In this document: in pieces, positions 1-64,000 of the stretch
How the letters are laid out: each line of letters opens with the position of its first letter
How positions within the stretch are numbered: the stretch's first letter is position 1
Source of the DNA: Octopus sinensis
Taxonomy: Eukaryota
Assembly: GCF_006345805.1 (NCBI RefSeq)
Contig: NC_043023.1
Coordinates: 6,696,001 to 6,760,000, forward strand
DNA length: 64,000 nt
Reading direction: 5' to 3'
The notes under the pieces: generated by a model
What the model saw: only the letters and a program-made list of their open reading frames with translations
The model's database searches: none
Told to the model about the DNA's origin: nothing
Made by a program: the position numbers and the translations under genes

Positions 1-399
1 TTTCTTTTTCCTTTTTTCGTACCATTTCTTCAGAGCAGGTATCACTGGAATATGAGGCCTACCATTAACCATTTAACCATTTAAGAATATTGTATCACGT
101 TAAAAAAATCTCTGCTGAAGATAGAAGCAGGATACAAACCAAAAATGTATCGCTTGTGAGCTACTTTAATGTGGCAGTCCTCTTAAGAGGTGACGATACT
201 GCAGTTAAAACCCAGGAAGACATTTCCTTGGTGGTGGGCACTTGTTGCCAGGCATGGCTGCAGTTTACCTTGCTTGCAATATATAGAAAACACAGTAGTA
301 AAAATTGTTTGCCAACATAACATGGCAGTCCTGGTTTAGGACTAATGTTGCTGTAATTTAGCCCCAAGAGATATCATCTCCAGCTGGCTATACAACACA

Positions 400-434
<35 letters not shown>

Positions 435-483
435 TGTATGATATATGTATACATGTATATCTTTATATATATGTATATATATA

Positions 484-521
<38 letters not shown>

Positions 522-779
522 GGTTTTTATCATGATAAATGTATTATAAGCACCTGGTCCTACCGCTTAAGTTTCAAATTTAGTTCATGTAGTTTCTTCA
601 ATAAGAACAATCATGATTTTATTTCTGTAAGAAATATTGTTTAATTCTATTTGATTATCTATTTAACTATTATTGTTATTATTGTTGACCTGAGGAGTGA
701 CTATACTTTTAAATTGAATTGTTTTTCGATTAAATTTAAATACAATGTGGCTATACAACACAATGTGTGTGCGTGTGTG

Positions 780-828
<49 letters not shown>

Positions 829-911
829 GAGAATTTACAAAAATGAAAGAAAAAGACAGGTGGTGTAGAAAATAAACATATGTATTAGTATAACGCTCGG
901 GAATTGAAAAA

Positions 912-950
912 GTCTTTAACGTTTCGAGCTTACGTTCTTCTACAGAAAGG
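912..950 (-). ncRNA. degenerate hammerhead in a small element inside (TA)n
   Basis: cttt-CTGTAGA-agaacgtaagctc-GAAA-C-GTT^aaag; core mutated. Confidence 0.4.
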
Positions 951-1676
951 AATACAGAAAGAAACAAGGAAAGAAAAAAATGTGTAGTGGCTAGCGATCT
1001 ATCATGGCGATATATATATATAATTATATATAAAAAAACGTTTTGCATAAGTTTTTACCGATCATGGCTTTTTCCATACCGAAACTACTTGGTAAAATTT
1101 ATTAATTATTAAATTAATAATTATTTACCCTATATCTGTAATAATATATATATAATGTATGTGTACCTACAGTATTTTATATACACACACACTCACACAA
1201 ACATATAGTATATATATGTGTGTATATATTTAAATATATGTATATATGTATGTATACATATGGGCTACTTTAATGTGGCAGTCCTCTTAAGAGGTGACGA
1301 TACTGCAGTTTAACCCCAGGAAGACATATCCTCCAGCTGGTTTATTCAATGTGCTTCTCACACCTGATATTTATTGCAAGTGAGAGATAACTTCTGTCAC
1401 CATAGCTTCAAGATCATGTGGTTTTGATCTGTATTGCATCTCCTTGGTGGTGGGCACTTGTTGCCAGGCATGGCTGCAGTTTACCTTGCTTGCAATATAT
1501 AGAAAACACAGTAGTAAAGATTGTTTGCCAACATAACATGGCAGTCCTGGTTTAGGACTAATGTTGCTGTAATTTAGCCCCAGGAGACATCGTCTTCAGC
1601 TGGCTATACAACACAATCTGTGTCCTGATATTTTCGAACAAGGGAATCTAGCACCCCCACTCAGCTCAAAACAATA

Positions 1677-1721
1677 TCTGTGTATCGTGATTTCCAGGTT
1701 ATTTCCCTTCCTCAGCACAGA
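1677..1721 (-). ncRNA. type I hammerhead motif
   Basis: tctgtg-CTGAGGA-aggg aaataa cctg-GAAA-tcacga-TA^cacaga. Confidence 0.65.
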
Positions 1722-3311
1722 ATAATTGCTCAGTTAGATGTGGCGCTGTCAAATTCCCATTCAAAATATATAGTTTTCAAAGTGACAAATTGCTAAATTA
1801 CAGCAACATTAGTCCTAACCCAGGACTGCCATGTTATGTTGGCAAACAATCTTTACTACAAAGTACTGTTGCTGAATATCTTACACTGTGAGATTTTAAA
1901 AATAGTAATTTTCTAATAGAAAACACAGGGTTATACAATCACTGATTTTGTAACTGCCACCTGACTGGCTCCCGTGCCGGTTGCACATAAAAAGCACTAT
2001 GCCTGTGCCACCAGAATGGCTTTCATGCCAGTTGCACATAAAAACACCATTCAAGCGTGGTCGATGCCTGTGCCGCCTGAATGGCTCCCATGCCAGTTGC
2101 ACATGAAAAGCACCATTCGAGCATGGTCGACGCTTGTGCCGCCTGACCGGCTCCTGTGCCGGTTGCACATAAAAGGCATGCACTACACTCTCGGAATGAT
2201 AGGTGTTAGGAAGAGCATCCAGCTGTAGAAACCTTGTCAAATCAGACTGGAGCCTGGTGCAGCCTCCCAGCCCTCAATCAGAAACCGCCCAACCCATGCC
2301 AGCATGGAAAGCAAGACAGTGGCTGTGTGGTAAGCAGGAGTGGCTGTGTGGTAAGTAGCTTGCTAACCAACCACATGGTTCCATGTTCAGTCCCACTGCA
2401 TGGCATCTTGGGCAAGTGCCTTCTGCTATAGCCCCGGGCCGACCAATGCCTTGTGAGTGGATTTGGTAGACGGAAACTGAAAGAAGCCTGTCGCATATAT
2501 GTATATATTTATGTTTGTGTGTCTGTGTTTGTCCCCCTAGCATTGCTTGACAACCAATGCTGGTGTGTTTACGTCCCCGTAACTTAGCGGTTCGGCAAAA
2601 GAGGCCGATAGAATAAGTACTGGGCTTACAAAGAATAAGTCCTGGGGTCGATTTGCTCGACTAAAGGCGGTGCTCCAGCATGGCTGCAGTCAAATGACTG
2701 AAACGAGTACAAAAAAAAAAAAATATGACAATGACGATGATGATGATGATTGAACTAGTCTGTTAGAAAATCTTTGTTCAAGACAGAAGTAGTATATGAA
2801 CCAGAAAGTACTGCTTATGGCCACGAGTACCCACCAAGGAGATCCAATACAAATCAAATCATGTGGTTTGGTAGGCTTAAAGCCAACAGAAAGAGTTGTA
2901 AACAGCAATGTTACATCCAATTCTTCATCATCATCATTTTAACCCTTTAGCGGTCAGATTACACTAATCTCAAATGTAATGCTTATCTGTTCATGTTATT
3001 TTGGATTAGTCATGTGTTATCTCATAGATTTGAAATTTCAATAATGTTAACTGTTCACAACATCTGATGTCTCTTATACCCAGTTTTCCCCTTAAATTAC
3101 TTATACTCTGTCGTATGTGCACACTGACATTACCCATCCAACAGATCAGGCTAGCTTCAATATATATATATATATATATATATATTGTATAGAGGGCATT
3201 ATTACACATAAATGCCTCACACTAAGAGGGACAAAGTCATTACTACCAAAATTATACTAATCATACCCAAATGCAGTTTTTCAAAGCAAGACATTTAAAA
3301 AAATGAATTTA

Positions 3312-3368
3312 GTTCTGTATCACCGTGATTTCACATTCAACTTTACGTCTTATGATCCTCAGCAGAAC
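3312..3368 (-). ncRNA. type I hammerhead motif (left arm of palindrome)
   Basis: Reverse-complement copy of 3508-3564. Confidence 0.65.
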
Positions 3369-3507
3369 TGATTCTGAACACATCATAATAAACTACCAAC
3401 CTTACGTAGCGAAGACGAACAGACAACTGCTCACTTGTCTGTTGAGCAGTTGTCTGTTTGTCTTCGCTACGTAAGGTTGGTAGTTTATTTATGATGTGTC
3501 AGAATCA

Positions 3508-3564
3508 GTTCTGCTGAGGATCATAAGACGTAAAATTGAATGTGAAATCACGGTGATACAGAAC
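3508..3564 (+). ncRNA. type I hammerhead motif (right arm of palindrome)
   Basis: gttctg-CTGAGGA-tcat...atgt-GAAA-tcacggtga-TA^cagaac; 6-bp stem I; the closing pair of stem II is a mismatch. Confidence 0.65.
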
Positions 3565-3809
3565 TAAATCATTTTTTTAAATGTCTTGCTTTGAAAAACT
3601 GCATTTGGGTATGATTAGTATAATTTTGGTAGTAATGACTTTGTCCCTCTTAGTGTGAGGCATTTATGTGTAATAATGCCCTCTATACAATATAGATATA
3701 ATTAATTTGTTCAAAAGAAAAAAATTTCTTTTATGAGGTTTTCACGCTAGCTACCCGATAATTTCTTGTTAAGATCCCTTATTAAGAGATTATCCTTAAT
3801 TGTTAAACT

Positions 3810-3840
<31 letters not shown>

Positions 3841-4160
3841 ATATATCACCGTGACCGACCAGGCTATCTGATGGTCACAATGTGCTTCGCATTGTTTTAG
3901 CCTTCAAATGACGCCATGTGTGTATATATCTATGAATGCGTGTACAATATATATACTTTTTTACACTTTTACTTGTTTCAGTCATTTGACTATGGCCTTT
4001 AGTCAAGCACATCGACCCCAAAACTTATTCTTTGTAAGCCTAGTACTTATTCTATCGGTCTCTTTTGCCAAACCGCTAAGTTACAGGGACGTAAACACAC
4101 CAACATCAGCCGTCAAGAGATGATGGGGGGACAAACACAGACACACAAACACACACACAC

Positions 4161-4199
<39 letters not shown>

Positions 4200-4624
4200 C
4201 GATGGTCGTTTCACTGTCACGTGTAAAAAGATTCGAGTGAGGTCGTTGCCAGTGCCGCCTGACTGGCCCCCGTGCCGGTGGCACGTAAAAAGCATCCCAC
4301 TACACTCTCAGAGTGGTTGGCGTTAGGAAGGGCATCAAGCTGTAGAAATTCTGCCAAATCAAGATTGGAGACTGGTGCAACCATCTGGCTCGCCAGCCCT
4401 CAGTCAAAATCGTTCAACCCATGCTAGCATGGAAAGCGGACGTTAAACGATGATGATGATGATGGGCTTCTTTCAGTTTCCATCTACCAAATCCATTAAC
4501 AAGGCTTTGGTCAGTCCGAGGCTATAGTAGAAGACACTTGCCGAAGGTGACACGCAGTGGAACTAAACCTGAAACCATGTATTTCGTAAGCAAGCTACTT
4601 ACCACGCAGCCATTCCTACACCTA

Positions 4625-4730
4625 TATGTATATATATATATGTATATATACATATCTATATCTATATATACGTGTGTGTATGTATATATATGTATCTATA
4701 TATATGTGTATGTGTGTGTGTGTGTGTATG

Positions 4731-4789
<59 letters not shown>

Positions 4790-5060
4790 ATATGTATCTA
4801 TATATATGTGTGTATGTATGTGTATATATATGTTAGTATCATCATCATCTCCTCACACATACAAGAGATATGCTTGATCATGTTGCTGGCAACAAGAGAT
4901 TCCATCTGTTATCATAAACTGAATACTGATAAAATGATACAAGATATACTTACATATATATATACATATATATACATATATATGTGTGTGTGTGTGTTGT
5001 ATGCATGATATATGTATGCAGGTATATCTTTATACATATGTATATATATGTGTGTATGTG

Positions 5061-5139
<79 letters not shown>

Positions 5140-5451
5140 GTGTGTGTGTACTTACATCATATTGTATACACACACATTTGCACACACACCCACACAAACA
5201 TATAGTATATATATATATGTGTGTGTGAGTGTATTTAAGTATATGTACATATGTATGTATACATATATGCCTATCTATAACATATGCATATATGCATACA
5301 TGCACATACACAAACGTGTATATATGTATATACATACACATTCAGATATTAATACACACACACTCATATACACATACAGACACATATGTGTATGTATGTT
5401 TATATATACTTTATGTACAGTTATAGATACAGATACCCATATGTATGTATG

Positions 5452-5501
<50 letters not shown>

Positions 5502-5510
5502 TATATACAC
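4625..5510. repeat. (TA)n/(TATG)n/(CA)n low-complexity block; similar block at 19540-19860
   Basis: Direct observation. Confidence 0.95.
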
Positions 5511-5850
5511 AGTATCTAGGGTATACAGCTAGACAGTATAACCCAAAGATGCACAACTCAAACAACTCAAAAAGTACATTGGTAAAGCAGCTACTTCTCT
5601 GTCGAGACGACCACCACCCATGAAAAATAAAGAAATGAATAAAAGTATGGAAGTACAAATGGATCATAACATCTATCAAGGTCAGGGCATACAGGACTTG
5701 TGTTGGTTTGTTATCAACAGACCTTTGGAAGCAAGTGTGGTTTGGACAACATATTTCAGACAAGATTACAAACTGCGTGTGGTATGATCCATACATTTGC
5801 ACATATCTGCATGTGTGTGTGTGTGTGTGTGTGTGTACAAAGTGTCTATA

Positions 5851-6080
5851 AAGGCGGCGAGCTGGCAGAAACGTTAGCACGCCGGGCGAAATGCGTAGCC
5901 GTATTTCGTCTGTCGTTACGTTCAGAGTTCAAATTTCGCCGGGTCGACTTTGCCTTTCATCCTTTCGGGGTCAATAAATTAAGTACCAGTTACGCACTGG
6001 GGTCGATGTAATCGACTTAATCCGTTTGTCTGTCCTTGTTTGTCCCCTATGTGTTTAGCCCCTTGTGGGTAGTAAAGAAA
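5851..6080 (+). mobile_element. SINE family B with Meta-like central domain; also 7707-7937, 11242-11412, 14485-15120, 28773-28993(-), 29883-30100, 51646-52282, 59623-59856(-), 60985-61396(-)
   Basis: gagttcaaattcc B box then gactttgcctttcatcctttcggggtcgataaa..aagtacc. Confidence 0.88.
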
Positions 6081-6189
6081 TATATAAAGTGTGTGTGCAA
6101 TTCTAAATAATTGTATCTTTGTAACTGTACATGATAGAACTAAATTGCACACACTTTATAGACACCCTATGTGTGTATGTGTATATATA

Positions 6190-7195
6190 CAGGGTGTGAT
6201 AGGTGAATTCTTTCCATTTATATTTTTAATTTCACGCACATGCATTGTTTTGTTTTTGATTTTGTCAACTACACAGTATAGTAGGGTCAGTTGGGCACCA
6301 TCTAAGGTGGAGGGGACAAACACAGACACACAAATACACACACACAGAGATATCTACACATACGAGGGCTTCTTTCAGTTTCCATCTGCTGGATCTACTA
6401 ACAAGGCTTTGGTCAGCCCGAAGCTATAATGGAGGACACTTGCCCAAGGTGCCATACAGTGGGACTGAACCCAGAACCACGTGGTTGGGAAGCAAGCTTC
6501 TTACCACACAAGTTGCAATTCACTCTGCCAGAAATTTGGAAACAACATGCTATACTGCCTGGCATTTGTGCCGGAGGCTCTTCAGAGTGTTTGGATATCA
6601 ACCTGAGGACAGAGCATTCTGAGGACATGTAATGAGAATGATAAAAATCAAACATCATGGTGTTTGGAGTGAGCACTAGTCATGGTGATGTTATGCCTCC
6701 ATTCATCTTCCCACATGGCCTCAGAGTCAACATGAAAGCCTACAGCAAGAGCCTGGTGGAGGTAGTGCTGCCCTGGGTCAAGAGGGTGGCTGCTGGAAGA
6801 CCCTATGTCTGGCAACAGGACTCTGCACCATGCCACACAGGCAGGGAAATCCAGTCATGGCTGTCAAACAATTTCTGTGACCACATCACCCCTAACATGT
6901 GGCCACCTAACTCCCCATACTGCAACCCTCTTGATCACTGCGGGGTGCAGTTGAACGAGAGACCGATAAAACTCCTTGTAACACCAAAGATGAATTGAAG
7001 GCAAGGATTATGGCAGCATTCACCAACTTAAACAAGGAGACCATCCAGAAGAATTTCAGGAGATTCCAAAGTCATCTGGGGGCTGTGGTTGAAACCAATG
7101 GCGATTTTATTGACCAAATTTACTCTTTAGTATTTCAAGATATTTTTATGTAATTTTAGTAAATATATCTGTTAAAATGAGATGTCAGTTATTTT
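6190..7195 (+). mobile_element. decayed Tc1/mariner transposon, DD37D (maT) type, with a SINE insertion
   Basis: ORF 6657-6998 WQQDSAPCH...WPPNSPYCNPLD with 37 residues between the 2nd and 3rd Asp; ta-CAGGGTG terminus; frameshifted. Confidence 0.85.
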
Positions 7196-7542
7196 ATTCA
7201 CGGCATCCTGACCCCTTTCGGTCATGACACTGACCATGGGACTGCACCTAGAAAGTTACCCTCCCAGGCACAAGTTCAGGCAAGGTTATTTATGGAAGAC
7301 CATCAGTCGCCCATGCATACCGGCCTCCCCTCTCTACGTCACCGGTGTTGTCCAAGGGAAAGGCAAAGGGGCCGATACAGCTTGGCACCTGTGATGTCAC
7401 AACTCATTTCTACAGTTGAGTGAACTGGAGCAACATAAAATAAAGTGTCTTGCTCAAGAACACAACACGCAGCCGAGTCTGGGATTCAAACTCACAACCA
7501 CATGGTCGAAGATCGATGTGCTCTAACCACTGAGCCATTATT

Positions 7543-7603
<61 letters not shown>

Positions 7604-8228
7604 TATAATGTATATACACACACACATACATATATACACACACAAACACAAGCGCACACATGGTCAGTACCATGTTTTATATATATATATATATATATAA
7701 ATAATAAGGCAGCTAGCTGGCAGACACGTTAGCGCAGTGGGCGAAATGCTCAGCGGTATTTCGTCTGCCGTTACGCTCTGAGTTTAAATTCCACCGAGGT
7801 CGACTTTTCCTTTCATCCTTTCAGGGTCGATAAATTAAGTACCAGTTACGCACTGGGGTCGATATAATCGACTTGATCCCTTTGTCTGTCCTTGTTTGTC
7901 TCCTCTATGTTTAGCCCCCTGTAGGCAATAAAGAAATATTTATACATATATATATAATTCACTGACACTAAAAGTGACCAAGTGTTTAGTGAGCAGCAGC
8001 ATTGCTAGAAATAAGAGTCAAAGACTCCTTAGCCACAAGAAGTCACATGTTCTATTTGAACAGACAGGAGACAACATCTCCCCATCTTGATTGAGCTGCA
8101 TTAGATTAACATACTAATTTCGTATAAGAAATTAATACTCGTCAGTAATGCTTACTGCATCACAGGTGGTGCTGCTGAAATCACACCTGTTAGCATTATA
8201 GGAAATACCATTGAAATACCATAGAACC

Positions 8229-8890
8229 AACACCAGTGCTATTAATGTGGCACCAACACCAATGCTGTTAATGTGGCACCAGTGCTATTAAAGTAGCACC
8301 AGCATCAGTGTTTAAGTGGGTACCTGCATCAGTGCTTTTAATGTGGTACCTGCACCAGTGCTGTTAATGTAGTATCAGCATCAGTGCTTTTAATGTAGCA
8401 CCAGCATCAGTGCTTTTAATGTGGCACCAGCACCAAAGCTTTTAATGTGGCACCAGCACCAGTGCTATTAAAGTAGTACCAACACCAATGCTTTTAATGT
8501 GGTACCTGCACCAGTGCTATTAATGTGGCACCAACACCAATGCTGTTAATGTGGCACCAGTGCTATTAAAGTAGCACCAGCATCAGTGTTTTTAATGTGG
8601 TACCTGCATCAGTGCTTTTAATGTGGTACCTGCACCAGTGCTGTTAATGTAGTATCAGCATCAGTGCTTTTAATGTAGCACCAGCATCAGTGCTTTTAAT
8701 GTGGCACCAGCACCAGTGCTATTAATGTAGCACCAGCATCAGTGCTTTTAATGTAGCACCAGCAACAGTGCCTTTAATGTGGCACCAACACCAAAGCTTT
8801 TAATGTGGCACCAGCACCAGTGCTATTAAAGTAGTACCAACACCAATGCTTTTAATGTGGCACCAGTGCTATTAATGTAGCACCAGCATG
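8229..8890. repeat. minisatellite, unit about 24 bp (gcaccagcatcagtgcttttaatgt)
   Basis: Visible tandem units; block 8231-8500 is largely duplicated from about 8510. Confidence 0.95.
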
Positions 8891-9264
8891 AGCAATGTGT
8901 GTGTGTGTGTGTGTGTGTGTGTTGTCTTTGTGTCTGTGTTTGCCCCCACCACCACCACCACCACCATCACCACCTGACAACCAGTGTTGGTGCGTTTACA
9001 TCCCCCTAATATAGCAGTCCAGTGAATGAGACCAATAGAATAAGCACCAGGTTTAAAGACAAATGAGTATTGGGGTCAGTTCATTTGACTCAGATTCCTT
9101 CAAGGCAATGCCCCAGCATGGCCACAATCTAACGACAGAAACAAGTAAAAGATAGCAGCTAAAGATAGAGCCTAAAACCACGGTGCCTGTAACCAAGTCA
9201 TTCTCCATTACAAGCAACAACCGTAGTTTTAGTCAAGTCATTTTGTTGTGTTGTACACGCATAC

Positions 9265-9367
9265 CTTTAAAGCAACGTTATATAGGCTGTCACATACATT
9301 CCTCTTTTAATGTAATGCATCCACGTGATGTCAGTTAGTACTCGTAGCAGCCTGGTAATAGTATATC
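9265..9367 (-). CDS. candidate exon (GYTITRLLRVLTDITWMHYIKRGMYVTAYITLL*) with the stop 2 nt before the donor
   Basis: Very long polypyrimidine tract ending aaccag, strong AAG|GTATGC donor, only one long open frame. Confidence 0.45.
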
Positions 9368-9571
9368 CTGGTTGAACAAAAATACAGCCAAAAACAGAGC
9401 ACGAACAAAAAAAGAGAAAGATCAAATTGGAAAATAAAGAGTCTGCTTTGCTGTGCTGTAATACTATCGTAGGGTTAATTGTGAAAAATATGATACTGTA
9501 AGGCATGTTACATAGCTGTTATGGCTTTATAGTACACTGTTTTGCTATATGGTTACTATGGTTACTTGTTT

Positions 9572-10670
9572 GTTTAACACTAGGTCAGTCCTGATCCAGT
9601 AGACCTATGATCAAAGACGTTCCAGCTGTGACCATCCCACCTTTTATTCAGACATAGTGTATCTGGGACTACATTATCTAATGTATATTATAGATGTTAG
9701 TATTAGTGGCTATAGCTGTTTAGCCCAAGGTCAATCCTGATCCAACAAAACTTATGATCAAAGACATTCCAGCTGTGACCATCCCATCTTTTATTCAGGC
9801 ATAGTGTACCTGGGACTACATTATCTGGTGTGTTTTAATCTTTTGAACTTGTTGTTTAGCCCCAGGCCAATCCTCATCCAACAAAACTTATGATCAAAGA
9901 CGTTCCTGCTGTGACCATCCCACCTTTTATTCAGACATAGTGTATCTGGGACTACATTATCTAATGTATATTATGAAGGTTATAGCTATATAGTGCTAGT
10001 TTAACCCTAGGTCAGTCCTGATCCAGTAGACTCATGTTCAAAAATGTTCCAGAAGTTCCAACTGTGACAATTCCATCTTTTATTCAGATATAGTGTACCA
10101 AGGACTACATCAACTAATGTATACTATAGTAGTCAGTATTAGAGGCTATTGTTGTTGTTGATGCTGTTGTTCAGCCCTAAGTTAGTCCTGATCTGGTAGA
10201 TCTATAATCAAATATGTTCCAGATGTGACCATCCTGCCTTTTATTTAGGCATAGTGTATCTAGGACTACATTATATAATGTACAGTATAGTAGTTAGTAT
10301 TAGTGGCTATAACTGTTGTTGTTTAGCCCTAGGTCAGTCCTGATCTAGGAGACAGACCTATGATCAAAGATGTTCCAGCTGTGACCATCCTGTCTTTTAT
10401 TCTGGCATAGTGTATCTAGGACTACATTATCTAATGTATAGTGTAGCAGTATTGGTGGCTATAGTTGTTGTTGCTTAGCCCTGGGTCAGTCCTGTTCTAG
10501 GAGACACACCTATGATCAAATATGTTCCAGCTGTGACCATCCAGCCTTTTATTCTGGCATAGTGTATCTAGGACTACATTATCTAATGTACAGTATAGTA
10601 GTTTGTATTAGTGGCTACCATTGTGGCTGTAGCTGTTTAGCCCTAGGTCACTTCTGATCCAACAGACATA
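9572..10670. repeat. tandem array of about 7.5 units of 135-170 bp
   Basis: ccctaggtcagtcctgatc...tgatcaaagacgttccagctgtgaccatcc...ggactacattatctaatgta repeated. Confidence 0.95.
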
Positions 10671-11047
10671 TCATCTTACCACCCAGCTATGCTTGCACCT
10701 ATATTTTTTGTTGGTTTTGTTAATTTTTTTATTATTTGTTTTTTGTTTGTTGGATTTAGTTCTTCTTTTCCTGCAGTTCCAGTTGACTGCATCTGCTGGC
10801 TTTGTAACAAGGGAAACCACTGAAGCAGAAACATGCGATGACATAACAGTTTCTGCCTCCACTGCCAGGCTAAATATAGAAATGGTGCGAGACACGGAAG
10901 ATATAACACTCGGTTCCACATGACTGCACATCACGACGGCTGAATGCTGACCGATGGTGCAAAGTTGGCAGCTTCAAGTTGCGAGACCGGTGCTCCCTGC
11001 AGCAGGTCCTGCGGATGGTCTGCGACAACTGATACCCGACCTGTTAC

Positions 11048-11102
11048 CCCTCAACTTTTTTAAGTGGAAATTGAAATATCTATGGGGGCCGATTGGTAGG
11101 GT
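11048..11102 (-). CDS. candidate internal exon (TLPIGPHRYFNFHLKKLR-G)
   Basis: ctgaccttctgcag acceptor; G|GTAACA donor in phase 1 joins the long open frame of the 9367 exon. Confidence 0.4.
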
Positions 11103-11444
11103 CTGCAGAAGGTCAGATATAATACCTTGTGGTTCTTTAAGATCATCATCATCATCTTCGTCATCATCATCATCATCATCACCATCATGAATAACAACAG
11201 CGACACCTATCATCATCGCCACTGCCATGATGTAACTAATGGTTACGTTCTGAGTTCAAATTCCGCCGAGGTCGACTTTGCCTTTCATCCTTTCGGGGTC
11301 GATAAATAAAGTACCAGTTACGCACTGGGGTCAATGTAATCGACTTAATCCCTTTGTCTGTCCTTGTTTGTTCCCTCTGTGTTTAGCCCCTGGTGGGCAG
11401 TAAAGAAATAGGTATATGGAGATTGGCCCCTATTTATATATATA

Positions 11445-13495
11445 AACAGATATAACTAATGATGTGTGCACACACACACACAAACTCTGTTTGAGCAGAC
11501 ATAACTAATGACATACACAGATTTAGCCCACATAGGCTGTTTGTGGTTAAACAGACATAACTAATGATGCACAATCTCTGGTTAAACAGCAGACATAACT
11601 AATGACACACCTAAATGCAAAGGAATCTCAGGTTTAGCAGACATAACTAATAACACACACACACAGACATAACTAATCGCAAATGCACAAGGATGATCTC
11701 TGATTAACAGACATAACTAATGACACACACAAACAGAAAGAGAATTCTGGCTACACAGACATAACTAATGATGCACAAAGACACACAGACTATCTATACA
11801 CAAGTTAAATAGATCCGGTCAGACATAACTAATGACACACACACAGACATAACTAACCGCATATATAGAGACAATCCGGTTAAAAAGACATAACTAATGA
11901 CACGACTAAATGCAAAAACAGCTCAGATTTAGCAGACATAACTAACCGCATACATGCTGAGACAATCTGGTTAAAAAGACATAACTAATGACACAACAAA
12001 ATACAAAAATGGCTCAGATTTAGCAGACATAACTAACCGCATACCTGCTGAGACAATCTGGTTAAAAAGACATAACTAATGACACACACACAGACATAAC
12101 TAACCGCATACATGCTGAGACAATCTGGTTAAAAAGACATAACTAATGACACAACTAAATGCAAAAAACAGCTCAGATTTAGCAGACATAACTAATGACA
12201 CACATAGACATAACTAACCGCATACAGAGACAATCTGGTTAAAAAGACATAACTAATGACACAACTAAATGCAAAAAACAGCTCAGATTTAGCAGACATA
12301 ACTAATGACACACATAGACATAACTAACCGCATACAGAGACAATCTGGTTAAAAAGACATAACTAATGGCACAACTAAATGCAAAAAACAGCTCAAATTT
12401 AGCAGACATAACTAATAACACACACACACAGACATAACTAATCGCAATGCACAAGGATGATCTCTGATTAACAGACATAACTAATGACACACACAAACAG
12501 AAAGAGAATTCTGGCTACACAGACATAACTAATGATGCACAAAGACACACAGACTATCTATACACAAGTTAAATAGATCCGGTCAGACATAACTAATGAC
12601 ACACCTAAATGCAAGGAAATTTAGCAGACATAACTAATGACACACACACAGACATAACTAACCGCATATATAGAGACAATCCGGTTAAAAAGACATAACT
12701 AATGACACGACTAAATGCAAAAACAGCTCAGATTTAGCAGACATAACTAATGACACACACACAGACATAACTAACCGCATACATACAGAGACAATTGGTT
12801 AAAAACACATAACTAATGACACAAATAAATGCAAAAACAGCTCAGATTTAGCAGACATAACTAACCGCATACATGCTGAGACAATCTGGTTAAAAAGACA
12901 TAACTAATGACACACACACAGACATAACTAACCGCATACATGCTGAGACAATCTGGTTAAAAAGACATAACTAATGACACACACACAGACATAACTAACC
13001 GCATACATGCTGAGACAATCTGGTTAAAAAGACATAACTAATGACACAACTAAATGCAAAAAAACAGCTCAGATTTAGCAGACATAACTAATGACACACA
13101 TAGACATAACTAACCGCATACAGAGACAATCTGGTTAAAAAGACATAACTAATGACACAACTAAATGCAAAAAAACAGCTCAGATTTAGCAGACATAACT
13201 AATGACACACATAGACATAACTAACCGCATACAGAGACAATCTGGTTAAAAAGACATAACTAATGACACAAATAAATGCAAAAAACAGCTCAGATTTAGC
13301 AGACATAACTAATGACACACATAGACATAACTAACCGCATACAGAGACAATCTGGTTAAAAAGACATAACTAATGGCACAACTAAATGCAAAAAACAGCT
13401 CAAATTTAGCAGACATAACTAATGACACACACACAGACATAACTAATCGCAAATGCACAAGGAAGATCTCTGATTAACAGACATAACTAACGACA
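11445..13495. repeat. complex minisatellite with invariant core AGACATAACTAA and higher-order structure
   Basis: Core recurs every 20-45 bp with a small set of reused linkers. Confidence 0.95.
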
Positions 13496-13665
13496 CGCCG
13501 GATAAACACTGACAATCTCGACTTAACACAGATGCACACATACACATAAAAACACACACATACACACACACACACGCACACACACACACACGCATGCACA
13601 CGCATGTACACACACCCCACACACACTGCCTGTTTTTCTGCTTAAGCTAGTTCTCATGTACTCGC

Positions 13666-13721
13666 CTTCCGGAACTGTAAAAAGATATTCTCAAGATCTT
13701 TGAAGTGACATGATACGTCTC
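13666..13721 (-). CDS. candidate internal exon ((G)DVSCHFKDLENIFLQFRK) with a GC donor
   Basis: tttacgcag acceptor; AAG|GCGAGT fits the GC-AG donor consensus; short unique island between repeats; in phase with the 11102 exon. Confidence 0.4.
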
Positions 13722-16513
13722 CTGCGTAAATTGGATTCTTGGGCACCCAGGTGGAAAAACACAGCATGGGTGGGTAGACAGAGGGCACACAGACAGACAG
13801 ACAGATATTTACTATATATACTCTTTTACTTGTTTCAGTCATTTGATTGCGGCCATGCTGGAGCACAGCCTTTAGTCGAGCAAATCGACCCCAGGATTTA
13901 TTCTTTGTAAACCTAGTACTTATTCTATCGGTCTCCTTTGCCGAACTGCGAAGTTACTAGGATGTAAACACACCGCATCAGCTGTGAAGCGACATTGGGG
14001 GAACAAACACACACACACACATATGTATATATGACGGGCTTCTTTCAGTTTCCGTCTACCAAATCTACTCACAAGGCCTTGGGTCACTTGCCCAAGGTGC
14101 CACGCAGTGGGACTGAACCCAGAACTACTTACCACACAGCCACTCCTATGCCTACATATATATATATATACACACACACACACCAGAAGATAGACACTGT
14201 GTCTATATATTCTTTTCTACTCTAGGCACAAGAGGGAGGGGGACAGTCGATTAGATCGACCCCAGTATGTAACTGGTACTTGATTTATTGACCCTGAAAA
14301 GCTGAATGGCAAAGTCAGCCTCGGCGGAATTTGAACTCAGAACGTAAAGACAGACGAAAAACCACTAAGCATTTCGCCCGGCTTGCTAACACTTCTGCCA
14401 GCTCTCCACCTTACAGCGTGTATATATTGATTGGATAGCTACACACAGTGTGTATATATTGACTGGATAGACACAGAGTGTAGAAGGCAGTGAGCTGGCA
14501 GAAACGTTAGCACGCCAGGCGAAATGCTTAGCGTTATTTCATCTGCCGCTATGTTCTGAGTTCAAATTCCGCTGAGGTCGACTTTGCCTTTTATTCCTTC
14601 CGGGGTCGATAAATTAAGTACCAGTTACGCACTGGGGGCAATCTAATCGACTTAATCCGTTTGTCTGTCCTTATTTGTCCCCTCTGTGTTTAGCCCCTTG
14701 TGGGTAGTAAAGAAATAGGTATTTCATCTGCCGCTACGTTCTGAGTTCAAATTCCGCCGAGGTCAACTTTGCTTTTCATCCTTTCGGGGTCAATAAATTA
14801 AGTACGTTACGCACTGGGGGCGATCTCATCAACTTAATCCCTTTGTCTGTCCTTGTTTGTCCTCTCTGTGTTTAGCCCCTTGTGGGCAATAAAGAAATAA
14901 GAAACATTAGCATGCCGGGCGAAATGCCCAGAGGTATTTCGTCTGTTTTTCACGTTCTGAGTTCAAATTCTGCTGAGGTCGACTTTGCCTTTCATCCTTT
15001 CGGGGTCAATAAATTAAGTACCAGTTACGCACTGGGGGGCGATCTAATCGACTGAATCCCTTTGTCTGTCCTTGTTTGTCCCCTCTATGTTTAGCCCCTT
15101 GTGGGTAGTAAAGGAATAAAAAGAAATAAGATACAGTGTGTAGATGTTCGTTAGATACTCAGACAGAATGTGTAGATTAGATAGATAGACACAGTGTATA
15201 GATGTTGAGTGGATATATAGAAATGGTGTGTAGATGTTGAATTGATAGACAGAGGCATTTTAATAGAGTTTACATAGACTATAATAGATATTCTTTTCTA
15301 CTCTAGGCACAAGGCCTGAAATTTGGGGGAAAGGGGCCAGACAATTAGCAACTGGTACTTTATTTATCGACCCTGAAAGGATGAAAGGCAAAGTCAACCT
15401 CGGTGGAATTTGAAATCAGAACATAAAGACAGACGAAATACCTATTTCTTTACTACCCACAAGGGGCTAAACACAGAGGGGACAAGCAAGGACAGACAAA
15501 CAGATTAAGTCAACGGATTACATCAACCCCAGTGCGTAACTGGTACTTAATTTATCGACCCCGAAAGGACGAAAGGCAAAGTTGACCTCAGTGGAATTTG
15601 AACTCAGAACGTAAAGACAAACGAAATACCACTAAGCATTTCATCCAGCATGCTAAAGACAATAAAAGATATTGATGTGATAGGCGCAGGAGTGGCTGTG
15701 TGGTAAGTAGCTTGCTTACCAACCACATGGTTCTGGGTTCAGTCCCACTGCGTGGCACCTTGGGCAAGTGTCTTCTACTATATCCTCGGGCCAACCAAAG
15801 CCTTGTGAGTGGATTTGGTAGACAGAAACTGTATATATATATATGTAAGTGTGTGTATATGTTTGTGCATCTGTGTTTGCACCCACCCACCCCGATATCG
15901 CTTGATAACCGATGCTGGTGTGTTTACATCCCCGTAACATAGTGGTTCGGCAAAAAGAGACCGATAGAATAAGTACTAGGCTTACAAAAGAATAAGTCCT
16001 GGGGTCGATTTGCTCGACTAAAAAAGGTGGTGCTCCAGCATGGCCGCAGTCAAATGACTGAAACAAGTAAAAGAGTAAAAGACTAATACATAGATACCTT
16101 GATTACATGGTCACTTTTCCATGATCTAATAAGGGAGCCTGTACACCTTAACAAGAAATAGCAGCTAAATATCCTTCAGATTACACCCAATGTATGAAAA
16201 GAAGGCAATTATTACTCTCGAATGGGTATGCAAATATCTTGAAAACACCCGACAGAGTGATGGCTATGCCCTGTATAGTTACAGATTACCCTTTGGCAAG
16301 GTATAACGCCCATTCAGCCACCCTGCCAGGGATATGGTGAAGTCAAGGGACTGTGGAGAGGCAGTGGAAGAGCTCAACAGAGCCAGAAGGAATCCTGAAA
16401 GATTAATGGTCAGAATCTATAAGTTCTATCAACAGGATCTCTGCAATGAATCCATAGGGATGGTGTCCATGGTGGTCTAATCAGCTAATGAAATATACAT
16501 TACATTATTTACA

Positions 16514-16895
16514 TCTTTATACATAAAAGAGAGGTTGTGTGCTGTCTGTCTCCTACGATTTAGATTCATAACTACTTCCACATTTTGCGGTGCAGTATCT
16601 TATAGTCGTGATTCATATCGAGCCCTTCTGGGTATTAGCGCGCGTCTACGATGAGTCTACGATTTAAAAAAAAAATTACCATCAATTTTTCCCATTTTAA
16701 TGCATTTTTGGCATATATAAGGGAAGTAACTCTCTAAAAGTTTATTATTAAATCTCAGAACGTAAAAAGCTACAGTAACACCCACCTCCCTTTGTGGTTA
16801 ACCATATTGAGATGGCTATTATACTTTACATCTCTAAAAATGCTTATATAGTTATTTCCCTTACAAACCCGAGCAACGCCGGGCGATACTGCTAG
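16514..16895 (+). mobile_element. non-autonomous Helitron
   Basis: A|TC start, 3' hairpin cccgagcaacgccggg then CTAG|T, no TSD. Confidence 0.85.
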
Positions 16896-17117
16896 TATAT
16901 ATATATTTGATGGATATCTGCCTCATCTCTTTTGATGGAGTTTGAGGATGCTGACCATTGATCCTCTAGGATTCCTCTGCTCAGCATATGGCGTAGTGGT
17001 TAAGAATGCGGGCTACTAACCCCAAGATTCTGAGTTCGATTCTGGGCAGTGACCTGAATAATAACAATAATTATTATTTACAATTGACGGATATTTGTCC
17101 TCATCTTGTTTGTTGTT

Positions 17118-17165
17118 AACACAACGTTTCGGCTGATATACCCTCCAGCCTTCATCAGGTGTCTT
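17118..17165 (-). ncRNA. minimal type I hammerhead motif
   Basis: gacac-CTGATGA-a-ggctg...cagcc-GAAA-C-GTT^gtgtt; loopless palindromic stem III (AACGTT). Confidence 0.7.
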
Positions 17166-17210
17166 GGGGAAATTTTGAACCAGGTTTTTCATTCCTCAAG
17201 TATTTTTCAA

Positions 17211-17258
<48 letters not shown>

Positions 17259-17288
17259 CATTATTAGTATTATTACTATTATTATTAT

Positions 17289-17750
17289 TGAGTGAGAGAG
17301 CAGTGCATGCCATCAAAGTGACACTGGGGTAAAATATACAGAGCCCAGTATACCCATCATGACTACCCGTCTGATAAGGGTACACCAGGCACATGCATCA
17401 CAACCATATGTGCGCAACATGGTGATCTCATATCAAGATAAACAGCACATGACCTTGCAGGTGGGGCCCAGTTAGAATATTCTTCAAGTCGAGTAGCCCA
17501 TCCTGCTCAAAAGGTCCCTGAATAAGGGTTGCTTTAGGATGTTGAACGAAACACCTATGTTTCCAGAGGTGAATTATTCAAACTCCAAAGAATCCCTCTC
17601 AACACATGGTTATGATGCTCCCCCGCTACTTCTGCTCGTGATCAGAGATGCACATATTGTCAGCCACTAAGGGACATGGTCAACTGGTTAAGGTCAAACA
17701 ACTGACAAGCAAATCTGTGGTATTGAACAGAATATTTGCTGTAGCCCATT
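17289..17750 (-). mobile_element. non-LTR retrotransposon 3' UTR-like insert between (TAA)n tracts (Dong/R4-like targeting); short second copy at 17798-17850
   Basis: Two copies share the same end abutting (TTA)n; no ORF; clade assignment is inferred from the target only. Confidence 0.4.
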
Positions 17751-18719
17751 ATTATTATTATTATGATGATTATTATTATTATTATTATTATTATTATTGA
17801 GTGAGAGAGCAGTGCATGCCATCAAAGTGACACTGGGGTAAAATATATAGACACTAATATCTTTTCAACTACCATAAGAATTTTTAAGTGTGTTACTGTC
17901 TCAGAGATTCTTATGGTAGTTGAAGAGACATTAGCTTCTATTTCTGATTCAGTACATGGCGAGGAACTTAGCTGATCGCTGATGTTAATTATACTCTTTT
18001 ACTTGTTTCAGTCATTTGACTGCGGCCATGCTGGAGCACTGCCTTTAATCGAGCAAATCAACCCCGGGACTTATTCTTTGTAAGCCCAGTACTTATTCTA
18101 TCGGTCTCTTTTGCCGAACCGCTAAGTGACGGGGACATAAACACACCAGCATCGGTTGTCAAGCAATGCTAGGGGGACAAACACAGACACACAAACATAT
18201 ACACACACATACAAATATATATATATACATATACACAACAGGCTTCTTTCAGTTTCCGTCTACCAAATCCACTCACAATGCTTTGGTCGGCCTGAGGCTA
18301 TAGTAGAAGACACTTGCCCAAGGTGCCACGCAGTGGGACTGAACCCGGAACCATGTGGTTGGTAAGCAAGCTACTTACCACACAGCCACTCGCATATAAT
18401 TATAGAATAGTTTTATATATACAAACAGATAGAGAGATAGGGAGCAAGACAAAGAGACAGACAGACAGACACAGTTAGATAGGCAGATATGTATCTGTTT
18501 GTCTTTGTGTTTGTCCCCAACAACCACTTGACAACCGGTGTTGGTTTGTCTACATCCCACCTAACTTAGCAGTTTGACATAGGGGGCCAATGGAGTAAGT
18601 ACCAGGCTTGGAAGAAAAGCACTGGGGTGAATTCCATCGACTAAAACCCTTCAAGGTGGTGCTCCAGCATGGCAGCAGTTCAATGACCGAAACAAGTGAA
18701 AAATAATATATAGCTATTC

Positions 18720-19062
18720 CCACCACTACCACCACCACCATCGCCACCACCACCTCTACCACCACCAGCACTACAGCCACCACCACCACCACCACCACCA
18801 TTACAACTGCTACTACCACCACCACCATCGCCACCACCACCACCACCAGCACTACAACTACTACCACCACCACCACTACTGCAACTACTCACCACCACTT
18901 GTACCACTGCCATCACCACCACTACTAGCACTGCCACAACCACCACTACCACCACCACCAGCACCACAACTACTACTACTACCATCACCACTAGTACAAC
19001 TACTCACTACTACTACCACCACCTTCAGCACTACCACCACCACTACCATTAGTACTACAACT
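18720..19062. repeat. (ACC/ACT)n trinucleotide tract; a similar (GGT)n tract lies at 37496-37755
   Basis: Direct observation. Confidence 0.95.
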
Positions 19063-21337
19063 ACGTAGTCTCCCAAGATTTCAAATATGCGAAGGTGTAT
19101 ATCGCCTATTTTTGTTTTTATGACATTTAACCTCCACCACCACCCCTGACACCAAACACTCACCCACCACCCACATCCACCCCACCGACTTCAATCCACA
19201 CCCTGTAACCTAAGAGGAAGGGTGGTGGCGGTGGCAGTGCGAGGGGGGAGGGAAGGGGCAGTGTGGTGTGCTGCGCAACCAACCCAACCACCGACCAGCG
19301 ACCAGGCCACAAGTAGTTATGGGTTGACAGAGAAGAAATAAACTAGGTCAGGTGATTGTGAAGGAATTTCGTCCTGTGTGTGTGTGTGTGTGTGTGTGTT
19401 GCCAGGTGTGGCTGAGTGGTTGAATGAATTTCCGGGTTCGGTCCTGTTGCTGGACATCTTGGAATGATATCTTCTACTACTATGGGTCCCATGTCAAAAT
19501 AATATTTTGTCGGTGGAATTCGCTAGATGGGAACACTCTGTGTGTGTGTGTGTGAGTGTGTATATGTGTGTGTGTATGTGTATGTGTGTATGTTGTGTAT
19601 GTGTGTGTATGTATATGTGTATACACATGTGTGTATGTATCATGTTGTATGTGTTGTGTATGTATGTATGTGTATGTATATGTGTATACACATGTGTGTA
19701 TGAATGTGTTGTGTATGTATGTGTGTGTATGTATATGTGTGTATACACACGTGTGTATGTATGTGTGTATGTATGTGTTGTGTGTATATGTGTGTATATG
19801 TATTGTGTGTGTGCATGTATGTGTGTATGTATATGTGTGTGCATGTGAGTGTGTCTTTGTATCTGTGTTCATCCCTAACCACTGATTGACAACCAGTGTT
19901 GGTGTGTTTATGTATCCTACCCCCATAACTCAACAGTTCAGCAAAAGGCAACTGATAGACCAATTACCAGGTTTAAAAATCAAAGATAAAACAATAAATA
20001 CAGGGGATTGATCCATTCGACTAAAATTTCAGTTGAATAAATTGACCCTACAGTGGAGGCACATGGCCTAGTGGTTAGAGTAGCGGACTTGCAGTCATAA
20101 GAACACGGTTTCAATACCCAGACCGGGCATTGTGAGTGCTTATTGAGCAAAAACACCTAAGCTCCACGAGGTTCCAGCGGAGAGGGGTGGTGAACCCCGC
20201 TGTACTCTTTCACCACAACTTTCTCTCACTCTTTCTTCCTACTTCTGCCACAAAGCAGAGGAACCATGGTGTAACCCTCTATGGTGTGGTAAACTTTCAG
20301 ACCCTAGTCTAGATTGCGAATCCTCTCTACCCCAGGATGGTTCAGCTCTCCACCCGTTAAAAGCCACCATTTACAGAATGAGGATAACTATGTAGCTTTC
20401 ATACCCGTGCAACTGCCAGTCTATCGCATGTGGTGGGTGGATCTTCAAGTTGCCACACACATTCTTAGTAGCTTAGAGTAGGCTCAAATTAGAGATTATT
20501 CTTTGTGGGTAATGGCATGAGTCCTGATTGGAAGAAGAAGAAGAAGAAGAAGAAGAAGAGCAGCGGACTCACGGTCAAGGGATCATGGGTTCGAATCTCA
20601 GACCAGGCAATGTGTGTGTTTATGAGCGAAACCCCTAAGCTCCACGCGGCTCTGGCAGAAGGTAATGGCGAACTTCTGCTGACTCTTTCACAACATTTTC
20701 TCTCACTCTTTCCTCCTGCATCTTGCAGCTCACCTGCGACGGACCGGCGTCCCGTCCAGATGGGGAACCTATACACCAAGGAAACCGGGAAACCGGCCCT
20801 TATGAGCCAGGCATAGCTTGAGAAGGAACAAACAACAACAACAAAAACAAATTGACCCCACAACTCATTTGTTTCATTTGCACTTCCTTTTTGCAGCCTG
20901 GTATTTTCTGTATCAGTCACCTTTGCTGAACCACTAAGTTATACAGCCATAAACACACCAATGCCAGTTGTCATGTAGTGATGGGTATGTAACAAATACA
21001 GATAAACACACACATACACAAACACACATGCCCATAAACACATAAGCACACACATAAACGACGGGCTCCTTTCAATTTTTCTCTACCAAATTAACTTCCA
21101 AGGCTTTGTTCGTCCTGGGACTATAGTAATGGGAAAGAAATCACCGGTTCAATTTCCACTCGTTTCTCTATTTATTTATTCCAGAAAGCATTTTCATCAC
21201 TGGTCAAAAATATGGCAATGTATTATAATAAGGTATTATGACTCTCTGCAGACAACAAAATTGTTCCAACTCACAAATCCACATAATGAATCTTGCAAAC
21301 CAGATACAAAAAGTATATATATATATATATAATGAAG

Positions 21338-21395
<58 letters not shown>

Positions 21396-21409
21396 GAAGT
21401 ATATATATA

Positions 21410-21447
<38 letters not shown>

Positions 21448-22196
21448 TATATATATCATGAAGTATATATATATATATATTATATATTAATGAAGTATAT
21501 ATATATACGTATAAAAGGGATGACCTGTAAGTGGACTTACATAAGTGTGTTTGTGTGTGTGTGTATGTGTATGTTTGTCCCCCTACCATCGCTTGACAAC
21601 CAATGTTGGTGTGTTATGTCCACATAACTTAGCGGTTCGGCATAAGAGACTGATAGAATAAATACTAGGCATAGAAAGAATAAGTCCTGGGGTCGATTTT
21701 TTCGACTAATGACAGTGTTCCAGCATGGCCACAGTCAAATGACTGAAATAAATAAGAGAATAAATGAAAAAAAATATATAGCAATACATAAAGATAAGAT
21801 CCGAGAATCAAGGTGTAGGAAGTTAGTAAGCTTCAAGTAGTCTATAGAAAGTATAAAAAACAACTTTCAGAAACAATAGCTGTTTACTGATGTAGAAGGT
21901 TGAAAATTTTTCCCATACTTGTGGTCTGATAAGCTGAAAAAAGTTGTTATATTTTATAGTTACTACTTTCATGGTTCTGCTAGCAATGAAAGAAATGTAA
22001 CTTAGAGTTTATCAACTCCATTCCCTGAATTTGGATATATATATTTATATATATATATATATATAAACTTTTCTACTTACTCTAGGTACAAGTCTCGAAA
22101 TTTTGGGGGAGGTGGCTAGTCGATTAGATCAACCCCCAGTGCACAACTGGTACTTGATTTGTATATATATATATATATATACACACATATATATAA

Positions 22197-22530
22197 GGTG
22201 CATGGCTCAGTGTTTAGAGTTTCAGGCTCACAATCATGAGGTAGTCAGTTCAATTCTCAGACCAAGCTGCGTGTTGTGTTCTTGAGCAAGGCACTTTATT
22301 TCACGTTGCTCCAGTTCACTCAGCTGTAGAAATGAGTTGCAACATCACAGGTGCCAAGCTGTATCGGCCCCTTTGCCTTTCCATTGGATAACATCGGTGA
22401 CATGGAGAGAGGAGGCTGGTATGCATGGGTAACTGCTGGTCTTTCATAAACAACTTTGCCCAGACTTGTGCCCCAGAAGAGAACTTTCTAGGTGCAATCC
22501 TGTGGTCATTCTTAATCAAAGGGAGTCTTT
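22197..22530 (+). mobile_element. tRNA-derived SINE family C; also 7205-7540(-) and 30538-30858
   Basis: tggctcagtg.ttagag head, tgtgttcttgagcaag.cacttta domain, three homologous copies. Confidence 0.85.
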
Positions 22531-22780
22531 GTCTTTTACCCATTATGTGTGTGTGTATCAGAGGGGGACAAAAACAGAAAAAATGACACACAATAGAAAT
22601 GGAGACACCCAACCCTTCATTAGTTATCGACCAAACGTCATCACCATTCCAATACTATCCAAGCAATATTGTTCAATTTGGCAGGGTCAGCAACAGAAGC
22701 TGTTGGGGTATAAAGAAAGGGACATGATAGATGAACACAAGTAGAAAAAAATAAGACAAGTAAAATAGCTAGAAAAAACA

Positions 22781-23225
22781 ATGTTTCTGCCTGCAATGTT
22801 ATATGGTAGTGAAACATGGGCTACCACAAAGAGGGAAGAGCAAAGACTGGTAACGGCTCAAAGAGCCATGGAAAGGTCAATGCTTGGTATCTCGCTGAGA
22901 GAGCACATAAATAGCAACATCATCAGAAAGAAGTCTGGCGTGAGAGATGTCACCGCAGAGTATACACGCAGCAAGTATTGATGGGCTGGACACGTCGCCC
23001 GGCTCACAGATAATCGGTGGACGCACGCAGTTGCCGAGTGGTACCTGCGTGAGCAGAAAAGACCACCCGGAACACCTCCACGACGGTGGAGTGACGATTT
23101 CAAGAGGACGATTGGGATCACGTGGATGAGAAAGGCGCGATCCAGAGAGGAGTGGACAGCGCGCTGTGACCAGCGGTGTCAAATGGATGCCTGACGGACT
23201 GGTCGGTCAAAGTGGTCAAAGTGAT
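22781..23225 (+). mobile_element. 5'-truncated RTE-clade LINE
   Basis: LPAMLYGSETW...AQRAMERSMLGISL...WAGHVAR..DNRW...RPPGTPPRRWSDD; short tandem tail gtcaaagtg. Confidence 0.9.
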
Positions 23226-23249
23226 AAGCAACAGAAGTGACTGAGAACC

Positions 23250-23608
23250 TTATGCTCACACTTGGTATGCCTACACAACAGAGTTCCTAGTCAAATGTCC
23301 CAAGTGGTTTCACTCTGCATACTTTAGCTCCATTACTCAAGCAACGGTGTGTTGTAATTTCGTTTTTATAGCATCGGTCCTGGTACTTTTTGGTCAATGA
23401 AATCCAAGAGAATGCGACAAGGTAGCTGCTCACTATCCCCTAAAAAGGATTTCCGGGAATGCTTCCATCATCGGAAACGACGCTGGATAAATAATTGTGT
23501 GGCTTCAAAAGGGGACAACTTTGAAGGAGATTAAATGATGAATTGATATGTGATGTAGTTTTCTTTTTATAGTACCAATCCAAACACTTTTTTGATCAGC
23601 CCTCGTAT
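23250..23608 (+). mobile_element. 3' remnant of a mariner element
   Basis: RW..CV.SKGDNFEGD-like end followed by a TIR ending cttttttgatcagccctcgta. Confidence 0.55.
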
Positions 23609-24224
23609 ACTGCATAGGTTACAAGTATTACAGCCTACCCTGAGATCGCTGTTGAGAGGCCCCTGATATCAAATAAGTACTTATTCTATTGGTCTCTTTT
23701 GCCGAACCGCTAAGTTTCAGGGATGGAAACACACCAACATCGGTTGTCAATTGATGGTGGGGGGACAAACACAGACACACAAACACATATATATGTACAA
23801 CAAGCTTCTTTCGGTTTCCATCCACCAAATCCACTCACAGGGCTTTGGTCAGCCCAAGGCTATAGGAGAAGACACTTGCCCAAGGTGCCACACAATAGGA
23901 CTGAACCTGGAACCATGTGGTTGGTAACCACTCCGAGAGTGTAGTGGGTGCTTTTTACGTACCACTGGCACAGGGGCCAGTCAGGCACACCGGGCATCGA
24001 TCATGTTCGGATAGTGCTTTTTACATACCACCGGCATGAGAACCTGTCAGGGGGTACTGGTACTGGCCACATTCAGATGGTGCTTTTTACATGCCACCAG
24101 CATGGGGGCCAGTCAGGTAGATCTGGTATCGACCATGTTTGGATGGTGCTTCTTACCTGCCACCAGCACAAGAGCCAGTCTGGGAGTACTGACATCGGCC
24201 ACGTTTGGTTGGTGCTTTTTATGA

Positions 24225-25137
24225 CAATCACAGTAGAAGACCTTCAAAATTGGATGCAGATGTTTTGAAAGCTAAATCCAAAGAAAACTCAAATATCACA
24301 ACCAGAGAACTTGCAGAAGAGTTGGAAGTTTCTAAAAGTATGTCTCATAAACACCTAGTGAAGCTAGGATACATTTCTCACTAAGATGTATGGGTCCTTC
24401 ATAAATTCTTAGAAGAGAACTGCTTGGACCAGTATTCCATTTGTGATATGCTTTTGAAACAGAATGAAAGCATGGCTTTTTTGAAACAACTTGTAACTGG
24501 AGATGAAAAATGGATTGTGTATGAAAATGTGGTGTGAAAAAGATCCTGGAGTTTGCGTAAGGATTCCTCAAAACAGCAACCAAAGACGAACATCTATGCC
24601 AAACTGCTTTGTGTTTGGTGGAATTGGAAAGGCTTTATATATCATGAGCTTCTCACACAAAACTAGACCATTAATTCTGATGTGTACTGTCATCCACTGG
24701 CTAATTTGAACCAAAAAATCAAAGAATTGAGGCTGGATATTGCTCACAGGAAAGGGGTAGTGTTCCAACATGACAATGCCCGACCACATGTTTCTTTGGC
24801 TACCCGAAGAAAGTTATATGAACCTGGCTGGGATCTTTTACCCCATCCACCATATTCTCCTGATATTGCACCATCAGACTACCATTTGGTTTTGTCTCTA
24901 CAGAACTCATTGCAAGGAAAAACTTTTAATGATTTAGATGGAGTCAAAATGCATCTAGAAAACTTTTTTTCTTCAAAACCAGTCAAATTTTATGCTGGTG
25001 GAATATTTAAATTGCCTGATAGAAGGGCAAAAGTCATTAATAATAATGGAAATTATTTCACTGAATATAATTTTGTGAAAGGTCAATTATTTATATCCAT
25101 TTTTGCATATTAAAAAACGCTCAGAACTTTCCGACAG
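24225..25137 (+). mobile_element. decayed mariner transposase (DD34D)
   Basis: VTGDEKW at about 24493; FQHDNARPH...HPPYSPDIAPSDYHL with 34-residue spacing; stops and frameshifts. Confidence 0.92.
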
Positions 25138-25359
25138 TTATGTATGTGAGTTTAGCTCCAAAAGGCTCTGAAATGGTGCATGTGTCCTCAAGAAAAACGA
25201 ATTTGATTTTCGAATTTTGTGTTCTAAAGATAAGGTTTTCCATAAATAATAATTAAAAAATGTAATTTGCTATGAGAATTAACTCAGGTTTTAGATCAAC
25301 AAATCTACGTTTCCATCTTTGCTTTCATTTTGGTAAAAACTTTGTCTTCTCATCATAAT

Positions 25360-26448
25360 CATCATCATCATCATCATCATTGTTTAACATCTGCTTTCCA
25401 TGCTAGCATGGGTTGGACAATTTGACTGAGGTCTGGCGAACCAGATGGCTGCACCAGGCCCCAATCTGATCTGGCAGAGTTTCTACAGCTGGATGCCCTT
25501 CCTAACGCCAACCACTCCGAGAGTGTAGTGGGTGCTTTTACGTGCCACCGGCATGAGAGCCAGTCAGGTGGTACTGGCGATGGCCATGCTCAAATGGTGT
25601 TTTTTATGTGCCACCTGCACAGGAGCCAGTCCAGCGGCACTGGCAACAACCTCGCTCGAATGTTTTTTCAAGTGCCACTAGCACAAGTGCCAGTAAGGCG
25701 ACGCAGGTGACGATACGCTTGAATGGTGTCTTTTACGTGCTTGTTGCTCTGGCAATGATCACGCTCATATGGTACTCTTAGCGCTCCACAAGTACGGATG
25801 CCAGTCATCAAATTTGAATTTGATTTCGATTTCACTTGCCTCAACAGGTCTTCACAAGCAGAGTTTGGTGTCCAATGAAGGAAAGGTATGCATAAGCGGA
25901 TTGGTTACACCACTGGCATAGGCCAAAAGGTTATGGTCTCACTTGAGCTTGCCAAGTCTTCTCAAGCACAGCATATTTCCAAAGGTCCCGGTCACTAATC
26001 AAGCCTCAGTGAGGCCCAATGTTCGAAGGTCATTCTTCACCACCTCATCCCAGATCTTCCTAGGTCTACCTCTTCCACAGGTTCCCTCAACCGCTAGAGT
26101 GTGGCACTTTTTCACACAGCTATCCACATCCATTCTCGCCACATGACCATACCAGCGCAGTCGTCTCTCTTGCACACCACAACTGATGTTTCTTAGGTCC
26201 AACTTTTCTCTCAAGGTACTTACACTCTGTCGAGTATGCACACTGACATTACACATCCATCGGAGCATACTGGCTTCATTCCTTGTGAGCTTAATTGTGT
26301 GTCCTCAGCAGTCACAGCCCATAGTTCATTGCCATGTAGCATGGCTGTTCGTACACATGTGTCATACAGTCTACCTTTTACTCTGAGCAAGAGGCCCTTT
26401 GTCACCAGCAGAGGTAGGAGCTCTCTGAACTTTGCCCAGGCTATTCTC
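25360..26448 (-). mobile_element. RTE-clade LINE 3' end with repeat-containing 3' UTR and (GAT)n tail
   Basis: MLRWMCNVS...RRLRWYGHVARM...GTCGRGRPRKIW; related pieces at 1950-2320, 3050-3160, 47620-48322, 49245-49900 and 51090-51300. Confidence 0.92.
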
Positions 26449-26595
26449 ATGTTTACATCGTTTTTGATGCCAAGTTCTCACATCAGTAAATGTTCCATGG
26501 TCATTTACTAGGATTCCTTTAACCCTTTAATATTTGGATTTTCCTGTGAAATGTAATACTTGTTTATTTATATTGTTTTAAATCAATGCATGTAA

Positions 26596-27291
26596 AATGC
26601 ACCAATCCGATTGTGGCCGTTGCCAGCCTCGCCTGGCACCTGTGCAGGTGGCACGTAAAAAGCACCAATCCGACCGTGGCCGATGCCAGCCTCGCCTGGC
26701 ACCTGTGCAGGTGGCACGTAAAAAGCACCAATCCGACCGTGGCCGATGCCAGCCTCGCCTGGCACCTGTGCAGGTGGCACGTAAAAAGCACCAATCCGAC
26801 CGTGGCCGATGCCAGCCTCGCCTGGCACCTGTGCAGGTGGCACGTAAAAAGCACCAATCCGACCGTGGCCGATGCCAGCCTCGCCTGGCACCTGTGCAGG
26901 TGGCACGTAAAAAGCACCAATCCGACCGTGGCCAATGCCAGCCTCGCCTGGCACCTGTGCAGGTGGCACGTAAAAAGCACCAATCCGACCGTGGCCGATG
27001 CCAGCCTCGCCTGGCACTGTGCAGGTGGCACGTAAAAAGCCCAATCCGACGTGGCCGATGCCAGCCTCGCCTGGCACCTGTGCAGGTGGCACGTAAAAAG
27101 CACCAATCCGACCGTGGCCGATGCCAGCCTCGCCTGGCACCTGTGCAGGTGGCACGTAAAAAGCACCAATCCGACCGTGGCCGATGCCAGCCTCGCCTGG
27201 CACCTGTGCAGGTGGCACGTAAAAACCACCAATCCGACCGTGGCCGATGCCAGCCTCGCCTGGCACCTGTGCAGGTGGCACGTAAAAAGCA
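26596..27291 (+). repeat. 63-bp tandem array (about 11 copies) within an RTE 3' UTR ending at about 27450
   Basis: Unit tgccagcctcgcctggcacctgtgcaggtggcacgtaaaaagcaccaatccgaccgtggccga, near identical. Confidence 0.97.
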
Positions 27292-28736
27292 CCCACCACA
27301 CTCATGGAGTGGTTGGCGTTAGGAAGGGCATCCAGCTGTAGAAACACTGCCAGATCAGACTGGAGCCTGGTGCAGCCTTCTGGCTTCCCAGACCCCGGTC
27401 GAACCGTCCAACCCATGCTAGCATGGAGAACAGACGTTAAACGATGATAATAATGAAATTAATCATGCACTACCTTGTAGTTTAGAGACATCGAAGATGT
27501 GATCCCTTAGTTTTAGAAAGACATTGTAGGGTTCAGGTGAGAGGTCAGATCTGGTCAGTTTCAACATAAAACAGGTTAAATAGTTTGGTCAGTTATGGCC
27601 GGTTTGAATGCTAAACGGTTACTCTCTTTACTCTTTTACTTGTTTCAGTCATTTGACTGCGGCCATGCTGGAGCACCGCCTTTAATCGAGCAACTCGACT
27701 CCAGGACTTATTCTTTTGTAAGCCCAGTACTTATTCTATCGGTCTCTTTTGCCGAACCGCTAAGTAACGGGGACATAAACACACCAACATCGGTTGTCAA
27801 GCAATGCTAGGGGGACAAACACAGACACACAAACACACACCAAGGCTTTGGTTGGTCCGAGGCTATAGTAGAAGACACTTGCCCAAGGTGCCACACAGTG
27901 GGACTGAACCCGGAACCATATGGTTGGTTAGCAAGCTACTCACCACACAGCCACTCCTGCGCCTAATTTTAATTTCTTTTTCTTTTGGTTTACCAAGGCC
28001 TAATTCCCCATAGGAGGGGGTAGCCACAACATGACCCACACCTGGCATTCCATTCATTTCCCAAACTCAAAGAGGTGAACCCCGTCTCATGCTTGGGTCC
28101 AGGCATAGAAAGCAAAAGCCTGACATCATATGCTGGTTTACCCCCGCCACATCATGCTGGTTCTGTACCCCTTTGAGGGTTAAAATAACAAAGCCAAAAG
28201 TTAACACACACACACATATAGGTGCAGGTGTCGCTGTGTGTAATGAGTTTGCTTCCCAACCATATGGTTCTGGGTTCAGTCCCACTGCACAGCGCCTTCT
28301 ACTATAGCCTTGGGCCAACCAAAGCCTTGTGAGTGGATTTGGTAGACGGAAACTGAAAGAAGCCCAGACCCAGGAAGACATGTGATGAGGTGGTGAGAAA
28401 GGATCTACAGTTTTTGGGACACACAGAGATGACGACAGGGAACCGAGACCCCTGGTGGTTTGCTGTGCTTTGCATACAGGCTTATCCCCTGCAAACCTCT
28501 CAGGCTGAGTATCCCTAATCATGTGGGCTCATAGGTGCTGGTGTCATGTAAAAAAACACTCATACCAGTGCTGAGCAAAAATACCCAGTACACTTTGTAG
28601 AGTGGGTCATATTAGGAAGGGCACATGCCAAGACAGACGAGGACCCTGAACAGCCCTTCAGCTGTTCAGCTCCTGTCAAATTGTACAACCCATGCCAGCA
28701 TGGAAAAACGGAAATTCAATGATGATGATGATGATG

Positions 28737-28768
<32 letters not shown>

Positions 28769-30280
28769 TATATTTCTTTATTCTCTACAGGGGCTAAACA
28801 TAGAGGGGAAAAACAAGGACACACAAAGGGATTAAGTCATTTACATCGACCCCAGTGCGTAACTGGTACTTGTTTAAATGACTCCGAAAGGATGAAATGC
28901 AAAGTTGACCTCGGCGGAATTTGAACTCAGAACGTAACAGCAGACGAAATACTGCTAAGCATTTCGCCTGGCTTGCTAACGTTTCAGCCAGCTATATATA
29001 GGCACAGGTATGGCGGTGTGGTAAGAAGCTTGCTTCCCAATCACATGGTTCCGGGTTCACTCCTACAGCGTGGCACCTTGGCACTTCTCAGCTGCTTTCT
29101 GGGAGGTAAACAGTTGGATTCTCAGTAGCCACCTGCTGACAATGAAGATGACGATGATGATGATGCTGATGTGTGTGTGTGTGTGTGTCTGTGTATTCTT
29201 TTACTTTTTTTTATATTTCAGTCATGTGACTGTGGCCGTGCTGAATGAAGCCCTGCCATAAAGGATTTTTTAGTCAAAGAAATCAACCCCCCAGGACTTA
29301 TTCTTTGTAATCCAAGTATTTGTTCTATCGGCCACTTTTGCCAAACCACTAAGTTACAAGGATATAAACACACCACCATCGGTCATCAAGCGAATGTGGG
29401 GAGGACAAACACAGACACACTCACATATCATCATCATCATCGTTTATCATCCGCTTTCCATGCTAGCACGGGTTGGACGGTGCAACTGGGGTCTGGGAAG
29501 CTAGGAGGCTGCACCAGGCCCAGTCTGATCTGGCAGTGTTTCTAGGGCTGGATGCCCTTCCTAACGCCAACCATTCCATGAGTGTAGTGGGTGCTTTTTA
29601 CATGCCACTGGCATGGAAGCCAGTCGGGGCGCTGCTGGCAATGGCCACATTCGGATGATTCTCTTATGTGCCACCAGCACTGGTATCACAGCTACATAAA
29701 CATATATATATACGACAGGCTTGTTTCAGTTTCTGTCTACCAAATCTACTCAAAAGGCTTTGGTCAACCTGACGCTATAGTAGAAAATAATTGTCCAAGG
29801 TGCCACGCTGTAGGAGTGAACCTGGAACCATGTAGTTGGGAAGCAAGCTTCTTACCACACAGCGATGTCTGTGCCTATATATAGCTGGCAGAAACGTTAG
29901 CACGCCAGGCGAAATGCTTAGCAGTATTTCGTCTGCCGTTACGTTCTGAGTTCAAATTCCGCCGAGGTCAACTTTGCATTTCATCCTTTTGGGGGTCAAA
30001 CAAGTACCAGTTATGCACTGGGGTCGATGTAATTGACTTAATCCCTTTGTCTATCCTTGTTTGTCCCCTCTATATTTAGCCCCTGTAGGGAATAAAGAAA
30101 TATATATATATATATATAGTGAAGTATATTTGCCATTTAAATATGGCTAACCCCTAAGGGTGGATGCTACTGTAGTTTGTAGCCCCGGGAGGACACCTCC
30201 TCCAGCAGGCTATTGACACACTTTCTGTGCCCTATCAGTATTTGCAAAGGGAAGCCATCCTTCCCGTCTTCAACCTATGA

Positions 30281-30327
30281 TACACATGGACTCGAGTTTC
30301 AGGGTATTGACCTGTCATCAGTGTGTG
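30281..30327 (-). ncRNA. type I hammerhead motif
   Basis: cacaca-CTGATGA-c-agg...cct-GAAA-CTCGAG-TC^ca-tgtgta; two extra nt before the 3' strand of stem I. Confidence 0.6.
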
Positions 30328-30452
30328 ACAATCACAGTTGTTGATGAAAAGTAGGTTCCCTTCGCAGTGATGTAAAGACAACGATATCGAAAAAGTGTAA
30401 ACAAGCAATAATAAATCTCAGAGCAAGTTATAAACAGTAGCTGCAGCACATC

Positions 30453-30497
<45 letters not shown>

Positions 30498-31078
30498 TAT
30501 ATACATGTCATTATATATATAATGGGTACAGTATATATAATGGTTAGAGTGTCGAGCTTATGATCGTGAGGTTGTGAGTTCAAATTCCGGACCGGGCTGC
30601 GTGTTGTGTTCTTGAGCAAGACACTTTATTTCACGTTGCTCCAGTTCACTCAGCTGTAGAAATGAGTTGTGGCATCACTGGTGCCAAGCTGTATCGGCCT
30701 TTGCCTTTCCTTTGGATAACATCGGTAGCATGAAGAGGGGAGGTCGGTATGCATGGGTGACTGCTGGTCTTCCATAGACACCCTTGCCTGGACTTATGCC
30801 TGGGAGGGTAACTTTCTAGGTGCAATCCCACAGTCAGCCATGACCGAAGGGGGTTTCAACAAGTTATAAAGGGACTCAGGGGTTCAGGCTTGCATGCATT
30901 GGTACTTATCAAAACCTGCCTAATTAATACTAATACTAATATTACAACTACTAATAATAATAAAAATAATAATTGTGTGTGTGTCCGTCCAGGGCAGTCC
31001 AATCTGCAATATAGACCCTACACCGGGCAAAGCAAAGTCCTGGGCCCTGCAGCATTTATTCTGATCTATGCATGCCAT

Positions 31079-31380
31079 GGAAGCACATGGCCTAGTGGTT
31101 AGAGCAGCAGACTTGCAGTCGAGGGATCACGGGTTCGAATCTCAGACCGGGCGATGTGTGTGTTTATGAGTGAAATACCTAAGCTCCACATGACTCCGGC
31201 AGAAGGTAATGGCAAAGCTTCTGCTGACTCTTTTGCCACAACTTTCTCTCACTCTTTCCTCCTGCATCTTGCAGCTCACCTGCGATGGACCGGCGTCCAG
31301 TCTAGGTGGGGAACCTATACACCAAGGAAACTAGGAAACCGGCCCTTATGAGCCAGGCATGGATCGAGAAGGAACAAACA

Positions 31381-31432
<52 letters not shown>

Positions 31433-31725
31433 AGGCACATGGCCTAGTGGTTAGATCAGTGGACTCATGGTTGAGGGATTGCGGTTCAAATCTCAGACCG
31501 GGCGATGTGTGTGTTTATGAGCAAAATACCTATGCTCCACGTGGCACTGGTAGAGGGTAATGGCAAACTTCTGCTGATTCTTTCCCCACAAACTTTCCTC
31601 CTGCATCTTGCAGCTCACCTGCAACGGACCGGCATACCGTCCAGGTGGGGAACCTATACTCCAAGGAAACCGGGAAACCGGCCCTATGAGCCAGGCGTGG
31701 CTCGAGAAGGAACAGGCAACAACAA
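31079..31725 (+). mobile_element. two copies of tRNA-derived SINE family D; also 20054-20240 and 20560-20840
   Basis: tggcctagtggttagagc A box, gggttcgaatctc B box, (CAA)n-like tail. Confidence 0.85.
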
Positions 31726-32133
31726 CAATGCATGCCATAGAATCGGGACCCTAAACCCGTGTGGACCCTGGGTAACTCAGTGTGTCCATGCCTTAAGGCA
31801 GTGCTGTTTGAATCACCAAATGTATGCACACACCTATTTAGATATATACACTTTCGTATTATGGACTAATGCTTAATAATCTTTTCTACTATAAGCATAA
31901 GGACTGAAATTTGGTGGGAAGGGGAACTAGTCGATTATGTCCACCTCAGTATATCACTGGTACTTAATTTATCGACCCCGAAAGGATAAAAGGCAAAGTC
32001 GACGTCGGCGGAGTTTGAACTCAGAACAGAGCGACAGGCAAAATACTACTAAGCATTTCATCCAGCGTACGGCCTTACTAATGCTTAATAATACATGATT
32101 GATTGATTGATTGATATATAGATAGCTCGATAG

Positions 32134-32166
<33 letters not shown>

Positions 32167-32193
32167 TAGATAGATAGATAGATAGATATATAG

Positions 32194-32229
<36 letters not shown>

Positions 32230-32497
32230 TGATAGATAGATACGTATACATATATATTCAGCAGTCCATCCATGCCGTTCCCCATTGCATAATAGTCCGA
32301 CTAACCATTCGCACACTTTATCCCTGAAATGGTCGTAAATTTCACTCTAATTAACGGTATTGAGTACATTTTTTTTAATCACACCAGCATAAACACCTGG
32401 ATGTGTGTGTTGTATGCACGTATGTATATCGCAAAGTGAGTGTACGAAATCTTTAGGCCGAGATATGGCACCCTGTTTAGTTTACATACCCACACAG

Positions 32498-32545
<48 letters not shown>

Positions 32546-32621
32546 TATATATAATATATATATATATATATAAATAAATGAAAGAATGGAGTCGAACGAA
32601 GATGTTAACAAAATTCCTTTA

Positions 32622-32703
32622 CTCTCGACACATGTTTCGAAGACAGCATATTTTCATTCCGAAGGAATAAAGGGTGCATTATGCAATCTTCTCATCAGGA
32701 AAG
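32622..32703 (-). ncRNA. type I hammerhead ribozyme, canonical core
   Basis: ctttc-CTGATGA-GAAGA...TCTTC-GAAA-C-ATGT-GTC^gagag; stem II extends through GCATA/TATGC and carries a C(TTCG)G hairpin. Confidence 0.85.
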
Positions 32704-32942
32704 AAAAGGAGCCTCTCTCAACAACAGGACAAACAAAAATTTCGATGATTGCTTACATGGCAACCAAAGCGATAATGAGTCTAATATATTCATTCTATAT
32801 CGAGTGAAAAAACAGTATGGACGATTTGTTTTGGAGTCTAGCAATACCATGTACGCCTGTGAGGATTTACTTTCCCAATGAAACTCGGTTTTTTCTCAAA
32901 CCTGTTATAATGTGATACAAGTCTTTGGTGTGGCAATTGTAC

Positions 32943-33035
32943 GCGGCTGAAGAAGGCTTTTGATCTATCTGTTATATCAATTATGCATTGATATAAGAAT
33001 AAGTTGTTCAATAAAGCCTGAAACATATGTACCGC
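32943..33035 (+). ncRNA. type I hammerhead ribozyme, canonical core
   Basis: gcgg-CTGAAGA-AGGCTTT...AAAGCCT-GAAA-CATATG-TA^ccgc; GUA cleavage triplet; inner hairpin tatatcaat/attgatata. Confidence 0.85.
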
Positions 33036-33073
33036 AAAATCCTTTGCATCTTGTTTTTCATTTACTTCATTTG

Positions 33074-33133
<60 letters not shown>

Positions 33134-33135
<2 letters not shown>

Positions 33136-33532
33136 GCGTAGCAGTGGCTCTGTGGTAAGTAGCTTGCTTACCAACCACATGGTTCCGGGTTCAGTCCCAC
33201 TGCGTGGCACCTTGGGCAAGTGTCTTCTACTATAGCCTCGGGCCGACCAAAGCCTTGTGAGTGGATTTGGTAGACGGAAACTGAAAGAAGCCCGTCGTAT
33301 ATATGTATGTATGTGTATGTGTATATGTTTGTGTGTCTGCGTTTGTCCCCCCAACATCGCTTGACAACCGATGCTGGTGTGTTTACGTCCCCGTAACTTA
33401 GCGATTCGGCAAAACAGACCGATAGAATAAGCACTGGGCTTACGAAAGAATAATTCCCGGGGTCGAGTTGCTCGACTAAAAGGTGGTGCTCCAGCATGGC
33501 CGCAGTCAAATAACTGAAACAAGTAAAAGAGT
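33134..33532 (+). mobile_element. tRNA-derived SINE family A (about 400 bp, CORE-like domain, internal microsatellite); more than 20 copies, e.g. 2321-2712, 15682-16082, 17992-18392(-), 38650-39086, 39530-39918(-), 46325-46735, 48830-49245, 61525-61900(-)
   Basis: A box tggctgtgtggt, B box ggttcagtccc, accttgggcaagt domain, aaaagagt tail. Confidence 0.92.
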
Positions 33533-33565
33533 ATATATATATATATATATATGCATGTATGTATG

Positions 33566-33760
33566 TACGAGAGAGTGCTGAAAAGTTCCTGGTTAAAGGC
33601 CCGGCTGTTCGTGTTCTTTTACAGGGCTTAGAAAAACTGAAGGACCACTGCAATAAGTCTGTGAACCCTAGAGTGGAATATGTTCAATAAAATCATAATT
33701 AACTGATCCTACTGTATTTTCTTTTACCCAAAGCTAAGAACTTTTTAGCAACAGCTCGTA
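33566..33760. mobile_element. mariner-derived MITE (related copies at 54070-54810, SINE-interrupted, and 63075-63282)
   Basis: tacgag..gtgctgaaaagttc / gaactttttagca..ctcgta termini with TA flanks. Confidence 0.75.
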
Positions 33761-34304
33761 TATATACATGCGCGTGTGTGTGTTATATATATATATATTT
33801 CTCTATGTATACAGATGTACATATGTACAAATGGACATATAAATACACACATCGAGAAATAAACTGTATACAAATATACTCGGACAGATATACATGCACA
33901 TATACATACATGTACACACGTACATATGCATATATTACAGGCATAAACACATACACACACAGACACACATACATATATATATATATATCTTACACATACA
34001 CCCACATACACATATATATATATATAAATACACGCACTGCCTATATATATATATGTATGTATACACACGTACACCATATATATATATATATCCATGAATA
34101 TATACATATATATATAATATATATCTTAAGCATACACCCCCCACACACACAAACACACATACATATACACATATGTATACATTACACACACCACAAACAT
34201 ATACGTATATATAATAGACACCACACACGTATATACATATATATATTACATATAAATGCACACCACATATATACACATGAATATACACAAACACACACAC
34301 ATAC

Positions 34305-34339
<35 letters not shown>

Positions 34340-34691
34340 TACACATATACAATGCATATATATTACACACACACACATTACACATGCTTACATTTATACA
34401 TGCACACACCACACACCACAAATATCTATACATACTAAACGCACGCACACACACATATACACACGGTGTGTGTGTGTGTGTGTGTGTATACAGGGCGGTT
34501 TATGTGTCATGTGTGAATGTACTGAAGAAGAATCCGGCAAGAAAACGAGTCGGAGAAGAATATTTGGGTTAGAGAAGGGCGGCGGACGGGGTGGGGGTGG
34601 TTAGGGTGGTGGAGACGGCGGTGGAGGCGGCGGAGAAGGTTGATTATGGCACCTGGGTAGTGGAATAGCAAGACTGCGGAATAAACACGCA

Positions 34692-34740
<49 letters not shown>

Positions 34741-35033
34741 GAGCAGGGCGTGTGTGTCTGTGTGTGTGTGTGTGTATGTAATGTATATATACAGAGATAG
34801 ATAGATAGATAGAAAGAAAGAGAGAGAGGGGGGGGGGAAAGACAGAGAAATATAGACACACATACATATATATATGTATATATATATATATGTGTATATA
34901 TATATATACAGTAGTTATATGTATTTATTATATATACAAGCCTTTATCTCTATCACACATACACACACACGTTATATTTTAATCTATATATACAAATATA
35001 TGTATGAGGAGAACATACATATTATATATATAC

Positions 35034-35067
<34 letters not shown>

Positions 35068-35074
35068 GTATATT

Positions 35075-35143
<69 letters not shown>

Positions 35144-35268
35144 TATATACACAGAGACAGAGAGAGACTAATACACATACACATGTCTATATATCTCTCA
35201 CACACATTTCTATCAATACATCTATAACACTCACCCATATTTAATGTGGGATATATATATATATATAT

Positions 35269-35300
<32 letters not shown>

Positions 35301-35494
35301 TCGTATTACATACCCTTTTATCCTTTTATCACACGCATGCATTATGTTTTTATCAACACACGCACATATATAATGTGTGTGGTGGGGTTTTTAAATAAAT
35401 AGACAGACAGACAGACAAATAGATAAAGAAAGTAATATACACACACACACACCACACACATCTCTATATATATATATATAAATCACACACACAT

Positions 35495-35536
<42 letters not shown>

Positions 35537-35545
35537 ATGTGTGTG

Positions 35546-35581
<36 letters not shown>

Positions 35582-35909
35582 GTGTGTTTAGATATATAAG
35601 TATAAATGTAGGTGGGTATATATAGGTTCAACACATTATATTTCTGTGTATACACACAGAAATAAGTATATATAATGTGTTTGAGAGATGTTTGTGTGTG
35701 TGTGTATAGAGGCGTTGAGTTATGTTTGTGTGTGATAGATATCTGATGAGTATGTGTGTGTATATATATATATATATATATTATGTATTTATGTGTATGT
35801 GTGCGTATATACATATATGGTTTCATAATTTGAGTGTGGTGTGTTTGTGTGTGTGTATTTATTTACGTATAGAATACAGGCAGACAGGCAAACGCCCAGA
35901 TGGAGGGGG

Positions 35910-35993
<84 letters not shown>

Positions 35994-36029
35994 TAGATAG
36001 ATAGACTGACTGATAGACAGTAGTATACT

Positions 36030-36061
<32 letters not shown>

Positions 36062-36147
36062 AAACTGGTTGTGAGCAGCTAGGTTAAATATACTTGTGGA
36101 TAAATTTGTATATGGATTATTAGAAAGATAGATAGGATAGATAGATA

Positions 36148-36188
<41 letters not shown>

Positions 36189-36220
36189 GTCGGTAGATAG
36201 AAGATAGGTTCTAGAAGATA

Positions 36221-36255
<35 letters not shown>

Positions 36256-36317
36256 TATATAGATAGATAGATGATAGATATAGATAGATAAGATAGATAG
36301 ACAAATGGATAGATAGA

Positions 36318-36348
<31 letters not shown>

Positions 36349-36368
36349 GATAGACAGACAGACAGATG

Positions 36369-36408
<40 letters not shown>

Positions 36409-36409
36409 T

Positions 36410-36443
<34 letters not shown>

Positions 36444-36820
36444 TAGCAGGTAGGTAGACGGCTAGACAGATTGTTAAATAGACAAATAGACATATTGATA
36501 GTTAGATAATTATATACATAAATAGTAAATTAAATAGATTGACAGATAATTATATAGATAAACTGATAGACAATTATATTGATATATAGACCGGCTGAGC
36601 ATTAATTAGATAGATAGATGGATAATTATATGGACAGATATACCGGTTGATCGTTAGATAATAGGTATGTATAGATTGGTAAAGGTAGAAGAATAGACAT
36701 ACAAAGAGATATACACATAGGTAGATATAGAGACAAAGAAATAGATAGCTAATTATATAATATATATATATATATGCAAGAGGGTGATTATAAATTGAGG
36801 GATATATATACATATATATA
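33760..36820. repeat. compound microsatellite block (TA)n/(CA)n/(GATA)n
   Basis: Low complexity throughout except a unique island at 34490-34695. Confidence 0.95.
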
Positions 36821-37029
36821 CGTAAACAGAGAAAAGCCTGAATAGATAGTGTAAGAGATTAGAGAGAGGAGAAGTAAGAGAGAGATAAAGAAAGTGATAG
36901 ACAGACTATAGATAAAGACATACAGAAAGCATAAAAGAAGGGGAGGGAGCATGGAGAGATAGAGAGGGGGAAAGATAGACAGAGTTCCCATATTTGGGTT
37001 TCTCCTTTTCTTTTTTTTTTTCCTTCATT

Positions 37030-37430
37030 CAACATGGTCGCCATTTTGTGCACGTCGGGTAGGTTTTTTGCGTTTGGGGGTCACAAAAATGTCGAATTTA
37101 AACGGTAAAGAAACAGAATGGATACATAGAAGGGTTACCTTCAATGTGTTAGACTGCTGTAATTTCTCCGCCGGATCGAAAGACGTCGACGGCAGTTGCT
37201 GTTGGCCCGCTCTTACATTCCTGGCCGCCATTTTGAAACTGCTCTGTGCTTCTAATACAGCGACTGCTGCTGATATTTGTGGCGGGTTGGTGGTGGTATG
37301 TGGCGGTGCTTCTCTGCTGTGGAACTGGTGGTGGTCGTGGCATAGTGCTGTACAATGTGGGGGTGGTAGCGGCGGCGTGGTGCAAGAAGTCTTGGTGGTG
37401 TAGCATGGTAATGGCGGCGGCAGGGCGGTA
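37030..37430. promoter_or_regulatory. CpG-rich promoter island with several YY1-like motifs
   Basis: CGCCATTTTG at about 37039 and 37226, AATGGCGGC at about 37410; CpG density well above the flanks. Confidence 0.6.
37139..37231 (-). CDS. candidate first coding exon of an unidentified gene (MAARNVRAGQQQLPSTSFDPAEKLQQSNTLK)
   Basis: CAAAATGGCGGC (YY1-like start context) in a unique CpG-rich island; donor AAG|GTAACC at 37138; an alternative donor AAT|GTAAGA would give only MAARN. Confidence 0.5.
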
Positions 37431-38075
37431 TTCCTAGCGCTGCTGTTTACCATGTTGGTGCTTGTTTTGTTTCTTGAGGTCCTGGTGTTGTGGCGTTTGG
37501 TTGTGGTGGTGGCGATGGTAGTAATAACAATAATGGTAATGGTAGTGGTGGTAGTGGTGGTGGAGGTGGTGGTGATGGTAGTGAGGGCGACGATCGTTGT
37601 GGTGTGAGACAAGGTTCTATTTCTGGTGGTGGTTTGTTTACCATGTTGCTGCTTATTTTGTTTCTCGTTGTCCTGGTGTTGTGTTGTTGTTGGTGGTGGT
37701 GATGGTGGTGGTGGTGGTGGTGGTGGTAGTGGTGATAGTAGTGTTTGGGGGTGGTGTAAAGCAAGGTGCTATTTCAGATGGCATTTTGTTTACCATCTTT
37801 TTTATCACTTATGTGTTTCAATCATTAGACTGCCACCATGCTAGGACACCGCCTTGAAGGATTTTGCTCAAACGAATTCACCCCAGTACCTTTTTTTTAA
37901 GTCTGGTACCTATTCTATTGGTCTCTTTTGCTGAATCACTAAGTCACGGGGACATAAATACACCAATTGTCAAGCAGTGATGGGAGACAAACCCACACAA
38001 ACATACACATATACAAAGGGCTTTTAACCTTGGTTAGCCCAAGGTGGTTGTAGAAGACACTTCCCCAAGGGGTCA

Positions 38076-38117
<42 letters not shown>

Positions 38118-38803
38118 AGTGGCTATGTGGTAAGTAGCTTGCTTATCAACCAAATGGTGCTGGATTCAGTCCCACTGTGTGGCACCTTGGGCAAATGTCT
38201 TCTACTATAACTTCGGACCAACCAAAGCCTTGTGAGTGGATTTGGTAGACGGAAACTGAAAGAACCCTGTCGTATATGTCTGTGTGTGTGTATGTGCGTG
38301 TGTGTGTTTGTACCCCTACCATCACTTGACAACCGATGTCGGTATGTTTACATCCCTGTAACTAAGCAGTTCGGCAAAATAGACCAATAGAATAAGTCCT
38401 GGGGGCGATTTGTTCGATTAAAGGCAATGCTCCAGCATGGCCGTAGTCAAATGACTGAAACAAATAAAAGAATAAAAGAATATGCACAGGCGTGGCTGAG
38501 TGGTAAGAAGCTTGCTTCTCAAACACATGGTTCCAGGTTCAGTCCCACTGCATGGCACTTTGGGTGAGTGTCTTTTGCCTTGAGCCGACCAAAGCATTAT
38601 GAGTGAATTTGATAGAGCAAAACTGAAAGAAACCTATTGTAAATATGTTGGCTGTGTGGTAAGTAGCTTGCTTACCAACCACATGGTTCCGGGTTCAGTC
38701 CCACTGTGTGGCATCTTGGACAAGTGTCTTCTACTATAGCCTCGGGCCGACCAAAGCCTTGTGAGTGGATTTGGTGGACGGAAACTGAAAGAAGCCCGTC
38801 GTA

Positions 38804-38880
<77 letters not shown>

Positions 38881-39179
38881 ATGTTTGTGCGTCTGTGTTT
38901 GTCCCCCCCCAACATCGCTTGACAACCGATGCTGGTGTGTTTACATCGCCATCACTTAGCGGTTCGGCAAAAGAGACCGATACTGGGCTTACAAAGAATA
39001 AGTCCCGGGGTCGAGTTGCTCGACTAAAGGCGGTGCTCCAGCATGGCCGCAGTCAAATGACTGAAACAAGTAAAAGAGTAAAGAGTAACACTATATGTAT
39101 GTATGCATATAATAATATATAAATATATGCATATATACATAGATATATGTACATACCTACATATATATGTATATATAAA

Positions 39180-39480
39180 TGCATATATGGGTACAGGACA
39201 CCAAAAAAACGTTGGACACAATGAGAAACGAAAACATAAAAGCTAAACATGGAAACAAACTTTTTTTCAAATAACAAAAAAAACAGAGTACAAGACATAC
39301 AACACAAGGAATATTCCCCTTCTTCAGTTGTCCCTGTTTCTTCTACTCCATGTTTCGAAGATAAGGACAAGACACGAATTCGTTGAAACAGTCATTCCCG
39401 GAAATGTTTTTGTTTTTATGTTTTCATTTCTCATTGTGTTCAACGTTTTTTTGATGTCCTGTATCCATATATGCATATAT
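39180..39480. mobile_element. fold-back element with about 70-bp terminal inverted repeats in TA-rich sequence
   Basis: gcatatatgggtacaggacaccaaaaaaacgttg... mirrored by ...caacgtttttttgatgtcctgtatccatatatgc; homologous to 63421 onward. Confidence 0.8.
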
Positions 39481-41108
39481 ATATACATATATATGTAGGT
39501 ATGTACATATATGTATGTATATATGCATATACTCTTTTACTTGTTTCAGTTATTTGACTGCAGCCATGCTGGAGCACCACCTTTAGTCGAGCAAATCGAC
39601 CCCGGAACTTATTCCTTGTAAGCCCAGTACTTTTTCTATCAGTCTCTTTTTGCCAAACCGCTAAGTAATGGGGACATAAACACACCAGCATCGGTTGTCA
39701 AGCGATGTTGGGGGGACAAACACAGACACACACACACACACACACACATACATACATATATACGACAGGCTTCTTTCAGTTTCCGTCTACCAAATCCACT
39801 CACAAGGCTTTGGTCGGCCCGAGGCAAGAGTAGAAGACACTTGCCCAAGGTGCCACGCAGTGGGAATGAACCCAGAACCATGTAAACTAGCTACTTACCA
39901 CACAGCTACTCCTGCGCCTTGTTTAATATTGTTTATATTATTACATGATCGAATGCCACACATCCTTTTCCAAGTAAGTTTTGTGTATATATGTATATAC
40001 ATATATGTGTGTGTGTGTGTGTGTGCCTCCCACCCCCACCACTTGATAACTGGTGGTGGTGTATTTATGTCCCTGTAACTTAGCAGTTTGGCAAAAGGTA
40101 CTGATAGAATAAGTACTATGCTTCAAAAATAATAATTCCTACAGCAGATTTTTTTGACTAAAACCCTTCAAGGTGTTGCTCCAGCATGGCTGCAGTCAAA
40201 TGCCTGAAACAAATAAATGATTGAATTTATATCTAAACTGACGGAGTGGAACAGTTAAAATCCAGATTGCATATGTTTCCTAGCTAGCCGATTCTCTGAT
40301 GTAATGATCACCCAATGAAGGGTTACACTCATCAATAATCGTATTCTTATCTTATATGTATTGAATTTTAATGTATATATGTATGTTATTATGGTTCTTG
40401 TATTGTTAAATAAATAAATAAGTCAACATTATAATATCTGAAAGCTGATGAGCAAACTAAATTGTTTCTCCATTTTCTTATTTGCAATATAAATTAATGG
40501 TAAAATATTTCTTTACCTTCACCCATTTAATACAATAAGTGAGTTAATTGCATGGCAATTAAAAACACTTGTGTATTAATAACTTGGGTATATATATATA
40601 TATATATATATGTATTAATAACTTGGGTATATATATATATATATAAAAATTTGTTGGGGCTGCTATTTCTACTAAGTTCAGTATGTGGCAAAGTAATTTA
40701 TTTTACTAAGCCCTAATTATATAATGTAATATTTTGAATTCGCCTTAAATGGTCCTTTTACATACTGAACACTTGGTGAAATTGATTAATTAATTAATTT
40801 TACCCTCAATTGTTGATATATATATTTCACGTTCATTATATATAAAAACATTCATTCTTATATATATATATATATACAAAAAGCAATAAAGATTCAAGTT
40901 AATTTAAATGAATTTACTTGAATATGGTACCTAACTTAGATGCACCAAAAACAAACTATACTGTTTTAACAATACAGTAATGTGGGTTGATTATAAGCGA
41001 GAAAGAAGCAACAAGAATGGATAGGTTTTTAGTACAATCGTTTCATACAAGGACAGGCTTTATTAAAAGTTGTAAAAATTACAGCATATAAACGTATATA
41101 TATATACA

Positions 41109-41143
<35 letters not shown>

Positions 41144-41219
41144 GCCTTAATTCACAAATTGGTGGTGGTGGTTGTGGTGGTGGTGCAAGAATTTTTATTA
41201 TGTAGTGAAATAATGTGAT

Positions 41220-41563
41220 TTATTAATCCTTTTGATACCAACTCACCTGAAAACATTCTGGGCTCTGTGATGCAAACTTCGGTTTTGATCCAATTAAAAC
41301 CTTCCATTAAAATTTCCCGTTTATTTATGTTCCAAACACCAGTTTAATAATACTCTTTACTCTCTCTCTTTTTACTTGTTTCAGTCATTTGACTGCGGCT
41401 ATGCTGGAGCACCGCTTTAGTCGAGCAAATCGACCCTGGGACTTATTCTTTGTAAGCCCAGTACTTATTCTATCGGTCTCTTTTGCCGAACTGCTAAGTG
41501 ACGGGGACGTAAACACACCAGCATCGGTTGTCAAGCAATGCTAGGGGGACAAACACAGACACA

Positions 41564-41629
<66 letters not shown>

Positions 41630-41921
41630 TATATATACATATATACGCCGTGTAAAAAGCACCCAGCGCACTCTGTAAAGTGGCTGATCTAAATTAAAAC
41701 ATCCATCAAAATTTCATGTTACTCTTTTCCTTGTTTCAGTCATTTGACTGTGGCCATGCTGGAGCACCGCCTTTAGTCAAGTGAATCAACCCCGGACTTA
41801 TTATTTGGAAGCCAAGTATTTATTCTATCGGTCTCTTTTGCTGAACTGCTAAGTTACGGGGATGTAAACACACCAGCATCGGTTGTCAAGCGATGTTGGG
41901 GTGACAAACACACACACAGAC

Positions 41922-41954
<33 letters not shown>

Positions 41955-42448
41955 CACACACACATATATACATATATATATATATATATATATGATGATG
42001 ATGATGATGATGATGATGATACATACAACGGACAAACACAGACATACAAACACACACACACACACACACACGCATATATATACATATATGATGGGCTTCT
42101 TTCAGTTTCCGTCTACCAAATCCACTCACAAGGCTTTGGTCGGCCCGAGGCTATAGTAGAAGACACTTGTCCAAGGTGCCACACAGTGGGACTGAACCTG
42201 GAATCATGTGTTGGTAAGCAAGCTACTTACCACACAGCCTATATGTATGTTCCAAGCACCAGTTTAACCAGTTTAATAATGACAATGTAATTTTACAGAA
42301 TTCTTCATTATTATCAAAATTAATTAAAACAAGCACAGTGTTTCCTTTGAAATATGGTAACAAAAGAGTTAAAGTGATCTAAATTAAAACCTTCAATTCA
42401 AAATTTCTTGTTATATATAATAATAATAACAATAATATTAATAATAAT

Positions 42449-42490
<42 letters not shown>

Positions 42491-42657
42491 AATAATAATA
42501 ATATTTTAATTTAACTTTAAAAAAAAAAATGAACGAACTAGTGAGTTTAGTTTAATGGCTTACCAATGTATACTATGAGTTTCTTTGCCCTAGGAGTCAG
42601 GAAGACACTCGGCAAGAAATGGAAGCAAATTTGAAAGAAGAAGAAAAAAAGATAACA

Positions 42658-42694
<37 letters not shown>

Positions 42695-45355
42695 AATTAT
42701 TATATACAGTGCTCAGGTGCACCATAACTTGTCAGAAAGTGCGTATAAAGCATATGCAGTAATGTACAAATGTCTGGGAAGTGAACAGTGTATGAGTCAG
42801 ATACATGCTTGTGTGTGTATGGAGGGGAGAAAATCAGGTGTAGTGTTGGCGAATCTCAGGAAGTATGGAAGTTTTGAAGGATGCAATGCTCCGACAACTA
42901 ACAACTGATGCCAGCAGTTTGTTCCATGCTTCAGCAACTCTTAGCATGAAAAAATGTTTCCTAAAGTCATGGGAGCTGTGCTGTTTTCTGACTTTGTAAA
43001 CATGTCCTTGGGTGTTAGACAGGTGGAGTTTGAAAAGGTGCTCAGAGTTATTGTTTGTAAGATGGTTAATAATTTTATGGGTGTCTGCCAAGTCAGCTGC
43101 CAGACATCGGAGTTTCAATGTGTCCATGCCCAGGGAAGTAAGGCGTTCAGAATATGGCAAATGCCTGATGGAGGGTATTCTCTTGGTTGTGCATCGCTGA
43201 ACGGTTTCCAGATATTCATGTTCCAAACATAAGTTTAACAGTGATATAGTTATTTTAACTAAATTCTTCATTATTTTCAGAATGAATTGAAACAAAGCCA
43301 AGTGTATTTAACAGAAATATGGTAACAAAAGGGTTAAAGTGATCAAATTTAAAACCTTCCCTCAAATTTTCATGTTAATTTATGTTCCAAAGACCAGTTT
43401 AACCCTTTCGTTACTGTATTTCTATTGAGATGCTCTGTGTTTCTTTCAATTCATTTTCAATATAACAAAGAATTTAGTAAAATAACTTAGTTATTATAAA
43501 GCTAGTGTTAGGAACATAAATTGTGACTAAGGTTTGGTGGAAGATTTTAATTCAATACTTATGAAAACAAGACATTTGTACTATAGAGCCAGAGGCAGTT
43601 TCAGTGGGGTTGGTACCAAAAGGGTTAAGAATTGTTTCTCCATTATATATCTTAACCCTTTTGTTACCATATTTCTGTTGAGATGTTCTGTGTTTCTTTC
43701 AATTACTTTAAATATAACAAAGAATTTAGTAAAATAACTTAGTTATCATTCAGCTAGTATTAGGAACATAAATTGTGACTAAGGTTTGGTGGAAGATTTT
43801 AATTCAAAACTTATGAAAACAAGACATTTATACTACAGAGCCAGAGCCAGTTTCAGCCGGGTTGGTAATGAAAGGGTTAGGAATGGCAATGTAATTTTCA
43901 AGGAGACAGAGATACACACACACACATATACACACACACATACACACAAACACACACACATAAAAACATACACGCACATACACACACACAAAACACACTA
44001 ACATGGACATGCAAACACATGAATATGTAGAATACATACATACAAATGTACACACAGAAATAGATACATACACACACGTATATACATACACACACATGCA
44101 TATATACATACATGTATGTGTATGCACACACACACACACACAGATTCACATGCATGCACACAAACAAACAAAAAGGAACACGGTGTAAATAACGGACAGA
44201 GTCAAGACTATTGAAAGGTTGCAAGACACAGCGAAAATTTTAGGAAAATAAAAATAAGAAATAAGTGGAAGTTTTACCAGTGAGTGTGTTACATCATAAG
44301 GCACAAAAAGAAAATGACTCTCCCCAGACACAACAGAATATGCTTCAATGGTATTTCCAAAATTAATTGAACCCAGCGTAGTGTATTTCAACAGAAATAT
44401 GGTAACAAAAGGGTTAAAGTGATCTAAATTAAAAACTTCCTATCAAAGTTTCATGCTACTTTTTAACTCTTTTACTTGTTTCAGTCATGTGACCGTGGCC
44501 ACGCTGGAGCACCGCCTTTAGTTGAGCAAATCAACACCATGACTTATTCTTTGGTAGCCTAGTACTTATTCTATCGGTCTCTTTTGCTAACTGCTAAGTT
44601 ACGGGGACGCAAACACACCAGCATCAGTTGTCAAGCGATGTTAAGGGGACAAACACAGGCACACAAACACACACACACACACACATATCATTATCATCAT
44701 CATCATCATTTAACGTCTGCTTTCCATGCTAGCATGGGATGGACAATTTGACTGAGGACTAGCGAAATATATACATATATAGAACGGGCTTCTTCCAGCT
44801 TCCGTCTACTAAATCCTCTCACAAGGCTTTGGTCGGCCCAAGGCTATAGTAGAAGACACTTGCCCAAGGTGCCACACAGTGGGACTGAACCTGGAACCAT
44901 GTGGTTAGTAAGCAAGCTACTTACCACACAGCCACTCCTACGCCTAATTTATATTCCAAACATAGGTTTAATAATAATACTATTTCACTAAATTCTTTAT
45001 TATTTTTCAAAATTTACAGGAACAAAGAAAGTGCATTTCAACAGAAATATGGTAACAAAAGGGTTAAAGTGATCTAAATTACAACATTACTTTATAATTT
45101 CCTACTAATTTATGCTCCAAACACCAGCTTAATAATGACAAATAGATTTTACTCTTTTACTTGTTTCAGTCCTTCGACTGTAGCCATGCTGGAGCACCAC
45201 CTTTAGTCGAACAAATCGACCCATGACTTATTCTTTGTAAGCCTAGTACTTATTCTATTGGTCTCTTTTGCTAACCGCTAAGTTACGGGGACGCAAACAC
45301 ACCAGCATCAGTTGTCAAGTGATGTTCGGGGGACAAACACAGGCACACAAACATA

Positions 45356-45389
<34 letters not shown>

Positions 45390-45560
45390 TATCATTATCA
45401 TCATCATCATCATTTAATGTCCGCTTTCCATGCTAGCATGGGCTAGACGATTTGACTGAGGACTAGCAAAATATATATATATATATACACACGACATTGG
45501 AGACAAACACAGACACACAAACATACACATATATACATATATATGATGGGCTTCTTTCAT

Positions 45561-45614
<54 letters not shown>

Positions 45615-45890
45615 GACGGGCTTCTTTCAGTTTCCGTCTACCAAATCCACTCACAAGACTTTGATGGGCCCGAGGCTATAGTAGAAGACACTTGCCCAAG
45701 GTGCTACGAAGTGGGACTGAACCCAGAACCATGTGGTCGGTAAGCAAGCTACTTACCACACAGCCGCTCCTACGCTTATTTTTATTTAATATTTTTATTA
45801 AAGATTTTGCAGAATTCTTTATTATTTTAAAAATTAACTGGAACAAAGGCAGTATATTTCATCAGAGAAATGGTAACGAAAAGGGTTAAC
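41220..45890. mobile_element. cluster of piggyBac-type (TTAA-CCCTT...AAGGG-TTAA) MITE units interrupted by SINEs and a CR1
   Basis: gaaatatggtaacaaaagggttaa ends at about 42370, 43335, 44415, 45065 and 45888; complete inverted copies at 43400-43628 and 43652-43880. Confidence 0.7.
42660..43215 (-). mobile_element. CR1-clade LINE 3' end
   Basis: LETVQR..TKRIP.IRHLPYSERL..LG..TL..R...FF..RVAEAWNKL; (TTA)n tail. Confidence 0.88.
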
Positions 45891-46110
45891 CCTTTAGTGT
45901 TCTGATTATTCTATCAAACATAATGCCTATTGATTCCCATTGATTTGAATTAATCATGCATTATCTCATATCTTCAAGATCTTGATGGTGTAATTATTCA
46001 ATGTAGAATAACATTGTAGGGTAGGCGTGAGAGCCTGGATCTGGTCAGTTTGAACATAAAACAGATTAACTATTTGGCCGGATATGGCCGGTTGAAATAC
46101 TAAAGGGTTA
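45886..46110. mobile_element. second TTAA-flanked MITE family (also 26519-27622, split by an RTE tail, and a fragment at 2938-3050)
   Basis: ttaaccctttag...ctaaagggttaa termini. Confidence 0.7.
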
Positions 46111-46801
46111 AAAACCTACCAAGTATGTAAGTAGGAGGACAAAGCCAAAATAGTATTTTTTATGCAGCCAACACTTTAATGATGATGAGTGAAAAGACAA
46201 AGAAATAAGAAAACAATGACAGTCTCTGAGAAGATGACACCAATTACAATGTAAGACCAATGGAACAACCTTGAGCGAAGTTGATATATTTTAAATATTT
46301 GGAATCTTTTGTTATTATATCAGATAGGTGGCTGTGTGTGCAAAGACGTTTGCTTTCCAGCCACATTGTTCCTGGTTCAGTCTCACTGAGTGGCACCTTG
46401 GGCAAGTGTTTTCTACTATAGCCTTGGGCCAACCAAAGCCTTGTGAGTGGATTTGGTAGACGGAAACTGAAAGAAGCCCATCGTATATATGTATATATAT
46501 ATATATATATATGCGTGTGTGTGTTTGTGTGTCTGTGTTTGTCCCCCCAACATCACTTGACAACCGATGCTGGTGTGTTTATGTCCCCATTACTTAGTGG
46601 TTTGGCAAAAGAGACCGATAGAATAAGTACTGGGCTTACAAAAGAATAAGTCCTGGGGTCGAGTTGCTTGATTAAAGGCGGTGCTCCAGCATGGCCGCAG
46701 TCAAATGACTGAAACAAGTAAAAGAGTAAAAAGAGTATATATATACATTATGTACATTATTTACATTTGATGGATATTTGTCCTCATTTTTGTTTGTTGT
46801 T

Positions 46802-46848
46802 AACACAACGTTTCGGCTGATATACCCTCCAGCCTTCATCAGGTGTCT
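46802..46848 (-). ncRNA. minimal type I hammerhead motif (same family as 17118)
   Basis: Core and stems identical to 17118-17165. Confidence 0.7.
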
Positions 46849-46899
46849 TGGGAAATTTCAAACCTGGGTTCTCATTCCTAAAGTATTTTTTCAATGTAC

Positions 46900-46960
<61 letters not shown>

Positions 46961-47123
46961 TATTATTCAGGTCACAGCCTGGAATCGAACTCGGAATCTT
47001 GGGGTTAGTAGCCCACACTCTTAACCACTACGCCAAGGCACTTGGCATAGTGGTTAAGAGCGTGGGCTACTGACGCCAAGATTCCGAGTTCGATTCCAAG
47101 CAGTGACCTGAATGATGATGATG

Positions 47124-47170
<47 letters not shown>

Positions 47171-47249
47171 TATAATAATTATAATAAAAATAATAAGTAC
47201 ATTGAAAAAATACCTTAGGAATGAGAACCCAGGTTTGAAATTTCCACAA

Positions 47250-47291
47250 GACACCTGATGAAGGGTGGGGATATATCAGCTGAAATGTGTT
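47250..47291 (+). ncRNA. degenerate hammerhead (same family, stem III deleted)
   Basis: gacac-CTGATGA-agggtg...cagct-GAAA-tgtgtt; lacks the CGT of stem III. Confidence 0.5.
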
Positions 47292-47488
47292 GACAACAAA
47301 AAAGATGAGGACAAATATCCATCAAATGTAAATAATGTAAATAATTCCTCATCTCTCAAATATAGAACTGTATTATTTATATATAAAGTTAATCCAAACA
47401 TGAAAACACAAAGAGAAAACACAACAACGCGAGGACGTGCAACAAATATAGTATTACTGGACGCTCAGGAAGGAAGGGAAGAAGGAGG

Positions 47489-47523
47489 GTTTGACGTTTT
47501 GAGTGGAGCTCTTCGTCGGAAAC
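47489..47523 (-). ncRNA. degenerate hammerhead
   Basis: gttt-CCGACGA-a-gag ctcca ctc-AAAA-C-GTC^aaac; two core substitutions. Confidence 0.4.
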
Positions 47524-47619
47524 ATAGGAGAAGGAAAGATCCAGAGAAGGAAAGACAGAGGAAAAAAAATCACCAATGGTACACTCGCGGTCACATTTTG
47601 ATATATATATATATATATA

Positions 47620-48322
47620 TATCATCATCATTTAACGTCTGCTTTCCATGCTAGCATGGGTTGGACGATTTGACTGAAGACTGCTGAACTAGACAGCTGC
47701 ACCAGACTCCAGTCTGATCTGGCAGTGTTTCTACAGCTGGATGCCCTTCCCAATGCCGACCACTCCAAGAGTGTAGTGGGTGCTTTTACGTGCCACTGGC
47801 ATGAGGGCCAGTCAGGTGGTATTTGTAATGGCCACACTCAAATGGTGCTTTTTACGTGCCACCAGCACAGGAACCAGTCCAGCAGCACTGGCAATGACCT
47901 CGCTTGCATGTTTTTTCACGTGCCACCAGCACAAGAGCTAGTTAGGCAATGCAGATAATGATCACACTCGAATGGTGCTTTTTACGTGCCACCAGCATGG
48001 AAGCCAGTTAGCTGTTCTGGCAACGATCACGCTCGGATGGTGCTCTTAGCACTCCACTAGCATGGATGCCAGTCATCGATTCTGATTTTGATTTCGATTT
48101 CGATTGCCTCAACAGGTCTTTGCGGGCAGAGTTTAGTGTCAAATGAAGGAAAGGTATGCATAAGTGGGCTGGTTACACCCTTGGTAAAGGCCACAAGGTT
48201 ATGGTCTCACTTGGGCTTGCCGAGTCTTCTCAAGCACAGCATATTTCCTAATGTCCCGGTCACTAGTCATTGCCTCGGTAAGGCCCAATTTTTGAAGGTC
48301 ATGCTTCACCACCTCATCCCAG
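47620..48322 (-). mobile_element. RTE-clade LINE 3' UTR
   Basis: Collinear with 25370-26050. Confidence 0.85.
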
Positions 48323-48552
48323 TTGTGCAGGTCATTCGGTAGAAGCTGAACGCTCATACATCATCTTTGATGGAAGAGTCCACTGTGTGTGTGTGTGTGG
48401 GGGGGGGTCTGTGTTTGTCCCCAAGCACTGCTTGACAACTGGTGCCGGTGCTTTGTAACTTAGCAGTTTGGAATAAGTCTGGGTTTTAAGAAAAACGGTA
48501 AAAAGTAGTGGGTTTGATTTATTCAACAAAAAATTCTTTGAAGCAGTGTCCT

Positions 48553-48818
48553 ACGTATCATGAAAATTGTTCAAAGACAATTGTTTGAAAACAATCATTC
48601 GAAAAACAATTATTCAAAAAATGGTTATTCGAAATGTATATCATTTGTGTCATTGATTTTTAATTTAATCATCTTTGTTTAAATAAAATATAAAATTTAG
48701 AATAATTAACGTTTTGTATAATTGTCCTTTTCAACAATTTTCATTCATACAATTTTCCATTCAAATAAATGTTTTTTGAATAATTGTATTCAAACAATTA
48801 TTTTTGAACACAGTCCAT
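48553..48818. mobile_element. degenerate fold-back MITE with short subterminal repeats
   Basis: ttcaaa/ttcgaa-aacaat units on the left mirrored on the right. Confidence 0.5.
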
Positions 48819-49244
48819 ATAACTATATATAGGTGCAGGAGTGGCTGTGTGGTAAGTAGCTTGCTAACCAACCACATGGTTCCAGGTTCAGTCCCACTGC
48901 ATGGCATCTTGGGCAAGTGTCTGCTGCTATAGCCCCGGGCCGACCAAAGCCTTGTGAGTGGATTTGGTAGACGGAAACTGAAAGAAGCATGTCGTATATA
49001 TGTATATATCTATATATACATGTGTGTGTGTGTGTGTGTGTGTTTGTATGTCTGTGTTTGTCCCCCCAACATCGCTTGACAACCGATGCTAGTGTGTTTA
49101 CATCTCTGTAACTTAGCAGTTCGGCAAAAGAGACCGATAGAATAAGTATTAGGCTTACAAAGAGTAAGTCCTGGGGTTGATTTGGTCAACTAAAGGCAGT
49201 GCACCAGCATGGCTGCAGTCAAATGACTGAAACAAGTAAAAGAG

Positions 49245-49900
49245 AGTATGTTGGACATAAGAAGCATCAGATGTGGTGTGCAAGAGAGAAGACTGCATTG
49301 GTATGGTCATGGATGAGGACAGCTGTGTGAAAAAGTGTTGAACCCTAGCAGTAGAGGGAACCTGTGGGAGAGATAGACCCAGGAAGACCTGCGAGGAGGT
49401 GGTGAAGCACGACCTTTCAATGTTAGGCTTCACAGAGGCAAGGACAAGTGGCTGAGACCTTTGGAGATATGCTGTGTTTGAGAAGACCCGGCAAACCAAG
49501 TGAGACTGTAACCATGGCCTATGCCAGTGCAGCAAAACCAGCCCATTTAAGAGTATCCTTCATTCACTGGGCAATAAACTGTGCTTGCGAAGACCTGTTG
49601 AGTCAATGAAATCATTGTCATGGCCAATGACAGTACCACCTTACTGGTTCCCATGCTGGTGACATGTAAAAAGCACCATTCAAGCCTGGTTGATGCCAGT
49701 ACTGCCTGACTGGCCCTTATGCCGATGGCATGTAAAAAGCACTCACTGAGTGGTTGGTATTAGGAAGGGCATTCAGCTGTAGAAACTTTGCCAGATCAGA
49801 TTGGAGTCTGGTACAGCCGCTGGCTCTCTAGACCTCAGTCAAACCGTCCAACTCATGCCAGCAGGGAGAGCAGACGTTAAACGACAACGATGATGATGAT
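49245..49900 (+). mobile_element. RTE-clade LINE 3' fragment
   Basis: CGVQERRLHWYGH...EGTCGRDRPRKT, the same 3' UTR and (GAT)n tail. Confidence 0.85.
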
Positions 49901-49904
49901 GATT

Positions 49905-50600
49905 ACTTCACAAGTTGTGAAATTTGTGTTTTTGTGACCATGTGTATGTTGTGTGCGATTTTTTCATGGACAGGAAGTAGAAACAAAGATCCAACATGAA
50001 ATTTTGCATTAAACTTCGGAAGTCTGCTAGAGAGACATTGAGCATGCTTTGGCAAGCTTACAGCAATGAGGCAATGGGTTGTATGCAATGTTTTGTGTGG
50101 TGTAAGCACTTCAAAGGTGAAATAATGTCCCTGGAAGACCTGCCACAAGCATCACCCCTTGGAAATGTGGTATTGTGAATTGAGAACTCATCCCCCAGGG
50201 TCAGACCATTAATCAAGAGTTCTACTGAGATGTTTTGAAGCATTTGAAGGAGAACATTCGGGGAAAGTGACTGGATCTGTGGAGCATGAAGAATTAGCTT
50301 CTCCACGATGACACTGTATCTTGTCACTCATGAGTTTCTCACCAAAAGCAACATGAATTCACTTCCACACCTGCCCTATTAACTAGATTTAACACCTGTG
50401 GACTTCTACCTCTTCTCCAAGCTGAACATGCAGCTCAGAGGTCAGCGTTTTAACACCACTGTCAAGATCCAGAGTGAATCACAGTAAGTCCTCTATTTGC
50501 TTGCAGAAAACAACTACCAGGCCAGACTCTAAAAGTGGCAGGAATGCTGGAATTGGTGTATTGTTGTACAAGGGGACTATTTCGAAGGACTTAGGTAAGT
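49905..50600 (+). mobile_element. internally deleted mariner transposase
   Basis: MKFCIKLRKSARETLSMLWQAY N-terminus, LPHLPY..DLTPVDFYLF, WQECWNWCIVVQGDYFEG C-terminus. Confidence 0.85.
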
Positions 50601-50669
50601 TATTATTTATTAAACATAAAAAGCACCATCCAAACATGATCGTTGCCTGGCCTGCCTGACAGGTTCCTG

Positions 50670-51087
50670 GGATCTTTTCCTTTTGAACGGCAGTTTTTAA
50701 CATAATTTCTAGGTAACTAAACACTTTTAAACTTCGTATATTGGTAGAATGTGTTTATAAAACATCTTTTTCTCTTGGTTTTATTGAGAAAATTCTATAG
50801 TTTGTAAGATATTTGTTGTTTTCTTCTTCAATTTCTGCAATTTCAACCAATCAATGACGTCTATTGAGGTAAAAAAAACATTCTGTGCCGTATGAATATG
50901 TCCCTCGTTTAAGAAACAGATTGGGTTTATTTACATTTCTGAAGAAAAAAAGATACCCTTCCCCCCACCCCTAATCCTAACACTAAAAGAGATTGAAATG
51001 CAATAGATCGATACTAGGGTCATAATTATGGGTGACAATTTCATATGACACCGATAGAAAAAAACTGCTGTTCAAACCGAAAAGATC
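50670..51087. mobile_element. MITE with about 28-bp TIRs and an imperfect 9-bp TSD (Mutator-like), inserted in an RTE 3' UTR
   Basis: gatcttttccttttgaacggcagttttt / aaaaactgctgttcaaaccgaaaagatc; flanks aggttcctg / aggtttttg. Confidence 0.7.
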
Positions 51088-51332
51088 AGGTTTTTGTGCC
51101 AGTGGCACGTAAAAAGCACCAACTACACTCTCAAAGTGGTTGGCGTTAGGAAGGGCATCCAGCTGTAGAAACTTTGCCAGATCAGATTGGAGCCTGGTGC
51201 AGCCATCTGGCTCACCAGTCCTCAGTCAAACCGTCCAACCCATGCCGGCATGGAAAACGGACGTTAATCGATGATGATGATCTTGATGATGATGATGATG
51301 AGCTAGTCTAAGCACTTTTTGACACCGCTTCA

Positions 51333-51367
<35 letters not shown>

Positions 51368-52328
51368 GTGCGTGCGTGCGTGTGTATCTTCAACACCGCT
51401 TCATAACAGGTCTTGGCTTACGTCTACGTGACTTAGCTGTTCAGCAATAAAGACTAATAAATGAAGCATCAGGCTTTAAAATAAGTACTGCAGTCGATTT
51501 GTTCCACTAAAACCCCTTCAAGGAAGTACTCCAGTATGGTCGCAGTTCAGTGACTGATACAAGAGAAAGATAAAAGTGAAATCATAAACTAGACACCAAA
51601 ACCTGGCCAGGAACATCAGTTAATTCGTTATATTAACAGACGACAAGGCTGCGAGCTGGTGGAAACGTTAGCACGTCGGGCGAAATGCTTAGCGGTATTT
51701 CGGCTGCCGTTACGTTCTGAGTTCAAATTCTGCTGAGGTCGACTTTGCCTTTCATCCTTTCGGGGTCGATAAATTAAGTACCATTTACGCACTCGGGTCG
51801 TTGTAATCGACTTAGTCCGTTTGTCTGTCCTTGTTTGTCCCCTCTATGTCCCATCTATCCTTGCTTGTCCCTTGTGGGCAATAAAGAAATAAGAAACGTT
51901 AGCACGCTGGGCGAAATGCTTAGAGGTATTTCGTCTGCCGTTACGTTCTGAGTTCAAATTCCACCCGAGGTCGACTTAGCCTTTCATCCTTTCGGGGTCG
52001 ATGAATAAAGTTTCGCACTGGGGTCGATGTAATCGACTTAATCCCTTTGCCTGTCTTTGTTTGTCCCCTCTGTGTTTAGCCCCTTGTGGGTAGTAAAGAA
52101 ATAGGTATTTCGTCTGTCGTTACGTTCTGAGTTCAAATTCCGCCGAGGTTGACTTTGTCTTTCATCCTTTCGGGGTCGATAAATAAAGTACCAGTTTCGC
52201 ATTGGGGTCGATGTAATCGACTTAATCCCTTTGTCCTTATTTGTCCCCTCTATGTTTAGCCTCTTGTGGGCAGTAAAGAAATATATATTAACAGACGACC
52301 TAAGTTATGTACCTTGTTTCTGTATGTA

Positions 52329-52723
52329 ACGGAAGTGACCTTATCAGACTCGTCCTTTTTGACCTTAGCCCTTTGGTATACGATAAAAATCCGAAATTCA
52401 ATGTTATTTACCCCCAAATCTGCTAAAAACTTTCCCTGTTATACGTGTTTATTATTATTATTATTTACTATTTTACGTCTTGTCTTCAAATTTCGCCAAG
52501 GTCGACTTTCTCTTTCATTCTTTCAGGGCCGACTAAATAGGTACCAGTCAAGCAGTGGGTGGGGTCCACGTACTCGATTAGTCCCCTTCCCAACAAATTT
52601 CAGGTCCCAGGCTAATAATAAAAAAAGATTTTCATTAATTAATTGTAATCGCGTGTTGTGCTTTTGTGTGAAGCAGAGTTATTTACCCTTTATTACCGGA
52701 TGTGACCTCTCAAACTTTGACCC
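52329..52723 (+). promoter_or_regulatory. TOMM22 proximal promoter with ETS/GABP-like and TGACCT nuclear-receptor half-sites
   Basis: CGGAAGTGACCTT at 52330, TGACCTT at 52360, CCGGATGTGACCT at 52696; locally CpG-richer sequence upstream of the ATG. Confidence 0.45.
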
Positions 52724-52783
52724 AGTCATTTCGCCCTTCCCCTGCGTGTGTGTCTCATTCCTCTCTTACACAAGACAAATACG

Positions 52784-52828
52784 ATGGCAGATGAAAACCT
52801 CTTGAGCTTAGAAGACAAGGACGACGAT
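52784..52828 (+). CDS. TOMM22: TOMM22 exon 1 (MADENLLSLEDKDDD)
   Basis: ATG at 52784 (acgATGg), acidic peptide, GTAAG donor at 52829; phase 0 joins exon 2 to give DDD-ELDETLAER, the acidic Tom22 cytosolic motif. Confidence 0.85.
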
Positions 52829-54815
52829 GTAAGCATTCTTCACACCTTTATTTCATTATAATTCTTATCACCATCATCTATTCATGCGATGGCTGGCATC
52901 GTCTCAAAAACCTCCCAACACCTCCATAAATTGTCCTTCAGGGTCGATCGAGGTCTTTCGTCTCCGGCTTCTGTTATAATTCCTTTCACATCCTGGGTAT
53001 TTTATAAGAATATTATATCTTTGTAGTATTTCACTGCTATTTTATTTCAACAAAGGTCGAAAGGAAAATTATTTATATAATTTATTATAATTCCCTTCGC
53101 TTTTAGGATATTTTATAGGAATATTTTATCAACCCCGAAGGTTGAAAGATAAAGTTAGTGTTAATCTCCCGTTGTAATTCCATTCCCATCTGGGATGTTT
53201 TATCTAGATTTTAAATACACATTAGAAGGCATTCTTTCGATATAACTCGACAAAATCAAAACATTTCACTTGGGGTATTTCCGTGGGTTGTGGAGTATAG
53301 ATATAACGAAATTATACCAGCATATTTCTTCTTACCTGTTTCATGTGTGTATGTAAAATCCGCAAATTTCCAAACAGAAAAACAGAATCGAACTGTCATT
53401 TGCTTCGACGGAAATACCCAAAGTTAAGTGTTTTGATTTTGTCGAGTTATATCGAAAGATTGCCGAAATCCTTCGGTATTGGTACACAACACTTTTCACC
53501 CACACAACCTTCCCTCGTGGCATAGGTAAAGAGGCTAGGCTGAAAAAGAGGGTGAATAACGACTCGCTGGAGACCAATACCGAAGGTTCCCCCGTGGAGG
53601 TTTATATTTTTGTATGTAAAATTCTTTCCATTACTTAACTGGAATATATACAAGCAAACACACACAAATTGGGACTTTGTTTAATGTCAGATCCAACCGC
53701 TGTAACTCCTCGAATCGAAACCGCTCATTGATCGATTTCATTATTTTTATCGACCACCAAAAGAGAAGACGCAAAATCGATCTCGGTAGGATTGAAGCCC
53801 AGAACGTGAAATGCCGCAACTAAATTACTGAATATCATTTTTATCTGAAGCTGAAAGCATATTCTTCGAAATCCATCGATCCATCGTCAAACACAATGGC
53901 GCTGTTTCGATTTTCCATTCAATCCAGCATGAGTTGATTTTTATTTCAATGAATTCGTTTCGTTTCGGAAGTAATGTGTAAAAAGCAGAACGGAAACACG
54001 GAAATAGACACATTTCCGTCTGTTTTATACACGCTCCCATATAATTTGTGTTTATATATTGCTACGGTTACATACATCGGGTGTACTGAAGGGTTCCTGT
54101 TTTTCAGGGTGTTGCGAAAGTACTGGTTGGAGGCCCTAACTTCCGAGTTCTTTTACAGGGCTTAGTAAACCTGAAGGACCATAGGCGCTGTGTGGTAAGT
54201 TGCTTGCTTACCAACCACATGGTTCCGGGTTCAGTCCCGCTGCGTGGCATCTTGGGCAAGTGTCTTCTACTATAGCCTCGGGCTGACCAAAGCCTTGTGA
54301 GTGGATTTGGTAGGCGGAAACTGAAAGAAGCCCATCATATATCATCATCATCATTTAACGTCCGTTTTCCACGCTAGCATGGGTTGGACGGTTCGACTGG
54401 GGTCTGGAAGCCATGGAGGCTGCACCAGGCTCTAGTCTGATTTGGTAGTGTTTCTACAGCTGGGTGCCCTTCCTAATGCCAACCACTCTGAGTGTAGTGG
54501 GTGTTTTTTACGTGCCAGACGAGGGTACGATCAGATGGTGCTTTTACGTGTTATATGTGTATATATATGTGTGTGTGTCTGAATTTGTCCCAGCCCAACA
54601 TCGTTTGACAACTGATGCTGGTATGTTTGGTAAAAGAGACCGATAGAATTAGTACTAGGCTTACAAAGGCAGTGCTCCAGCATGGCCGCAATCAAATGAC
54701 TGAAACAAGTAAAAGAGAGACCGCTGCAATGTGTGAATCTGAATGATGAATATGTTGAATAAAATCATTATTAACTGATCCGTCTGCACTTTTCAGCACC
54801 CCCCTCCCATGTGTA

Positions 54816-54846
<31 letters not shown>

Positions 54847-55209
54847 TCAAATCAAAATCAATTTGATGACTGGCATCCGTGCTAGCGGGGTGCAAAGAGC
54901 ACCATACGAGTATGATCGTTACCCAGCGTCGCCTTACTGGCACTTTGTAAAAAGATTCGAGCGAGGTTGTTGCCAGTGCCGCCTGACTGGCCCCCATGCC
55001 GGTGGCACATAAAAAGTACCCACTGCACTCTCGGAGTGGTTGGCATTAGGAAGGGCATCCAGCTGTAGAAACTCTGTCCAACCCATGCTAGCATGGAAAG
55101 CGGACGTTAAACGATGATGATGATATTATATTAGGAAAAAGGACAACAAAATCCAAGGCAAGACAGGTGTCTCAAGTCCTTTAGAATATTTAATTAAGGT
55201 GAATTTGGA

Positions 55210-55285
55210 GTCTTACAGCTGTTTCTGGGATATCCCGACTGATAAGCTAGCATGTCTGTACACTGGGTATTCTGTCATCAGAGGC
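55210..55285 (-). ncRNA. type I hammerhead motif, antisense in TOMM22 intron 1
   Basis: gcct-CTGATGA-cagaataccc...gggatatccca-GAAA-CAGCTG-TA^agac; imperfect stems I and II. Confidence 0.55.
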
Positions 55286-55569
55286 AAGGTGAGATATATG
55301 AAAAGTTCTAGACTGGGAAATTCAAATTTTATAAGGAATAAAATTGTAGATAGAAGAATACAGAGTGAAGCAGTTTGGAGAATAAAGTTTGCAGTTCATC
55401 TTCTTCCAGAGGGTATGGGGGTTGGTCCGTGAAGGTATAATCCCAGGGGACCACTGGGATCAATGTAATCAACTTAACCACTCTCTGAAATTGCTGGCCT
55501 TGTGCCAAAATTGGAAACCGTTATTATCATCATTTTTATCATTGCTGTTGTTATTTTTTATGTTTCCAG

Positions 55570-55809
55570 GAGTTGGACGAAACCTTGGCCGAGAGAATAA
55601 TCGGTCTGTCAGAAATGTTCCCCCAAAGTCTACGCACCACAACCTGTGCGTTGTGCAGCTTGTCGCTCAATTACGCAAAAATGTTGTACAGTGTCACTCG
55701 GACGGTGGCATGGGTCTTCGTGTCTTCGGCAACCATCATCGTACTCCCGGCCCTCTTTGAATCCGAACGGGCTCAAGCACAAGAGCAGCAACTTCAACAA
55801 CAAAGACAG
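55570..55809 (+). CDS. TOMM22: TOMM22 exon 2 (ELDETLAERIIGLSEMFP...WVFVSSATIIVLPALFESERAQAQEQQLQQQRQ)
   Basis: tttccag acceptor and GTAAAC donor; contains the DETLxER..GLxEMFP motif, a single TM helix with the conserved LP, and a Gln-rich IMS segment typical of metazoan Tom22. Confidence 0.97.
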
Positions 55810-55835
55810 GTAAACTATTATTATTATTATTATTA

Positions 55836-56360
55836 CTAGCACTATGACCCGGCGTTGCCGGGACACAGTGCTACTGCATGCATATACAGCTGCGTGCGTG
55901 CGCACATACACACGAGTACTGTCCAAATCTCTGACCAATCACATACAGCTAGCTGGCATTCAATTGGCGTATCAAGCTTCAGGCATTTTGATTTGATTTT
56001 GGATAGAAAATTCACAAAAAAGTCACTTCTATTGATTTTTTAATGGCTTTGCAGGGTGACTGGGGAAATGTAAAGATGTGCACGACCACCCTTGGACAGT
56101 TTTGAATGACCGTAGAAAGTACGAGCCCTCTAACTGAAAAATTGTGGATTTGTATAAAGGACACACACACAGATATTTTGCCGTTTATATATATATTTAA
56201 TGGCTTTGCGGGGTGACTGGGTAAATGTATAGATGTGCACGACCACCCTTGGATGGTTTTCAATGACCATAGAAAGTGCGAGCCCTCTAACTGAAAAATT
56301 GTGGATTTGTATAAAGGACACACACACAGACAGACATTTTGCCGTTTATATTTATAGAGA
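55836..56360 (-). mobile_element. non-autonomous Helitron with an internal duplication of about 155 bp
   Basis: Minus strand A|TCTCTATAAAT...cccggcaacgccggg-tcatagtg-CTAG|T. Confidence 0.88.
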
Positions 56361-56705
56361 TTATTGTTATGATTATTATCACCTCCATCAACATCACCAC
56401 CACCATCATCATTATCAAAGCAGTGAGCTGGCAGAATCGTTAGCATGCTGGGCGAATTGCTTAGCAGTATTTAGTCTGTTGCTACGTTCTAAGTTCAAAT
56501 TCCACTGAGATCGACTTTGCCTTTCATCATTTCGGATTAAGTTGAGTACATCGACTGCAGTGCGTAACTGGTACTTAATTCATCGACCCTGATAGGATGA
56601 AAGGCAAAGTTAACCATGGCGGAATTTGAACTCAGAATGTAATGGCAAACGAAATACCGCCAAGCATTTCACCCGGGTTGCTAACGTTTCTGCCAGCTTG
56701 CCGCC

Positions 56706-58616
56706 TTTTCTGTCCCTTCTATCATACTTTAACCTCTCAACACCTAACACAAAGCCACCCACCCTTATATAATGTGAGGTAACCATGTATCTCCTCCCCA
56801 GCAGGACACCTTCCTGTCCCTTCTATCATACTTTAACCTCTCAACACCTAACACAAAGCCACCCACCCTTATATAATGTGAGGTAGCCATGTATCTCCTC
56901 CCCAGCAGGACACCTTCCTGTCCCTTCTATCATACTTTAACCTCTCAACACCTAACACAAAGCCACCCACCCTTATATAATGTGAGGTAGCCATGTATCT
57001 CCTCCCCAGCAGGACACCTTCCTGTCCCTTCTATCATACTTTAACCTCTCAACACCTAACACAAAGCCACCCACCCTTATATAATGTGAGGTAGCCATGT
57101 ATCTCCTCCCCAGCAGGACACCTTCCTGTCCCTTCTATCATACTTTAACCTCTCAACACCTAACATAAAACCACCCACCCTTATATAATGTGAGGTAGCC
57201 ATGTATCTCCTCCCCAGCAGGACACCTTCCTGTCCCTTCTATCATACTTTAACCTCTTAACACCTAACACAAAGCCACCCACCCTTATATAATGTGAGGT
57301 AACCATGTATCTCCTCCCCAGCAGGACACCTTCCTGTCCCTTCTATCATACTTTAACCTCTTAACACCTAACACAAAGCCACCTACCTTTATATAATGTG
57401 AGGTAGCCATGTATCTCCTCCCCAGCAAGACACCTTCCTGTCCCTTCTATCATACTTTAACCTCTCAACACCTAACACAAAGCCACCCACCCTTATATAA
57501 TGTGAGGTAGCCATGTATCTCCTCCCCAGCAGGACACCTTCCTGTCCCTTCTATCATACTTTAACCTCTCAACACCTAACATAAAACCACCCACCCTTAT
57601 ATAATGTGAGGTAGCCATGTATCTCCTCCCCAGCAGGACACCTTCCTGTCCCTTCTATCATACTTTAACCTCTCAACACCTAACATAAAACCACCCACCC
57701 TTATATAATGTGAGGTAGCCATGTATCTCCTCCCCAGCAGGACACCTTCCTGTCCCTTCTATCATACTTTAACCTCTCAACACCTAACATAAAACCACCC
57801 ACCCTTATATAATGTGAGGTAGCCATGTATCTCCTCCCCAGCAAGACACCTTCCTGTCCCTTCTATCATACTTTAACCTCTCAACACCTAACATAAAACC
57901 ACCCACCCTTATATAATGTGAGGTAGCCATGTATCTCCTCCCCAGCAAGACACCTTCCTGTCCCTTCTATCATACTTAACCTCTCAACACCTAACACAAA
58001 GCCACCCACCCTTATATAATGTGAGGTAGCCATGTATCTCCTCCCCAGCAAGACACCTTCCTGTCCCTTCTATCATACTTTAACCTCTCAACACCTAACA
58101 TAAAACCACCCACCCTTATATAATGTGAGGTAGCCATGTATCTCCTCCCCAGCAGGACACCTTCCTGTCCCTTCTATCATACTTTAACCTCTCAACACCT
58201 AACATAAAACCACCCACCCTTATATAATGTGAGGTAGCCATGTATCTCCTCCCCAGCAGGACACCTCTTCCTGTCCCTTCTATCATACTTTAACCTCTCA
58301 ACACCTAACACAAAGCCACCCACCCTTATATAATGTGAGGTAGCCATGTATCTCCTCTCCAGCAAGAAACCTCTTCCTGTCCCTTCTATCATACTTTAAC
58401 CCCTCAACACCTAACACAAAGCCACCCACCCTTATATAATGTGAGGTGGCCATGTATCTCCTCTCCAGCAAGAAAGTATGATAGAAGAGACAGGAACAGG
58501 TGTCTTGTTGTGAGGGAGATACATAGCTACTTCCCCATTATATAAGGGTCGGTGGCTTTATCTTAGATGTTGAGAGGTTAAAGTATGATAAGGGGGACAA
58601 GAAGAGGTTTCTTGCA
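56706..58616. repeat. 104-bp tandem array (about 17 copies) plus about 1.3 inverted diverged units at 58474-58616, in TOMM22 intron 2
   Basis: Period measured 56811 to 56915; the right end is the reverse complement of the unit. Confidence 0.97.
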
Positions 58617-59055
58617 GTGTAGGGACATAAACACACCAATATTGGTGTGTTTCTACTCTCATAACTTAGCAGTTTGGCAAAAGAGACTAATAGAATAAGT
58701 ACCAGGGTTTGAAAAAAATCAATATTGGGGTCAATTCATGTGACTAAAAAAATTATTGAAGGTGGTGCCCCAGCATGGCCACAGTCTAATGAGTGAAACA
58801 AGTAAAAGCTCAAAGACCTCTCTCTCCCCCTCTGTCTGTCTGTCTCTATCTCTCGTCCTCTATCTGTCTCTCTCTCTCTCCCCTCCTCTGTCTGTCTGTC
58901 TATCTCTCTCCCTCTTTCTGTCTCTGTCTCTCCTCTCTCTCCCTCTGTCTGTCTCTCTCTTTCTGTCTCTGTCTCTCCTCCTCTCTCTCCCTCTGTCTCT
59001 CCCCCACTCTCTCTCTCTCTCTCTATCTCACTTTGTTTTTATTCTATATTTCCAG

Positions 59056-59139
59056 ATCCTTCTGGGCCCAAATGCTGCTGTGTCTGGTTCCACACCTGGG
59101 TTACTTCCTGGAGTTGGGAGTGCACCACCAAGAGTCTAA
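59056..59139 (+). CDS. TOMM22: TOMM22 exon 3 (ILLGPNAAVSGSTPGLLPGVGSAPPRV*)
   Basis: tttccag acceptor after a long (CT)n tract; QRQ|ILLGPN matches the metazoan Tom22 C-terminus; TAA stop. Confidence 0.95.
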   Translation: MLLGPNAAVSGSTPGLLPGVGSAPPRV

Positions 59140-59281
59140 TGAGAGAGGTTGAATCCCTGCGTCACTTACTCATCATGTGTAGTCACCATTCTCTATTATT
59201 ATTATTATTATTATTATTAGGATGATGATTATTATATAATTTATTTATTATTATTATTGTTTAGGCTGTCAGATTATTTTA

Positions 59282-59287
59282 ATTAAA
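59282..59287 (+). terminator. candidate TOMM22 polyadenylation signal ATTAAA
   Basis: About 145 nt after the stop, followed by GT/T-rich downstream sequence (gttcgttgttgttg). Confidence 0.45.
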
Positions 59288-59466
59288 CATTATTTCTCTC
59301 ACAGATATTTGATGTTCGTTGTTGTTGATTCATATTCTGTTCTTTTCTTTTTTTTAATCTGTCTTCTCCCTATAATTATGGTGTCTGCACAATCCAACAC
59401 ACTTGCTCTCCCACTGGAGTGTTTGCCAAATAACTTGGAAGGTTAGGCCTCCATCCAGGCCTTTCA

Positions 59467-60150
59467 CGATACCCTCAAAACCACAATACCCTCAAAGCCA
59501 GGATACCCTTAAAGCCAGATAACCTTAAAACCACAATACCTTTAAAACCAGGATACCCTTAAAGCCTTGGTACTCGTAAAGCCAGGTAACCTTCAAGCCA
59601 TGATACCCTTAAAACCAGGATACCTATTTCTTTACTATCCACCAGGGGCTAAACACAGAGGAGACAAACAAGGACAGACAGACGGATTAAATCGATTATA
59701 TCGACCCCAGTACATAACTGGTACTTAATTTATTGACCCTGAAAGGATGAAAGGCAAAGTCGACCTCGGTGGAATTTGAACTCAGAGCGTAACGGCAGAC
59801 AAAATACTGCTAAGTATTTTACCCAGTGTGCTAACGTTTCTGCCAGCACGACGCCTTAAAACCAGGATACCCTTAAATCCATGATGCCCTTAAAGCCATG
59901 ATACCCTTAAAACCAGGATACCCATAAAGCCATGATGCCCTTAAATCCATGATGCCCTTAAATCCATGATGCCCTTAAAGCCATGATACCCTTAAAACCA
60001 GGATACCCTTAAAGCCATGATACCCTTAAAACCAGGATACCCTTGAAGCCATGATGCCCTTAAATCCATGATGCCCTTAAAGCCATGATACTCTTAAAGC
60101 CATGATACCCTTAAAACCAGGTACCCTTAATGCCATGATACCCTTAAAGC
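59467..60150. repeat. minisatellite, unit about 20 bp (gatacccttaaagccat), split by a SINE B
   Basis: Visible tandem units on both sides of 59623-59856. Confidence 0.93.
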
Positions 60151-63100
60151 ACTTCCTCCTCACTCGCACATATCTTCAGACATCTTCATCATCGTTTAAT
60201 GTCTATTTTCCATGCTGGCATGGGTTGGACAGTTGGCAGGAGCTGTCCAGACACCAATTGTCTGCTTTGACATGTTTCTCCAACTGCATAACCTTCCTAG
60301 CACCAGCCACATTAGAGTGTGCTGGTTGTTCTTTACATGGCACCACCAAGAGTGCATTTTATGAGGCACTGGCACCTGCAAAGGACATGCCTGGGTGTAT
60401 GAATGACTGATTTGTCTTGGCTTGATATGTGTTCTCGAGTACAGGAGGTTTCTACAACTATAAGTCCCTTGTTATTTCATACATACATGTACTCTTATAT
60501 GTGTGTGTATGTGTAAAGAGAAAAAAAGCGTTAAAAATTCCAACCAAATTCTTTTATTCTTTAACTTGTTTCAGTCATTTGACTGTGGCCATGCTGGAGA
60601 AAGCACTCAGTTTTAGACAGATTTGGTGACTGTATCCAACAATCTGACACCAATAAATGCATATATTCAAGGTAATTCCTCATGTATAGCAAGTAGATCC
60701 AAATATCATTTAGAAGGATTTTTTGAGAAATTCAGAGTATCAGACAGCAAAAATACGTATGGAGAAAATTACATCTTTATTGTTGAAATCACTTTATGAA
60801 GCTGATAATTGTTTCTGTTGTGTTAACATACATGTGTCTGTATGCACATCTAGATGTATATTCATGTTTTCAAATTCGTGAAGATTTACAAAACTTTAAC
60901 ACACCATGCAATATTTAGGTGTGACTGAGTTCTCTCCCTTTTAGTAGAGGACATCTTATCTTTTCTTTTCAATGCGGTCGATATACCTATTTCTTTATTA
61001 CCCACATGGGGCTAAACACAGAGGGGGCAAACAAGGACAGACAAATGGATTAAGTCGGTTACATCGACCCCAGTGTGTAACTGGTACTTAATTTATCGAA
61101 CCCGAAAGGATGAAAGGCAAAGTTGACCTCGGTGGAATTTGAACTCAGAACGTAGCAGCAGACGAAATACCTATTTCTTTACTACCCACAAGGGGCTATA
61201 CACAGAGGGGACAAACAAGGACAGACAAAGGGATTAAGTCGATTACATCGACCCCAGTGCGTAACTGGTACTTATTTAATCGACCCCGAAAGGATGAAAG
61301 GCAAGGTCGACCTCGGCAGAATTTGAACTCAGAACGTAGCTGCAGGCAAAATACTGCTGAGCATTTCGCCCAGTGTGCTAACGTTTCTGCCAGCTCGTGG
61401 TCCATATATAATCGCTGTAAACACGTCAGGCGATGCTCGGGATCTCTAAAACCATAAGGGACACCGAACCGAAACATCTACATCAGGGGTGGAGAAAACC
61501 CCGCCCGCAGGGTGATATACTCGTATACTCTTTTACTTGTTTCAGTCATTTGACTGTGGCCATGCTGGAGCACCGGCTTTAGTCGAGCAAATCGACCCCG
61601 GGACTTATTCTTTGTAAGCTCAGTACTTATTGTATCGGTCTCTTTTGCCAAACCGCTAAGTGACGGGGACGTAAACACACCAGCATCGGTTGTCAAGCAA
61701 TGCTAGGGGGACAAACACACACATACATATACATATATGCGACAGGCTTCTTTCAGTTTCCGTCTACCAAATCCACTCACAAGGCATTGGTCGGCCTGGG
61801 GCTATAGCAGAAGACACTTGCCCAAGGTGCCATGCAGTGGGACTGAACCCGGAACCATGTGGTTGGTTAGCAAGCTACTTACCACACAGCCACACCTATA
61901 CAAAATATACTCTCTTTTACTTGTTTCAGTAATTTGACTGCGGCCATGCTGGAGCACCGCCTTTAGTCGAGCAAATCGACCCCAGGCATCGGCCATGTGA
62001 CTGGCACCCATGCTAGTGGCACGTAAAGAGCACTAGTCAAGCATTGGTCCTCATGGAGGCAATATGGCTGATGCTGGTGTCACATAATTGTCACCTGTAC
62101 TGGTGGCACATTAAAAGCACCATTTGAGCGTTGGGCCTCACTGAGGCAATGTGAACGATGGTGCCATGTAACAGGCAGGCATGCCAGTGGTATGTAAAAG
62201 CTCCCGTTAAACTTTTGGAGTGGTTGGCATTAGGAAGGGCATCCAGTCATAGAAACCATGCCAAATCAGAATGGAGCCTGGTGCAGCCCCTCAGCTTGTC
62301 AGCCCTGGTCAAACTGTCCAACTCATGCCAACATGGACAACAGACGCAGCTGTGTGGTAAGTAGCTTGCTTCCCAACCATTTGGTTCCAGGTTCAGTCCC
62401 ACTGCATGGCACCTTGTGCAAGTGTCTTCTAATATGGCCTTATGAGTGGATTTGGTAGATGGAAACTGAAAGAAGCCTGTCGTATATATATATATATATG
62501 TATGTATGTATGTATATGTTTGTGTCTGTGTTTGTCCCCACCACCACCATTGCTTGACAACCAATGTTGGTGTGTTTACATCCCTCTAACTTAGTGGTTC
62601 AGTGAAAGAAAACACTAGAATAAGTAGTAGGCTTACAAAGAATAAGTCCTGGGGTTGATTTGTTCGACTAAAGGTGATGCCCCAGCATGGCCGTACTTAA
62701 ATGACTGAAACAAGTAAAGGAAGATATATATATATAGGTGCAGGCATGGCTGTGTGGTAAAAAGCTTCCTAACCAAACATGGTTCCGGGTTCAGTCCCAC
62801 TGCATGGCACCTTGGGCAAGTGTCTTCTACTATAGCACTGGGCTGACCAAATCCTTGTGAGTGAATTTGGTTGAAAGAAACTGGTGTCGCTGAGTTTGTA
62901 TCCCCATAGCTTAGTGGTTCAGGAAAAGAGACCAATTAAATAAGTACCACACTTAAAAAAAAATTAATAATATTAGGGCCAATTTGTTCCACTAAAATTC
63001 TTCAAGGCTGTGCCCCAGCATGGCTGCAATCCAATGACTGAAGCAAGTAAAAGATAAAAAATATACTTATATATATGAGGGGATGCCAAAAAGCCCTGAC

Positions 63101-63296
63101 CTTAAGGGTATCTCAAGAAGCCTGGTTGGAGGCCAAACTTCTGAGTGCTGTTGCAAGGCTTAGAAAAACTGAAGGACCACAGCAATAAGTGTGTGAATCT
63201 GTGTGGGGAATATCTTCAATAAAATCATAATTAACTGATCCTCTTGTATTTTTGCCTACTTTTCAGCATCATCCTCCTTGTATGTATGTATGTATG

Positions 63297-63331
<35 letters not shown>

Positions 63332-63420
63332 TAATAAATAAAATATATGCATTCATACATACATATATGTACGTACCAACATCTACATGTATATATACGT
63401 GCATATATAAATATATATAT

Positions 63421-64000
63421 GTGAGTACAGGACACCACAAATAGACGTATAACTCAACGAGAAACGAAAACGTAAAAACAAACATGGAAACGGACTTTTT
63501 TTAACAACGAAAAAACAGAGTACAAGACAAACAATACAAGGAAAATTCCCCTTCATCAGCTGTCCCTAGTACGACTCCATGCGTGTTTCGAAGGTAAGGA
63601 CAGAACACAATCCAGCCGAAACAGTCCTTCCTGCAAAAGAATTAAATAAAATTCCTTTGCAGAGGGGTAAAAACAAGGAAAGAAAAAAATGTGACAAAAA
63701 CAGGACGTAAAAACAATACAAATAAAAAAACAAATACAAAATAAAAATACAAATACAAAAAAATACAGTACAAGTAAAAAATAAAAACAGGACAAGGAAA
63801 CAAACATTGTAGGAGGCCGCCAGCTGGCAGCTCCTACAAGTGAACATGCTTTTTTCCTGCGCTCTTGAATTTTTCCATCGTCTAGGCTAAAAAAAGGCCC
63901 TCAATGCTTGTTTCCTTGTCCTGTTTTTATTCTTTACTTGTACTGTATTTTTTTGTATTTGTATTTTTATTTTGTATTTGTTTTTTTATTTGTATTGTTT
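63421..64000. mobile_element. longer copy of the same fold-back family, right arm truncated by the window end
   Basis: 63711-63810 is the reverse complement of 63900-64000; the left end matches 39190-39370. Confidence 0.75.

Follow-up and report, generated by a model that had tools for sequence, protein, structure and literature searches.

Minimal type I hammerhead ribozymes are found in pseudo-LTRs that belong to Penelope-like elements of metazoans, with many families per genome, thousands of copies and covariation of the palindromic helix III (Cervera and de la Pena 2014, PMC4209133). Non-LTR retrozymes, which also occur in a mollusc, are non-coding, AT-rich, high-copy tandem repeats of 150-450 bp with canonical type I hammerheads (Cervera and de la Pena 2020, PMC7229834). 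Type SGC (HRIMA-1 and variants) cleaves in vitro, has a linker of typically 3 nt, and came from environmental RNA contigs whose hosts are unknown, the origin of the type itself being left open (Eckert et al. 2023, PMC10085705); all of the published data come from metatranscriptome assemblies, most of them associated with spruce (Supplementary Note 1 of that paper).

We analyzed a 64,000-nt window of the Octopus sinensis genome (NC_043023.1, positions 6,696,001-6,760,000, assembly GCF_006345805.1). It contains 13 ordinary type I sites, 5 intact and 8 decayed, and two sites with the block order of type SGC (Table 1; sites are named by approximate position in kilobases). Our preferred reading, to which we give a probability of about 0.62, is that these are the remnants of likely Penelope-type retroelements with hammerhead motifs at their ends, the type I motifs being such as would cleave as homodimers, and two predicted type-SGC copies that would have an off state or act in trans.

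Table 1. Hammerhead motifs and the repeats that carry the permuted copies, in window coordinates.
Site	Position	Strand	Description
0.9k	914..949	-	type I, decayed, core A6>U, stem III ACGU
1.7k	1677..1721	-	type I, core letters intact, stem II mis-registered, stem III 6/8 self-paired, homologue of 30.3k
3.3k	3311..3369	-	type I, left arm of 260-bp foldback; stem I 7 bp, stem III 10/11, stem II weak
3.5k	3507..3565	+	mirror copy of 3.3k in right foldback arm; arms 97.7% identical
8.1k	8098..8151	-	type I, intact, AUC site, 14-nt self-complementary stem III; monomer hairpin also possible
17.1k	17118..17163	-	minimal type I, intact, A inserted after A9, stem II 6 bp, stem III ACGU, GUU site
30.3k	30282..30326	-	type I, stem III ACUCGAGU; stem I pairs only at 2-nt offset
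32.6k	32615..32710	-	type I, intact, stem I 11/12 pairs, long stem II, stem III ACAUGUGU (G-U palindrome), GUC site
33.0k	32943..33035	+	type I, intact, stem II 7 bp plus long insert, stem III ACAUAUGU, GUA site
46.8k	46802..46847	-	copy of 17.1k family, intact, left arm of a foldback
47.25k	47250..47294	+	mirror copy of 46.8k, decayed
47.5k	47489..47523	-	type I, decayed, core U4>C and G12>A, stem III ACGU
55.2k	55208..55287	-	type I, decayed; retains core letters and an 8-nt palindrome; stems I and II broken
63.6k	63548..63624	-	type-SGC (non-circularly permuted) copy 1, GUU site, predicted cut between 63604/63603
39.3k	39315..39391	-	type-SGC copy 2, GUC site, predicted cut between 39371/39370
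	63309..63637	-	repeat body with copy 1, 77% identical to 39092-39404
	39092..39531	-	repeat with copy 2 (39092-39404), then inverted copy of its tail (39408-39531, 93.5%)

Compared with the Penelope hammerheads of PMC4209133, the 13 type I sites are essentially the same. They have the type I order and a short palindromic helix III, some with the extra base between A9 and 10.1 or the G10.1-C11.1 pair, and they are mostly dispersed single motifs, with opposite-strand pairs 100-700 bp apart; some differ by long stem II inserts or by an 8-14 nt stem III that could fold as a monomer. Of the five intact sites, only 17.1k and 46.8k have the extra base, and the 10.1-11.1 pair at 33.0k is A-U. The foldback layouts are consistent with a pseudo-LTR location. 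Pfam identified no Penelope reverse transcriptase or GIY-YIG domain in 20 ORFs, and inspection by eye of translations around the 13 sites revealed none either. Like retrozymes, the window repeats are non-coding, AT-rich and high-copy; unlike those tandem units (PMC7229834), the motifs are single or in inverted pairs, with no tandem hammerhead array in the window and no tail-to-head joint listed among the contigs of the permuted family.

A strict type I descriptor that did not demand a palindrome in stem III gave 5 matches in the window. Its 5 x 200 k-let shuffles, preserving up to 6-mers, averaged 0.045-0.14 matches and never exceeded 2, and the reversed and complemented windows had none. Stem III was self-complementary in all five matches and in 0-14% of shuffled matches. 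The initial annotation had proposed about ten hammerheads from unrelated families, each with its own palindromic stem III. Its motifs are real minimal type I hammerheads of the Penelope kind, and all 11 of its sites were located, but core and all in-register helices are present in only four of them (17.1k, 46.8k, 32.6k and 33.0k). Two (0.9k and 47.5k) carry core substitutions, and in five (1.7k, 3.3k, 3.5k, 30.3k and 55.2k) the core letters are kept and a helix is broken or mis-registered: stem II of 1.7k, 3.3k and 3.5k has 3 bp and requires an extra base ahead of G12, and 55.2k has 0 bp in stem II and 2 bp in stem I. The intact 8.1k, the decayed 47.25k and the permuted 39.3k and 63.6k sites are additions to that list. 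Nor are the families all unrelated: 1.7k and 30.3k are homologous (z 12.3, 0/200 shuffles), and 0.9k and 47.5k are weakly related (z 4.6, 1/200 shuffles). The palindromes are likewise not each different, ACGU being present at four sites. The listed type I motifs are an ordinary local sample of the class described in 2014. Lunse et al. in 2017 are reportedly a further source on minimal type I hammerheads of Penelope-like elements. The class itself, the covariation argument and the abundance are already published for these elements (PMC4209133).

The two permuted copies share the block order site, GAAA, CUGANGA, in which helices I, II and III all cross, and both contain all conserved core bases, the A15.1-U16.1 pair, a UH site and G10.1-C11.1. 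Copy 1 reads long stem III left arm, GUU site, 1.x, linker, 11.x-GAAA-15.x, right arm, 2.x-CUGAUGA-A-10.x; copy 2 has a stem I of 6-8 bp, a stem II of 5 bp, and a stem III of 7 bp plus a distal 7-bp helix. In a scan for the blocks in any order, copies 1 and 2 scored 40 and 42; across 400 shuffles, no block order scored above 35. The published type-SGC descriptor (stem III 4-7, stem I 4-7, linker 0-8, stem II 2-6, link 0-15) with a relaxed core, CUGANGA[N]G, matched only these two sites and nothing in 1000 shuffles. The published strict cores CUGAUGAG/CUGAUGAUG had no match in the window because the inserted base is A in these copies. In register, 42/44 cells are paired, compared with 41-59% when the strands are slid. 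The copies differ at N7 and H17, and their 1.1-2.1 pair is compensatory, C-G in one and U-A in the other; a two-sequence shuffle control was uninformative (242/500). Nested folding, which is unable to score the pseudoknots, gave non-significant z-scores of 0.84 and -1.08. We rejected 39.3k and 63.6k as decayed type I or as type II/III motifs: neither passes in any nested order, and when 39.3k is aligned as type I in the most favorable way, its stem III is not a palindrome and its stem II is weak. The flanks of 0.9k and 63.6k share 23 nt in a weak, pyrimidine-rich match.

Like HRIMA-1 (PMC10085705), these copies combine the type-SGC block order with three crossing helices, a short I-II linker, an intact core and G10.1-C11.1. 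They differ in residing in a high-copy animal-genome repeat rather than environmental RNA, in their inserted A (U or none in the published descriptors), in a weaker stem II and a short joining helix, and in a distal stem III extension that abuts stem I. The inserted A is shared with Penelope type I hammerheads, whereas the block order is absent from the parts of PMC4209133 that we used. The repeat around copy 2, with its inverted tail copy, has the layout described for Penelope-like insertions. Judged by sequence, the site-GAAA-CUGANGA order in an animal genome would be new relative to the literature we found, which has it in environmental RNA only.

Related sequences occurred in 4159, 3363, 1204 and 469 contigs of four public runs (the RNA nature of run X8 is a guess with no bearing on expression); pattern scans for the family had no match in metagenome contigs or viral contigs. 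N7 varies among run contigs. Among the 40 of 44 variant rows listed, none changes the core (0/13 core positions among 19 variable of 85, P 0.028). None falls at 10.1-10.4 or 11.1-11.4, and therefore stem II has no covariation. In the same rows, 8/18 at paired positions weaken the pair relative to the window base: two form the 1.4/2.4 pair, three give G-U and three a mismatch. Covariation in stem I amounts to one double-sided inter-copy change and a depth-matched pair in three of four runs: the depths of 1.4 U>C and 2.4 A>G lie close to each other there (64,247/55,862, 124,500/106,488 and 8,572/7,260) and do not agree in the fourth (1,290 vs 2,224), these depths being summed over contigs, with joint occurrence within one contig not displayed. 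Stem III shows one-sided changes only, and the long stem III is strengthened by 4/7 majority variants. Depth peaks over the CUGANGA block and tail, the pattern expected of 5'-truncated retrocopies. RNA ends cannot appear in contigs, and among these contigs no position was listed at which many molecules start or stop; a 5' cut-off of the copies at the predicted cleavage site was rejected, as depth dips at 63610-63629 and recovers upstream, which fits local divergence and not truncation.

The permuted copies are predicted to fold as a knotted hammerhead that is cut after GUC or GUU. In the transcript, 16.x would pair with 15.x to form stem III, and the CUGANGA block would then dock on the loop displaying 1.x and 11.x, strands joined by a linker of ~4 nt, to form stems I and II. 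Cleavage would shorten the element RNA on its 5' side, in line with proposals for other Penelope hammerheads. The distal extension of stem III leads straight into the 2.x strand and, when formed, would keep the CUGANGA block out of reach of the loop in the same molecule; it is likely an off state, or favors head-to-tail cleavage between two molecules, and its regulatory logic would be that of the palindromic dimers. In its fullest form, this model has a thousands-copy animal retroelement family with an active type SGC and a Penelope-type core, in which the long stem III blocks self-docking and two RNAs cleave head to tail; we offer it tentatively and regard it as rather unlikely.

It is possible, if somewhat unlikely, that the family cuts as a plain monomer pseudoknot like published type SGC, with the distal stem III a foldback by-product without a role. 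The published descriptor does fit with the relaxed core, and published SGC ribozymes cleave efficiently during transcription. A helix that links stem I to stem II through their free sides can be drawn (3+3 bp, or a bulged one of 5 bp; -3.8 to -5.2 kcal/mol), but it is short and mismatched, competes with the distal stem III and shows no covariation. The distal helix itself is unstable in the 63k copy (+0.7), as the monomer would allow; however, in the 39k copy all 7 bp of it form without a mismatch (-6.5), and majority run variants restore it in the 63k subfamily.

We consider it doubtful that the arrangement is a fossil or accident, that is, a rearranged type I element end that no longer cuts (for example through an off-register stem II lock) and was passively amplified. 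In register, stem II pairs weakly (G-C, G-U, G-U, G-C; 0.0 to -2.6 kcal/mol). Its off-register rival, in which G8 and A9 are sequestered, is more stable (63k copy, -4.6; 39k copy, -2.8 vs -1.9). Both window copies also retain the sequence upstream of the predicted cut, one mobile master would be enough for a high copy number, and Naiad elements spread without hammerheads. Against passive decay, the copies vary at N7, at H17 and at a compensated stem I pair, with no core variant among the 40/44 rows, and two subfamilies that are only 77% identical both keep the full fold.

The initial annotation had viewed the stem III palindromes as a family-specific pairing code by which only like copies cleave. 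With the stem III span counted as A15.1..U16.1, two of its palindromes were out of register: AACGTT takes in A14 and H17, the true segment being ACGU, and ACATGT at 32.6k belongs to the 8-nt ACAUGUGU. So read, stem III is fully self-complementary at 8/11 listed sites, with G-U pairs needed at 32.6k, and almost so at the other three (6/8, 10/11 and 10/11). The remark that most have no room for a loop holds strictly for the four ACGU sites; segments of 8, 11 and 14 nt can form 2-5 bp plus a loop. Palindrome-preserving change does exist, as the homologues 1.7k and 30.3k differ by two double-sided stem III changes, and a code would also suit the four segment lengths and the match of some equal-length pairs at only 3-6 of 8 positions. 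We nevertheless find the code improbable. ACGU is common to the 17k/46.8k family, the 0.9k site and the 47.5k site, and its self-duplex has only -1.7 kcal/mol; the 32.6k and 33.0k segments cross-pair 8/8 at -7.0 kcal/mol, equal to either homodimer. Decay has affected 8/13 type I sites, and foldbacks place two pairs on opposite strands. Stem I separates the families better than stem III: 88/90 heterologous combinations have at most 3 contiguous cross-pairs, so that nearly all heterodimers are already blocked there. From the topology of the double hammerhead, we infer that the partners also exchange stem I. The palindrome in stem III is imposed by homodimer symmetry alone and likely just reflects cleavage as homodimers, and family specificity would come mainly from stem I.

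That all motifs are chance matches in AT-rich repeats is very improbable: the window is low-complexity and repeat-rich and the relaxed type I scan has a sizeable background (12 observed vs a mean of 5 at score 10), with the weakest sites, such as 55.2k, individually not significant, but the strict and SGC descriptors lie far above shuffles preserving up to 6-mers, and chance origin is refuted for the five intact type I and two SGC sites.

If the preferred reading of Penelope-type remnants holds, the permuted family would offer thousands of natural variants for covariation and a genetic context, retroelement RNA processing, beside type I relatives with the same inserted A, and would let one ask how non-circular permutation arises. 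Trans cleavage, if true, would be a second, palindrome-free route to partner-dependent cutting, and the long stem III may explain the link of zero length, a puzzle to those who described type SGC. Rfam labels none of the listed sites, with no match at gathering score, no hammerhead in three local scans and none in the best 150 of 256 rows of a whole-window E-value scan. Rfam, and descriptors that accept types I-III alone or only U as the inserted base, would miss whole animal-repeat ribozyme families. Rfam matches to miRNA families were microsatellite or foldback artefacts, and ARAGORN found no tRNAs in the window. The 55.2k hammerhead lies antisense to a Tom22 exon, ~300 nt upstream of the exon.

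Two CUGANGA blocks on the minus strand, at 63559 and 39327, failed as type I hammerheads. Both had a GAAA upstream, and a scan permitting any block order read both as site-GAAA-CUGANGA, the order of the non-circularly permuted type SGC hammerhead. Stems I/II/III comprised 9/4/5 pairs in the 63559 copy (score 40) and 8/5/7 pairs in the 39327 copy (score 42); in 400 shuffles the same scan reached a top score of 35 for any order and 31 for this one. The two copies are homologous, sharing 77% identity across 330 bp; they differ at N7, at H17, by a double-sided change at 1.1-2.1 and by one-sided changes in stem III. Forty-two of 44 cells were paired, against 41-59% in slid controls, and a two-sequence shuffle was uninformative. 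We put the probability that the SGC fold is real at roughly 0.7. The main weakness of this reading is stem II: two of its pairs are G-U, it shows no covariation, and an off-register alternative that would sequester G8 and A9 is stronger.

In the portions of Eckert et al. 2023 (PMC10085705) covered here, type SGC has the same block order and cleaves in vitro, the stem I-to-stem II linker is typically 3 nt, a fourth helix joins stems I and II, and every SGC datum comes from metatranscriptomes (Supplementary Note 1). The copies described here, in contrast, lie in a repeat of an animal genome, and their inserted A after A9 breaks the published strict core. The published descriptors, which in those portions require CUGAUGAG or CUGAUGAUG, gave 0 matches in the window when re-implemented; with any base allowed at N7 and after A9, the descriptor retrieved exactly the 63.6k and 39.3k copies, and nothing in 1000 shuffles. 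No report of the SGC order in animal genomes was found in the covered portions of a mainly non-subscription literature (including 10.1101/2021.04.23.441226, PMC6962438, PMC3088659, PMC7229834 and PMC10886601; the Eckert supplement largely term-searched). We read the family as a variant of the known type SGC, and the type I sites belong to a known class.

The inserted A is a Penelope-type feature, present also at the type I site at 17.1k. Together with a tail copied in inverted orientation at 39408-39531, (TA)n tracts around the insertions and greater depth over the 3' tail, it suggests that the SGC family belongs with Penelope elements. No RT/endonuclease frame was found by Pfam on 20 ORFs or in translations around type I sites.

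The SGC stem III extends to ~20 positions, with 16 paired in the 63k copy and the distal 7 bp perfect in the 39k copy. By A-form geometry, a fully formed long stem III would keep the CUGANGA block well away from the loop of the same molecule. A monomer could cleave if the distal stem III opened and the right arm and 3' tail together formed the joining helix, as published; this helix was calculated at -3.8 to -5.2 kcal/mol. The extended stem III ends directly at position 2.6, and a similar zero-length link is remarked on as unexplained in the covered part of PMC10085705. Alternatively, two molecules would form a head-to-tail dimer, the CUGANGA block of one docking on the loop of the other. We rate cleavage by intact family members as somewhat more likely than not; that cleavage would depend on a partner is a minority reading that we consider less likely than not. 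A 10-nt palindrome just 3' of stem II is a possible extra dimer contact, and in the 63k subfamily it is restored by a 28-38% read variant.

Contigs from public sequencing runs were compared with the 63.6k copy. The stretch 63440-63720 was present in 20 of 24 listed runs (10 studies, four coded species labels), with 4159, 3363, 1204 and 469 contigs at 80% likeness in four runs. Dividing summed motif depth by that of long single contigs suggested ~600-21,000 copies at 1.4 and N7 in three runs, an order-of-magnitude figure, as depth is not copy number. Variant mapping placed 23 rows between 63535 and 63624, among the 40 of 44 rows listed. None of these touched any of 13 core positions; variation occurred at 19 of 85 positions (P 0.028, with mapping bias as a caveat). 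N7 was variable at 14-31%. At 1.4 (U>C) and 2.4 (A>G) the summed depths were similar in three runs, unlike in the fourth, and joint carriage by a single contig was not seen. Relative to the window base, 18 variant rows at paired positions improved (7), left unchanged (3) or weakened (8) the pair; the seven majority variants comprised four that improve stem III, one that weakens it, one neutral and the 1.4 change. In another subfamily, seen as a loose end of 16 contigs in run X2, the GUC site and the 1.x strand are of the 39k type. A further loose end in that run, at 63559 (14 contigs), marks a subfamily with a different 2.x strand.

All 11 type I sites of the initial annotation were located and numbered on the hammerhead scheme, but core and helices are kept in only four (17.1k, 46.8k, 32.6k and 33.0k). 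In two the core is altered: 0.9k has A6>U, and 47.5k has both U4>C and G12>A. Five (1.7k, 3.3k, 3.5k, 30.3k and 55.2k) keep the core letters with a helix broken or shifted. A strict type I descriptor, in which no palindrome was required, gave 5 matches: the same four and an intact site at 8.1k absent from the earlier list. The A15.1..U16.1 segment was fully self-complementary in all five, G-U allowed. Shuffled controls placed the strict matches above chance: five sets of 200 shuffles, preserving 2- to 6-mers in the whole window or in blocks, gave means of 0.045-0.14 strict matches (maximum 2), with a palindromic share of 0-14%, and reversed and complemented windows gave zero. A relaxed score-based scan found 12 sites against a mean of 5.0 at score 10, and 5 against 0.04 at score 20; given this higher background, the case for the decayed sites comes from their homology and anatomy, not from individual significance. 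Type I density in this single window is ~200 sites per Mb, 80 of them intact.

The palindromes themselves needed revision. AACGTT was out of register, as it includes A14 and H17; the true helix segment is ACGU, as at 47.5k. At 32.6k, a site with GUC at the cleavage position and 11/12 stem I pairs, the segment is the 8-nt ACAUGUGU. Nor are the families all unrelated, as had been supposed: among 66 site pairs compared by alignment, 1.7k/30.3k aligned with z 12.3 (0/200 shuffles) and 0.9k/47.5k with z 4.6 (1/200). The 1.7k and 30.3k palindromes are two double-sided changes apart, which lends real though thin support to selection on self-complementarity. The 3.3k/3.5k and 46.8k/47.25k pairs are arms of foldbacks, so their copies lie on opposite strands; they should be unable to dimerize within a single transcript, and a long duplex would bury them. 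Double-stranded RNA is expected from both foldbacks if transcribed.

The initial annotation had further proposed that stem III palindromes act as family-specific pairing codes, which we consider unlikely. In a double hammerhead, one RNA supplies CUGANGA and GAAA and its partner the cleavage-site block, so that stem I should be swapped as well as stem III, judging from topology and the Fig. 1A legend of PMC4209133. In a 10 x 10 matrix of type I sites, the ACGU stem III of 0.9k, 17.1k and 47.5k paired alike in every combination of the three. Between 32.6k and 33.0k, 8/8 pairs formed, at -7.0 kcal/mol against -6.0 and -7.0 in the homodimers. In stem I, heterologous combinations reached at most 3 contiguous pairs in 88 of 90 cases and 4 in the remaining two. 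Specificity, where present, therefore lies mostly in stem I; any symmetric dimer needs a palindrome, which is thus expected without a code. The covered literature on hammerhead heterodimers and palindromic stem III yielded no account of a pairing code. The portions consulted of Cervera and de la Pena 2014 (PMC4209133) already report many families per genome, covariation and thousands of copies, as well as a base between 9 and 10.1, palindromic 15.2-16.2, opposite-strand pairs and low dimer activity; those of the reviews PMC6765202 and PMC7761336 agree. The type I class was already known, and the observation as first written is partly confirmed.

Features located in the window, with strand where assigned
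Feature	Position	Strand	Remark
Long near-perfect foldback	3175-3700		arms 97.7% identical
Long near-perfect foldback	46758-47334		
10-nt palindrome just 3' of SGC stem II	63540-63549 and 39308-39317	-	perfect in 39k copy
~10-bp hairpin upstream of SGC copy 1	63632-63662	-	sequence also high-copy in runs
tRNA-like head, A- and B-box-like motifs	16989-17062	+	
tRNA-like head, A- and B-box-like motifs	46962-47035	-	
tRNA-like head, A- and B-box-like motifs	47043-47116	+	
Tom22 exons	55576-55797 and 59053-59136	+	Pfam PF04281
Possible first Tom22 exon	near 52760-52828	+	
Transposase/LINE-like fragment	6645-6998	+	weak Pfam match to DDE_3, below cut-off; sole Pfam match among the four fragments
Transposase/LINE-like fragment	24667-25113	+	presumably mariner-type transposase or LINE end, from appearance
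Transposase/LINE-like fragment	25999-26304	-	presumably as preceding
Transposase/LINE-like fragment	42834-43307	-	presumably as preceding
Tandem array	56603-58473		unit 104 bp
Tandem array	26486-27419		unit 63 bp
Tandem array	8259-8970		unit 26 bp
Tandem array	59803-60170		unit 17 bp
Tandem array	12053-13545		unit 110 bp

Each member of the hammerhead family at 17.1k, 46.8k and 47.25k has a tRNA-like head beside it; at 47.0-47.3k the head is followed by (AAT)n, then the hammerhead and the tail. ARAGORN did not call the head at these copies, and no description of an element joining a tRNA head to a Penelope-type hammerhead was found in the literature portions covered. The element is possibly a SINE, driven by Pol III, whose end is of Penelope type.

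The window is eukaryotic DNA rich in repeats and microsatellites (29-51% GC), with SINE-like repeats that we take to resemble octopus SINEs. No hammerhead descriptor match fell inside any of the tandem arrays. Relative to Tom22, the decayed motif at 55.2k runs antisense, and it probably lies in intron 1 of that gene. Of the 15 hammerhead motifs, twelve are on the minus strand, while Tom22 is on the plus strand (P 0.035); a possible reason for this bias is that motifs able to cut a host transcript in sense orientation were lost.

Follow-up and report, generated by a model that had tools for sequence, protein, structure and literature searches.

The locus lies in the middle of the window, i.e., of the whole stretch of DNA that was analysed (64,000 nt), and consists of 501 bp at positions 32575–33075. 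Two arms are joined there at their 5' ends, and each runs outward into a (TA)n tract. The arms are the truncated 3' ends of two Penelope-like families, termed family A and family B. The features are as follows, in window coordinates.

32498–32576, no strand: left (TA)n tract, which receives the 3' end of family A
32575–32780, minus strand: family A arm, 206 bp, the 5'-truncated 3' end of a Penelope-like element filed as Hydra-like
32616–32709, minus strand: type I hammerhead motif of family A, also present in the family copies
Within it, minus strand: core at 32698–32692; closing pair G10.1-C11.1; GUC triplet at 32629–32627; predicted cut at 32627/32626
32781–32786, no strand: filler CTAATA, 6 nt, at the 5'-to-5' joint
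32787–33075, plus strand: family B arm, 289 bp, the 5'-truncated 3' end of a Penelope-like element filed as Hydra-type
32943–33035, plus strand: type I hammerhead motif of family B
Within it, plus strand: core at 32947–32953; pair A10.1-U11.1; GUA triplet at 33029–33031; predicted cut at 33031/33032
33074–33134, no strand: right (TA)n tract, which receives the 3' end of family B

A preliminary description of this DNA placed a short unit between two (TA)n tracts, and the tracts at 32498–32576 and 33074–33134 bear this out. The unit is not the single 500-bp element proposed there; it represents two separate family ends. The filler between the arms resembles TA sequence, and it ends in four bases that are inversely complementary to the four with which arm B begins. 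The family A arm is without an optional tail of ~150 nt that is present in other family A copies. A dispersed repeat, which we take to resemble a SINE, is to the right of the TA tract at 33135–33530, and similar sequence is found beside many sampled loci. The window also has minisatellite arrays at 12068–13451 (110 bp, 12 copies), 26588–27293 (63 bp, 11 copies) and 56710–58470 (104 bp, 17 copies).

The minus-strand hammerhead noted earlier at the left end is present, with a CUGAUGA core from position 32698 and the segment GAAA-C-AUGU-GUC, which contains the GUC site. Helix II of this motif is 53 nt and has a UUCG hairpin. The plus-strand motif displays helix I GCGG/CCGC, a CUGAAGA core from 32947, a helix II of 66 nt and the segment GAAA-C-AUAU-GUA. 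Its place, strand and GUA site are as first described, but the term canonical does not hold throughout, as positions 10.1-11.1 are A-U and not G-C. Both motifs have the CUGANGA and GAAA core, an NUH triplet, three helices and an open helix I. Folding into the hammerhead conformation costs 2.0 kcal/mol (A) and 0.6 kcal/mol (B) above the minimum-energy fold. The two ribozymes are unrelated in sequence, as had been stated; the longest identical stretch between the arms is 9 nt (E 0.29). One family in two diverged copies was considered as well and is ruled out by the comparison of the arms, where the best local match is these 9 nt.

A strict hammerhead descriptor gives three matches in the 64-kb window, and both locus motifs are among them. 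A third descriptor match is weaker, has a long loop 3 and lies at 8104–8145 (minus strand) beside a 26-bp tandem array. A relaxed descriptor gives one match in 515 kb of shuffled loci vs 229 in 1.11 Mb of real loci, the latter being element-enriched and overlapping, hence with some matches counted twice. It is confirmed that the hammerhead motifs at the locus exceed chance expectation. At the gathering score, no Rfam model has a match in the window. Between 32300 and 33600 there are 31 Rfam matches at E ≤ 10, none of them a hammerhead and most of them TA-driven. The 229 matches (some double) are from 287 loci and represent 15 sequence families, many of them with fold-back pairs (F2, F3, F5, F9). 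One family, F4, is present as four tandem repeats of ~565 bp with a hammerhead (L191:2172–4051, minus strand; L089:438–1229), which may be a retrozyme-like array or tandem pseudo-LTRs.

The closing pair of the family B motif is variable. Among 73 family B motifs, positions 10.1-11.1 are A/C in 30, A/A in 22, G/C in 19, G/U in 1 and A/U in 1. The copy in the window has a private C>T change at 33019, a CpG site, which produces its A-U pair, and the tidy look of this motif is partly owed to that change. A mismatch (A/C or A/A) is found in 52 of the 73 motifs, yet copies with such a mismatch are plentiful. The family B ribozyme may be under relaxed selection, or it may tolerate the change at 10.1-11.1. 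Helix III consists of 2 bp and a 4-nt loop in both motifs, and the loop of B is self-complementary, that of A almost so. This is a dimer-type architecture. Hammerheads of the dimer type depend on a dimer and have weak activity in vitro (PMC4209133), and each locus ribozyme would be expected to cleave weakly unless a second copy is on the same RNA strand, which is not the case here.

The two arms belong to separate families of high copy number. Exact 23-nt motifs of the two occur 878 times (A) and 690 times (B) in the genome (G000), with 0 occurrences of the reversed controls. A search with the whole 501 bp gave 3340 candidates, of which 40 were scored; 44 other places are listed, and all 44 cover the right part only, none starting before base 210. 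With the left 216 bases as the query there were 2112 candidates, and a separate set of 45 other places is listed for them. The family A arm is 96–99% identical to 29 other loci over bases 1–206, and the family B arm is 89–95% identical to 29 other loci over bases ~213–501. Beyond the point of the joint, each family in its other copies runs on into its own upstream sequence. The A|B joint pattern is present at one place in 2.72 Gb. The preliminary description had called for a genome search to see whether the halves travel together, and they do not: other copies occur only separately, as Penelope-like 3' ends.

The joint is spanned without mismatch by contigs of two sequencing runs, X1 (32713–32839) and X2 (32713–32827), which are from different studies, X2 with another organism label and X1 possibly from the assembly's own sample. 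An assembly artefact at the joint is ruled out by these bridging contigs. Insertion of one element inside the body of the other was also considered and rejected, as there is no A or B remainder on either flank. Pieces of the arms were found in three runs that are guessed to be RNA, none of the listed pieces spanning the joint. The listings for X3, X4 and X6, which are cut short and so say nothing on absence, likewise have no piece across it.

No Penelope-like ORF was found inside the 64-kb window, and the identity of the families comes from copies elsewhere. Family A lies downstream (3') of an ORF that has motifs of RT and, at its C-terminus, of GIY-YIG, and a 3' UTR connects the two (L061). 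It forms the inverted ends around RT/GIY-YIG ORFs in L061 and L063, and such an ORF is upstream of the family A 3' end on the same strand in L061, L063 and L151. The Pfam GIY-YIG match of the family A ORF is weak (E 0.72, below the cut-off), and the assignment is based on the motifs. Family B elsewhere continues upstream into a long 3' UTR and then a GIY-YIG ORF, which is on the same strand as the 3' end in L098, L138, L139 and L147. The distance from the family B 3' end to the endonuclease ORF is ~240 bases in L147 and larger in the other three. The endonuclease regions of the A and B proteins are about 37–39% identical. Next to the family A insertion in L061, at 433–888 (minus strand), is a GIY-YIG fragment of another Penelope-like clade (Pfam E 0.0007).

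Several protein motifs are informative for classification. DKT is present in place of DKG in family A (L061, L151) and, for B, in a sister family (L140, L142, L143). There is no CCHH motif, and CxxC and CxH are found around the endonuclease E and N in A (L063) and in B (L139, L144, L147). Near the N-terminus, where the Hydra clade has RWK, the sister ORFs have RWA or RWL. Insertion in (TA)n and a hammerhead are common to both families. A CxCx5C linker before the endonuclease is present in family B (L139, L144, L147) and absent from family A (L061, L063) and from six of six long sister ORFs (L289–L294). On motif evidence, family B is filed under the Hydra clade and family A as Hydra-like; the latter is called only Hydra-like because neither it nor the six sister ORFs have the linker. 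An N/S-rich insert precedes the endonuclease in the family A lineage and is similar to the N-rich inserts described in PMC3846280. The CxCx5C linker has been associated with TA targeting (PMC8557442), and the family A lineage, which ends in TA without the linker (L061:3201–4637, L063, L289–L294), could serve as a test of this idea. Near-identical open Hydra-type ORFs are found in L140, L142 and L143 (842 aa) and in L289, L290 and L294 (906–908 aa). The occurrence of such ORFs at several loci suggests that the families were recently active.

Two truncated 3' ends, one from each of two different Penelope-like families, are joined head to head in this stretch, and the joint is single-copy. The probability given to this is about 0.95, which covers the identity of the arms, their separate high copy numbers, the link to RT/GIY-YIG ORFs, and a joint that is unique and real. 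A head-to-head fusion of two Penelope-type termini was one of two interpretations put forward in the preliminary description, and it is supported by the presence of separate families with RT/GIY-YIG ORFs upstream.

The second interpretation was retroviroid-like, with the locus as the genomic copy of a self-cleaving RNA of ambisense type that replicates by rolling circle. Viroid-like RNAs have ribozymes in both polarities, unit-length redundancy and a compact, highly self-paired fold; they propagate as one unit and form circular RNA of both polarities in cells. The first of these properties has a counterpart here, i.e., one hammerhead motif per strand within 500 bp. However, both halves are ends of families that bear ORFs, and the single-copy joint shows no propagation as one unit. 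The halves recur only separately, a result that the preliminary description had itself named as a refutation. Neither a tandem nor a terminal repeat is found at the locus, and with a single cut site per strand no unit-length RNA could be released. The fold of the 501 nt is no better than that of shuffled sequences (z -0.75; 21 of 100 shuffles as good), and the cut-to-cut stretch modeled as a circle is 61% paired in either polarity and forms no compact rod. A retroviroid-like origin is considered very improbable.

Outward pairs are common within each family. Among the first 100 listed sites of each family (100 of 878 for A and 100 of 690 for B, from contigs C1–C3 only), neighbours less than 10 kb apart form 16 outward pairs in A and 15 in B vs 0 and 1 convergent pairs. 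A further 120 loci were sampled from listed sites outside these same-family outward pairs (60 of 68 for A, 60 of 70 for B). An inverted piece of the same family is at the 5' end in 38 of the 60 A loci and 20 of the 60 B loci. Next to the 5' end there is a microsatellite in 8 A and 23 B loci, other sequence in 13 and 17, and a gap in 1; these classes were assigned by script, with some misses seen by eye. Outward pairs are the normal insertion form of these elements, and only the mixing of families is unusual here. The outward-facing ribozymes follow from this geometry, each being near the 3' end of its element in the sense strand. Given an inverted 5'-truncated copy, both strands should carry a ribozyme wherever the two arms are long enough to include the motif.

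Arms of the same family are very similar to each other. They show 0.004 diagnostic differences per site in family A (30 pairs) vs 0.046 in random copies, and 0.009 in family B (21 pairs) vs 0.099. Because the arms share subfamily-diagnostic letters, an ordinary inverted arm comes from the same source and not from any available RNA. Fillers of 3–18 nt are present in 6 of 30 same-family joints and overlaps of 0–10 nt in 22, the remaining 2 being alignment artefacts. There are 7 diagnostic differences between the inverted arms of L307 and 5 between those of L277, and the two pairs are candidates for arms from different subfamilies.

The locus has the layout of these same-family pairs, with the family B arm in the usual place of the inverted arm of family A. 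This layout is consistent with a single insertion on two templates, in which the two ends of a cut TA tract would have been primed on RNAs of different families and the truncated cDNAs joined end to end. We regard such an event as possible, with odds somewhat below even. The joint has no TA tract, and its short filler has parallels in the 6 same-family joints with fillers; the flanks are without other A or B sequence; and the divergence of the arms from their relatives is similar, 3/201 for A and 5/277 for B (Fisher p = 1.0, a weak comparison biased by the use of top hits). The L307 and L277 pairs would also agree with two templates. The single source of most same-family arms argues against it, as does the TA-like filler, and the A and B proteins are distant, as seen in their endonuclease regions.

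Neighbours of different families were found as well. Another hammerhead family is within 400 bases in 10 of the 120 sampled loci (5 convergent, 4 tandem and 1 outward), a count confined to the 15 hammerhead families of the survey. Convergent neighbours require separate insertions, and nesting is thus common. The proportion of about one outward case in ten would fit the smaller share of exposed 5' ends. The predominance of convergent or tandem neighbours (9 of 10) is a further point against a single event with two templates. Among the sites listed, the closest distance between A and B is at least 85 kb. Between the families in the tandem mixed neighbours L182 and L234, no TA run exceeds 8 bases.

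Three more direct outward mixed joints are present, one in the systematic sample (L187) and two outside it (L048/L288 and L100), and these favour the use of two templates. None has a remainder of the truncated element past its partner. The joint in L187 (900–1750) is direct, with no TA between a 444-bp tandem of family F7 and an inverted family A piece of 75 nt. In the other two joints (L048:~2980, which is L288:~270, and L100:~4200), the 5' end of family F6 meets that of A and that of B, and both times F6 starts within the first half of its hammerhead core.

The mixed neighbours also bear on a different history, in which two neighbouring insertions of opposite direction were brought together by a later deletion of the intervening DNA. 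Such neighbours are common, and at the locus the truncation of the two arms falls at one point, with no remainder of either nearby. But 5' truncation is normal for both families without any deletion, and the joint has a filler and no clear microhomology. A deletion is an improbable origin.

The account that we favour, at slightly better than even odds, is that one (TA)n tract received two insertions in succession, which produced the joint. The endonuclease of one family would have cut the TA tract, and its RT would have copied about 200–300 bases of the RNA 3' end. The other family would later have inserted in the opposite direction, in the TA remnant beside the 5' end of the first copy, and end joining would have left only CTAATA between the arms. 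The joining of A and B in one tract is likely explained by the insertion of both families into TA repeats. The (TA)n at the ends of both families, the TA-like filler and the mixed neighbours in 10 of 120 loci all point to successive insertion, although the mixed-joint counts are small, with 1 outward case in the systematic sample. Target-site duplications are unreadable in TA tracts. Several features are less easily accommodated: the layout of TA and arm followed by arm and TA equals that of a single same-family insertion, the joint is without a TA tract, and neither arm has an inverted partner of its own. The similar divergence of the arms, as a single event would require, is a weak point on the same side, and the tandem mixed joints could themselves represent template jumps.

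If successive insertion is accepted as the most likely reading, the locus matters little beyond explaining away an apparent viroid hallmark. It also gives a caution, in that Penelope-like insertions in TA-rich genomes routinely give rise to a ribozyme on either strand. The significance would be larger if two templates were used in one event. The inverted arm of Penelope-like insertions has been proposed to originate by self-priming on an antisense template (PMC3846280), and mechanistic work on these arms has been called for (PMC8557442). With two templates, the inverted arm could have a second RNA as its source, in addition to fold-back or self-priming on one template, and the Penelope-like machinery could join templates across families. 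The mixed joints (the locus, L187, L048 and L100) would then be natural tracers of inverted-arm origin, and, if they are single events, the mechanism would be testable from genomes alone. This genome has many hammerhead-bearing families, some with open ORFs of 842–908 aa, and is suited to such a test.

Compared with viroid-like and retroviroid-like RNAs, the locus is similar in having a hammerhead motif on each strand and differs in that both halves are from retrotransposon 3' ends. Non-LTR retrozymes consist of repeats in tandem on one strand, from which circles are released (PMC7229834; bioRxiv 10.64898/2026.07.22.740005). The locus resembles them in being small, non-coding and of low GC, with a type I hammerhead and a relation to Penelope. 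A non-LTR retrozyme is ruled out, as there is one motif per strand and no tandem same-strand repeat at the locus.

The hammerheads are similar to the type I hammerheads of metazoan Penelope-like elements, which have a long helix II, a short helix I and a helix III of 2 bp with a palindromic or near-palindromic loop suited to dimers (PMC4209133). The G10.1-C11.1 pair is highly conserved in the metazoan motifs (PMC4209133); family A has this pair, and family B differs in that only 19 of 73 motifs have it.

In Penelope-like elements with an endonuclease (EN+), insertions typically have an adjacent inverted 5'-truncated copy (PMC8557442, PMC3846280). The locus is like these insertion units in that 5'-truncated 3' ends are joined 5'-to-5', face outward, have no optional tail and are located in a microsatellite. 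It differs in that the arms are from two families and consequently form neither an inverted repeat nor a hairpin. No mixed-family head-to-head Penelope joint was found in a literature search that covered few subscription papers and, for bioRxiv, the main texts. The earlier suggestion that the arrangement is undescribed in cephalopods stands for the mixed-family joint only. A hammerhead-bearing element has already been published, Hydra-1_Obim of Octopus bimaculoides, which has a (TA)n preference and a sense-strand hammerhead (PMC8557442, supplement).

The Hydra clade is characterised by DKT, the absence of CCHH, CxxC and CxH, the CxCx5C linker, (TA)n insertion and a hammerhead (PMC8557442). The families at the locus share with it DKT (for B, as seen in its sister family), a C-terminal GIY-YIG with CxxC and CxH, (TA)n, and a sense-strand hammerhead near the 3' end. 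The order of motifs, compared by eye, is as in Hydra-1_Obim, and the sequences and hammerheads themselves are different. The family A lineage differs from the clade by its missing CxCx5C linker. Further differences from the clade are the longer ORFs (842–908 aa, in the sister families), the N/S-rich inserts and copy numbers of hundreds to thousands.
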